DNA of 64,000 nt from Amoebophrya sp. A120. Lineage: Eukaryota; Protista; Dinoflagellata. The position numbers and the translations under genes are program-made. Positions within the stretch are counted from its first letter, which is position 1. Every line of letters begins with the position of its first letter. The notes below the pieces were generated by a model. It worked only from the letters and a program-made list of their open reading frames with translations, had not been told where the DNA came from and did no database searches. The stretch is from assembly GCA_905178155.1 (NCBI GenBank), contig CAJINV010000001.1, positions 931,981 through 995,980 of the forward strand, given 5' to 3'. Shown one piece after another: positions 1 through 64,000 of this stretch.

Positions 1-2535
1 AGTCGCTGGGGGAGTACAAGGTGTGCACGCCGTGGCACTCCGTGGGCTCGTCGAAGGGCTTGGCCTGCGAAGAGAGCTTGAACAGGTGTAACAGCTGCTC
101 GTTCACGCGGAAGCTGGGCCGGAACTGCTGGTAGCGCTGCAGCGAATCCAGGCAGAGCACCACGGGCAGCTTGTCGCACTTCTGCAGCGCCAGCTCGAGC
201 AGCAGCTCGGACGTGGGGCTGGACTTGGTGGAGTCGGTCCGGTCCACCACCACCCAGATGTTGCTCATGTAGGCCGCCTGCAGCACCGCCGTGAGCACGT
301 TCACCAACCGGCTGAACAGCACCTCGTCCACCTCTTGCGCCACCTGTAATGCGTGCTCCTTCTCCTCCTCCAGCGCCTCGCAGCTCGCGGTGTATCAAAT
401 GTAAAACATGTCTGGGTCTGGAAGAAAATGCAAGTTTGTCATGTTTGTCTGGCATGACTCTCAAATCAGTGATGCATGAGCAGCAAAAGGGCCTCTCGCC
501 TGTCATGCAAAAGCGCAGCTTGTCATGCGAAAAACGAAACACACAACCGCACAAAAAACTTGTCATGCTGGGCTGCACATTGCAGTGCGCCCACCATTCG
601 CAAATTAGCATCACAAGTTTCCAGACCCATACATATTTGCAATGCATACTGTCCGCTCCAGCGCCATGTAGTCCTGCGGGCCGCCCCGCTTCCGCATCAC
701 CCCGCCCTTCTTGTTCAGTTGAAAGGAAGCCTGCTCCACGATCGATTTGAAAGCCGGCTCCTGCAGCAGCTCCGACGTGGACAGCGCACACGGGTGCTTG
801 GTGCCTATGGGAGTGTCAGGATCGAAATCGACAAAATCGAAATAATCTGTAATGCATAAAATGCTATGCAGAAAGCGACTCTATTGCAGAGTATGCAAGG
901 AAGGCGGATTGTAGTCCTGGTACGGGTTAAGTTTTGGGCTGCTGACTAGCATGACAGAAGGCAGCTCTTTTGCCCTAAACCGCATGACAGATTCGCTTCC
1001 AGGCCGAGGAGAATTTGTCATGCGCCGACTACAGACTGTGGGTCTAACTGGCATCGATTTTGTGCATCACAAGTTTTTCGATTTTGACAATTTCGATTCT
1101 GACACTTCCATAGTGCCGAAGTCCAGCTTAATGTACATGCTCGGCTTCTGCAGGTTCCATTTCGTTTTCAGCGTTTCCGTGAACTGCGAAGTCGACACCT
1201 GGTGCTTCCGCGGCACGAACAGCGAGTTGGTGACCCGCTCCCCCCGCCCGATCCGCGCCTTCACGTAACCCAGCTTGGGCAGCGGCGCGTCCCCGCGGAT
1301 GTGCTTGAAACGGCCATGGAACGCGTTCTGGATGGTTTTTTGGTCCTTCTTCAAACCTTCCCAGGCGAAGTGCAGCAGCTGCGGGGTGATCTGCGGGATC
1401 TGGGGATCATTCACCGGGTCCTTCTCCAGCCGGTGGATCAGCTCCCACAGCGGCACCGGGTCCAACCCCTCGGATTCGAAGTGGGGCAGCCGATCGTGGG
1501 TCGCCAGGGTATCAAATGCAAAGCATGTTGTCTGGGTCTGGAAGATAATCGCAACATTTCGATCATGCATCTCGCGGACCACGCACCTGGTCTGGAATAC
1601 ACACAGAAGCATCACAGATTCATTTTGTGGGTGGACCTTCTCTAATCTCTATGCCTCTCACTCATGAAAAATACGCCTTTCGCTTGGCACAAATAAGTGG
1701 GTATCTTTTGCAAGTCATACAACAAAGATTGATCCTGGTGTTTTCGAGAGTTTGCATGACAAGCTCCATCCTTCCAGACCCAGACATATAATTTGCACAA
1801 TGCATACAGGGCATCGTAGGCATATACACACTCCTGCAGGTTCTCTAGAAACCGCTCCCAGTCCGCGTCCTCCTCCTCCCCGGGCGTGTGGTAAAAGTCG
1901 TGCATCACCAGCCCGGGCACCAGGTCCAGAAACGGGGTTTTGTTGGAATTACCCAGGGTATCCGTCGGTGACGGGTCGGCGCCGCCGCCCCCGACGGCGG
2001 TGGTGGTAGAAGCTGCATTCGGAAGTAGATTACTGGCACCACCACCTCCAACCGCGCCCGGCACGTTTACCACCACGTGCTGCGTAGCTCCTCCTGCGCG
2101 CTTGTGAAGATCGGGCACGACTGACCGCGACTTTTCGCAGAGGGACTGCACGCTGTCGCGGCGGGATATCATCGCGGGAACGGAGTGCTCCAGAGTGCAA
2201 TCCGTTGAGAAGGAGGTGCTTTTTCGCAGCGGGTTGCCGCCGGGCAAATCGTCCACGCCAATGGCGGGCGCCGGCCCGGTTGAGATCCGCGGGCCCGAGG
2301 TAGTTGTAGTTGTGCCAACCACCGGTGGCAGCGAGAGTGGCGCCGCGAGACTCGCAGAGAGTGAACTCGCGAGAGTGGCGTCGCGAGAGGGCGCCGAGAG
2401 TGAATTATCCTCGCCATCCTCGCAGGACGGGCTCGCCGACGTCCCAACGTCAGCTACCCAGCGCTGTGCTTCCTCCAGATCCGTACTCGCGCTGTTGCTC
2501 CCTGAACCGTCCAGACTGATGTCCCACTTCTTCAT
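1..2535 (-). CDS. Spliced gene (runs off left edge), TRPM-like N-terminal SLOG-domain protein
   Basis: Removing three elements (+5 nt each) gives a continuous frame: ...YDALATHDRLP...LKTKWNLQKPSMYIKLDFGTKHP...LTAVLQAAYMSNIWVVVDRT..., resembling TRPM 'W.L..P.L.ISV.GG' and 'A....AWI' motifs; strongly GC3-biased codons. Confidence 0.55.
393..648. mobile_element. Introner, family A (TIR tatc/gcattgcaaa.atgtctgggtctggaa)
   Basis: tatcaaatgtaaaacatgtctgggtctgg ... ccagacccatacatatttgcaatgcata; degenerate 5-nt DR cggtg/ctgtc; removal restores frame. Confidence 0.88.
806..1112. mobile_element. Introner, distinct TIR family
   Basis: TIR tatgggagtgtcaggatcgaaat / atttcgattctgacacttccata; perfect DR gtgcc; could splice as GC-AG. 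Confidence 0.9.
1510..1806. mobile_element. Introner, family A
   Basis: Family A TIRs; perfect DR caggg; frame YDAL|ATHD restored. Confidence 0.92.
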
Positions 2536-3487
2536 CTTCTGTTATATCTACACCAACAGGAACGAACAGACAAGGACGAACCCGAATACTTTACTTAAGT
2601 TATATCTCTTCCAAGCCGTGGTCATGGGAAACAAAAATGTTGCTCGACAAAGAATACTCGCGCGGCCTGATAAGTAGATCACTCGGCGCGAGCAGAGTTG
2701 ATGTCCCCACAGCTGGGAAATCGCATGCTGTTTCACAGGACCTACAACAAGTGCCGCCGTCTCTCGCAGTCATCATCGATTTTTCGCAGAGGGACTAGTC
2801 GTGTTGAAGTGACTACTCGTGGTGAGGTGGCTAGTACTCGTTCCGACCTCCCTTGCAGGAAAGGCACTGCTCATGTTGAGGTATGAGGTGCCGCGTGCGG
2901 GTGCTGTTTAAGTAAAGTAGGAACACAAAAACAAACAAGAAGCGAGAGCACCTTCAAGCGTGTTTTTGTGCTGACGTTCATACTAGTTTTTTCAGTTTCA
3001 TTGCGAACAGGCATACCAAAATGTCATCTTGATGGTTTTCATGCATTTTACATTTACAACCTTGGAAAAAGCAAGCAAGAGATAAAAAAAAATTAGCATG
3101 ACATAGTAAACGCCACGATTTCATTTCTGCGCCGGAAGCGGACGCAATGATGGAAACATACATGGATGTGGTGGTAGTTTTTCGAAAACAGGTCGACATC
3201 GACATGGTCGACGCACCAAATCGCAGCCAAATATCCGCGTTCTAGTTGTAAATTGATCAAGTTTTACATATTCATACTGTTCTACAAAACAAACCTGAGA
3301 GGAAATGTCAAAATTGCAATGTTCGAAAGATCGAAGAAAGCATGGATCAAAAATCAAAACGTGTACTCGTCTATGAAACAGGTTTGCAACAAGTACATTC
3401 AAAACGCAAATGCGCAAAAAAAAACAAAAACTCGACGGCTCTCCTCGTATCAAGCAGCATCCGCTTCCACTCCGTCTGTGCCAGCAT

Positions 3488-6400
3488 TCAATTCTCCGCA
3501 TCTACGGCAGCTGCCGCAGGGTTGGCTACGCTAGTAGATGCAGCACAAGTGTGACCAGCGTCTGGCTTCTTGGTCGTCCCACCCTCGCTTCCGCTCTTTT
3601 CCTCGTCCTCGCAGTCGGCTTTCGCAGCAAAAATGCGCCAGGAACCGTCGACCTGCAAACACGATAGATTTATTTTCATCTCTTAATTTTTACAATAGCA
3701 CTGCCTCTACAACTTGCCTTACTTCCGAGTCTGTTACAACTTACGTCAGGTACTATTGACAACTCGATCGGTTCTGGTATTATTGCATCTAAGAACTACG
3801 TCCGGAATTCGCTATAATTCTTATCCAACAAATCACTGTAGTTTCTATCTGAAGATATCGTATTTAAGTGGAGATATGAAAATGTACCTGCTGTTTCTGT
3901 TGCACTTGAATGTCAGCGGGGAACTGCTTCACGAGCTTCCACAGCGGTACCCGACCGATCGCTTTCCAAGCCGCTTTGATTCCCGGTTCCCGCGTATCAA
4001 GTGTAAAAATGTCTGGGTCTGGAAGAGTCATGCTGTTTCTGCATGACACAGAAGGCCTGGCATGGAAGCTCTAGCATCACAGGTTTCGAGAAGCTTCCGC
4101 AATGCCGAATCCGCATGACAAATCCCTCATGTTGGTCACAGAAAGTGAGCAGCTTTTGCTGCCTATGCATCAGAGATTCTTGTGTGTTCTGAAATGCGCA
4201 TCACAAGTTACTGTTACATCCTTCCAGACCCAGACATTTTTGCATTTGATACCGCGCAGCCTCTTCTCCTATCAAAATGAAGATTGACCCTGCAGCCCCA
4301 GAAGTGTAGGTATAAACAAGAAGAGTATATTTCTTTGCATTCGCAAAAGACCTTCATCTGGTGCAATTCTCACGTGTAAAAGCGCAGGTGATACAACTCC
4401 TGCTGCTCTCGTATGTTTGTATAACACCAACGCATCAAATTTGCGATGCATAACAGCGAAAGTAGTACTTAAAGCTATGTAGCGCACAACACATACAGTA
4501 TGGAGGGACACACTTGTCATACTCATGTTCGAGGCGAGGCACACTCCACTTTGATATCCACCGTACAGGATTTCTGCTCGCGGGACAGGACGAAGCGCTG
4601 CGTCTCCATGGCAAGGCGCTGCATCCCTGGATTCGTCGTGCCACCGGTCGAGTAACCTCCTGTCCGGAGGGCACGACCGGACGTCTCATTCACGATCGCT
4701 TCTTGATCATGACTATCACGACTAGCGCTTTTAACATTCTGCTCCGCCAGATTATGCGGTGAAACCACAGCCAGCTTCGTTGCGTATTCCGCGACGTCAC
4801 CTTGCGGTACGAGCAGCGTTGGTGTGAAAACCGGCCTATCCGCCAGCTCCTCGTTTCCGCCCGGAAACCCGTTCTCGGATGTCCTCCGCGTATCATGTGG
4901 GAAAAAACCTGCAGCTGCACTTGGAAAACAAGATCAGAAGACCAACAGCCCATAGTAGAGAAATCCAGCACATATCTGTCACAGCGGATCCTACATATCA
5001 ATTCAAGGAGGACATGCGAACGAAACCAAAATCTTGTTCATGTTCTGTACATCTCCCAAGATACACTGCGCTAGCTTTTTTCCAAAAGATACCGCAAACC
5101 TGAGACAGAAAGAACCTCAGTGCATCTAGAGGTCGTGTTTCCACCCGGCCCGGAGCTGTTCTTCTGCGGAGTCGCGTACTGGAGTTTGTCTTTGTTCGTA
5201 GAAGATGCCATTATTTGTTCGGTGGCCAATGTTGCGGATGTCGCACTATTCTTCGCGGCCCCGAAGTTGTTGTTGTACTGGTGCTGTTGCCACGACAAAC
5301 CCCGATTCATCCTCCCACCGGTATTGTAGTTGTTCCAGGATGAACTACTACCAGGTTTGCCGCCACCGTAGTTGTTGTAATACGAAGATGTTGGAGGTGA
5401 AAACGCGCCACCGCGATTCCCATTCCGATGCAGCGCTCCGTGGTAATTAACATCATCCGGCTTTGCATTTGTTAAAGATGTTGACCAAGTTGCATTATTA
5501 GTCGACGCTTGATATAGTTCTTCCCAGAGACGGCCCTGCATTGACGCAGTGGTCGCGGTGGACGCCGTCGGAGGTGCCGGCGCAACTTGGTTGTTGACGA
5601 TCGCGAGGATCTCCAATGCGCGCCGTAGTGTACCAGGATCCGACAACAGGTCAGCGGGCACGTCCGTGGTGTGGTGTGCAGGGTCGGAAGCTAGGTCGGC
5701 GGGGGACGCGAGCTCTCTTTGGTACCTACCGTGTATCAAAGTGGGCGCAGGAGGTTTGGAGATTTCTTCAGACTAATCCTACAATCGTGTCAGAAATTCG
5801 AAGTATGGCATCCTACATACTCTTGCGTCACTCGTCGATTTTATTTCGAGTCCTTTGTACAAACTTTTGCGAAACTCACATACCTATACCTCTAAATCCA
5901 AAACCAAAGATTGATAGAACTTTCTATACCATGCTGGAGATTTTGCAGCACTAATTGCCGGACGCTCAGATTTCGTATCTCGGCGCTCCCAGCAGTCTTG
6001 TGCCGCTTTCTGAGATGCCCCGGGCCGCAACCACGCCTGATCATCTCGCTCGCGGCCTAGTCGTGCGACAGTAGTTCCATTCGTGTACAAGTTTACTATT
6101 TCTTCTTGCACACTTGGAGGCGAGAAGAACTGCGGCGGCGTTGTATTCCCCTGTAGTGCGTCGCTCGTTTCGAATGCATTTGACGAAGCGGGCACAACTT
6201 TCTCGTCACCCTTCAGTAAAACAGCGTCGCTTCGTGCAGAAACCGTTGCAGCGCTACGCGGATCCGTTGCGAGTCGGTACGCGATTTTCATCACGCCGGA
6301 GGATGTAGTGGTCCGCTTGCTGGGTGTAGCGTTTATGGCGCGCGCAGGCTCGGTTTCGTGAGGAGAACGATCGTTTTGATCGGCCATCTTTGCACTACTG

Positions 6401-7097
6401 ACCATCTCCACCTCGCACAAATTCTGCAACGCAGTGTCCAAACACGAGAAGCCGTGACGCCGGAGAAAGGAAGACAAGAACGGAAACCGGTGCTCGTACT
6501 TGGGGTCCGACTGGTACTGCGCCCTGTTTCGAATGAATAAAGAACTTTTTTCACCACATTTCTATCGGCCGCCTTCAGGACGAGGTGTGGAAAGCCACTG
6601 GAAACTACACTCACTGACTTACAGCAAAAGCACCAAGAACTGCCATGCAGACCAAATTGAAACTTTTCACACGAAAAGCAAAAGAAAAACATTTCTAGAT
6701 ACGGATGAGATACACAACTAACACTATCCTCCAGTTACCACAGATCCGCGATCGCATTGGAGCTCACGCACGTTTTCTCGGCCTCTTGCAGAACTGTGTG
6801 TACACAAGACACAAACAGGACAAAGTCTCCGCTTCGACTTTGCATTGCGGTTACCGCATCCCCCGAGCGCGAGACCAGCTTCTTACTGGTCAGGTCCGCC
6901 AACAATTCAAAAGGAGACATGGTCATGGTCTCGCCGAAGCGCGCCCGGAAGCGCAACTCGATAGAGTCCAGGAGTGTGGCAATGCTCATGGGTCCGCCAT
7001 ACTCCACCAAAAGTTGGGCCACGCGCGCGCACTCCTCCTCCCGTTCAAGACCAAGGCCGGGTGGCAGGCGCTGCGGAGACTCGAAATTGTCCGGCAT
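3488..7097 (-). CDS. Multi-exon protein with LOTUS/OST-HTH-like winged-helix modules and an N/Q/S-rich linker
   Basis: Exons join to give ...GPMSIATLLDSIELRFRARFG..., ...IADLWAQYQSDPKYEHRFPFLSSFLRRHG..., ...TVEEAAREPGIKAAWKAIGRVPLWKLVKQFPADIQV...VDGSWRIF; both GT-AG and introner introns; some internal junctions unresolved. Confidence 0.5.
3995..4251. mobile_element. Introner, family A
   Basis: Family A TIRs; perfect DR ccgcg. Confidence 0.92.
4270..4556. mobile_element. Older introner (family C-like end)
   Basis: tatcaaaatg ... cactttgata; degenerate DR tctcc/tccac; removing element+5 restores frame TVEEAAR. Confidence 0.7.
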
Positions 7098-8348
7098 TTT
7101 ACTTATTGGTTCCCAGGATAAGAATTTGTGGGGTTTGGTGTGCGCGTCCCTTTGCCGAACGTCCAGCTCTTCCCACAGCGACAAAAGAGCTTGCAATAAA
7201 TATTAAAATACGCAGAAAACTACAACTCAAAGACAAGAACCTCTCGTGACAACCAGAGCCACATCATGTAAGAACGGCGGACTGTTTAGTCGCCACAATT
7301 TGGTCACAACGACGTGGCTTCAATAACTGCAAATCGGGGGCGAAACCGACACCGACAGTGGTAAATAAATGGATGACCGGCTATGTGTAGTTGTTACGTG
7401 TGCGAGTGCGTTTTAAAGTTCTAATTGTGTAAATGACAGATCTGAAAAGCTCAGGTTGTATCGTTTTTCGGATGCACCTATGTTAAGACCAACATCGACA
7501 CGTCTTTTCTCCTGAACCTTGTCCAGGAGATCTACCTAAACGGAGTTTTGCAGAATCTCCACAGATTCCTCCTCATGAAGCACTTTGATTTTTTCTCTCC
7601 TCGTCAGACGCGTCGACACGACCATTTTGATTTTTCACTGTCCACGCCCACCGAACTTACTTGCACCGTCTTTTATTCGGACCACTTTGCCCTTCAACAA
7701 TGCTGCTTCACTGAGTTCAACAGAGCAGTCACAGCAACAGACGAGACACCAACAGCAGGATTACAATAGAGAAAAACCCAGTGAAGCAACCGACAATGGA
7801 CCGACTACACAAAACCTTTATTTTTGAGCCGTCATCACCGTTTTCCAGCAACCGAGATGAAGTTACATGTTACCCCAGAACTTCTTCGCCCACATGGCAA
7901 GCAACGGCAGAAAAGCAGCTCGCTGGAGGGTCTCGACGTTGAGACCAACTGATCACACTTCATCGCAACTGGGCAGTGCGCCCGACCTTTAGATACTTCA
8001 TATTTCCTTCGAATCGGTTGAAATCCACGAAACAATAGTCTTGTATCACAAGTACGTAGCACGACGCACAATCTTCGGAAAAAAAGTCAGGGTTACGCTG
8101 GTAGAAATAAGAAGAGAGGGCTAAATCTTTCATGTTTGAAATATCCAAACTTCGAAACAGCGACCGACAGCACTAGAGAATAACGACAAGTTGAAACCAT
8201 CATGCTATTCGTTATCTCATCGTGGTTTCAAACTTTTTTAAACATCCTAAATGAAGCAAGGAGTTCGCGGAACAAGCTGTTACACGCTCGAAGCCACAGT
8301 CCGTGTACATCATTTCAGCTTTTCCGTCCCGACCACACAGTTCGCACC

Positions 8349-10150
8349 TTACTTCATCAAGTCGCGGTTGGTGTAGCGCATGGGTCCGTGGTGGATGACG
8401 TTGACGTGGTCATGCCCCAGATGTCGTGTGCAAAAACGTCCCCATTTCCACAAATGTACGAGAATCAGTACCTATGACATGCAGATCTGCAATGCTGAAT
8501 ACGTTTATTGTTTCTCATGCGCAGCTTCATGAGAAGCATGTGGTTTTTAAATCAGGCTGAGCTGGCCTATTTGTGATACAACAGCAGTAGCCAGGTACGG
8601 GCACGTTCCGCGCTAAAACAACTGCTAATCATGCGCAAAAAAAGGAGAACTCGATGATTTCTTTAGAAGTACAAAATTCTTGCCGCTTTGACTGTGGGGT
8701 TGTAGGGACGACGTTTTTTACTCAGGGTACCGGCTGGTAGTTGTTCTCCTCGTCATTCGCGTCCTCGAGCGCCAAGTCCTCCCCCGGGTACACGTTCGAA
8801 AAAATCCTCGGGAAAAACAGCTAGAACATGCACAACGTTCATCTTGCTAACGCTGCATTCCATCAATTGTACGGTAGTGGTACTCCTACTAGAAGTACAT
8901 ATCCGCATTACAAAGAGGACAACGCGCAACCTCACTCCGAGTTGTGCGCAAAGAAATTCTCTCTGCGCAAACCGAGCACCAGGCTGGTTTAGGGCGCCTC
9001 ATGCGTGATAAAAATCATTTAGACGACAGTCGTCTGAGAGATGTTTTTAGATCACGAATTCTTTCTCTTCATGGTTTTTTAGATTTGCAAGTATGGAAAA
9101 AATTCAACATTGGAGAGTACTACTCTTTTTCCCTGCAATAAAGTCCACGGGGTCCATGTCCGCGTTCTCGACGGCGTCCAGGTCCATCTCACCGGTGCTC
9201 TCGTCGATCATACTGGCGTATGGAAAACCTAAATTTCCTTCCTCGAGTCGGAACGTAGAGGAACCAGGCGAAACCAATTTAGGGCTACGAGTGTAGTAAG
9301 TAGTAAAAGATCCAACATGACCCGCAATGCAAGCTCAGTAAGAGTACGACGATCTCACAACATCTTTTTGACAAGCAAAAGCCCCCCAAAATGGTACACT
9401 TTCTGGTACGCAACGATCATCCGTGACAGGCGAGGAGAGAATTTATTCCATACTCCTTGCTGGGCCTCCTCCTCAACCGTGATGCCGTCCGGGTCCTCGC
9501 GGTCGCGTATGGACAAAAAAAACGCTGGCTTCGCCATATTTCTTGTATGTCACTAGGTTTCAAACTTGGTAGACACGGAAAAAAGCAAAATACCTACATT
9601 CACGGAGATGAACAAAAAAGAAGTACTTATACTGATGCTGCCCCTCACGCAGAGAGACAATACTAGACAATACTAATGTACGTATTGTCTTTTCGGTATG
9701 TTTTTTCTGTGTGCACTAAGTCCAAATACGTTGTACCAGACACCATCATGACAAATCAGCTTGGCCAGCGTGTTTTTGTCTGATACAATGCAACGAAAAA
9801 GCTGCGTCTCGGTTGGACTGGTTGATCTAAACACTCAACATGCAAGACACAAATGAACTCTCGTCTGAAAACCCGCACGTAGTAATTCATCACGATTAAT
9901 CACTCCATCATCGCGATCAATTTTACCTTTTCCTCAGCAAGGGGATTGCTTTTATCGCAACGCTTGCTCTTGTACTTACAGTGGCACACTCTCGGAAATC
10001 CCATTCCTGATGACGCGCTGAAGTATTTCCATACGCGTCCGCGTTCTCGTAGTCCGGTTCGTACTTCGCCCAGGTATGCATGTGAAATCGTTCTCTCGTT
10101 TGTGCTTCGCGGCAAGCGACTACTTCTGGAAATCGCATCAAAAATGTCAT
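8349..10150 (-). CDS. Hypothetical multi-exon gene (5' end unresolved)
   Basis: Coding-like segments (...ESTGEMDLDAVENADMDPVDF...; ...EDLALEDANDEENNYQPG|HDHVNVIHHGPMRYTNRDLMK*) joined across the 8422-8729 element. Confidence 0.4.
8422..8729. mobile_element. Introner, family B (degenerate)
   Basis: tgtcgtgtgcaaaaacgtcccc ... gggacgacgttttttactcagggta; DR ccaga/ccggc; frame restored. Confidence 0.7.
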
Positions 10151-12583
10151 TCTAAACGTAGATCATTTTTTGCTGCATCAAAAATTATGCCCGTGACTGC
10201 AAAGAAGAATCTCGTCCACGAGATTGGATAGCTGTTGCAGAGGATGAAAAAACCACAATTTCGTGTCTGCATGTTCGAGAAGCAGTATGACAAAAACAAT
10301 TCGGCACATACTTCTGCACCCGGGTTTTCAGCTGCAGCGCTGTTTTGATTTTTGTGTTAGAATCCAAAAAATTTTATTTCATCCATGTGCGCTCCGCTTC
10401 ATCCGAAAGTACTAGGGAAGTTCTGACCGTGCTAGGCCTCGGCCGTAGCGCATATTCGAGAAATTGAGACTGACCCTCGTCAAGCGAAGACATGCATCAG
10501 AGTCGCGGCTCAGTGTTCGCCCGATACTAGTGCCCTCTTCGTCACAGGTTCTTCTTCCACAATCTAAAAAATTTTGACGTCACTGGCCTGTGTTCTTTTC
10601 CTTTGCGGTCTGTTCCTTGGCATGTGCGTCTTCCTCTTCCACGAAATATACTGTTTTCTTTTCAATCTGCTTTATCTTTAAATTTCTTTATCTGGGAGGC
10701 TTTAATTCGGTCCTTCTTTCAGCAGCTTCGCACTATGAACAACTGGTGCGCATCCGCGAATTAAATAAAGCTGATAAGATAGAATTGCTATACGTACCTT
10801 CCACTCCGAGCAGCGACACGGACAGCACCGCCAAGCACAACGACAACAAAGACGAACGCATTTTTATTTTTCTTATGCCTTCAGAGGCGAAACAACAAAT
10901 GTCACCTGTGAGGAGGACCTAACTGAACGCCTTCGGCTTAATCTTGGACCAGGTGTGACACATGCAATTTTTTACGATGAAAATATCTGTTCAAACGGAC
11001 ATAGACAAGGAAGAGGAACCAATACAAGAAAAAACTGGACTGCATTCATCCATGACCATCGGGAGCATAAACTTCATCTTGGCTGTCGTCAGGCTAAACA
11101 AGCAACCATACAACGAAAAACGAACACCCCGGAACGACCCAAGAGAACATCACAGAGCAGCGGGAAGACCCCTTTCTCGTCGCTTGGAAATTTCCATAAA
11201 AAAACATGTATGAAACTGTGATTCAAAAAATTATCATCTCCGCATTTGCGCGAGCTTCTGCTTCAGTGGCGATAATTTCAATCACGGTTATCTTCAATAC
11301 CTTTCTTTGATTTGCTAAAAGGCTGCGACAACTTTTATACGCGGTCGTGTGTCTTTCTACGAAAATGTAAATTCCAAATCAATCAACATATCTAAAAAAA
11401 CGAAACTGTAACAACGTAAGTATAATATGGCCTTCTCCAATGTTTTCATATCTTGCTGGTAATTTGTGCTGGTTCATTCGCGAGGAAGCTCCCCGCAGAT
11501 ATGTGCCGACGCGGGTGTGCGACTGCAGAGTAAAATTTATGCCAGTTTCACCACGTTGCTGCAAGTGATTGACCCTTTACTTTTACTTTTAGCATTTTGG
11601 TGGAGGACAAATACATGTGTCCCACACCCTCCCCTCCATTTCGTACCCTGGACATGTGTGAAATAATGCTTGCATGAGGATGGAAAAACAAGGCGCGCAC
11701 TTCCGCGCTGGTCGAACGGTCTTCGGTCTTGGATCGGGAGTCGCGCACCCAAGGTGGCGGGAAATTGATCAAGGCCATACACTATGCTTAGGCTACCTCA
11801 CAAACAGTTTCGGCTGAAGAAAGTTCGAGTTGTACTACAAAGCCTCAGATTACCATTAGTTGCGGTCGCCCACCTCTACAAATGTCTGCGGCCGTATCTG
11901 GTGCGACACTCAACACTACGACTGCTAATGCCTGCGATAGAAAATACTTCTTCCGACATGCTCTCCGAATTTTCGACAAGTATCTTCGTTACAGATCGGA
12001 AGGTGCATAGGTCGCATATCTGGTGGCACGCCGAAGAGCCTGCACCCCTACTGCATCATGATCATAAAACCGGTAAAAAATGAGGACCGTACACGACACT
12101 TGAAAAAGGCGGACGGACCACATCCGGAGCTATCGAAAGGGATTTCTCTTGCGTTTGCGGCGATTGCCGCTACATGATTGGAGCTGTAGCTGCAACATAT
12201 GAAAATCACCACACACAAATCGAGCCCCATCAGCAGCATCGACGACGACGACGGAGGCGCGTCGGACAGAAAAACTCTGTGGTCGCTCATACAAACTTCC
12301 TCGACCCCTACGTGGTACAGTGTCCTTTGCAATATGCATTCATGAATGCCTAAGAGAGCACTAGCACGACTTCTGTACTTGTTGTATGAGCATCTTAGAC
12401 AAAGCACTGCTACAGTTGCGCCATTTAAGTACTTACGACCCTGACGATGACACATGATACCAAATTCCATTTGGGGATCACACTATCTGCAACTCCATTA
12501 CATTTGACCGATCCAACACAGAGTAACACCGAGCATAGATACGACTGTGGGGATAGTCGGTAATTACCGGATTTTTACCGCTT

Positions 12584-13267
12584 CTAGTCAAACTGCGAGA
12601 AGGCGTCCAACTGAAAGCGGACTTCATTGTCGGTGCACCGGGTCGTGACTCCGGTCATATCCATCGGTGCGTCGCTGGGCAAGATTCGCAGATTCCTGAA
12701 ATAGGCTCCGTCATCCCGTGGGGTGATAATCACCTCGTATTTCCCCGTTTCTAGTTCCTTGCGGAAGGGGTACGCCGTGTCGGATTCGCCCAACGCTTTG
12801 CTCATGTCGGTGACGTCGCACCCGACGCTCGGCGAACGGGGGGGAGTGAACCCTCCAGTTGCCTGGGCACGATAACACACGGAATCTTCGTCCTCAGTGC
12901 TGAGTGCGTCACACTCGTTTGCCCCCACACATGCCGTTTGACCATTCTCAATCCGTTTGATGTGCATGAAGAAGGAGTTGTCCCAATAGTCTGGTTCTTC
13001 CGCGGACCTTCGTCTACTAACGTACTTGCTCGAAAAATCCTGGATCTGACCGCCGTTGATCGGTCCTTGTCTGCCAAACATCTCGATCTGAACGGCCAGA
13101 CTGCACGTCTTGCGTACGGCAAGCACAAACCGCACGCGGTCCTTCATGGTCGGGGTCTGGGACTTGAGATACATTGTGTTGTATCCATACCGGCGTCGCC
13201 TCCCTCCGTTTACGCATCCGACATACGTTTCACCATCACTCCCTACATACTCCGCGAAACAGCCCAT
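12584..13267 (-). CDS. Hypothetical protein (uninterrupted ORF, open upstream to ~13394)
   Basis: 227-aa ORF with protein-like composition; C-terminal 'LETGKYEVIITPRDDGAYFRNLRI' suggests a beta-sandwich; no family recognised. Confidence 0.5.
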   Translation of the reverse strand: MGCFAEYVGSDGETYVGCVNGGRRRRYGYNTMYLKSQTPTMKDRVRFVLAVRKTCSLAVQIEMFGRQGPINGGQIQDFSSKYVSRRRSAEEPDYWDNSFFMHIKRIENGQTACVGANECDALSTEDEDSVCYRAQATGGFTPPRSPSVGCDVTDMSKALGESDTAYPFRKELETGKYEVIITPRDDGAYFRNLRILPSDAPMDMTGVTTRCTDNEVRFQLDAFSQFD

Positions 13268-16200
13268 CCCGAGCCGTGTCCTCGTGTCTTCTTTGTAGGA
13301 AGCATCATAGGAGTCATCTGCTACCTGGTTTCGATACGTCGAGCCGTCTTCGATACCAATAGTGTTCCCGCCAAGGGTGGTTTGCGTACCGGTTCAATAT
13401 GGAGCTAGTGTGTGAAAATCATGCGTCGTTGCATTGGGCGGATTTCCTCTTCATGGAAAATAATTCCTGGTAAATAGTTATTGCTGCCGTCTTCCTTGTT
13501 TCTTTAAATTCGTTTTGCCCATCTATTCCAGCCCGGCACCCAGAGCGCAAGAGACACCAAAGACGGCCGTAAAAGCTTATCACCCCTCGGCATCATGCGC
13601 ACAAAGGGCGTTGGCACTTATGTACTCTGGTCGTTGGTTTCAAAATTCGGCAGCTTGAGCTTCACCTCGAAGCCCTCAAAGATAAATCTCCAAGTCATTC
13701 GCGCGTAGAGCGCCGGGCGAGTTCTTTTGCCGCTACAATTGGCCTATCCGCCACGTCGCAAGCAGCAAACTTCTTCGCTCCCTCAAACCAAATACGCTTG
13801 GCCAACTCCCGCTTTCGAGGTTGAACAACAACAAACAACAAAGGGGCCCAAGAAAGGAAAAAGATCAACAAACCAGAGCCCTTCTCTTTAACATAAGTAT
13901 CGCATCGCGATAGGCCAGCCGACTGACAAGACGCGCAGAAACATCTGCAGCCCGGCATTGGTTTTTCTTTTTTGGCGAGACACTGTCGGCGGCGTCAATT
14001 AGAAAACTAACTCGCAAAACGGCCGCCATTTAGAGTTATTTATATTTTGCGGAATGACCCAAAAGGGCCGCCCGCAATGGAACATGGACGTTTTTGGCCA
14101 TTCCGCAGAATGAAATTGACGCGCGAGCCTTCTTGCGACCTTCCAAATGGGCCCCACTTGCGAAATCTGACGCACATGCCCCGAGGCAGATCCTGGCGCC
14201 CCGGGTCGTTTGCTCGACCCCAAGGCTACGCCCTCGGCAGTTTATCCTGAGCCGAGACACCCCCGAGATGCCTTCACAGCTAGAGCCAGCGCAACCCATC
14301 TCGCGGCGCCAATAGTTGGCGAAGCCGAACTAAATGGCACATGTAAGGCAAACGCGGGGGACTATTCAACTTCGTGCTCTTATCATGGCCAGCGTGAAAC
14401 AAACGCTAGCGAGCTTCTCCTTCTGTGGGCAGCTAGGAACGACTTGCGTTCCCTCCCGCTCCCTTGCTTAGGCCATACAAAAAACGCGCAGCGAGTGCCT
14501 GCTCGCGCAAACAGTTCTGCAACCTTTGCAGCCCTTCATCGTGCTATATTTTTTGGCTGCGTGTTTTATCCCGCAAATGGGGCGAACCCGAAGACGGAGC
14601 GGTTGTAAGCCTATAAAATAGATATTGGCGATCTTCCAATAGCTTCCCCATTTACAACTACGCATGGCTGGGTATATCGTGGGCTCCTACGCTTTCCCAC
14701 ATGCCTCCAAGAGGTGCGTTGTCGGGTGGCGTCGCCTTGCCTTCTGCGGCAGAAATGGTTGCGGTGTGTGCAGATGCGAACTAACCAGCGACGAGGTAGA
14801 ACCCACGACGAGAATACAAAGCACCTAGGGGAGGCGGTTCAGGAATGCAAAGACGGAGTAATTATGTGTGTGGTATGCCTTGGCGGGCATCAAGGGCCCT
14901 GGAGAGGGCTCATTCAGTTGTAAGCATCGACGTGAGTGCGGTCAACGGCACATGTGGGGCATCCGAAATCGCCACGGTATTACTGATCTCCGTCATCATC
15001 TTCTATCTTGTTCAAAACAACTAGCTTGCATTGCGGCACAAGGGTGCCCGAGTAAGCGCGTCTGTGACTCTTTGGAGTGGATCATGGTGCTCATCGTTGG
15101 TTGAGGATGGATTTATGTGTCATACGGCGTAAACAATGCCACCGGCCCAGTCCGCGTCACTGAGGTCCTCTGGGGGAAGCTTGCTTAAAACAGCGGGAAC
15201 CTTTGCCAGTGCCAACCCAACCAGTGACTGTGGAGATTCCATCACTGACATTGTACCGCTCTTGCGGACCTCCTTCGCCTTCGTTAAGGTCAACGCCCTT
15301 GCCTTGCGCTGCAGCACGACCAACAATAGAGGCGAAACAGTCGTGGAATTGCGTTTGAGAATGGTATTGAGCCACACACGGACAACCACCTGACAGCTGT
15401 AGACGCGCTGCTCACGAACATGACCATGACATGGTGGTGCGTTGCCTGCCGAGCACACACAAGAGCCGCACGACAGCTTCACTCTTCACCCGAGAGACCA
15501 TCGTACTGTGACTGAGGGAAGTGGAAGTGGTGGATGGAAAACTGCACATAAGCGTTTCATCCAAGGGCTGAAACTACATCTGGACGAGTTGAGCTCAAGG
15601 ACAAAAGTGGTCATACACCACGTGGCTCTTACAAAGCACAGATCCATGATGGACCTCACAACGTCCGACATAAGTTGGTGTATCATTCTAGTACATGCAA
15701 CAGGACTACAGGTAGAGTATGCAACATCGTTTGATTTCTTCAATATCAAGATCTTATTAAAATTCTGAATGCCATTCTATCTCGACGGCCACGCTTCTTG
15801 CATCCTTAACTGTATCATGTTCGAAGCCTTGTCCACTCCAGCCTCCGAGTGAAAAGTAGCTCATCCCCACACGACCCGACAAAGGAAACGAAACGCCATA
15901 GATGGGTCCTCGCCGCCGACGCCGAAGACGGCGAAACACACATAGTGTAGTCAACACACCTACAGGACTCTGCTGTAAAAAAATGGGTACTTTGTACGCA
16001 ATTGTGCATGGTCATTTTGTACGCAATTATCGCAAATTCTTCCACCCTGCGTGGTTCAGATCGCATTGCGATCATCGCAAGCAATACATAGGAAGAATTT
16101 CTATTGGGGCCTTGGAGAATTTCTATTGGATTTTTTTTTCTAGACATTTTTCATGGTGACGCAGAAAAAAATATCCCCCCATGCAATTAAATGGGCGAAG

Positions 16201-16331
16201 ATTAAGGTACATCTCTAGGACAAAGATACCAGCTGCAATGGAGGGCACATGCTTACATCCATCTCGTTCTACCCTATTCGGATTTGCAGACGTTGGTGAT
16301 GGAGGGTCTGTATGCATCCGCCGCTCCGCAC

Positions 16332-16439
16332 ACACCTGAGTGCGGCTTTGGTGTAGTGAGAAGTCCCCCATTCACTAAGGAAGTAGACACCTGAGTGCGG
16401 CTTTGGTGTAGTGAGGAGTCCCCCATTCACTAAGGAAGT
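16332..16439. repeat. 55-bp tandem duplication
   Basis: acacctgagtgcggctttggtgtagtgag(a/g)agtcccccattcactaaggaagt starts at 16332 and again at 16387. Confidence 0.9.
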
Positions 16440-17607
16440 GCCAAAGGATAAGGAAGTAGACAACGGCGGACATCGATACACACAGGTGGAGACGCACCAC
16501 TACGCTACGTCGTGGACGCGTCGAGGTGTCATTGATTTTGGTGCCGCTGGGCGGAATATTCATTAGCGCTCGCGCAGTGGCAGTACGTCTACAAAATATA
16601 ACGTATGGTGGCTACGCATGAACGACAACAGTCAGTGGACGCACGCGGCTGCAATGCCACCACGCATAAACTGGCACCAAGCAGGAGAGATCCTCCTACT
16701 ACGTACTCACTTTCCACAGCGGATGTTCGCTGTTAAGAAAACGACCCTAGTGGACAACATGCTTTGTCGCGATAAAGTGCTCACGCAGCCAGTATTCATT
16801 GACATTGCCTCTTGCGCTGTCCTGCAACTAAGCCAGTGTGGTACTCTAATATGACACATGATCACAAAATCCCCTGATGCCCTTCTTACGTAGAAATAGA
16901 TGCAAAAGTCGTTGAACAGATACAACTGTTTGATGCAGAGAATGAGCTTTTTGCTTCTGATACGCAGCCCGCAGTGCCTCCTTCTGTCCCAGCACTGGCG
17001 TTACGGCGGATAGGTGCGCCACCGCCAGGGGAATAAATCTATCACATTGCAAGCGTGCCGCTTTCCTGTCGATGTCGTGCCGGGCGGACACTATGAGTGC
17101 GCACACTGACTTCTACCTCTTCGCTGGCAATTAAGGAGTAAGATTCGTTCTGCAAGAATCTTTCCGCACCCGCGCGCCCCAAGATGAAGTCGCTTTGTTT
17201 TCTCTTTTGGCAGCAAAAGTTTGTCAATTCATCAGAGCAGACCCGAAGACCACGCTTAGTCGCGTGACAAGGAAACGTAGGAGATAGAGGTTCTTAGACT
17301 GCTACTAGCGCAAGAGCTTTTTGTACTGCTACTAGCGCAATCGCACGAAAGGAGCCACAACACATGCATTTCACTACATTCGTTGCATGTCAAACTTTGA
17401 TTGTAAGTGCGTCTTATTTTGTACGGGGAAAGAGACCACCTTTTTCAACGTGATAGAGCGCAACCCGCATGATCGAAGTTGCGGCGAGGCTAGAGTAGCA
17501 CAGCAGAGAGTTGGTAGTGGATAGTTCTTCTCGTGGCTTCCGAGCGGTCGGCTGCTGACAGACTGGGTGGCCGGTCTCGTTTGCGAATCGGGAAAAACCA
17601 AGTTCGA

Positions 17608-17814
17608 TATCCTGAGAAAAAACGTCCCTGCCCCAGAGTTCTTGCCATACCAATCTACATGCTTAAAGTGTCTCTCATGAGAAGCAAATCCCCATGAAAA
17701 GCAATTTCTCGGCGTATCTTGAAATTTGTGATGGTGCTCGAATCGAGATCTAATTGATTTGTTTAGCAGATTTCGCATCTTGACTCTGGGATGGGGACGT
17801 TTTTGCTCATGATA
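17608..17814. mobile_element. Introner, family B (TIR tatcctgag.aaaaacgtcccc..cccagagt)
   Basis: TIR pair present; DR ttcga/tacga; host gene frame not resolved. Confidence 0.85.
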
Positions 17815-19871
17815 TACGACACTATTACGGTACGCCCGCGTGCTCGCAGGTAGGCTAGCGCTGCAACCTCCGCCAAGCGTCAAGGGCAAAGGCGAGCACA
17901 GTCAAAAAAGAAAAAATGAATTGCACAACAAACCTCTCGCAGCACTCATGCTCCTTTATTTCGTAGAATGATCTACACTACTACAGCGACGACATATTCA
18001 CATTTTCGGCAATTCTCACAATTGCGACAGCGATTTTGCAGTCGAGTGCTTGTCAGGATCACAAAGAACAACAAACGGCTCTCACTCTCTTTTGGCTCGT
18101 CGGGTGTCACTGACTGGTCGTGGAACTGCACGGAGACGCAATCCAAAGCAAATAAAATACTTAGACTTACGTGATAAAGTGTTGAAAACAGAAAGGGTGG
18201 CCCGAGACGGGGCCAATACTTATTCAACGTGAAAAACTTACTCAAATTGGCTCAATGTTCAGATTTTTCACGACCCTTGTTCACTCACAAACTACCGCGG
18301 CATGCACCTGACGACGGGAACGGGCTCGCTTTTCACATTGATCGCTATCACAGCATCTTGTTCGCTGTCTCTTTGTTGGAAGAAAGAATCACTGATGCAA
18401 TCGCTATGAACATCAACATTCATACACGGTGTATGGACCTTTATTGAATCAGTAGCTTTATGCGACATTGAGATAGGGCGCACAAACCGTGGGGGGGCAG
18501 TGCAAGACACAGAGTTCCACATTTTTGCTTCAGGCTCACTTCCACAAAACCGCCGGTCCAGCATGCATCACATGAAAGCATTTCCAGAGATTGACTCAGG
18601 AGAGAAAGCAAACTCTTTTCGAAGCGCATCAACATCATTTTCATCACGCCCAAAAATCCGCCTCGTACGAGAATCGGTGGGTAAAGGCGCGAAGGCGGAT
18701 GTCAAGTTTTGGAAAGACCGACGGCCGTCCCGCCCAGCCCAGGCAGCAACTAGAACTACTTAAACGTCCCGGGAAAAAACGAAACGATCGCCGTCTCTGG
18801 TTTCCGGTCGTACAGTCGGGAGATCAGTTTGGCGGAGTTGTTCTTTGCTCGACTCAAAGAGATGCCCGCTCCGTTGCAGCATCGACGACGCGCCGCCAGC
18901 ACCACGACCGCGAAAGTAGTTGATACCAGGCCGTGCACCGTGATTTTTTTCTACCGCCGAGGCGGATAAGGATCTTTCACCCGCCCCAAAGAACAACATC
19001 TCGTCAGCCACTGGAGATTTCGTGGCGTCGTGTACGTCCGCGTCGCGTCCCGCCAGTCGTACGGACCGCTGCAGTCGCGGGGACAGGGAGCGGTCTGGCT
19101 GGTGGTCGTCCGAGAACGAGCCCATCGGATCGCTGGCCACACCAATGCTCGGACTCGTCCCGCTAGTTCGGCTTTTACCGGCGTGGGGTCGCTGTGCCAG
19201 GAGATCCGCGCCTCGGTCGAGTCCACTGTCCCCCCGGTCGGAGTCCATTTTTTCGGGGTGGTCCGATACCCAACCACCGGCGCTATCATATTGGAAACCG
19301 CCCTCAGCCCATAAAAAAAAATGTGGGGGGGGTAAATGCAAAAGCTCCAAGTCATGTTGGAACCAGTTGCTACCTTGCATGCATCAGGGTGGCAAACTTT
19401 CAAGCCAGAGTAGCGATGAAAGTCTGTACTTCAATATCAAGAATGCGCCGCGACATTATATATAAGTGACGTCTGTCTACTTCAAGTTGAACTTGCATTT
19501 TTGGCTTTTTAGATGCTGAATCCAAATAAGTACGTCGGTTTGGCTTTCTTGTTCGTTTCCTCACGCAAAAGTCTCCACGAGAGAAGTTTGCAACACAAAC
19601 TGGTATAGTCTTTTAGTGGTGGGGCACTTTTCATTTTGGTAGTCGCTATGCTGGATTTCGAACGAGGAGCCGTCTGTTTCCGCGGGAAAGGCTATGAGAG
19701 TCAACAACTCCCCCTGCCCCTCGCCCTCATGGCAACCACAGCAATACAACAAGCTCCGGGAAATGCAAAAATAAAAATCGTATGCAGCTTTCGCACGACA
19801 AAGCACCGCCCGATTCCAGCGCTGGTTCGGTTTCCAGTACTTGATGACACGCAAGCAGTGCCAAGAGACAA

Positions 19872-22464
19872 TCAACGGGTGGACGTGAGCTTCTTGGTAC
19901 TATATTGATGCATGGCAAACGAGGCGAAGGATGAGTTGGTGTTGTGCAGTCTCATAAAGGCTGGCGACTCCGACCGGTGCTCGTTTTCGGTGAGGACTTG
20001 CCGCGGACTTCCGCTCACCTCGGACGCAGCGTTGGACACTGCGAAGTCCGAACCGCTGGCGTTCATCTCCGCCGCTTCGTGCGCTTCTGCCGCAAACGAA
20101 CCAGCATCGGACGCGCGTGCGCTATCCTCCTGGAAGTTCTTGGAACTGTCGCTGCCTTCGTCGAGAGCGTAGTCCATTCGGGCAGAGCCAGAGCCACGGA
20201 GCCCTCGTCCCACCGCCTTTTGTTCGTCTTCGCCGTAGTCAAACTCTTGGTTTTCATAGTGTTCGTAGTCGTGGTCTTCCTCTTCGTCCTGGTCGTAGTC
20301 GTAATTTTCATCATTTTCGGCTTGTTCTTCGTCATCATAGCCACGATCGTCCTCTTCGTGGTACATCTCCCCGCCCGGTTGCTCCATTTGCTCTCCTTCT
20401 TCTCCACGTCCTCGACGCAAGTTCACTCCAGGCGCTTGCGAAGGAGAAAACGCCTGGTAATTATCCGCCGCTGCTGGTGATGTGGCTGCGTACGCAGGAG
20501 ATGACTGCGGGGGCCCACTCAAGAAGGTGACTTGTTCGGTAGCAGCACGGAGTGGCGACGCCTGCGTTCGCTGTTCTGCGCTGGCCACACCAGCAGCGGC
20601 CGCGGCTGCCGACCGTGGAGCCACTGGGACCGGTGAAGCAGCTGCGCTACCGGAGGCGGCAGGAGGACCGGCGGACGGAACAACAAGCGGTGGTCCTTGT
20701 TGTACCTCGTCCTCGTAATAGTCGTCGCTATCGCCTTCCTCCTCGTCGTACTATATCCTGCGGCAAAACATCCCCACCATAGATAGAGTTGTGTCACGCA
20801 GGTTTGCAATGACAGGAACATTTGCGACGCGCATCCCTGTGGTAGGGATTTTTCAATTTTGATGTTTTGGGATTTGTAATGCTGTAATAAATTAGAATAA
20901 GCAGATGGATTTGTAATGCGGCTGTAGTATTTGCCAACCTGCAATACACTACGGACTGCAACTTGTCATGCGTGACTCCAAAAAACTTCTCTGTTTGTCT
21001 TGCAAAGTCCCCCTCTTGACTCTGGGAAGATGGGGAGGATTTTGCTCAGGATATCGTAGTACTCCTCTTCCTCGTCGTAGTACTCTTCCTCCTCGTCATA
21101 CTCCCCGGCCTCTTCCCCGGCATAATCTAGCACATCTGCGCCCTCGCCCAGACCGGCCTTCATTCCACCCACGGTCGCCAACTTCGCAGCATTGGCGGAA
21201 GTGGAGGAGCCTGCAGGTGCAGCAGCGACGCCCTCAGCGTCCGTACTCGGTGGTACTGCCACAGCTACTTGTTCTGGTCCGCCTGTACTTGCGTTCGCGT
21301 CTGGACTTGAGCTCCGCATGTCAACGGCAACGTGTTGCTTTTTTTCCCGGCCCCTGCCGTTCGCCTCTCTTAGCGATACATCCTGGAGGTCGACCACCAT
21401 GGGGATATTTCCGACGTCCTCAGTTCTTGTAGTGGTCGAAGCGAGGGGCACTAGGGACCGCCGCTCCTTGCGCGCGCCGCCCTGCAGATAGAAGCCGGGT
21501 TTGTGCTTGCGGGCGTGGATCCGTTGCGCCCGTCGCCGGCGCCTTTTGACGCGTTGCGCGTCCGCAACGGCTCGCTGGGCGTGCGCGGCGGCCACGTGCG
21601 CGTGGTGCAGCTGCTGCCGCCTCGAATAGCGTGCCGCCGGCCCCTATTGTGGGGAAAAATACCTCCTCCCCATATCGAAAACGAAGTTTGTGTTCTTGCT
21701 GTATTTGAGTACAACACAAATCTCTTTGTATTGCTAGAAGGCCAAGAGACGCAGTTCCTCCCTCGTTTGTAGGCAATTTGTCATGCTGTTTCCCGTTTCC
21801 TGTTGCTTTCTGTCATGCTAAAGACGCTAGGCTTTCCTACAACTCCAGCTAGCACTAGCACTACAATACGCATCTCTTCCCTTCTAGCATGACAAAATGG
21901 CTTGTGGTCGCAAATCATGCTACGCAAATCGCCCTTTGAGTATGGGGAGGGGGGATTTTTCATTTTGATAGCCCCAGCTTTAGGGCCCCGCTACTAGTAC
22001 CGCGGGAACTTGTTGTCGTCGGACGAGGCTGTAGTTCTAGCACCGAGGTCGTGATCTTTTTCGCAGGAGCACCTGCTCCGGTGTGCCGGTGCGTGGTCTC
22101 TCGCTGGTCGCGCAGAGCGGCGGCGAGAAGACCCTGGTCGACGGCGGCGAGCGTGTGCTGCTCCTGATCACCACCCAGCCGGTACAAGGCGAGGGACAGC
22201 ACCGCAACGACTTATGCAATACAAATTTCCCCTGCACGTAGACCAGACGTACACGTACATCACTAAAATGCAGCATGGCAATAAATTTCATCAATTTAGA
22301 GTGCAACACTGGTCGTGCTAAAAAGGATTGCAGGTTAGTGCTGTCATGCAGGAACAACATTTGTTTTTGTTGTACGGCCCGTACAGAAAATTTACTGTGG
22401 ATACGAGTGTCGTGAAAACGCCAATGCCAACCCAGGCACAAATTTCGGCGGTCGAACCGTCCAT
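19872..22464 (-). CDS. Hypothetical low-complexity acidic protein with N-terminal transmembrane segment (may extend further both ways)
   Basis: Three elements removed (+5 nt) give MDGSTAEICAWVGIGVFTTLVAVLSLALYRL...KLGPAARYSRR...EEYYDDEEEG...VAPRSAAA in one frame. Confidence 0.65.
20754..21053. mobile_element. Introner, family B
   Basis: tatcctgcggcaaaacatcccc ... ggggaggattttgctcaggata; DR tacta/tcgta; frame restored. Confidence 0.85.
21645..21970. mobile_element. Introner, family C (TIR tat....gaaaaatcccccctccccata)
   Basis: TIR pair; perfect DR gcccc; frame restored. Confidence 0.92.
22213..22403. mobile_element. Introner, diverged family
   Basis: tatgcaatacaaatttcccctgcacg ... cgtacagaaaatttactgtggata; DR cgact/cgagt; frame restored. 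Confidence 0.8.
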
Positions 22465-22614
22465 ATCGGCTCCGAGAAGGGTAGTCGATGGTAGGTACCA
22501 CGGGGGTATAGAAGATCGTGGACGGTGCGCCCAGTCGCGTCTCGATTGAAGACGACCCAGCGACGAGAAGGCGGCGAGCGAAAACTTCTCTCGCTGTGGT
22601 TGGTTGGCGGCGCT

Positions 22615-22837
22615 GCATTTGGAGGCGTTTGGATGTCTAAAAAATTTGTGTTGCATGAGCAGCAAAAGACTTCTGACTTTTGCTACGCGGAGAGGGCATT
22701 CGTCATGCGGAATAGGCATCAAGAATCCCTCAAAAAACCTGTGACGCTAGGGCATGCATCACAGACATCATGGCTCATGCAAACCGTGCATGACAAGTCT
22801 CAGAATCTTCCAGACCCAGACACTTTTGCATTTGATA
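22615..22837. mobile_element. Truncated family A introner (left TIR lost)
   Basis: Intact right end cttccagacccagacacttttgcatttgata and family A body; left end absent. Confidence 0.75.
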
Positions 22838-23320
22838 CTGACCTTTCTCCGGTAACAGCGGCGCTCGATCCAACACCACGAATCCGTGCTCGTGAAAGAA
22901 GCTCTTTTCGGCCTCGGTAAGCAGCAGAGGGCTTGCAACCATGATAGCGGGCGCTTTTTTATTGTAGACAAATTGAAAGAATGACAATGATTGTCGCTGG
23001 GTATCGTGGTTTTATCTTCTTTTTGTCGTGGTCTTCAAAGGAAAGTGAAAGAACATGTTGCGGAAAATATCAAGTTGTTGTACTATCAACGCCGGTTGAT
23101 AGAAACCAGAGTCAATGTTTTCATCTGCACGCGTTTATCTTCATGCTCAGCTCTACTCTACTCTACGCACGGAGTGGCTAGGTAGCACAATTCCTTGCTT
23201 CATCCTCTCTCTCTCTCTCTCTCTCTTCATTTTTCATCGTGTCGTACGTTCTACTTTCCTGTGTCAGGGAATTTTCGTGTCCATTCTTTTTGTTTTTTGC
23301 CTCGAACAATCGGGTGTTTG
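22838..23320 (-). pseudogene. Partial duplicate of the PhyH gene 5' end and upstream region
   Basis: Near-identical to ~27380-27832; encodes MVASPLLLTEAEKSFFHEHGFVVLDRAPLLPEKGQ versus MVVSSLHLTEAEKSFFHEHGFVVLDRAPLLPEKAQ. Confidence 0.85.
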
Positions 23321-24845
23321 CATTTTCTCAACCCCAAGGTCATAGTGATTAAATCATAATCATAAAAAATTGATTACTTTCTTCGTGGTTTGGAAGAATT
23401 TCCCGTCTCCCCCAGCAAGACCAGCCATCTTTTTGGCCGTCTTTTTAGTCGCCTCTCGTGGTCTGCACTTCCTTCCATTTTACACGCAGCCGCTGGCGCT
23501 CGGCTTCCTCTAGGTGTGGGATCTTCGCGAGGTTATCTGCAAAATTCTTCTCCCATTTTGCGAGACCTGATTCGTCGTACGGAGTAATGCAATTACCGCG
23601 CGTCTTCAACAGCGCATTGCTCGCAACGATGTTCTGCAGCTCCTCTGCAGATGTGCTTTGGGGGACGATGACTAGCTTCTCGACGTCCGCGAGACAATGC
23701 TTGCTGCAAATTGCGCCATCCGCCCAGAGTAGACCACCCTTTTCGAGAAGCCACTTGCCCTCTATTATCAACTTCTCTGGTGTGGCGCTCGGGTGCCGCT
23801 TCGTGGCATTGTGGCAAGAAGGCGGCGATCGAAAACTTCTCTCGCTGTGGTTATGGCGGCGCAGCGAAAACTTCTCTCGCTCGGGGCTTGGCGGCGCTCG
23901 CGCTTGATGCCCCGAGTATGTATGTCTCTACGTTTTATTCTGCGCAGTTACGTCCTAGCAGCTTGCTTCAGCGGGCTTGAGGAACAAGAACAAATGTTGC
24001 ACAAAGTAATTCCGTCGCGTTTTCACCGTGCGAGCGAGTGCAAGTCGACTTTTCATCTGCAGCGAGTTGCGACGCGATGCGATCGTCGTTCCCTGTCCCT
24101 CCCATAGCACCCATAGTAACGATAAAAATCGAGCCGATAGATACTTACGGTTACGATCGGACCGTCACTCGGAAAAGTAGATAGATGCCTGCAATAAATG
24201 AGTACTTACAGCTCGATTTCTTTTTCTGTCCGACATCCACGATGCGAGAGCGAGCCGATTTCGATTGCGTAAACTGTACTATTTAATTTCTCAACAGGCA
24301 ATGCAAGTACGCAGTCGAGGTAGTTTCTGGCAAAATTCTCAAAGCCAAATTCGAACTCGAAGTCGCCACTTCATCATTACGAAAACCAACGCAGCGCAAG
24401 CTTCTTAGACAAAAAACTACTTATTTGTCAGGCAAGCTTAAAAACTGCTCTCGTTCTGCCATTGAATTCCTGAGGTTTAAACTTGTCTGCACTGGATTGC
24501 ATTGTCAGATCATTACGAATACAATAGCAAAAAAGCCGCCACCGTCGCGGACTGCTCATATCTACTTACCTGAGGATAAAACTTTCACAGCAACAGCGGA
24601 GCTTGTTGCCGGAGCTGGTATACAATGTTTCCACAAGCTTGCAGCGGAGTTTGTAGCCGGAGCTTTTCACGAGCCGCTCCTTCGTTCCGCGCCAGCCGGG
24701 ATATCGATATAGGTAGTACCATATCACAAGTAATGCGCACCGAACTCGTTGTTTCGCCCTGCGGATCATGGGCTCGGCGGGTGCAGCGAGCTCCTTCGGG
24801 CACTTCTTCTACTACCCCATATTAAAGCGCACCAGTTTAATATTC

Positions 24846-27484
24846 TCAACCCTCGCGTCGCCAGGTGGTGGGAAAGAATTCCTCGCGCAGCTCGTTTGAG
24901 TCTCGCAGCTTGTACCGTCCGTAGATGTAGGTGGGCTTGTCCACGAAGCGCACCGCCCCGTCGATCAAGTGCACCACCAGTGCGCGGCGGTGCCGGTCCG
25001 ACTGATTTCCGCGGGACCCGTGCAATGTGTCCTGGTGGTGGATCGAGCAGCAACCCGCCGGCACCTATACATTGCAAATATGTCTGGGTCTGGACGGGTC
25101 GCGCAGCTTGTCATGCAGAGTCCCGACCGCAAAAAAAATTGTCTTGCATGAACCCCAAAAGTTGCCCACTTTGGCTACGAAATAGCTCGATTTCTCACGC
25201 AGGGTAGGCATCAAGAAGGTCTCGCAAAATCTGTGATGCTTCTGTGTGCATTCCAGACCATTGTCCTGGTCCACGATTTGCATGACAAATCTCGCAATCT
25301 TTCAGACCCAGACATATTTGCAAATGATAGCACGCGGGGACGGACAATCTCCAGAAGGCGGGACGACTCGACGAGCCGGCCCTCCGCTATGACCTGCTCA
25401 AACGTTACAATCTCAAACGTTACAATAGAATCTGAGATTTGTCTTGCATGATGAGCATGACAGACTCGCAAAGTGTTCCACTTTTTGCAGTACACATTTC
25501 GCCTGATTGTAGTGGGGTTTGGTGCTCCGGAACCTGTCACGCGCAATCCTATGAGAATTGGCTAGATCATGCAGTCTTGCATCACAGATGTCCATATTCT
25601 ATTGTATCGGTTGAGATTGTAACACCTGAGCGGGTTATATCCGCGGCGAGCTCCACCCGCACCTGCTCCAGCCGCTGCTCCGTGAGCCGGAAGTGCTGGT
25701 CCGCCGCTCCGTGGAAGTCGGTGGACGTACGCAGCCGCTCCCGGACCGCAGGTTTGTGCGAGCCGTATTCCACGAAAAAAGTGTTACAGTTACACATTTG
25801 TAGTGAATTCAGCAACACAAATTTCTCTGCATTATGCAGAAATCCTACGGGAAAACACCTATGAAACGAGGCTCCTATGCATATCCGGCATGACAGAGCT
25901 TGTCTGTCTTGCTTGGCCTGCAACACACTGTGTAACTGTGACACTTCTTTCTTGCGATAAGCCGGCGACGAACTCCAGTACGCCGTTCTCCTCGTCTATC
26001 CCAGAGAAAAAAGCTGGCAGGGCATATCTGTAATGCAAAAATAAATGCGCAGACTTTTTCTTTTTTGCGTATCTATTTTTGCATTACAAATATGCCCTGC
26101 CAGCTTTTTTCTGTGTGATATCGTCCGCGTCATCGAGCGGGATCCAGACGGTAATGCTGTTGCTCCGCGCCCCTTTGCTGTCTTCCACAAACTGGGTGGA
26201 TATGTAGTCCGAATCCACATGGTAGCCAGAGTATGGAACAACGCTTAGTAAGTACTTCTGCCTCTGCGCTGCTATGCGGCTGCTCGTGCCCTTGATGTTT
26301 TCTTTGAATTGTGAAAATCATTTTTGTATCTCCGAGTTCAATTCTAATTCTATCCTGTTAAGTAGGGACAGCGTCAGTTATACGGTGCCGCAGATTCACT
26401 TTCGGCCGCCAACACGCGTATCACAGGAACTACGGCGAATAAAAGACACGAGCTTTGTTGTCTTTTGAACTGTAGTGAGCAAAGCTAGTTCGCCCTCACG
26501 CGGCAGCGTTTGAGATGTATTGATCTCCTCGTTCTCCCATCCATGTTTTTTAGCACGATATTTTCATTGCATCATTTTGATCGACGCATACTCTTGCCAA
26601 CTTGATTGAGCAAGGAACAAGCTCAGGCTGGCGATCGTTTGCTTTGCCAGCGACTTTAAGCATGCATAGAGCCCACGTTCTCGTACATAACACAAGCACG
26701 CAGGAGAAAGACGCGTTCAGCACATCATGCCTGATTTCATCTTGGAAAACAACACCACACTACAACCACAAAGAGCAGCAGGTCGTAAAATTTTTACTTC
26801 TACCTCTAGCTCTAGCGCTGTTGTACTAACTTCTAAACATGCCTTTCATAGTACCGTATCAAATGTAAAAATGTCTGGGTCTGGAAAAGTGTAGACTTGT
26901 CATGCAGATTTTCCATGACCCATGAGGTCTGGAATGCGGGACTTAGCATGACAGACTCTGCGAGGTTTGGGTTTCTGCCATGCCTATCCAACTTGGTCAA
27001 AAGTGTGCAGCTTTTGGCACTCATGCAACACAGATTTTCGCATGTTTCAGATTTACCATGACAAGTTGGAATCTTCCACGCCCAGACATTTTTGCAATTC
27101 ATATACCGCAGCAGCGCCGCACCGGGGCGGCTTCCACACCAAGTCATCCTGGCCCACTCGGGCGGTGTTCCAATGCGCGTACAGCTGCCCACCGAGCGCG
27201 CCCACCTCTTCCGCCAGAACCACGTCCCGGACCGTGTCGTTGGACTTCCACGCGTTGCAAATTTCCCGGGTGGCGTCGGGCCGCGAAATGCCCTCCCGCC
27301 AGTGCCACTCGTCGGGGTAGAGCCCAGTGTCAAAGTCGCCCCGAAAACACGCGGCCATGGCGGTCTGCAAAGCTTCGATCTGAGCTTTCTCCGGTAACAG
27401 CGGCGCTCGATCCAACACCACGAATCCGTGCTCGTGAAAGAAGCTCTTTTCGGCCTCGGTAAGATGCAGAGAGCTTACAACCAT
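24846..27484 (-). CDS. Phytanoyl-CoA dioxygenase (PhyH)-family Fe(II)/2-oxoglutarate dioxygenase
   Basis: Spliced product has FFHEHGFVV, WKPP, YHVD (HxD), ITVWIPLDDADEENGVLEFVAGSH, distal His TLHGS and RRALVVH; six introner introns. Confidence 0.88.
25066..25329. mobile_element. Introner, family A
   Basis: Family A TIRs; DR gcacc/gcacg. Confidence 0.9.
25388..25639. mobile_element. Introner, family D (TIR tat....ctcaa..gttaca.tctcaa)
   Basis: TIR pair; perfect DR tccgc. Confidence 0.9.
25766..25959. mobile_element. Introner, family E
   Basis: tattccacgaaaaaagtgttacagttacaca ... tgtgtaactgtgacacttctttcttgcgata; perfect DR agccg; splits the AGSH motif. Confidence 0.9.
25997..26120. mobile_element. 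Minimal 124-bp hairpin introner
   Basis: ~50-bp arms tatcccagagaaaaaagctggcagggcatatctgtaatgcaaaaata / tatttttgcattacaaatatgccctgccagcttttttctgtgtgata; perfect DR tcgtc. Confidence 0.92.
26232..26850. mobile_element. Old, expanded introner-like intron
   Basis: tatggaac...ttagtaagt / acttctaa...tttcata residual IR; DR lost; frame restored only together with the neighbouring element. Confidence 0.5.
26857..27103. mobile_element. Introner, family A
   Basis: Family A TIRs; perfect DR taccg. Confidence 0.92.
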
Positions 27485-28236
27485 GATTGCGGGCGCTTTT
27501 TTATTGACAAATTCAAAGAATGATTGTCGCTGGGATCGTTCGTGGTTTTATCTTCTTTTTGTCGTGGTCTTCAAAGGAAAGTGAAACATGGTGCAGAAAA
27601 TATCAAGTTTTTGTATGAACGGTTGATAGAAACCAGAGTCAATGTTTTCATCTGCACGCGTTTATCTTCATGCTCAGCTCTACTCGACGCACTGAGTGGC
27701 TAGGTAGCGTAATTCCTTGTTTCGTCGTCTCTCTACTCTTCATTTATCGTGTCGTACGTTCTACTTTCCTGCGCCAGGGAGTTTTCGTTTCCATTCTCTT
27801 TCGTAGCATCCAATGCCTCGAACAATTGGGTGTAGTTGCTCGGATAGCGTAGCAAAATTCGTGTCGCCAGTACCACTTCATACGACCTGTTCAGATTTCT
27901 CCCTTTTCTCAAGGAGAAGGAATAAAAGGTCTCGAGTTGGCTTGTTTTTCTTCTTCGTCTTTCGCGAGAAAAGATAAAACGTCTTCCATAGCAAGTTCTA
28001 TTCCTTGTTGCTTGATGTTCGTCCGCTAATTATATCAACAATCTACCCAGTTGATAGGACATCAAGCGGGGGCGGTGGCGCTAGTGTAGCGATCGCAGCA
28101 TCGCAGCGCGCATCCTCTTCGATCTGCTGATCTCCTCATCTGTTTAGAAATAGTTAGACCTTTGGAGAAGACCTCTCTGCGACTACAGCGCCACGACCCC
28201 GGCTCGGTGACGAAAGTCTACCGGTGCGTATTTCAG

Positions 28237-28471
28237 TATGGCGTTCTCAAATGTTACATTCTCAACTGTTACATGAATTTGTAATGCAAGAACGGCGAAA
28301 GTGAAAGGGACAAGATTGCGCCTTTTGCATTACAGATTTGGCACAGATTTGCATGCTGTCTAGCCCTTCGGATATTTGTCATGCGAAACAGCTTAATCGT
28401 GGCGATCTTGGTGGTGAATTTGCATGACAAATCATGTAACAGTTGAGAATGTAACAGTTGAGAACGCCATA
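28237..28471. mobile_element. Family D element in non-coding DNA (3' UTR/intergenic)
   Basis: ~40-bp TIR tatggcgttctcaa.tgttacattctcaactgttacatga; perfect DR ttcag; lies beyond the stop at 28706. Confidence 0.92.
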
Positions 28472-28705
28472 TTCAGTTCATCAAGTCTATGTAATTCAGA
28501 AAGAAAGTGTAAAAACTTCTTCTTTCGTAGTCACTTCTCTTCATGAGAAGAATTTTCTGTAGTAAAGTTGTATATATAAAAGCGACGTTGTGTTTGTTTT
28601 CTGTTGGTATTGCACTAATTCATTGAATAAAACCGTAATGAAAAAAAGCTCGTGCATCAGGAGGCACAACAGCACGTCAAAATGGGGACAAGAAAATGAT
28701 CTCCG

Positions 28706-31700
28706 CTATTTCTTTTTCTTCACGCTTGTTTTTTTCTTTGCCTTCTCGACTCCGCCCCCACCGTCGGTCCCACTCACCGCACTTTTCTATCCTGAGTAGA
28801 AGCGCACACACACACCAGAGTTGTAATGCAGATTTGCAAAGACAGGAAGACTTGTAATGCGCATCCCCATGAGAGCCATTTCCAATCGTGTTTTGGAATT
28901 TGTGATGCTGTGAACAGCATGAGCAGATGAATCTGTGATGCGGCTGCACTTGCTAACCTGCACTACACTGCAGAGCGCAACTTGTCATGCGTGACTCACA
29001 AAACTCCTAGGTTTGTGTTGCAAAATCCTCATCCTGACTCTGGTGTTGGTACGTTTTTACTCAGGATATTTTCGCTTTTTTCGTCTTTGCCGCCGACTTG
29101 TTGGTTTTCTTGGAGGCTGCTCCGGTGGTGCCAGGAGGTTCTTCCCCCTGTAGTACGTCTGCTGCGTCGCCGTGCACTGCCCCGGCTGCGCCCACATCCA
29201 CCCCGTCCTGCTCGATCCTCGGCGTGGGCGGGTCGTGCACGGGCGTGCTGGAGGTTTTTATTTCCTTTTTCACCCCTTCCTCGTCGTCGGGCCCTAGTAC
29301 TTTTTTCGTCCCGGCTTTGATATTTCCTCGTCCTCCGCTCGGACTACTGCTGCTGCTGCTGCCGCCTTGCTGCGCGCTGCCGACAGCCGCCGCACCTTCC
29401 GTGGAACAACCACCAACCTCGTCTAGCTCGCCCGCGGCAACCGCGTCGTCGCTGGTGGTGCCGCCGGCCCGCGCAGCACCGTCCTCGCCTCCACTGCTCT
29501 TGTTCGCCGCAGAGGAAGAGGCGGAGGGCTCCTGCGCGTCCACGTCTGCTGGCGGAAGTGCTGGCTCGTCAGCGTTACTGCTTTCCGCCTCTACTTCCAT
29601 CGCGACGTCCTCGTCTCGTACAGGTTCCCCTGCAGGAGCTGCCCCACCCGGCGCCGGTGGCTCCATCTGCATGGTTTCCAGCTGCTTGAAGAGTGCCGTG
29701 CCCACCCCGTCCGGCCCGCGGCTCTCGTCGGCGTCCGCATCGTCGACGTCCATAGCATCATCCTCCTGCAGAAACCCACTGAAACCTCCGGGGGCTGAAG
29801 ACAACTGTAGTTGGTGTCGCGGATGTCTGTAAGGTCTGGTTCTAAGTGGTGATACTTGTTCTATCAAGAAGCCATTCTAGTGATTTCGAATAGAAAGTAA
29901 GGGAATGCTTTTTCAGTGTGTTCAGAACTCGTGCAAAAGAAGACAAATTCAGAAGTGGGAGTTCCTTCCAGGTCAAAATACTACGAGTGTTTACCGCTTC
30001 CTTGTTGCTGGTGGTGTTGTCCGCGTTCGATGTGGTGCCTTCCGGCAGCAGGTCTTCGTCCTTGAGCTCCGCTGGCCCGTCGTATGCATTGCAAATATGT
30101 CTGGGTCTGGAAATTTGTGATGCAAGAAAGAGTATAGTGAGCACACTGCAATGCGCAGCCCAGCATGACAAGTTTTCCCGTGGTTCTGAGTTGCGTACTC
30201 CGCATGAGAAACTGCATTTTTGCATGACAGGCAAGAGGAGCTCTTCGCGGCCACGCAATACAGATTTCAGAGTCATACCAGACCAGCATGCCAAATCTCG
30301 GAATCTTCCAGACCCAGACATTTTTGCAGGTGATACGTCGAAGAAGGTTTCCATTTCCTTGTCCACTTCTTCGTCGTTCAGCTTCAAATTGTTCGGCTTT
30401 TTCCCGGCGGCCGCCGCGGGGCCGCGGCGCAACGTACCGTCCGCTTCTTGCACGACGAAGTACAGCACGCGACGCAGCCCCTTGAACCGCGCGGCCTGCG
30501 AGTACAGCGCGTCCGTCACGCGCGGGTGCCACTGGAACCTCTTCAACCCGTCCGGGTTCTCCCGCGCGTATGGGGTTCTCAAGCGTTACACTCTCAACTG
30601 TATACATGATTTGTCATGCAAAAACACTATCACCCTTCACACGATCCAGCCTTCTTCGCATCACAAGTTCCCGACGCGGACGCGCTAGATAGCATTATAA
30701 TCTGCTTCAAATCTGTAATGCAAAAGGCGCAACCTTTTCCCTTACACTTTTGCCATTTTTGCATTACAAACTTCATGTAACAGTTGAGAATGTAACGCTT
30801 GAGAACGCCATAGCGCTGCCTCCGCGGTTAGCACCTTGGCCTCGGTGAGGATGACCCCGTCGGCGCCCGCGGAGCTCGCGGGCTCGTTCTGAATATCCGT
30901 CGGGTCCGTGTGCATCGTCTCAAAGAATTGCTCCTCGGCGCAACTGGGGTCCACGGCCAGCTCCAAAAACTGGTGAAAGGGGCGGACAAACTGGAACTTC
31001 ATCAGCACGCTGGCCCACAGGGACTTCAAGTCCTCGTCTGTCACCAGGTCGTCGGTGACCTTCCCCAGTAGGTCGCGCAGCGCGTCCGCCGCGCCCTGGG
31101 CGCCGGGGCGAAAGATCTTCAGCGAAGACCGTGCGAGGAACCGCCACGCGTCGTTCCCCAGGTCGTTGTCGGCCAGGTCCGTCCCGTGCAACGACAGGTG
31201 CCACAACAGCTTGCCCAGTTGCACCGCGAGCGCGGGGAGTGTCGAGTCCGCCTGGGGGTAGAAGGTGTGGGTCAGCCCCAGGTTCTCAATCACCAAACGG
31301 CAGATTTGCATCATGTCCTGCGGGTTCTCCAAATCGGGCGGAAGTACGAACCCACCGTCTACAACTGGGGGAGCAGCTGGTCGTCGTGTTTTTTCTTTTT
31401 TGGATGATGTACTTAGGCAAAAAAATTGCAAACAGGTAGAGTAACTGACACCAGGAACAAACCCGACTGATGCCTGGCGCTTGTGCTTCGTGCTAAGTCT
31501 TTTACGTGTAAAAATATTCGATGAAGCTACGTACAGTTACTACATGCGCAAATTCTGAGAGCGAGCAGTTCGCTCAATGTATCTTCTACGCCCAAGTAAG
31601 GAGGCACTGAAGTTGTACCTTCCTCTCCGTTGCTCACCATGTTCACGTCACCAGCCTCGGACTCTTTCTTCGCCGTAGTTTTTGGGCGGGCCCAGTCGAG

Positions 31701-34700
31701 AAGCGCGTGTGCGAGGATAGGCGCGGGGGATCGGCACCCCTGGAAGGAGCTTTTCCAGTCGCAGCGGAGCGCCACGCGAAACGCGGTCCGCAGCAGCGCC
31801 ACGACATCTTTGACACGAAGGTGTTGTGGCCCTTTTTTGGTCTCCAGAGGCTGCTGGGTGCGCAGCAGGTCCGCGACCGCCTGCACGAACAGGGTGCTCT
31901 TCTCGATGATGGCCTCACGTTTCTCGACCAACTCCCCTCGGCAAACCGGGTTCTTCACCATCAAGTTGTACATGTGGATATTTTTCGTGGTCAGCCCCGG
32001 ATCCGCCACGTCCGCGCTGCCCCCGGCCAGCTTCTGGTAATACTTCGCCACTTTATCTGAAAGTTTGATGTTCACCGATAAAGTTTCGAGGTCAGTTTCT
32101 TGAATGTTGTTTCGGTAGTTTCCTTTTAATACTCCTTACTTATTCATTTATTATATGCCTAATCAAGAGTCGGAATTACAAGCAAAACTTCTGCAAACGA
32201 TAGTAGAAGTCATCTATTCTCATACCAAAGTCCTTGCACATTTGGTCTGCCATGTGGCCGACCATTTTCCATGCGTGCGCGGCGTCGACCATATACGGCT
32301 TGGACTTCAAGTTCTTCACAAATTTTTCACTATCACAGAGAAAACTGCTTCCAACTCATGCAGGCATGATCGTCATCAAGCTCAAGGGTCAGGGATTTTT
32401 TTATGAGATGCTAAAGGCATGAACTAAGAACATGCGCTGCTGCTTTCGACTGCTAAACGAACCTACCACGATAGTATCTTCAAATCAGGCTTTCATGCTG
32501 TTTTCATCGTTTTCGTTGGAAGCGGAGATTATTTTTCTCGGCATATTCGCGCACGGGTCCTTTGTCCAACGACGGCAGGTGCTTCAACGCGTCCAGAATG
32601 TACTCCGTCAGATCTGCTCGGTCGGTCAGGAGCTGCAGTATGGACTCGTTTATCGAATGCAAAAACTACACCCTGTGTCTTTAGGGTCTTGTCACCTAGG
32701 AAAATGCAGCCTTCAAAGAAAAGGGTGATATTACCGTCACCGTGAGCACAAGAGAATGTAGACTATAAACATGTTGATATTAGGCATTCAGCAGTTAAAA
32801 AGACAAAGATCCCTTTTCCGCCGCTGCAGAGATTCTGCATTTAGTTCTTCTATATTTGTATATTTTCATGGGCATGCTCATGGTCTTGGTCTTGCAAGAG
32901 GAGCTCAAGACTTCCTTGGTAAAGAAAACTACCCTCGGACATTTTCAGAGTTGCGATGCGTATCATCCGTGAACCACTCGCGCATAAACTCGACACGGTT
33001 GGAACGGTTCGAAGCCCCGAGCTTTTGTCGCTGTAGCATGATCCCGACCGCAGCAATTTTGTAGCTAGACACCTCTCTGGGCTTACTGTGGTATGAAAGG
33101 GGTGAAAGCAGTTGGAGTAGCAGTTGCTTTTCATAGGTAAAGTAAGTACTTGTACTTACAGTTACTTACAATTTAATTCGCAAAAATAAACGGCACTCAA
33201 ACTCAATCAAGGCCAAAAAGTAATTAGTGACGTCGATGCACTTTTCGTACGATGCAATTCGTCGCCTAGAATTATTCTGCATTCTCTCGCAGCAATTATT
33301 GTGTCTGCGATGAAGGAAGTTACTTAACTGCAGCAATCGCGCATCAGGCCTTTTGCTTTCATCACCTTACGCACAGTTCCGACCACACGTAACAGACGAA
33401 CTGCATCAGCAGCAGGGTGTCCATCTCTTTGGCGAATCGCAGGATGCCCAGCACCGCCAGCGGCAACTTCTTGAGCAGGGTGTCGAGCCGCTCCGCGCCG
33501 GCTCTGAAGCGCTCCTTCCGCTGCTCCGCTGCCTCGTTGTTGTCTCCACCCAGCTATCCTGTGCAAAAGTATCGTACTCGTAGTAATTGCATTTATGCAT
33601 TAGAGTGAGGTAACAAACTAAAGCTGGAACTTCGCGGTTGAGTTCTCATCCGGCCACCGGCCGGATGAGGCCAACCGCTGAAGGCGGGCAACCGCTGGCA
33701 GCGAGCGGACAACCGCTGGAAGCGGGGGACCCGAGCGGACAACCGCTGCACGGGAAACCCGAGCCGAGTGAAATAGTAATAGGAACGGAAATTCTGGACG
33801 CTGCGCAGATAAAGAAAGAATAGAAAGCCCACACGTCTGCTTTTTGGGTGTCGGCGCTTTCCGCTGCCTTTGCATGGCAAAGCTGGGGCTTTTTGCCTAA
33901 TGAAACGCCGCGGCCCGGGAGCGGACAGGGGAGAAGAGTTGGTCGACCGGTTGAGGACGGGGGAAGAGGACCGGGCCGGCCGGCCGGGTTCCGCCGGTGA
34001 TGTGGTTGAGTTCTCATCCGGCCGCCGGTCGGATGAGAACTCAACCGCGAAGTTCCAGATTTAGTTTGTTACCTCACTCTTACAAATTTCTTTCTCAAGG
34101 CAATTCAGCATTTGTAATGCTGGGGAAATTTCTTGTAATGCTATTTCTATTAGTACGATGCTTTTGCATTTCGTACCAGCAAGTCCCCATCCTCGTGCAG
34201 GTCCAACACGTTGTCTTTTTTCTTCCTCTTCTTTTTTCCGGCGGCCGCTCCCGCCGGCGGGTTTTGTTCCTTGAGGTCCTGGAAGATGGCGGGCCGCATG
34301 ATGTTCGCCAACTTTCGCCCCACCGCGGCGTTGGCTTTTTGCGCGTCCTCTTCCGTCTCGTCCGCGATCGCCCCGTAGAACTCCGCGTACTCGTGCGCGA
34401 CTCGGGCCATCATCTGTTGCGGATCGATCACCTCCGCCAGCTGAAAAGTGGAATAGTGGTTCGCCTTCTCGAGGAAATCCGCAAACGAGCTGCGGTATGC
34501 ATTGCAAACATTTACATTTTGTCAGGGACTGGAATAGTAAACTTCTGATGCGGAGTTGCGAATGACTGAAACACATGGGACGAGGGCAACTACACAAAGC
34601 TGCATGGCAAGTTTTGTATGACTCTCATCCCACTATGAGCCGTAGGAGCACGCATAATGACAAAAAGTTGCGCTTTTGGACGACGGAAATTTTGTCGATC

Positions 34701-37700
34701 ATGCGACTGCTTCTGCTCATACAGATTTTTATTTCCAGGCGTTTTAACAAGTACGAGGACCAGAGTTTGCACTTTTATTTTTCCAGACCCAGAGCGAAGA
34801 TGTAATTTGCGATTGATATCCGAACCATGGGGCTCTTGTCGTGCAGCAGGTGCCACAAGTTGCCGCAGATCAACAGGTTTTTCAGGTCGTCGTGGCCCCC
34901 CGGGCCCGCCGGGAGCTTCTCAATCAGGTGGGACAGGGCGCGGCACGCCTGGTCTCGAACCTTCGGGAACCGCTTGTCTGTGGCCACCTGCCCGAGCGAC
35001 GCGAGCATGGCCTGCCGATCGGTGAACTCAATCAGGGTCCAAAACTCGGTAAGCACCTCGGCGGCGCATATCGAATGTAAAAATGTCTGGGTCTGGAAGA
35101 GTGCATGTTTGTCATGCTTGTCTGGCATGACACCCAAATCTGTCATGCACGTTACCCAAGAGCGGCATTTTTCTGTCATGCAGAAACGCAGTTTGTCATG
35201 CAGAATAGGCAACACCTAGAAGCTCAGAAACCTGTCATGCTGCGCCAGCACTTGTGGCCTCCTCATGATACGCCGCCCAGCATCACAAGTTTCCAGACCC
35301 AGACATTTTTGCATTTGATAGCGCACTGGATGCCACGAATCCGGACCTCGTCGTTCGGATCCATAATTCCGTATCAAAATGAAAAAAGCCCCCGCGCCAT
35401 ATAAAAACGGAATTTCTGACGCTGGATTTGTGTACACAGATCAGCTCTGTATTGCCGAGAGGCATGGCGGCCAGATCTCCAGGCTAGGTAGGGGCGTACG
35501 GGTCTAGTTGTTCAGCATGGCAAACGGCCCCCCTTTAGGCCTCACAGCATGACAAATCGCTTCCATAATGGGGCGGAAGCTTCTGCCCTTGTCTTCTTGC
35601 AAGACAGGTGTGATGTGTGACCTCAAATCCGCAACACAAATTTTTGGAAACATACCTTTTCAATATGAGGAGGGGGGATTTTTCCTCTCAATATTCCGTC
35701 CTGGATCACGAGCACTTGACGCTCTGGTGGGAGAGATGTTTTGAAGAACAAAAATAAAGTCATCTTCCCGCTTCTCGCTGTTTCTTCATTCTCATATTGC
35801 ACTATGTCCTCATAATCCACAAAAAATGTTTTCATCTCCTGCTGTAGTAGTTTGTTTTAGAAACACAAAAAAGGTAATATCGGTACTGAATTCCTGCCTG
35901 GTGTCGTCGTGGGCCGTGTCATAGTTGTCGGTGTGCACGAGGGGAAAGACCTTCCCCAGGACGGTGACGGCGTTGAGGCGCACTTTCGGGTTCGCGGCCG
36001 CGAGGTACTTCCACAAAACTGGGGCGTATTGCCGGATTAACATGCTTTTCAGGTCCGGCATGGCGTGCATCTGCATGTGGAACTCGTTCAGCAGCAGCAA
36101 AGCCTTTTTCGCACCCTCTGGCTGTGCGAGGATTGCGCAGTGGATCCAGTCGGACACACGGTCCTCCAGCATCATCCGCGTCTTTTCCTTGCCTAGCCGC
36201 CTCCGCTCGTACTTGGCCGGGTCGCCCGAACCCTCCGGCCCCTCCCAACTGCTCCGGGACAAGTCCCAGGCGTTGAACAGAATTTTTCCTAACTGTCGAA
36301 TCACCCCGCTGTTCTGACTTGGAAGCACGTTCTGCAGGATCGGGGTTACCTTTGGATGGTAGTTTTCAAAACATTTCTTGTAAAAACTCAATGCGCACGG
36401 AGGCGGATAGAATAAGTAGATATTCGGAGGCGGATAGAATAAGTAGATATTCATCCGGGAAGACAATGTAGCACAAGCTGCTTCTGTGCCACTGTCTTTA
36501 CATATTAGCTGCCACGGTGAGCCAGAAACTGCCCACGAGCTGCCTCATTTTCCTGAAGCTAATTTGTCTGCACTGGGTTGCTGCATAATCGGGATCTCGA
36601 TGAAAGGAAAGTAGACAGAGGCAATGGCATTATGCAGGTGGTCAGGAAGATTTGTATAGCCACGAAATCGAAAATAAGCCTCCGCATCATGAAAAACAAC
36701 ACCTCTTTTGTCAGGGAATGGTGCTGCGCTAGAATGAAGGCGAGAAACTTCTGGCCGTGTGCGTTCTTGAAGAAGGGCGGGCTGGCGAAGCAGCGGGTGA
36801 TGCAGTCCTTCATGTGTTTCGTGCTGGGACCGTATCGTCAGAAAACAAAACCGTCTCAAAGACTCAACGACCTTTGCTTGGCTTATTCTGCACTCTCAGC
36901 ATCACAGGCTCCACCTTCAGCATGCGTTAGATGCAAGAGAAGTAAACACGTATGAACAAGTGCCCTTTTCTTGCATGTCCGCGAGCATGACAAAAAAAAA
37001 CTGTGTCAACAAAGAACAAGTTCCGCATACTTAAAGTAAAAGTCAAGACGGAGACAGTTTTTTCTCGCGATCATAGGTCATCCCAGTCAAACTCCTGGAA
37101 CATTGCCCGGACGCCCCAGAGCTGCTCCACGCTCTTCTGGGTGGCGCGGTCGGCGATCGCCTCTTCGCAGAGGTAAACTGCGAGGGTGCCGTGCACGATG
37201 AAGGCCACCCGGTGGTTCATCTTGACCACCCGCTCGAACCCCGCGGCCAACTGCTGCTTCCCAGTTTTCCCCAGCGGGTGCCTCGGGAGCATATGCATTG
37301 CAAATATGTCTGGGTCTGGACTCTTTTAATGCTGAGTCGTGAACAGTCAAGCTCAAGACGCTTACCCTGTATATGCACAGCAGAGCATGAGAAAAATATG
37401 CGCGCAGCTGTAGTCGTGTTGCGTTTATTTACGCATTACAAGCTGCGTTTTTGCATAACAAGCAAAACGGTCTCTTCTACTTCACCTTGGACACATATCA
37501 CAAGTAAAGCTTTTCTGTCATGCCAGACAAGAATGATAAACCTTGCATCCTTCCAGACCCAGACATATTTGCAATTCATAGTCCAGGCACGACTGCAGCA
37601 CGTTAAGCATGTGCATTAACTGGGGCGGAATCTCTGCCTCGTTCTGCGCCGCGCTCGGCTTGTTTTCCTTCTTCCTCATTTGTGGTATTAGAGAAGACGG

Positions 37701-39592
37701 CTCTTGTTCTTCTTCCTTCTTAAACACATTGTCGTCAGTCTCCATGTTGTCCAAGTCGTTTTCGTTCTGCTCCTCATTCTTCGCCTGAACATTTTTCGAT
37801 TGTTTTCGGCACGGAAGTTGCTTGTTTCATTTCTCACGCAGCGAGGACTGCAGCTGCTCATGATGCGCGTGATTACGTAATATGAATGCAGGTCATCGAC
37901 ATTGAGGGGCTGATTCTGACTGAGAACGACACGACAGCGACTCTTAGAAATGCGAGCGCGAGTTGCACTACCGACCTGAAGCCTACACTACTGCTGGCAA
38001 CTTCTACTTACAATACTTACCTGCAGCACGTCGCAGCGTCGCAAATCATTCTCTTCATTTTCTTTCTCAGGCGTGGAAGTTATATGATTGCTCCACCTAC
38101 TAGTAGCATAATTTCTTGCAATAATCCTGGAAGATGTTGAAGCGCCTTGTCGCATCATGTTTGAAAATTGGTAGTACCTCTGCAGCAGCTTTGGAGGCGG
38201 TGGTCCCCATGCAGGTGAGGGCATATTCCGTAAAGAGCTTCACCACATCTTGCATCACGGCTAAAATTTTCTTGCTTTCAGCCTCGTCCTCGCCGAATAT
38301 CCACTGCAAACATGTCTGGAGGGTCTGGAAGAATGTAAAGAAACCACCTGTGAAGATGCTGGGCCGACAAAGCAGAAGAGTTTGTCATGCTTCTTGCGCG
38401 GCTACAGATGAGCTACTTGCTCGTTTTCATGGAAAAAGGAGAGGATTTCTCGTCATGCGGTTAAATACTAGAAATTAAGTAATAGCAGCTCAGAGACTTC
38501 TTGCTATGCTATGCGCGGCCCCATAAATAAACGGGTTGCGTATCATTGATATGATCGCGTGGATGCTTATTTTGTAGCATCACAACTTTTCAAAGACCCC
38601 AGACGACATATTCCCTTGCGAGGCATACCGACTAACAGCACTGTCGTATCCGCCACAGCCATTTCGGCGTTCCTGCTAAGATGCGTATGGCCCTTCTCAA
38701 AGGTTTTCTCCGACACCGCTCTCACCTCCTTCCAGAGCTCGTTCTTCTCATCTGATATGTCATTAGATATCTATTTTCTTCTTGCAAGAGTGTAGTTCGT
38801 TGCTTTATGATATATGAAAGAACTGTGGCTCCAAAATTCGCCCTGTTACTGCTCCCCCGAGACGACCAAGAGACAATTAGAGAGCAGAGAAGATCACGAC
38901 AGCTGCTACAGGAGAAATTTAACAAGTACGCTAAATCATGAACAAAACAAAGAATCACAACTACATCAAAGTGCACACCCTGTGTGAGTTGAGTTGTACC
39001 GATAGTGCGGAGCTTGGCGAGAACTTTCCTCAAGTTGCTACTCGACACGAAGTGTCTCAGCTCCGCCAGGGTGGTGTATGAAAGTGCACAACTCCCCCCT
39101 TTTCCCCTCGTTGGTATGGCATGAACAGCAGTACAAGCGCCAGCTCCAGCACACAAGGAGAAGGACCAGGAGTCTGCGCACCCACACTATGAATTAATGC
39201 GCTTAGTGTAGTAGGTCTGTTTGGGCTTCCGGATGAATCATCTGGAAAAATGCAACAGGGGCCACAAGGCAGCACTTGGACTTGGCATTTTCCATGACAA
39301 GTGAGGGAGAGCAGGGGGTTGGGTAATCCCATACAGTGAGCGGTTTTCGCGGCAAATCGTTGTTGTCGTCGACGATCTTTACGCTCTTGTTGCCCTCCTC
39401 TTCCATCGCAACGTCTTCAGCATTGTTCGCCGACACAGCTTCATCTCCTGTTTGTCCTACTGCTGCAGCAGGTTCCTTACCTCCAGCGGCGGCAGCGGGG
39501 CGCGCCGTATTTTCTTTCTCCTCAAAGCCAACATCCTTGTCGTCGTCGACCACCGGAGGTGGAGAACGCAATTCCTCGAGCTCTTCGTCCAT
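28706..39592 (-). CDS. NCAPG2: Condensin II complex subunit G2 (HEAT-repeat), multi-exon
   Basis: Spliced motifs FDWDGPSTKHMKDCITRCF...GQKFLAFIL, RQYAPVLWKYLAAANPKVRLNAVTVLGKVFP, MDPNDEVRIRGIQCAAEVLTEFW and LLHDKSPMVRSSFADFL parallel CAP-G2 blocks (e.g. LYEPILWRGL.A.N..VR.NA; LHDNSEKVRVAFVD); ends ...KKKTSVKKKK*; some internal junctions unresolved. Confidence 0.8.
28788..29068. mobile_element. Introner, family B
   Basis: tatcctgagtagaagcg ... cgtttttactcaggata; perfect DR ttttc. Confidence 0.92.
30083..30335. mobile_element. Introner, family A
   Basis: Family A TIRs; perfect DR cgtcg. Confidence 0.92.
30569..30812. mobile_element. Introner, family D
   Basis: tatggggttctcaagcgttacactctcaactg ... 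cagttgagaatgtaacgcttgagaacgccata; DR gcgcg/gcgct. Confidence 0.92.
33555..34175. mobile_element. Introner carrying a nested MITE
   Basis: tatcctgtgcaaaagtatcgtact ... agtacgatgcttttgcatttcgta; perfect DR ccagc. Confidence 0.85.
33603..34079. mobile_element. MITE with ~65-bp TIRs and TTA target duplication (PIF/Harbinger-like)
   Basis: tta|gagtgaggtaacaaactaaa.ctggaacttcgcggttgagttctcatccg ... reverse complement|tta; internal caaccgctg repeats; no coding capacity. Confidence 0.88.
34496..34818. mobile_element. Introner, family A (diverged)
   Basis: tatgcattgcaaacattt ... ttccagacccaga..gtaatttgcgattgata; DR tgcgg/tccga; restores PMVR|SSFADF. Confidence 0.78.
35069..35320. mobile_element. Introner, family A
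   Basis: Family A TIRs; perfect DR gcgca. Confidence 0.92.
35372..35693. mobile_element. Introner, family C
   Basis: tatcaaaatgaaaaaagccccc ... ggggggatttttcctctcaata; perfect DR ttccg. Confidence 0.92.
36833..37075. mobile_element. Older introner
   Basis: Residual IR gaaaacaaaaccgtctc / gagacagttttttc; DR degenerate; element+5 removal restores WD|GPSTKH. Confidence 0.6.
37292..37580. mobile_element. Introner, family A
   Basis: Family A TIRs; DR gagca/gtcca. Confidence 0.88.
38298..38627. mobile_element. Introner, family A (diverged)
   Basis: tatccactgcaaacatgtctgg ... agaccccagacgacatattcccttgcgaggcata; DR ccgaa/ccgac. Confidence 0.75.
39077..39333. mobile_element. Older introner
   Basis: tatg...actccccc / ggggttgggtaatcccata; DR tggtg/cagtg; restores PLT|TLAELR. 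Confidence 0.65.
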
Positions 39593-39856
39593 TTTCACAC
39601 ACGACCACGACGTGCCTTTATTTTCTCACACTACGTCTACATCTTGTTGTTCGCGAAATTGCGTAGCCACCGTACTAGGTGGCAGCGGCTGCTGGTTTGT
39701 TGTGACTATTCAAGGTTATAATGTACTTAAACATTTCTATTTGATGCACCAGTTGCGCTGCCTCAACAGATTTTGGTACGATTCGACAATGATACAACAC
39801 GTCGTGGCTACGATGAAGTCGCCGATCCGAGTAAGTATGCTAGGAGTAGAATCGTT

Positions 39857-41351
39857 TTTCGTAAGTACGAAGGTACTGTCCTCGGTAGTACAGGTAAAAA
39901 ATCACAAAATCCTCGGCTTTATCAGCGTATAGCCCCTCTATTGCGGTTTCTGGGGTGTGGTTAGCAGAGGAACAAGCACACAACGCAATTTTTTTTTGGG
40001 GCGCGCGCTGCGCGCGCGCGCGTCGCGATATGCATACAAAAGTAAAAAAACTTCGGCGCGCGCGCTAAATAAATACACGCGCCACGCAGCGGAACGCATG
40101 GCGCATACGTGGTTACAATCCGCCGGCGCGGTGCAGCAAACCATGATCATCTGCAGGACAGATGAAGATCGAGCCCGGTTTATTATCGTCGTCGGCTCTG
40201 CCTCTCCGCCTGCACTGGGGCCGAGCATGGTGCGCGAGGTTTGTTGGCCCTTCTTCCGCCTTCAAGCTGAATAAGAAGCAAAGGGGCTTGCGACTTGGAA
40301 TAAAGTATGCCGGAAAAGGAAAGAGCGCTTTGCCGCGACAACAACCATCGCCATTACCCATCCTGCGCGGGGTAGTGTGCAGAGGGTTAAAAAGTGGGCT
40401 AACTACAAAAAAAAACGCCTTCGGCTTCGCAGTAATTTGTAGCGCAGCACTGCGCTACAAGCACCCGGCGCGCCAAAGTGGTTGATGTGGGCATCTCAAT
40501 TACTGAGATACCCGCTTCAACAGCCCGAGAGCAGTCTTGGCCGCGCAGTTCTGCATTAGAAGTTGCGCCATGATCTACCGCGCCGCAAGTCTGTTTGTGC
40601 AGGAGAGTGACTTCTCAGTCGATCTACAAGCTTCCCCCTGAAGTACTGCGAAGCACCTCTTCTGCTTAAAACATGCTCACTCAAAATCAAATAAAAGCAA
40701 AACAGTTCTGCATGGTTTTACTTGAATGAGCTGCCGAGCTCCTACGATCTACTTACAAACTGCGCCCAAGCTACTGCTCTTTTTTTCGAGCAGTGGATCG
40801 GCGGCATACAACCAAGCGGGATTGCAGTCAAGAAGTTGTAGATAATTCATTGCGAGGCAGCTGCGCTGCTGCTCCGTGAAAGGTAGCCGTCTCCCTTTTG
40901 GGGAAAGAATGGCCCTCGGCTTCATTTTGAGAAACAGAAAGCACGTCTGCTTCGATTGATTTACTTCCCTTTTGGCGAGTGGAAAACCGCCTGGGTCTGC
41001 TTTCTTTATTTGAAGAACGATATAAAAGCGCGACCCTTACTAGCATCGGGGTTGTGACTACTTCGCGCACTGTAGTGCGCCTTGCAATCGAAGCAACGCG
41101 CTGGCTGTGGCTGTGTTTTCAGAAAAGCTGAGAAAGGCGCTCGACACGCCGTGCCGTCGGGATTAGGATTCGCGATAGGCTTCGCACTAAACAGCCCCCG
41201 GATTTCGAAAAGGGGGGCCTAGGGGGGTAAGCTCGCTCAGATTTGCGTATCTACCCCCCTTTTCGGTATCGAAAAGGGGGCCGATTAATCGCACAGCCTC
41301 TTTCGTAAGTACGAAGGTACTGTCCTCGGTAGTACAGGTAAAAAATCACAA
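39857..41351. mobile_element. 1.39-kb insert bracketed by identical 51-bp direct repeats
   Basis: tttcgtaagtacgaaggtactgtcctcggtagtacaggtaaaaaatcacaa at 39857-39907 and 41301-41351; GC hairpins near the right end. Confidence 0.6.
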
Positions 41352-41760
41352 CACGTTTGCTGTCAACATCTCGACCTCTCTCGCGGGCTTTTCGTTCACC
41401 AGACTGGCAAGATACAATTTACAACTAGTGTGGTTTGATGTAGCAGGGAAGAAGTTTGACTGAGAGGACTGCTCGACGAACGATATCAAAAGCTGTCAAT
41501 ATTTCCGACATCTCTGGCGACGCGACATGTGTGTGAGTGTCGGTGGCTACTGCATACAAGGTAAATAAACTTGCTGAAGTACTAATCTTTCGAAACGCAA
41601 TGAACAAAAATCCAAATCGACCCTCACTTACAGGGAGGTTTGTGTCCCATGTGAGGACATCAAGTGAGCCACTATGCCGACGTCTCTCGTGTTCTCGCGT
41701 GAGTTGAAATTATGCGACACGTTTTAATTGACATCAAACCGTGACGACACCAAGGTGTCT

Positions 41761-44700
41761 TTATGAAAAGAGATCTTTGCTTGTTCTGTATTCTTGCATG
41801 TCGCGAAAGTCGCCGTCGCAGATGCGATCCAATGTTTTCTCGAGTTCAGCTAGAGTGATGACGCTCTTTCTTCGCTTTTTCTTGGGAACGCAAATGAGAA
41901 TAAAGTCGTTGATGATAGAAGAAGTTCTTGCACTGGTCGCTGAACTATTTTTACCTCCTGGTTTGCTGTTGCGGTTACTTATTCCAGTCTGCTGTCGATT
42001 GTTCATCCCAAGGTTTTCCTTCTCCTGCTCCCTTTCCCTCGCCACGACGGATGGGTCCAATTCTGCACACAAGATTCGACTATTCGACTGCACCTTCTGC
42101 ATTGCCTGCAGGTGCTTGCGCTTGAAGAGCCCGCTCGCCAGAAGCACGATCTGCGGCTGGTTTTGCGGATCGCCCGTTCCGATGGCAGGTAGGACCAAGT
42201 CGTTCAGGGCTCGACTTGTGGATATAACCACGTTCGTCTGCCGCTGGTCGCAAGAATTGTCGGCGTAGAAGGACGAGCTCGCAGTAGGTTTTGACCCAGA
42301 GCCCTGGCCGTTGGAATTACGAAGACCGCGATGATCTACCTCGTCGCCAGAAACACCACGTCCACGACTCGCAGTTGTCGTAGAAGTGGCGTCGTTATTT
42401 CTAGTACTTCCGGCATTGTTTATTATCTCACCAGATCCAGAAGAGGATGTGTTACTAAAGTCTCTGCGCTGTTCCTGCGAAGTCGAAGCTGTACTAGACC
42501 CACTGCTTGTCGGCACTCGCTGCAGATCCCCGTCCTGCTGGCCTTCCCCACCCAGTCGCCGCCCGGGCTCCTTCTGCCACAACGGCGCGAGGAAAAGCAG
42601 GAAGAGGACCAGACCCTGCAACAAGGCGAACAATTTTGTAAAATCCCATTCGCCTGTGAACAGGAGCTCGATTAAGTAGCTGATAGTACCCTGTTGGAAC
42701 ACGAGATTGTAGAAAAACTTCGGATGGTAGAAAGCTGGCGGAGGCTCCAGCGAGTGCACACGAGGAGGAAGCTGGAACGAGTAGGAGGTACTAGCAGTGG
42801 AAGTGGTAGTGGCCCCACGGCCACCATTCTTCGTCCTCTGCAGGTCTTCCGATTGGAGCTGGGAAAAGAACATCGTGCAGGCGGTGACCAACTTGTCGAT
42901 TTGCTGTTGCACCGAAAAAGAATTACGGGAGTAGTACCTGCTCGAATTATCTTCGTCCCGTAGGAGGAAGGACAAGTCACAACTCATGGAATAATTATCG
43001 TCTATCTGCTCTTTCGTTTTCATGTTGTTTTTGTCTTCACCAGCACCCGGTCGTAGCGGCGCCTCTATCTGCCACGAAGAGAAGGTTTCAGGACTGGACG
43101 ACGCGTCCGCGGACGTGCTCTCTGCCGCATGATGTCCTCTACTAGTACTTGTTCTACTACGCTTGTTACTTCTATTTGCAGCGTCAAGACGAGCTGCAGG
43201 TGCTTTCACGGAGAACAGCGTGTGTGTTTTCGCCACTTCGGACACTCCTTCGTCGAGCACGACGCAACGCTTGATCACCTCTCTGCGCCGCAATTTCCGA
43301 CAGGCGCCAGTCAGCACCTTGAGAACTAGCTCGGGCGTTGTAGTGCTGGAGGATTGATGAGGTTTTTGTGTCTTAGTACTGCTGCTCGGGTGGTCTTGAG
43401 CACCTCGGTCCGGTGGTGAGGGTGTACCTGTACTATCTGGCGCAATATTAGAAGGAAAGTTGTTGAACACCGAGCTGGCAATGCCCAAAAACCGCTCCCC
43501 GTCGAGCTGTTTCAGATTCCCGCTTTCCGCATCGAGGCCCACGATGGGCCTCTCCTTCACGACCGCGCCGAGGCGCTTCCCGAGCCCGGACAGGTCCCAG
43601 TCCACGCCGTTCGCCTCGGTTTCCAAGGGCACCACGGCCACCGCGTTCTCGGGGGTCGCGCTGAAAGGATCGAAGACGAACACCTGGTTCGTGGCGGACA
43701 GCGCGTCTTGCCGCGCGGCGGCGTCTTCGTACGGTTTTTTCTTTTTCAGGTTGCGCAACTTCCGCGACACCTCGAAGTGCTCCCGTCCGGAGGGGTAGGG
43801 AAATCGGGGGGAAAACAGCGCCAGCAGACCCAGCGCGGCAAACACGGGGTGCAGCAGGTTTTCGTAGACTGCGTCCATGTCCACGCCTGGCGGAAACAGC
43901 GTTCGCACCACGTATTTTCCGCCCGGCGGGGAAGGTTGTGCAGCTACATCTTTGCTAGTGCTACTAACCGTTAGGAAAGTGTGCAGCGAGAGGCTCAGCT
44001 GCGGGGGAAGGGCGAACACCAAGCGGAGTTGCGTCGACCCACCCGGATGGTACCGCTGCAACATTTCCAGGTCCCCAGCGGTGAACAGTGTGGCGCCCTG
44101 CTGGAAGTCGATTTGTGGTACTGGGAAAAATGAACCGGCGGTCGCGTGACCACTTCTAGTTGCACTACTACTACCCGTTGCAGCCGCTCCAGCACCTGTC
44201 CCGAGCTTCACGACCTTCTCCGCGGCAAACCGCTGCAAGCGCTGCTCCAGCTGCAGTTGCTGGCCGCTGAGCTGGTAGTCGACAAATTCTACGCGCCGGT
44301 TGTCGTAGTAGAAGACCAGGGCGGGGTACCTCCGGACCCGCAACAAGTCTTGCGTGATTTCGTCCTGCGAGCGAAAGATGTCCACGTGAAACAACTCGAG
44401 AAAGTTTTTCGCGTTACCACTACCGCCGTCTTTCGGAAACAGTTTGCGCATCCAGGGCCCATACAGTTGGCGGAAGGCACCGTAGACGTGAAAAAGCAAC
44501 AGTTTGTTCGGCGCGTGGAGTTTGTCGTCCAGCTCCCCCATGTGACGCACGCGGGTGCCCGGAAAATCGTTCGCGCTGCCGCCCGACCCGCCGAACCCGC
44601 CAAAGGGACCGCCGAACCCGCCAAAGGGACCGCCTGCGGGAAAAGAACGACGTTTTTTAGTTTGTCGTATATTCACAGAGGAACGAAAGCCATGTGGCAG

Positions 44701-45395
44701 GAGCTCATGGTAATTTTCCACCTGGTACTGCTACGTGATCAAGCAGCAGTAGTAGACGAGAGGGCAGGAGCACTTTACCACCGATGCGATTTATCTCGCA
44801 CAACGTGCCTTCAGAAGCTCATCCTCAATCTATGCAAAAAATGCACATTAGAAAATATACGAAAAAAAACCTACTTACCTCCACCTCCAAAGTGAAAGTG
44901 AAACCCGCCCGGCCCTCCGAAGGGGTGGTGGAAGCCGCCCGGACGACCGCCCGGTCCGCCCTGCTGCCCATGATGGCTCGGTCCAGAACTACCGTGCAGT
45001 TCGTTGTCATCATACAGCTTTCGCTTCTGCGGATCGGACAAAATTTCGTAGGCCTCCGCGATCTCCTTGAACTTTTCCGCCGCGGCCTGGTCGTCGGGGT
45101 CGTTTTTGTCTGGGTGGTACTTCATCGCCAACTTTCGGTACGACTTCTTGATCTCTGAAACATCCGCCTTCTCGTTCACTTCCAGGACGTCGTAAAAGCT
45201 CTTCGCCAGTACAGCCCTCCAGAGGGTCGTCGTGTGGTCTACGTGGGCGAGAAGCGCGGTCGTGCAGAGAAAGGCTACTGCCCGTCGAAGGACGCATGAT
45301 CCCTCCGTTAGTACGCGGGGCAACGCCCGTGGCAGCGGGGTCGGCTTTTCTTGTGCCCGGGCCCAGGAGCTCCGGCTGTGTCGTCGTGCGAACAT
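41761..45395 (-). CDS. DnaJ (Hsp40) protein with thioredoxin-like region and transmembrane segment (DNAJC16-like architecture)
   Basis: J-domain FYDVLEV...[16 protein letters not shown]...[23 protein letters not shown]-rich linker, GT-AG intron 44634-44878, '[10 protein letters not shown]' Trx-like motif, [21 protein letters not shown]. Confidence 0.8.
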
Positions 45396-46119
45396 TATTT
45401 ATTGTTGAAGCGAAAAAATATTGAGCGGTAGCATGATACAGCATGCCAAGGGTTCATGCGTAATTCTCTTTCAAAATCTGAACAATACGAGCAACTTTTC
45501 ATCAGGAACATCTACATCAATTCAACGCTTAGAATTGCGGGTACCAAGCAGAGCTGTACTTGGCTTCTACACGAAATGAAACAAAAACAATGAACGTGCA
45601 GGGAGCGAATAAAATAAACGCCATCAGGCGGCTGCTACTTATGCATACTGATCCACTGTGGCTAACTTTTCATTGACAGAACGACATCCATTTTCATTAT
45701 TGATAGCTGAAGCTGTAATACGAGTACCAAATAAACGAAAGCTGTACATGACGTGCCAACGTCAAGATCAAATGCTGTGGAAATTCGTGCGTATGTTGAC
45801 GGAACCTCATTGTGACCGTGGAAAAAACCTTCCTCCTCAGATCCTGGTCCTGAAAGTGATCTTTTCTTCTACTTATGCAGCTCGGAGTGCGAAACTGACG
45901 ACTAGAAAGCAAGAATGGAAAAACGAATACGAAAACAGAAAACAAAATCCACATTGAGCGCCCCTCTGTGGCTTGTTCTAAAGGACGAGTCCGCACCTTC
46001 CGCAGTGTGAGTTCGTATTCGCGTTCGTAACTTGAAAGATTAGCAAAAGGCGCGTCTGTGTGTTCTTTATCCGTTGCATATATGCGTTTCTTTGTTTCTC
46101 CTACCACGAACATATGATT

Positions 46120-47112
46120 TTATCGCAAACCCGACCCTCCGGCACTCGCGGCCGCGAGCATCGAGTACGCTGCCAACATCCAGGCTTCGGGCTGCCGCGG
46201 CGCAATCTGCAGTGCGGAGATTGGTGGGTGCACCTGGTGCAAAAATTTTTCGTGGTCCAGCAGTTGTTCTTCTGACGCAACGGCCGTTTTGCTTCGTAAT
46301 CGTACGCCTTCCGTTACGGGACTGGCAATTTTGTTAGCCGCCTCACCATCTTCCCTTTCCGGAAGATGCTCGACGATAACGGCGTAAAATGACTGGTCGC
46401 TCGTGTTTCGGTGACCGTGTGTTTTTTCTCCTCGTCCTCCCGCCACATGTTGTACCACCGGCGTAAACTTCCAGCCCAGTTGCCGCACGGCCCCGGTTTG
46501 TTCGTTCACGCACAGCAGCACGCTCCACTTGAAGCCGGGAAACCAGCTGTCGCGGGCCGACGACTCGGGGCCGTCGAGCGCGAACAGGCCGTCTTGGTGG
46601 AGCAGCTCGCGGACCAGCAGAAGGCGGAAGGGAAGGGGGTCCTTGACAAGGTCGGGGGACTGCACAAACTCGTACACCGGAGCGCGGACTTCGGGGCCTG
46701 GAAAAATCGTAATTCGCGTAATTTATCTTCCTCGCTGGTGAACGCGTGCGGAGTAGACCAGATCATTTTAGAACAAATCAAATGGAAACAAAAAATGATT
46801 TTAGGTAATAAAAATGAAGCCGGTTTTTATCATCTACATAAAAACCTCCGTTTTTGTACCGAAGCTCGTCGCGCTCTTCGGTAATTTCCCCGGCGTGATT
46901 CCCCTAATGGTGTTCGTCTGTAGGTTCGGCAAAACCGACAGCAGCACGTTATCTGGCCGCAAGTCGAACGGCGTCACGCACAGACCAGCATCTTGGGCAG
47001 GTGGGGCGGCGCTGCATTGGCCGGACCCATAGGTGTTGCCCGTTACCATCACTTCCGCGATTACCCTCTGGGCGAAGAGCGTCAGGAAGAGAAGCTGGCA
47101 GAATAACGCCAT
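46120..47112 (-). CDS. Secreted protein with cereblon/CULT (thalidomide-binding)-like domain; a further 3' exon is possible
   Basis: Signal-like MALFCQLLFLTLFAQRVIA; GT-AG intron 46698-46859; SWFPGFKWSVLLC...QLGWKF matches the CULT SWFPGYAW...C...GWxF motif. Confidence 0.72.
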
Positions 47113-47970
47113 TTTCGCTTCGCTCGTTTCTTCAAGGAGTTTGGAAATTAACGCTCTTGTGCGTGAAGCGTACACAAAACGAAGGTGCGATCAATTTGTG
47201 CGTGCTGCCTACAAAGAGTTCAGATTTTCATACAAGTGTCGATGTCCATGTCAGTACGGGGGGAGAGGAGAAGACGCGGCTCGTCTTAGTGTAGTGTGGG
47301 GTCATGCTAATATAGTGCTTGTGTTCTATCCTGCGCTGACTAGTAATGAGAGCTGCTCGACGAAGAAGTGGATTTTCAAAACTTGGACTTGCCTTCTCAT
47401 CCATAGGATACGGACTTTCGTGTGTGATCGAGCTGCTTTCGATTCCTTATCAGCTACAAGAGCTGCTTTTGATTCCTTTGGTAAGCAGCTACAAGAGTGA
47501 TCATTCCGTATTGAATGTCAATTTTACCTTCCTCGATGTACAAGTGAAATTAGGATGAAAAGGTCATATTCATCACATGAAACCGAGGCGTGCGGTCTGC
47601 GGTGCGCTTGTACTAGTTACGAATCACCATTCAAGCAGCTGGACGAACCGAGAAGTCTCAGTGGGGCCCACCGAAAGAAAGTCGAACCGAGTTCATTCTG
47701 GGGGGACGCTGCACGGGATAGGTTCGTGGGTCCCAGTCGTCTCGACGATTTGTTTTTTCTTGAAAAACATATTTATATGCGCAACTCACGTCCTCCGAAC
47801 ACCCATATGCTAGAAATGAGCACCGATCAGCGACAGACAATTGTGGCCTGTTCCGCCATGACACTAGGAGGTACACACGGAACTAGATGCCAGTTGCAGG
47901 TAATTTAGTACTTACTATCTTTGCGCTGTTTATTTCTTCCAGCTGGCGCTGCACGGTCTTCACCTCCAGT

Positions 47971-50900
47971 TCAAATGACACCATAGTGACTACAGTGTCT
48001 GAATTCCTCCTGATAATAGGCCAGCTGGAGCAGCAGACTGCGCTCCATCTTGTGAATGATAACTGGCGGGCCTTCGTAGGCTGCGCAGCGGTCGACCCGG
48101 GCCTCCAGGCCGTGGTCTGGGATTTCCACTGGCCACTCCAAGCACATCCCGTACTCCGGGTCATTCACGAGAGGCCGCAAGCTGGCCGTGCGACACCACC
48201 CGGAAGGCTGGTGGGCATGGGGGAACGGCTGCAGAGGAGGGTCGACGTGAGGGAGTTTTTCTTGGTCAGCTTTTGGATTTTCAGCGTTCTGCTCAAACAA
48301 CGAGGTTGTTCGGAACAGAGCGCCCATCCATGTAGTATTTGCGTCTACTTGCCCTGCATCCTCTGCACCCCTTACTTCCTCGCCCTTACCTACAACTCCG
48401 TTTCGAATTTGCTGTAGCAAAACATACTTCTGTTCCTCTACTGCCAAGTCTTGCGTCACCCTCTGGAAGGGTTCGTAAAATTTTGAGACCGCGAGTTGGT
48501 GCGCACCACGTGGGGACGGGTGTATTACGCTGTCGTCTACTTCTATTGCATTCTCCCCCTGCTCTAGTGCTATCGACGCAGTTTCGTCTGCTCCATCTTC
48601 CACTGGCTTCTTCGCATTCCACCCTTGGTGTTTCTCGTCGATGGCGTACAGCTGCTCGCCCTTGATCGCTCGACCCTTCGAGCGAAACTGCACTTCCAGG
48701 TAATAATTCCACTGGCAACGGTATCGCCAGAAAGAAAAATTGTTTCACCGTAAACTTGCAATGCAGAAAATGCATCTCACACGTGTTTATCTTGCTACAC
48801 ACGCAAGACAATGGATTTTTACTTTTAGCTGCGTTTTCACTTAGGAGCACTGCATGCCAAATTTTCTCGTCTGTCATGTAGAACTACAAACTTGTGATGC
48901 AAAACCTGCAAAAGAAAATTGTTCATACTTTTACAGTGAAACACTTTATTTTTCGTGGGATAAGCGGTCGAGCACAAACGGCTCCAGAACGCGAAGGGCG
49001 TCACTGCGGAAAAAGACGTACAGCAGCCCGGCGCCGATCCCGTTCTCGTCGTAAAACCCGTTCAGGCCATTATGGAGATATCCTGAGTAAAAATGTCCCC
49101 ACACCAGAGTTAAGATGGGAAATCTGCTAGACAAGTCAGCCAGCTTTGGTTGTTTCGCATGACAAATTTGTCCTTGTAGTGTAATCCTGTTGAGCTAGTT
49201 CCGAAGCATCACAGATCTAGCATGTCATGCTGATCCTAGCATCAGAAATTCCAAAACACTACTAGAAAATAGCTTTCATGCGGCTCCGCATGAGAGACTT
49301 TTTTGGCGTGCAGATTTGCATGACAACTCTGGGGTGGGGACGTTTTTACTCAGGATAGGAGGTCCGTTTTCGGCACGGACCTGTTGTCGGGCAGGAAATT
49401 CCGGTTTTCGTTGATTTGCGTTTCCGTCACGGGCAGATATTCCAACAAAAGGAGAATCCGCGTATCAAATGTAAAAATGTCTGGGTCTCGAAGATTAGAA
49501 CTTGTCATGCTAAATCTGAATGATGCAAAAATCTGTGTTGCGTGAGTACCAAAATCTGTCCGCTTTTGACCAAGTTGAGAGGGAGTTTCTCATGGAGGAA
49601 AGGCATGATAGAGACCTCAAAGAGCCTGCCATGCTGGGTCTCGCATTCCAGATCTCATGGGTCATGGAAAATCTGCATCACAAATCTCGTATTCTTCCAG
49701 ACCCAGACATTTTTACATTTGATACCGCGCAAAGGGCGACAACTCTTCCGCCGCTTGCGTGGTTACTCGAGCGACCAGCCGGTTAGATTTCTGGAGGGGA
49801 ATCTTATGATCGCTAGGGTCTTGTTTTTCTGAGTCCTCTTCTTCAGGGGACTGCTTTATTTCTTTTTTTTTGTCCTCTTCAAACACCAAATAGCGGCTTT
49901 CGATGAACTTTCTTCTATTTTGAAAACGACGAGTTGATGATGGTAGAACCGCTGTACTTGTGTGGTCCAGCCCGGTCGTTGTACCACTTCTAGCCCTGGC
50001 AGATTCAATCTCGTCGGACTGCTGGCTCAATTGTTCTTCTAACGTGGCAGAGAAACCAGCGATTTCTCTTTTAGGAGGCGTTCTGATCTTCGTGAAAATC
50101 AGAAAGCCCTCGTGAACGAAATGGTAGTCCCCGTTCGTGAAGAAGACGCTATCGAATTTCGGATGTTCTTGTGTCTGTTCTTCCGCTCCTTCCATCGACA
50201 GTGTCTTGGCCTCGCCCTGATCGCAGAATTTAGAAGTCGAAGTACAACTAGAACTACTGCTATCAAAAAACAGTCCATTTCTCGCCCTCTTCCTTCCGTC
50301 GGTCACGTACGCGAGCAGGTGCAAGACGCGAAACGGGTTGAAGACCACCATGTCGAGTTTATCCTGAGGACAAACGAACTCCCCCAGCACTCCAGAGTCA
50401 GGGTGGGGATTTCGCAACACAAGTCTAAAAGTTTTGGGCGCCGCGCATCACAAGTTGCTGCAGTCCGTAGTGTAAGTAGAAGTGCAGGTCATAAATAAGA
50501 AGGACAGCCGCATCTCAAATCCATTGTTTCATCCTATAATTTCCAGCACTACAAATTCCAAAACACGACTAGGAATGCCACTCATGGGAATCCGCATTAC
50601 AAATGGAAATGCTCATGTTCAGTTCCTGTCGCTGTCACTGCCAATCTGCATGACAACTGTGAGGAGCAGGTGCAGGTGAGGTCGTTTTTGCAAATGATAA
50701 AGCTCCAGACAGAAGAACGCGTCGTACCGGCCGACCTCCGCCAGCTCCAGCAGCGCAAACCTTGTCATCGCCGCCAGCCCGTATCGCCACTTGTCCGCGA
50801 CTTTGCTGCTCCAGTGGGACTTGTGCATGTGCTGTAGCAGTTTCCGCTTCAAAGGGTAATTCACCACGTGGACCCCGAGGGAGCGCAACTTCTGGTACTG

Positions 50901-53900
50901 GCGGATGGTCAGCGGGTACTTCGGAGACAGGCACAGATTCCTGACCTTCGGAGACTGTGGGGTCTTTCCGCAGTCTATGGCCGCGTGGAGCAAATTCGAT
51001 GGACTGACATCTTGTTGGAGTGCGGGTTTCTGCTGAACTGTACTTCCATCGGCGTGTGCCGCGGGGAGAGTGGTACTGGTCGTGTCTACTGCATCTTTTA
51101 CTCTTCCCGAAGAAGCTTTGATGTTGCTTGGGTCCTTCGCTTGCCCCTTTTGCTCGATGTGGCTTACCGCTTCTCTATACAGTTCGGCGAGTTGCTGGGT
51201 GAGGTCCGGCGCATCTTCGTCGCTCTCTGTGACGCGGTTCTGCACCCAGTGACGCTGCATGGGGGCGTAGAAGTCTTCTTCGTAACTGTATTATGTTGTT
51301 TTTTTTTTATATGTATCAACTGTAATCTAAAAAGACCGAAAATGTGTTTTTAGAAAAACGTCGGATGCAATTGCAAAGTACCATGATCAACACACGATTG
51401 GGATTTGAGATGAAAGGTCCACCTACGAGGAAATAAACAAGATGAAGACAATAGAGGTTTCTGAAAAAGTTTTGTTTAAGCACCTTGATGTGGTTGAGAT
51501 ACCGTCCTGGGTCTGGTACTTTTTCGGGGTGAACATAGTCCGGATCGGTCAGAAGCTCCGCAATTTTCACTGGGTCGGTTTCCTCGTCCTCTTCTGGAAG
51601 TACGTTTGTCGCAAAGAGCCGGGCGAGCGAACCAAAGTGACGGTCGGCTGCGGTAGTTTCGTGCTCTTTTCTCTCCGAAGAAGTGGTCGACCACGTAGCA
51701 ATTTCTTTAGGCGTTCCACATTGCGCGTCTACTTTAACAGTCTCGACATCTTCATGTTCTTGCGTATGAACATCTTTTCCTTCCTCCATTTCGACGTTCT
51801 TTTGCTGTGTCGTTTTCAGCTGCGCCAAAACTTCTTCCTCTTCCCGTGTCACGCCATCCGTTTTCGAGAAAATCGCATCCAGCTCGAATTCTTGCCGGCT
51901 CGGGCTGGTAACGAGCAGGAAAAAATCCACCCCGTACTCGCGCAAATATCGCAGGCCCGCCTGTTGCCAGAAGGCGAGCAGCCCGCCGTCCTTCTTGCCA
52001 AACTGCAGGGCGAGTGCGGCTTTGGACGCGGATCCCATGTCGATCGAGGCTTTGAACAGGTCGCTCATCAGGTGTGCGTTGATTCCGATCGCGAACCGCT
52101 TGCGCTTTTGCTGAGGGGTATGGGGTTCATTCTTCAACTTCATCATACCTTCTGGTTCTGGTGGCGCATCAAAGTTTTCCCGCGGTGCTTCCCTTGTTGC
52201 GTCGGATCCATCTGTGGCAGTTGCGACAAAAGGATCACTTTGCTTTCCCGCCGTGGTGTCGTTCCTTGCCTTCGCCGCGTCCGCGGAATTTCTAGAGGCT
52301 TCGTCTGGCAGCTTAATATTCCTGTGAAACAGGTTCACGTTCCTCAGGGTGCTCTTCACGGTCCAATCATCCTCGTAACATGCCTCGAACGCACCGTCAG
52401 CTCCACGACAACGCGGCGCCGCGATCCACTCCGAGGTGTTCAGCTGACGTAAAGCTTTCTGGTTGAAGGCAGACTCGGCAAGGATGGTTTCGAGTCGATT
52501 CTGCTGCACCACGACCTCCCGGGTCTCATCATCTGCACCAGGTTCGGAACCGGACGGTCTATCTTTTTCTTTTCCACTGTTGTAGCCCGCATCATATTTT
52601 GTAGCTCTTGTTCTACTTCCAGTTGTCCCTCCTTTTGCCCGATGCAGCAGCAGGAGATACTCTTCCAGCAACACCGGCCAGGTACCGGGAATGGTCCGCG
52701 AGACGCTGTCCCGTACCAAATCCGGACTCTCTGCCATCTCTTGCTCCACAGCGTTTAAGAACGCGTCTGTAAGGGATAAACCGCTGGAGGAGGAGTTCGT
52801 GTTGAAAATGAAAGCAGACTGAAGGTCCTTCCCTCTATCCTGCACTACCGTCAGGTTCCCGAACAACTGTTCCTGTAGCCAACGCCGGTCCGTGCCGTGC
52901 GTCGCAAGAAAGGTCTGCACAACCCGCTCCTGCTCGTTCACACTTTCCCTCTGCGGAAAAATCGCGGGCACGTGCATGCAATACCCGAAGTGGTCGCGGG
53001 CGAGAAACTGCTCCAGCGGACGAATGTCTGCATCAAGGTTAGAAGGAGCCGCGATCGTTCTTCCAAACGCCTCGGGGCGCTGCTGCAGCTGTTCGTACGG
53101 CCTTATACTAGCAGTAGACGCGAGTTGTTCCTTTCGAACGACTTCGTCGTGATGGCCTTGGAGGGAACTCTGCACCACCACCGGATGCACTTCTTCCACT
53201 GGAATCTCGGTTATCGGAAACAGATCTGCTGGCTGTGGGAATGTGGTATTCAGAGTGGCATGAACCTTTTGTGTGCGATGATCTCGCTCTTCCTCTTCCT
53301 CTACTGCCTTGTTCTCTAGATCGGCGCTTATTTTCCCTTCCGATCCATCATTTCCACGACCTTCAAGGGGGGGAGACTGAGACTTCTCGTCGCTGTCGCC
53401 GTCCTCCGCATGCGATTTTCCATAGAAGTACAAGCCCGAAGACCGCGCAGCCGCCGGCTCGACGAAGAGTTCGCGATACAGTTGGTACTCGAGGGCAAAT
53501 ATCGAAAGGAAAAATCCCCCCTCCCCATATTGAAAAGGTATGATGCCGAAAATTTGTGTTGCTGATTTGAGGTCACAAATCGTCTCCGTGTTGCATGAAG
53601 GCAACTCCACAGGCTCCGCCGCATTCTCCAGGCGGTTTGTCATGCTGTTTTAGCTACAGCGTAGACGCCTGTCATGCTAAGTGCCTAGGCCAAAACCTGT
53701 CTAATCAGGCTCAGTATGGGCCTGCAGTCCTCGCCAGCAAGACAAATCTGATTTGTGTACGCAAATCCAGCATCAGAAACTTCGTTTTGATATGGGGAGG
53801 GGGGATTTTTCATTCTGATAGCAAACGGGGCGACCTCGCGTGCGACCACCTCGCGCTCGCACGACAGGGGGACGCAGAAGAAAAAGTGAAATGTAGAGGG

Positions 53901-55052
53901 CGGATCATGGGTAGTACTAGTGCTGTGACCGTCCGGCAGTTGTTGCCCATCAACATCAACTTCAGGCCTCATTCTAGAAGTCGCCGTTGCTCGGTAAAAC
54001 TGGCCCATTTGTGCCCGGCACCGCCGCTCCGCGTTCACGATTTGTATTTTACTAGCAGCTGCCGTCGTCATCGCGTCAGCGGAAAATTGTTGCTCGGGGC
54101 TATTAAAGGAAGACGGGTCTGCATCTGCTTTTTTCCCTCCGCCCGCCCCCGCTTTATAATTCCTCGTTCCAAACGCCCACAGCAAGTGCGGTCGATTGTC
54201 TAGCCAGATGATCAAATCTCGAAAGCACCAGGCAGGGTGCCGCCAGAAGCCCGCCCGCTGTGCCGTCAGGTACTGCACCTGGCCAAGACTGCTGTTCCGG
54301 TTGAAGGCGTGGGTAATGGAACTCTTTGAGGATGCATATGTACTTCTCGGGCTGTCTGATGATATTACACTTCCAGGATCATGTGCCTGATGTTCACTTT
54401 CCCCTCCTACAATTTCGTCTGGCGTTGCCACCCCCGCGGTCCAGGGCGGTCGCTCCATGATCTGCGGGTAATACCACCTGGCTAGCCTGAGCTCCAGCCA
54501 CTCCCGCGCGAATTTTGGCAGTAGGGGGTTCGGAAACTTGCGAAGGTACATTTTGTGGTAGTTCTGTTCGTGGTAAAATGGCCTATTTCGTGCGGTGCTC
54601 TCGTCTGGAAAAAACTCCGGCTCATCCAGTCGCCAGCGCAGCCGGAGATGTTCCCGCACACGAAAGGCAAGGCTTGTTGATGTTGATGTTAAAAAAGGAT
54701 CTGCATGACCTTTCTGTTCCTTCTTGAAGGCTGCGTTATCTTCTACCGCTATGCCTGTCTCGTCCCTAAAAAGCTTCCGTACCCTTTCGCCGACATTCAC
54801 CTGCTTTTCGCCGGTGTAGAGTTCGTGCTTCTGGTGGAAAAAGTCGGTCGCAACCTTCACGTCGCACACTGCGCGTGCGTTCGCACCGAATACCGATGCG
54901 CAGACGCTCTGGAGTCGGCCCGGGGTCGTCGTGTGGTCGTGTGGGTTCACTGCGGCTGCGGGGATGGCCGTTCGGGCGAACAGGGTAGTAGTCGCCCGTA
55001 AAAGTAATACTACAGCCTGTAGTACCGGAAAAATATGCCATGAGGTTGCCAT
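47971..55052 (-). CDS. Large secretory-pathway protein with GT-A (GT8-like) glycosyltransferase features
   Basis: Signal-like MATSWHIFPVLQAVVLLL; spliced ...TRFALLELAEVGRYDAFFCLELDMVVFNP (cf. YD...YLDAD), later GEQ, GWN and VIIH; five introners plus GT-AG intron 51286-51502. Confidence 0.55.
48722..48962. mobile_element. Introner, family E
   Basis: tatcgccagaaagaaaaattgtttcaccgtaaa / tttacagtgaaacactttatttttcgtgggata; DR aacgg/agcgg; frame restored. Confidence 0.85.
49079..49357. mobile_element. Introner, family B
   Basis: ~33-bp TIR tatcctgagtaaaaa.gtcccca..ccagagtt; DR ggaga/ggagg. Confidence 0.92.
49463..49724. mobile_element. Introner, family A
   Basis: Family A TIRs; perfect DR ccgcg. 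Confidence 0.92.
50360..50699. mobile_element. Introner, family B (diverged)
   Basis: tatcctgaggacaaacga ... tcgtttttgcaaatgata; DR gagtt/aagct; restores CLE|LDM. Confidence 0.75.
53500..53820. mobile_element. Introner, family C
   Basis: tatcgaaaggaaaaatcccccctccccatat / atatggggaggggggatttttcattctgata; perfect DR gcaaa. Confidence 0.92.
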
Positions 55053-55888
55053 CTTGTTGTCCTGAAAAAGAAAATGGATCCGATCCTTTATTTTATTTCC
55101 ATGCCTTAACAGCGTTGTACGCGAAGTTTGGTTCCCATAAAACCACAAAAAGGTCACCAAAGAAAATCAGAGTCGACGTGCAAAGAAACTACAGAACGAT
55201 GGTGGGAGCCATGCGATCTCGATGAGCATTCCGGCGCAGTCAGGCGCTTGATCCTCCGTTTAGATCTTTTGATTGACAAAACACAGACCGCGGCCGCGCA
55301 AAGAAACGATGGGACACCGTAAAACTGATTGGAATTTTTTGAAAAGCAGCAGACAAAACGGTAGCAGGGGCAGTCAAACCAAAATCAAGAGGAGCGTCGT
55401 GATCAGATCAATCATTTGCCAGACGGACTTTCAAGTATCAAATACGTTTCATTGCAATCGATGACTTTCTTCGAGACGTTGACGTGGTGATCGCAGTTTG
55501 CATGATCGCAATTTGCAGCCAACCGATCTCGCGAGCGAATCGCGGCAAGCTCAGGAATAAACAGAAAATCCGTACCCAAAGAAACAGATGAAGATGGTGA
55601 GTTGATGTGACATTGCAAAGGTAGGAACAATTTGATGAGACCACAGCAGGGTAGCAACTGCAACAATATGCTTTGCGTGTCTTCTTGTTATTTTGCGTGT
55701 GCGTTTCTTCTTTTTGACATCGCGTACAAGACCGTGTGCGATCTAAATGAACCGTGGTCTACGGCAAGAAAATGTGATGCAATTGCAATTTTCGAAGACT
55801 TTCGAAAAAAAATCATGCCAACACATTTCCACTCTACAGTTTCAAGAACTTCCGGCGAAGCAAGAGGAACTCCTGCTTGACGCTATCC

Positions 55889-57011
55889 TCACAGTTTTGC
55901 AACTGGCTTTCCACCGCTGAGTTTCTGCATGACCATACCCAGAATTTTCATGGTCTGTTTCTCGTTGATACATGCCCACACAACATCACCCTCCCGTTTT
56001 GCGTTGTCGGCCCACTCCTTCGCAAATTCCTGCCGGAAAAACTCTTTTTGTTGACGGAACCTGCAGTGTGCAGAAGCAAGGCGTTGATTCATCGTACAAA
56101 CTCAAACCGAACTACGACAAATCGATGGATCCTTATATATTCATCAACGTGATCCAATGAACTACCATGTACGTGCAAAATGTAAATAGTTCGTACCCTG
56201 TTGGCGGAAGTTTCAGAAAGTTCTTCTGCAGCTCCTTCATCGCTGCTGGGAGTAGGTCTTCCCGTTTTGGGACCACCTGATCGATCATTCCCAGCGCCTT
56301 CAACTCGGGCACTTTGCACATCAGCCCGGGCGTGAGCACCCGCTCCGCGTTCCGGTTACCAATCACCTTCACCATCAGTTTAGCCCAGTATTCCGGAACC
56401 AACAAGCCGATTTGCACCTCGTTAAGCCCCATGGACCCGTCCTCGGTGATTATCCGCAGGTCGCAGCAGAGACTCAAGCCGCAGCCGCCCGCCGGACAGG
56501 CGCCGTTGATCAACGCAATGGTGGCCTTCGGACTGCCGTACACCATGGCGAGCGTCTTGGTCAGCGTTTGCCAAAAGTCCGCGTGCCGCTCTTGCGTCGT
56601 AGTCGGCGGATAGAGCTCCTTTAGCTCCAGACCCGCGGTGAAAACCTGTGTGTGATGAGAGATGTCAATGTCTTCACTTCTTCTAAAAATGTACTGCGTC
56701 TGCATCGTTGAGACTTCTTTTCTCAAGCTATGTTGAGGGTGCTGTTTGTTTCAAATTTAATGGTGGAGATGAAAAATGGCCGAATTATAGCATCTTCTTA
56801 CATTTTTCGTGAGTCCGCTCTGGAAGAGTATGGCTCGAACCTTGGGGCTCGCGTTCGCCGCGGCAACGGCTTCGTGTAACTGCTTCCACAAGTTCAACGA
56901 CATCGAATTCACCGGCTCCTTTTTCAATGTGATCGTGACCACGCTGCCCGTTTCGTCATAGGTGCTGGTCACGAATTGCTTCGCAGAGGAGGAACTACTG
57001 GGCTCTGACAT
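55889..57011 (-). CDS. Enoyl-CoA delta isomerase (crotonase superfamily, ECI1-like) with C-terminal PTS1
   Basis: PVNSMS, VFTAGLEL, INGACPAGGC, MGLNEVQIGL motifs; GT-AG introns 56646-56801 and 56061-56196; ends AKL*. Confidence 0.88.
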
Positions 57012-57527
57012 CTTGAAAGCTGACGGAAAAAAGAAAGCGGCAAAATTTGATAAAATGCCTAAATAGCAAGAAAACCTCCGTTAAGTTGAAAGAAGCTGCT
57101 CCTGTGCAGAACAAATCTGGGCCGGGGCCGCTGCGCGGAGTTGTATCTTCTGCAAGAAAGTGTCAGCTATGCGATCGCTTTTTGTATGATAACTGCCTGA
57201 CTTTTCAATGAGAAGGACGACCTGGCATAAGTCTCTTTTGTACGACAAACCGAAATAAACCGAGGATATGGAATCACATTATCTACCACATAGATCTCCC
57301 ACAGCCTGACACAGCAGGACACAGGAGGATCTTTGTTTAGCAACTACCACTAAAGGAGTTTGTGAGTACTCGCGCTCCTGCACCGACATTTTATTTTCTA
57401 CTGTGGAAGCCGATCGGAGCCGCGCGTTACAATCCGAGGGCGGAGGTTTCAATAATTTTCTGCGCGGGTGGAGTCAGTACAGAAAGTTCACCACGACAAA
57501 AAAAAAACCTGCCAGCGACTCTCTAGC

Positions 57528-59373
57528 ACAAGCGAAGAACATGTTCCAAAAAGAAAAGTGGGCGCCCGGCGCGTCCTTTTCGACGCGATCCTGCTGTTCC
57601 GTTATCCACCCAAACGTAGCCCTTTGGCAAAAGGCGGAGGAGAAGTCGAGTGGCCTACCCCGTGTCTGGCCTCCAACTCAACCTTCCCCCGCACGACGCA
57701 TCGCCGTCGGCCCGGAGAACCCAGAGAACCGCTGCTGAATCCGGGCGACAGGAGGAGGTGGAGGCCCACTACCGGGTGGGGCCGCCACACCTTCGCCACC
57801 GCCAAACGACCGGCTATGCAGAGACGCGCAGACGGACGTGGGCACCCCAAAAGGGGGCCCACCAAGAAGGGGAAAACGAACAAAGTTGCCATTTTTGTAC
57901 ACGGACTCTTGTCTCCCTCAGACTCAAAGCGCGAAACTCTCCTGGACTCACTCAGACCGACAACTGCAGCGCTCATGAACCAACGATGAGAACAAAGGCA
58001 CTCTCTGAAATCCAAGCACAAAAGCACTCCTGCCTGGAGCACATGCGAAGGTAGATATCACTCAGTTCGGAGAAATCTATAGCAGGGTGCGGATCAGGAC
58101 CGAATATGGTCCCCGCGAAACACACCAGAAATATAACTAACTACGCCGGTGATAGTAAAGCGTCAAAATCTAAGCCTTCGAGAAAATGCGATAAATCCTC
58201 ATCCACCATGGTAGCAGCCGTGATGTCCTCCTGCAATATACGGGCCCCTTCATCGGATGACACGAGACGAACAAACTCCTTCCGCTGGCGATAAAAGAGA
58301 TCCCACATGTCGTCTCTCGTCGGAATGTCGGCCGTATTGTCGCCCGAAGCAATCCATTCCGAAACCGGAGAGCACCCGGAAACCGCAACACGGCTCCAGA
58401 AGAGGCTGGAACTCAAAGAAATCGCGGTCGACCCGCCCGAGGCATTCCGCAATGCCGCCACCGCTGTCGAGTTGTCGATGCGAAAGACCACCCGGTGGTG
58501 GGAAAAGAAGGATCTGAAGTGCCAGAGCGCAAGGGCAGGCGCCAACGTCTCCAGCACATTTATCGGGAAAGACGCCCACGAAGCGCCACCAAGCATGTCC
58601 CGGGAAACCGGGTAGCGAAAGATGTAGAAAAGGTCGCCCACCGGAAGCACGCCTGCTACCCAGCCCTTGCCCCTCCGCCAGCTAGCGTCTGTGTACACGA
58701 TGACCGAAGGGAGGTCAACAGCCCGAAAAAGTACCGGTGGAAGATGAGCAAGGCACTCCCGCATGAACCCGAGGGAGAAAACAGCCGTCTTGGACAGCTC
58801 CAAAGCACATGATCGGTGGGGGTGCGACGCCCGACGGAAAAGAGACTTCAACAACCCATTGACCCGCCGCCCAATAGTTAATGTGAGCGGAAACAGAAAA
58901 CGCCCGACCAGGCTGGAAGCGTCTGCCGGCGAAAGGGTTCCAGCCTTCAACACCGTAGCCAAATACTCCCGAAGCCGTTCCGCCTTCTCCGGACTGAGCT
59001 GCATGGAGGGCTGGCCCCGCAGGTCGAAGCTCAGCCCAAGCACCGGGACCTCATAGGCCCCACACTTAATTTTCTTCATTTTCCAGGGGAATCCAAAGGA
59101 TTCCAGGAGGAAAATCACCGCCCGAATAAGCAACACCCTGGTCGCCCGGAAAGTTGTGCCACTGTGGTCATCGAAGTAGACTGTGTGAGGGGCGTAGAAG
59201 AGCCACCGCACGCAGAAAGCTACAAACTGGGCAACCTGAAGCCATTCCGTCACGCTGTGAACGTTTCCGAACAGCATAGTTTTGGAGCAAAACCCAAAAT
59301 ACTTCTTCTCCACCGGATCAAAGACAAGCGAGGAACATGTTCCAAAAAGAAAAGTGGGCGCCCGGCGCGTCCT
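57528..59373 (-). mobile_element. 5'-truncated retroelement (DIRS-type RT-RNase H) between 50-bp direct repeats
   Basis: acaagcga(a/g)gaacatgttccaaaaagaaaagtgggcgcccggcgcgtcct at 57528-57577 and 59324-59373; RT-RH ORF inside. Confidence 0.8.
58141..59323 (-). pseudogene. Reverse transcriptase (N-terminally truncated) + RNase H, DIRS/tyrosine-recombinase-retrotransposon type
   Basis: MLFG...SV, YFDD, 'GFPWKMKK', 'VLGL' (RT); YTDAS, INVLE, RIDNSTA, WIASGDNTADIPTR (DIRS-type RNase H); first catalytic Asp motif of RT missing. Confidence 0.85.
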
Positions 59374-59910
59374 ATTAATTTCCTTTCCAATCTTCAGCCA
59401 GGTGAAAAGCATAGAAAAGTTGCAATTCAAGTTTAAGTGAGCCCGGAGAGGCTTGGGGTGTGAAGACTCTGCGCCATTTACGATTCGGCGTGCAGCGCGG
59501 ATGAGTTGTGACTACTCGCGGATAGAACTAGAGATAGATGGGGTTGAATCTTTTCTTCAAGAATGGCTGTCCACATGTCAAACTTCTACTGAAACTATCG
59601 CACATCATACACTTTACCTCGGAAGGGAGATGAGGTTCTTACCTGCAGCAACTGCAGTTTATTTTTCGAATGAGCTTCTTGATCGTGCTACAAGATGAAT
59701 AAAACACGGGACTCCGGTGGTCTCTGAAAGGACGACGCCAGAGCCCCAAGAATTCGAAACGAATTTTTTACATGTTCGTTGCACAGCAGCACATTTTAAT
59801 GTATGACAAGCTCACGGCATTTTTTTTTGCGAAAGCACCTCGTCAATTTTGGTACGAAATTACGACAGCAAACAACAACAACAGAATCCCGACGCGCCCA
59901 CAAGAAGTAG

Positions 59911-62450
59911 TCACCGGAAGGGCACGCTGGCCTTCCACTGTCGCCCCATCAAATTTTTGTATTTTTCTTGCTCCGACTTCGCTGCTGACGTGCCAAAGGA
60001 AGCCATGACGAGTTTGTGCTTTTTCTGCTCCGCGTCTGGGTTGATAGCCGCGAGCGAAGCGAGATTGCGGACGTTTTCTTTGTTTTCATCTTCTGCGATA
60101 ATTGTTTTCATATTCCCAGCTTGACTAGTAGTACTTCCCGTAGTTTTATTTTTTCGCACGTCTTCTTCAGATAATGTTGGCACTACTTGATGTGCAATTG
60201 GCGAAACGGACGGTGGGCGCGTTGGCGTTGCGATTTTGTTTGCCGAAACGGCAGAACTGGACCTGCCCGCGGCGCCCTTTCCGTTGGCCGCGGTCGTGCC
60301 CGTTGCCTTGTTGGTCTCGGTAGAAGGTGATGGTGTAGTTGTTGTCGACGGCGTTCCTTTGTTCGTACTGGACTTACTTTCCCCCAAAGACGATGATGCC
60401 TCGCTTCCGGAGGCGGAGGTGCTGCGTAGTTCCGCCGAAAGTAGAACTCCACCGACTACAGTGCTGGCGGCCTTCGTTTTATTGCTGTTTGAAGATTTGC
60501 CATTTTTCTCCGCACCGTCGAAAATGGTTTGCATGTTCTGACTGTCGTTCTTCTTCCCGCCCGCATTCGCGGACGAGGGCAGTCCCAACGCCTGCGCCAC
60601 GAACAAACTCCTGGTTCCGGCCGCCGTTTTGCTGTTCTCCGCCGCTGCTTCCACCCGCTCCGCCGCCGAAACCTCGGCCCGGTGGTTCGGGGACACGCTC
60701 CGCTTGTCCGTTTCCGCGATCTTCCGGTACGGGTTGCGGTCCACCGTGACCAGGGACGCCTTCAAAGCGAAGTTCCCCGACGGGATGGGAAACGAGTAGG
60801 AGGGATCGTAAAAGACGTACACGCCGTTTGTCTGCTTGGTGCAGGTGGTGCTGGTCAGCGCGGCGTGGTGCCCGGGAAGCCGCGTCACACTCGTCTGAAT
60901 GTCGTAGAAGTCGTCCGAGTGAACCCCGAGTAATTCCTTCGTGTCCGGGTTCTGCGGGTATTTCGACGGAGACATGGAATCCAGGTTCACCCACCAAGGG
61001 TTCGCCTTGGTCCTGTCCTGTTTCTCCGCGACAGCCTGGAGCTCCCGCAGACACGTTTGCACAAAGTTGTTTTTCTGGTCCGTCAGTTCCTTCCGCTTTC
61101 CCGGGTTGGCGGCAATGATCTCCTTCGCTTTTTTTTTCGCCTCCTTCGCGTATCCAATGCAAAAACGGCCCCGCCGCCCCATACTAGTCGCGTTCCGGAA
61201 TTTGTCACGCTCCAATCAGCGCGATGCGCTAGGTCTGCGATGCTGCTGGACTAGCTGAAAAGGACTACACCACGAGGCCAAACTTGTCATGCGCAACAAC
61301 CAAGGCTTGATGTTAATTTGTATAGCAAATTTTCCATCTTGACGATGGGGAGGTGGGGACGTTTTTACACAGGATAACGCGAGCTCGAGGTTCTTCGGGC
61401 CGGCCGCCTGGACGAACGCGATGTAGTGCCCATTCGCGAGGAGGATCACCCAGTTATGAATTGCAAAAGTGTCTGGATCTGGAAAAGTTGCGAGATTTGT
61501 CATGCTAGTCGCGCAGGACTCTGAGCTCCGTATTGCGTGGGCGCAAAGAGCTTCTCTTGTCTGTCATGCAAAACCAAAGTGAAAGTTTCTCATGCGGAGT
61601 ACGCAACTCAGAACCAAGAAAGACAATGAACTTGTCATGCTTGGCAGTGCATTACAGTTTGCGCATTGTTCCCTGACTGGCATCACAAGTTTCCAGACCA
61701 AGACACATTTACATTTGATACCAGTCGAGGAGATGCAATTTGATGTCCTTACTTGCCAGCGCCTTTTCCACCGTCTCCCCGTAGTGGCACTCCGCCTCGG
61801 GGTATCCAGGAAAAAAACACCATCACAGTCACACTTAGGAGGTTTTGCATCAGAAATTTGTCTCGCATGACAAATTTTTCTTGTATTGCAAAAACACAAA
61901 GGGAAATCGCCTAGAGCTCTTGACTGTGATGCATTTTTGCGCATGACAAAAATTTTTGTATTGCAAAAATGTGCAAAAGTGATTGTGATGGTGTTTTTTT
62001 CTTGAATACGGGGAAAAAGTCCTGGAGCACCCGGTGGTAGTTGTCCAGGGGGAGCCGGGCCATCATCTGGCACGTGTCGCGATCGGTAATCAACGCATTC
62101 CACTCGCCCTTGGTATGCATTGCAAATATGTCTGGGTCTGAAGAGTGGAACTTGTAATGCCGTCTGCGGATTCTAAAAATATCTGTGCTGCACGAGCAGC
62201 GAGAGGAGTCAATTCTTGGCACGCGGAGAGGGCATTTCTCACGCGTCATTAGCATCAAGAAACTTTCAAAAAATCTGTGATGCTAGCACCAGGATCACAG
62301 ACCTCACGGGTCATGCAAAATGTGCAGAACCAGCCCCGACTCTTCCAGACCGAGACATTTTTGCATTTGATACTTGGTCGTGAAATGCAACACCGAATTC
62401 AACGCGTGCTTCCCGCATTGGGACCGATACTGAACCTCTTTGTAAAAATT
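59911..62450 (-). CDS. Hypothetical multi-exon protein (5' end approximate)
   Basis: Four elements removed give ...TKGEWNALITDRDT...QDFFPEAECHYG...LLDWVILLANGHYIAFV...ERDKFRN... continuing into the 434-aa ORF. Confidence 0.62.
61214..61376. mobile_element. Introner, family B (left end degenerate)
   Basis: Right end ggtggggacgtttttacacaggata intact; element+5 removal restores frame. Confidence 0.65.
61455..61720. mobile_element. Introner, family A
   Basis: Family A TIRs; perfect DR ccagt. Confidence 0.92.
61803..62008. mobile_element. Introner, family E
   Basis: tatccaggaaaaaaacaccatcacagtcac / gtgattgtgatggtgtttttttcttgaata; perfect DR cgggg. Confidence 0.92.
62114..62372. mobile_element. 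Introner, family A
   Basis: Family A TIRs; perfect DR cttgg. Confidence 0.92.
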
Positions 62451-63394
62451 ATTCATTCTTTTCTACTTCACAAATAAGACCACGGGAAGCAAGGAGTAAT
62501 GCTTTTGGGGAAGAACTTACTTAATCAACATCAAGCCATTTTGAATGATTACGTTTTAAGCTTCAGTAAAAAGCAGTAAAATACCACGATATCATACAGG
62601 TGAGACGGGCCTCGCCAGTATACCTAGTGAGCGGGGCTCGCGCGCTTGGTCTCTGATGTGAATAAACGCGCTGACAATGCGATGTGACGAGTGAGGCACA
62701 GCGACAAAAGAATGGTAACGAAAGACCACAAGCAACGTGGAATAATTCACCGATCCTCGGAAATAAAGCAGACCGAAACTACCTGCTGTGGACGATAAAA
62801 CACCGATTTTGTCAGCTTTAAACAGAGTTTTTCTCGCGAAGAGAAAGCAGTAAAACCGAAAAGGCACGCCTGTGAATGATCGACAGGCATAGGCATACAG
62901 ATACCAATGCTTTCTCCAAAGGTTACCACAAGGACCACACCGAGTTGCAGCGCACAAAACGACCGACGATTCTTTATTTTCACTTGCTTCTGCACGGCAT
63001 CGTTTTCCAACAGATAGCATAGTCGTTTTCCAACAGATGCCCTTAATATGCAGCATAGATAGTGGCAATAGACTGACGAATCTTTTAAATTTCATTATTT
63101 TTTCGAACTGCTTTGGTCGTCTTTTTGTGTGCCCGGACAGTTTCTGGGTGGGGAAAAACAAGTAAGTACATGCTTCCATAGGAAGTGTCGTAGAACAATG
63201 AGAGATATATAAAGTCAGTTCAAATTTGGGGATGGCATGCAAATAAGAGAGCAGTGAGAGATAAAGAAAAGCCCTAGCAGTACCCTGTTGCTTCTGGTAA
63301 TTCCAAAACTGGCCGTGGATACTTACGGATAGTGCGCTAGAAAACAAGTTCGATTGGTACACATAATATAATAATAGTGGCAAAGGTTTTTTCA

Positions 63395-63716
63395 CTCCTA
63401 AGGGAGCTCCTAAGGAAGCTTCCTTACGGAAGTTGTCCCTTAAGAGGGCTTGCTAAGGAAAAGCCTTAAGCAAAATTATCTTAAGGCGTCTGCGCTTAAG
63501 AAGGTACGCCTTAAGGCGGCCTCGCTTAAGGCGTCCTCGCTTAAGGGAGCTGCTAAGGAGCTCCTTAGGAAGCTCCTAAGGAGCCCTTAGGACGCTCCTT
63601 AGGAAGCTCCTAAGGAGCCCATAGGAGCTCCCTTAAGGACCTACCCCTTAAGGACCTAGCCCTTAAGGACCTAGCCCTTAAGCGAGAACTCCTTAAGGAC
63701 CTAGCTTCCTAAGGAG
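63395..63716. repeat. Array of short palindromic cct(t)aagg / ccttagg units
   Basis: Dense recurrence of cctaagg, ccttaagg, ccttagg, gcttaag with gagctc/gacctagc spacers. Confidence 0.85.
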
Positions 63717-64000
63717 CGCAAAGCTGGCAAAGCGCAAAGCTAGCAAAGGAAAAGGAAAAGCAAAAGAAAAAGCAAAAGAGCAAAGATGGCCAAAAGCAAA
63801 GCGCTTTCAAAGGCAAAGGGCCAAACGCAAAGGGCCAAACGCAAAAGGCCAAAAGCAAAGAGGCAGAAACAAAGAGCCAAAAGCAAAGAGCCAAAAGCAA
63901 AGAGCAAAAAGCAAAGAGGCAAAAGCAAAGGGCCAAGAGCAAAGAGCCAAGAGCAAAGAGCCAAAAGCAAAGAGCCAAAAGCAAAGAGCCAAAAGCAAAG
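63717..64000. repeat. 7-nt-period satellite (gcaaaga/gccaaaa), runs off the window
   Basis: Alternating gccaaaa-gcaaaga heptamers, increasingly regular toward the edge. Confidence 0.9.

Follow-up and report, generated by a model that had tools for sequence, protein, structure and literature searches.

Introners of Amoebophrya sp. A120 were described by Farhat et al. 2021 (PMC7789003) as non-canonical introns of about 240 nt that fall into many families and, in the accessible parts of that paper, hold no internal transposase; their inverted repeats start with TAT, followed by seven variable bases and then AAA, and direct repeats of 3–5 nt lie at the exon/intron borders, with a 5-bp example in the legend to Fig. 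S19. Gozashti et al. 2025 (PMC12130899) assigned to A120 family 38 a 5-bp TSD, TA/TA termini and integrase-like homology, and to family 19 a TSD of 5 by manual inspection. Their A120 families are DNA elements with TIRs, as are the elements treated here; in 56 of the 58 A120 rows most families are entered as 'Unknown' with automated TSDs of 2–11 nt, and no common 5-nt duplication or register is stated there. Judged by ends and duplication alone, IS3EU/GingerRoot transposons (PMC10045372, PMC6839031) share the TA..TA ends and have GC-rich targets without a motif, but they duplicate 6 bp instead of the present 5 nt, whereas Ginger2/TDD (PMC10045372, PMC6839031) agree in a duplication of 4–5 bp and differ in their TG..CA termini, the ends here being TAT..ATA.

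Among introns, a precedent is provided by those of Giardia and Trichomonas (PMC6679479), whose donor VTATGTT permits A, C or G at +1 and whose 3' site is set at a constant distance from the branch point, long introns being shortened by pairing; they differ from the present elements in their small number, in not being copies of a transposon, and in retaining a terminal AG as well as a fused branch motif. The non-canonical introns of Fritillaria and the nonconventional introns of euglenids (PMC11282704) are, as here, MITE-derived, with TIR, TSD and non-GT-AG ends. Fritillaria, however, favours AG-AC/AG-AT ends, and in euglenids positions +4 to +6 pair with −8 to −6 and the introns are released as circles.

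The window analysed here, a stretch of 64,000 nt, comes from this organism, as judged by protein identity: in Amoebophrya sp. A120 protein P0001, exact 8-mer matches to the window account for 1611 of the 1612 residues. Its elements are Amoebophrya introners, removed from RNA at a net length of element + 5 nt, and they share with the published ones the TAT-start inverted repeats, the direct repeats, the non-GT-AG removal and the division into families. The elements as such are already published: the earlier note was right to call the phenomenon not new in outline and still overstated its novelty, since the TAT start, the A-run and the 5-bp repeats all stand in Farhat et al. (PMC7789003). On the other hand, that paper describes variation in the length and the position of the repeats as well as in the splice sites, whereas here the repeats are uniformly 5 nt, abut TAT/ATA, and go with a 1+4 register, in which the intron begins 1 nt before TAT and finishes 4 nt after ATA. 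This splice rule, which is testable and derives from one RNA sample, is stated in no paper found, the search covering text, legends and table rows of Farhat et al. and 56 of the 58 A120 table rows of Gozashti et al.; Roy 2023, Henriet 2019 and Larue 2021, known by citation or review, may bear on it.

Elements, flanking repeats and host genes

An unbiased scan, presupposing neither TAT nor any repeat length, returned 65 inverted-repeat diagonals in the window versus 4–11 in five shuffles. With the symmetric offset left free it also found 20 perfect flanking repeats of 5 nt, 17 of which lay exactly at element ends (TAT..ATA 16, TAT..GTA 1). The targeted scan yielded 54 TA[TC]..[AG]TA pairs, 20 of them flanked by a perfect 5-nt repeat, against 5, 2 and 11 pairs and no perfect repeat in three shuffles. 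Of these pairs 35 were kept, including all 20 perfect ones, and 19 (internal sub-pairs, shifted duplicates, chance pairs) were removed by eye. Together with 38298–38627, from an RNA joint, and 32331–32545 and 32651–32962, from the mapping of P0001, this brings the TAT...ATA elements bounded by terminal inverted repeats to 38, in agreement with the earlier estimate of about 38.

The jointly scored set (n = 36; the 35 scan pairs and 38298–38627) covers lengths of 124–621 nt. The donor-side end is TAT in 34 elements, and A occupies positions 11, 12 and 13 in 29, 29 and 32 of the 36, respectively. Flanking repeats match at 5/5 positions in 20 elements, 4/5 in 9, 3/5 in 6 and 2/5 in one, and perfect repeats of 4 or 6–9 nt occur in none of the 36; the 5-nt direct repeats claimed beforehand are thereby upheld, with the count of perfect copies corrected from 19 to 20. 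Clustering placed 27 elements in 8 clusters, also present in a second assembly, and left 9 singletons. The elements are repeated in families, X6 contig depth being far above the rest in element-bearing bins, and both orientations of the main family are present within minus-strand genes; the host genes tested all share one strand.

Features outside the CAP-G2 gene:
393..648, minus: main-family introner, repeat 3/5; targeted scan, frame restored on removal
806..1112, minus: introner, repeat 5/5; unbiased and targeted scans, frame test
1510..1806, minus: main-family introner, repeat 5/5; targeted scan, frame test, clustering
3995..4251, strand not given: main-family element, repeat 5/5; both scans, host gene not established
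4891..5091, strand not given: singleton element, repeat 4/5; targeted scan, clustering
17608..17814, strand not given: element, repeat 4/5, no host gene found; targeted scan, clustering
19284..19641, minus: introner with GTA end, repeat 4/5; targeted scan, frame test, X6 contig unbroken across it
19693..19956, minus: introner, repeat 5/5; targeted scan, RNA contig piece ends at 19956
20754..21053, minus: introner, repeat 3/5; RNA joint 20748/21054, 305 nt skipped (X1, X3)
21645..21970, minus: introner, repeat 5/5; both scans, RNA pieces end at 21639
22633..22837 (start approximate), strand not given: main-family copy without left end
25066..25329, minus: main-family introner, repeat 4/5; targeted scan, RNA pieces end at 25060
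25388..25639, minus: introner, repeat 5/5; both scans, frame test
25766..25959, minus: introner, repeat 5/5; both scans, frame test
25997..26120, minus: introner, 124-nt near-perfect hairpin, repeat 5/5; targeted scan, pairing analysis
26857..27103, minus: main-family introner, repeat 5/5; targeted scan, RNA pieces end at 26851
28237..28471, strand not given: element beyond the CAP-G2 stop, repeat 5/5; both scans, protein mapping
48722..48962, minus: introner, repeat 4/5; RNA contig bears the letter of the upstream repeat copy
49079..49357, minus: introner, repeat 4/5; RNA joint, 284 nt skipped
49463..49724, minus: main-family introner, repeat 5/5; RNA joint, 267 nt skipped
50360..50699, minus: degenerate introner, repeat 3/5; RNA joint 50355/50701, 345 nt skipped
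53500..53820, minus: introner, repeat 5/5; both scans, frame test
61151..61376, minus: introner, repeat 4/5; stop if the whole downstream repeat is removed, lysine in the 1+4 register
61455..61720, minus: main-family introner, repeat 5/5; both scans
61803..62008, minus: introner, repeat 5/5; both scans, frame test
62114..62372, minus: main-family introner, repeat 5/5; both scans, frame test

The condensin II CAP-G2-like gene and its element introns:
28709..39592, minus: CAP-G2-like gene (PF12422), 22 coding exons, 13 element introns and one hybrid
28788..29068, minus: introner, repeat 5/5; 286 nt removed (P0001 mapping)
30083..30335, minus: main-family introner, repeat 5/5; 258 nt removed (RNA contigs, protein mapping)
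30569..30812, minus: introner, repeat 4/5; 249 nt removed (RNA contigs, protein mapping)
32331..32545, minus: introner, repeat 4/5; 220 nt removed (protein mapping)
32651..32962, minus: introner with GTA end, repeat 3/5; 317 nt removed (protein mapping)
33088..33370, minus: hybrid intron with a donor of canonical type (GTAAGG), an acceptor of introner type (ATA + 4 nt, lacking AG) and the relic of an inverted repeat; protein match permits this register or a 1-nt shift
33555..34175, minus: introner with nested insertion, repeat 5/5; 626 nt removed (scan, protein mapping)
34496..34818, minus: introner, repeat 3/5; 328 nt removed (scan, protein mapping)
35069..35320, minus: main-family introner, repeat 5/5; 257 nt removed (scan, protein mapping)
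35372..35693, minus: introner, repeat 5/5; 327 nt removed (scan, protein mapping)
36833..37075, minus: degenerate introner, repeat 2/5; RNA joint 36827/37076, 248 nt skipped
37292..37580, minus: introner, repeat 3/5; RNA joint 37286/37581, 294 nt skipped
38298..38627, minus: degenerate introner, repeat 4/5; RNA joint 38292/38628, 335 nt skipped
39077..39333, minus: introner, repeat 3/5; unambiguous RNA joint 39072/39335 (intron 39073–39334)

Removal from RNA and the 1+4 register

At all eight readable joints, which come from one sample and are seen as assembled contigs, the RNA skips element + 5 nt. These are the seven element joints among ten, the other three being GT-AG introns, and joint 20748/21054 in X1 and X3. 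The mRNA lengths between contig pieces (311, 1140 and 1578 nt) match the model exactly, and open frames, which are best on removal of element + 2, + 5 or + 8, are settled by RNA on + 5. From a raw RNA run with the same species label (X9) only 18 reads mapped, mostly on element ends. The removal of the element plus one repeat, as first proposed, is borne out by the RNA contigs in length and fails in position, one nucleotide being taken from the upstream repeat and four from the downstream repeat.

The offsets permitted at imperfect repeats are {0,1}, {0,1}, {0,1}, {0–4}, {1}, {0–4} and {1,2,3}, with 1 as the sole common value; one joint alone pins the register exactly, and offset 0 is excluded at three sites. 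At 61151, offset 0 produces a stop codon and offsets 1–5 a lysine, and at 48722 the letter of the upstream repeat is present in the RNA contig. In this register the +1 base is G in 12, C in 10, A in 9 and T in 5 of the 36 elements, and the donors read N-TA, having +2T/+3A in common with the canonical donors of the window (GTA(A/C) in 5/5 with RNA support), an invariance that follows in part from selecting elements on TA. Neither known intron class describes these ends. Compared with U2-type GT-AG introns, 12 of the 36 elements have G at +1, AG is not evident at positions −1 to −4, and in the 1+4 register none of the acceptors is AG. Compared with the U12-type donor consensus RTATCCT, 21 of the 36 have a purine at +1, 21 have C at +5 and 9 have C at +6; minor snRNAs are undetected in A120.

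In Table S4 of Farhat et al. (PMC7789003), all nine leading A120 non-canonical motifs start with N-T, and all nine A25 motifs with TT, the A25 repeats starting with TTA. This published excess of N-T has a counterpart at the 3' ends, an excess of A-N in 8/9 motifs (864 versus 892 of 1322 for family 1). As the 1+4 rule predicts the counterpart only if strands were pooled, the N-T excess may be an artefact of the aligner.

A fixed 1+4 register sharpens the question of how Amoebophrya's tens of thousands of non-canonical introns are removed: it names the donor (N-UA), predicts the branch-point location, accounts for motif-free insertion, is checkable genome-wide with existing reads, and would correct gene models at every imperfect repeat, as at 61151, where the other reading gives a false stop.

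Proposed mechanism and its rivals

On balance, the elements are short, non-coding transposon copies flanked by a 5-base target duplication and removed with exactly 5 bases, probably always as 1+4 and probably by the organism's own altered spliceosome. An integrase-like DDE transposase acting in trans, as for MITEs, would make a 5-bp staggered cut. The donor N-U-A would then consist of the last base of the upstream duplication and the element's TA, retaining +2U/+3A of the host's canonical donors with the +1 G waived; the opposite end would provide a U-run and the invariant AUA. The 3' cut would be set by distance, 4 nt past this AUA, in which the branch adenosine may lie, so that AG would be unnecessary. 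Thus the splicing machinery likely chooses the ends by position and not by the usual GT-AG letters. With one and the same inverted repeat at the two ends, either orientation would work, and since 1+4 equals the length of the duplication, a target of any letters would be restored; the elements could therefore land anywhere in coding DNA. More tentatively, and at rather less than even chances, one may propose a spliceosome without need for the first G or the last AG, reading U-A at +2/+3 and measuring the 3' cut four bases past AUA, whose ruler is fitted by an undescribed TA-ended, 5-bp-duplicating integrase-like lineage, giving tens of thousands of scarless introns in any sequence and either orientation.

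A removal by a structure-guided nuclease and ligase, as proposed for the euglenid nonconventional introns, cutting 1 and 4 nt outside the terminal hairpin with no spliceosome, is unlikely but worth weighing. In 29 of 36 elements, eight or more of the 25 outermost terminal pairs are predicted with a probability above 0.5 (median z −6.0), the acceptor AG is absent, U1 snRNA is undetected in A120 in the accessible parts of Farhat et al. (PMC7789003), and euglenids set a precedent in which pairing is offset and the products are circular (PMC11282704). Yet 38298, 39077 and 50360 are exactly spliced with no predicted terminal pairs on the diagonal, by an ungapped measure that shifted pairing may escape; the donor agrees with the canonical +2/+3; the hybrid intron 33088–33370 joins a GTAAGG donor to an ATA + 4 acceptor, which was counted for the spliceosomal reading; and most spliceosomal proteins with U2, U4, U5 and U6 are present in A120 (PMC7789003). 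That the cut slides within the duplication at a net + 5, with 1+4 a small-sample coincidence, is less probable again. It draws on the 20 of 36 repeats that are perfect and hence uninformative on register, on the Fig. 3 legend of Farhat et al. (PMC7789003), where splice sites vary relative to the hairpin, and on the second assembly, where about half of the repeat mismatches (40 of 78) are synonymous, which would fit constraint on both copies; but offset 1 is common to all informative sites, the products observed at 11 sites having a chance of 4e-4 under a random offset of 0–5 (about 2.5e-3 allowing for the post hoc choice of offset), and the published variability is what an aligner would yield inside perfect repeats. 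Excision from DNA, whether by programmed elimination or as an assembly artefact, is largely refuted: the RNA nature of X1 and X3 is a guess only, but these contigs also skip GT-AG introns and leave 40057–41499 uncovered, and the elements are present in genomic contigs, X6 contigs crossing them whole without any differing letter.

The splicing rule is compatible with a further explanation, which is about mobility: instead of the one transposase lineage supposed in the earlier note, several unrelated transposases may have been at work, only TA-ended, 5-nt-duplicating elements splicing cleanly and persisting in exons. This too is improbable, about as much as the nuclease. Internal sequences do divide into at least 8 clusters plus singletons, the 1+4 rule itself would filter for 5-nt (or 2- or 8-nt) duplications, and no transposase was seen. 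Against it, TAT-(C/G)-N6-AAA ends are common to all families, with A at positions 11–13 in 87–94% of 644 ends; equally frame-neutral 8-nt duplications number 1 of 513 in the second assembly; and the elements at 17608 and 28237, outside known exons, have the same type of ends and repeat.

Transposase candidates and a related assembly

Neither the 29 window ORFs nor a set of 110 ORFs contained a transposase family; 108 of the 110 belong to the 230 locus ORFs of at least 200 aa. None of these 230 holds an integrase motif, and a Pfam scan of the 108 gave host genes only. Among long TAT..ATA pairs, taken from the window and from 160 loci, there was no coding copy, so that the earlier statement that no autonomous copy is visible in the window stands. 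The best long-pair candidate, L023:505–1608, lacks Pfam domains and resembles a nested insertion. The main-family end motif has no match in viral contigs, and Farhat et al. (PMC7789003), in its accessible parts, reports no transposase in A120.

In a relative at 87% protein identity, represented by the second assembly, the same families recur with the same 5-nt repeat, whereas between A25 and A120 families are strain-specific (PMC7789003). Its 513 pairs include perfect repeats of 5 nt in 269, 4 nt in 5, 6 nt in 2 and 8 nt in 1; of the likeness to IS3EU suggested earlier, the TA..TA ends remain and the 6-bp duplication falls away (0/36 in the window; 2/513 versus 269 at 5 nt). One of four informative junctions in the second assembly aligns better to orthologues at + 8 than at + 5, and the candidate proteins compared there for the fifth repeat base showed poor conservation. 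The 5-nt duplication is uniform across families in window and relative, and in both the TAT/ATA ends emerge from scans that did not presuppose them.

Excision of element plus five nucleotides

The RNA considered here consists of assembled contigs from two sequencing runs, X1 and X3, of one sample; the assignment of these runs to RNA is itself a guess, but the contigs behave as spliced RNA in that they skip GT-AG introns and leave 40057–41499 uncovered. Seven of the ten joints listed in 36690–51100 skip an element, each by the element length plus 5 nt, the remaining three being canonical, and an eighth element of this region (named, as all elements here, by its start, 48722) lies at a contig end, where the contig carries the letter of the upstream repeat. 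The joint between 20748 and 21054 removes 300+5 nt in X1 and X3 alike, and the lengths between contig pieces (311, 1140 and 1578 nt) agree with the same model over eight more elements and a hybrid intron. The excised length of element plus five, put forward in an earlier note from the DNA sequence, thus holds at these eight joints and by the inter-piece lengths. Contigs of run X6, whose kind is not on record and which behaves as DNA, pass uninterrupted through elements 19284, 19693, 36833 and 38298; of the X9 raw reads only 18 map, so that this run provides no second RNA sample.

Where the two copies of a flanking repeat differ, the letters of the mRNA show which bases stay, offset 0 denoting removal of the whole downstream copy.

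Offsets allowed by the RNA joint at seven elements
Element 20754: 0 or 1
Element 36833: 0 or 1
Element 37292: 0 or 1
Element 38298: 0 to 4
Element 49079: 0 to 4
Element 39077: 1
Element 50360: 1, 2 or 3

The sole offset common to the seven is 1, and these few sites fit an intron that opens with the final base of the upstream copy, runs through the element and closes four bases into the downstream copy (1+4), a register based on a single RNA sample and a single strand. The earlier claim that the element leaves together with one repeat therefore stands in length and fails in position, the RNA joints placing one removed nucleotide upstream and four downstream. At element 61151, outside the RNA calls, offset 0 would create an in-frame stop and offset 1 a lysine codon; the products at 11 imperfect sites give p = 4e-4 under a uniform-offset null and ~2.5e-3 after post hoc choice of the offset. 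Under the 1+4 register the donors read N-T-A-T-(C/G) with a free +1 position (G 12, C 10, A 9, T 5), and the acceptors consist of a T-run, about seven bases, ATA and four free bases, with no AG. All five canonical donors with RNA support are GTA(A/C), and the hybrid intron 33088–33370, placed from a protein match that also permits a 1-nt shift, pairs a GTAAGG donor with an ATA+4 acceptor.

The host gene of many of these introns is the following.
28709–39592, minus strand, CAP-G2-like gene

It matches P0001, a protein that its source names Amoebophrya sp. A120, at 1611 of 1612 residues; P0001 is not counted as independent evidence, since it may have been built on the same RNA as the X1 and X3 contigs. 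Within the gene, the intron 36350–36702 (353 nt) can be read as GT-AG, with a donor GTG rather than GTA that lies within a short repeat. All genes identified in 1–62400 are on the minus strand, in keeping with reports of unidirectional gene clusters in Amoebophrya.

Elements in the window and in a relative

A scan that assumed no end motif returned 65 inverted-repeat diagonals, as against 4–11 in shuffled sequence, and 17 of its 20 perfect 5-nt flanking repeats lay exactly at TAT..ATA or TAT..GTA. The targeted scan gave 54 pairs, 20 of them with a perfect repeat, with zero perfect ones in three shuffles, and confirmed TAT...ATA elements between 5-nt repeats as first observed. Nineteen pairs were discarded by eye as sub-pairs, shifted duplicates or chance pairs; the other 35, together with one element exposed by RNA, form the set of 36, whose flanking repeats match at 5/5 positions in 20, 4/5 in nine, 3/5 in six and 2/5 in one, with no perfect repeat of 4 or 6–9 nt among them. 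Mapping of P0001 exposed two more elements and the hybrid intron, bearing out the initial count of about 38.

In metagenome contigs, the end motif of the main family matches 171 stretches, which make up 160 loci and 648 kb including overlaps; their host is, by sequence comparison, an Amoebophrya relative: its DNA ligase is 87% identical to that of A120, and in SNF2 it shares 54–55% identity with two further Amoebophrya-like proteins, of which one is named A25. There, TAT..ATA is the site of 246 of 277 5-nt repeats from the motif-free scan. Of the 513 targeted pairs, 269 carry a perfect 5-nt repeat (4 nt in five, 6 nt in two, 8 nt in one), with no target-site motif at the 5-nt repeats. Of four informative junctions, three match their orthologues without gaps at +5; the fourth, L019:8809 (repeat 3/5), fits its orthologue better at +8 than at +5. 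The window elements have kin in the relative at up to 96.7% identity, reached by element 30083–30335 against L052:6646, and this value, set against 87% for the ligases, hints at recent exchange or constraint. One locus of the relative, L018:1–16020, holds 23 elements in 16 kb, with exons down to ~50 nt.

Published introners and the mode of removal

The introner system is already known, since it is described in Farhat 2021 and Gozashti 2025, and the first interpretation, which itself pointed to published Amoebophrya introners with inverted and direct repeats, is partly supported. Passages of Farhat 2021 (PMC7789003) give the A120 inverted repeats as TAT, seven variable bases and AAA, the direct repeats as 3–5 nt (including a 5-bp example) and the splice sites as variable, and report U1 and minor snRNAs, as well as a transposase, as not found in A120. 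In portions of Gozashti 2025 (PMC12130899) that include 56 of 58 A120 table rows, family 38 is annotated "5-bp TSD, TA/TA termini", most other A120 families being unclassified, with automated duplication calls of 2–11 nt. The published tables, as far as available, list nine leading non-canonical motifs for each strain, all starting N-T in A120 and all TT in A25; their A120 family-1 introns start with N-T in 892 of 1322 cases and show a mirror A-N excess at the 3' ends (864 of 1322). These motifs agree in part with the register and are given little weight; because the 3' ends mirror the 5' ends, both excesses possibly reflect strand pooling or aligner preference. A fixed 1+4 register was not found stated in the literature searched, though figures and closed papers may contain it; it is testable right away with existing data.

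It is most readily rationalized that the host spliceosome removes the elements, in which case it would tolerate any +1 base at element donors and would place the 3' cut by distance, not by AG. A precedent exists in Giardia, whose donors read VTATGTT and whose acceptors lie at a constant distance from the branch point, according to the sections available of PMC6679479. Since one plus four bases make up the length of the duplication, removal would leave no scar, whatever the target and whichever way the element lies. The main rival, a hairpin-guided nuclease, draws on the predicted end-to-end folding of 29 of the 36 elements (median z −6.0), but three exactly spliced elements are without predicted terminal pairing, and we favour the spliceosome.

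Insertion and neighbouring repeats

The elements share the same ends and a 5-nt duplication of no particular sequence, and insertion by a DDE transposase making a staggered cut would account for both. According to parts of PMC10045372 and PMC6839031, IS3EU/GingerRoot elements share the TA..TA ends, but duplicate 6 bp as against 5 here, so that the likeness to IS3EU suggested earlier extends to the ends and not to the duplication; Ginger2, with duplications of 4–5 bp, fits in this respect, but its TG..CA ends differ from TAT..ATA. Long pairs, ORFs and a Pfam scan revealed no coding (transposase) copy in the window or in the relative's loci, as the earlier note had found for the window, and for this reason neither group is claimed as the mover.

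Introner 33555–34175 harbours a different inverted-repeat element (33603–34079; 68-nt arms, G-start, TTA flanks), which is missing from family copies of the introner in X6 contigs, and the 626-nt intron is still removed exactly. The TTA duplication is suggestive of PIF/Harbinger for the nested element. The 456-aa ORF 58144–59511 (minus strand) has no Pfam match; judged by eye, its motifs resemble those of a DIRS-type retroelement, of which it would be a reverse transcriptase/RNase H remnant, and a ~40-nt repeat occurs in this region at about 57536 and 59333. A segmental duplicate, 22838–22964 and 27380–27506 (95% over 127 nt, with similarity extending several hundred bases), begins directly at the end of a truncated element (22837) and possibly represents an incomplete copy of the gene start that lies upstream of 27100. 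In the stretch 63380–64000, a low-complexity tract rich in CCTTAAGG gives way to a 14-nt tandem array; this DNA may be of subtelomeric or satellite type.
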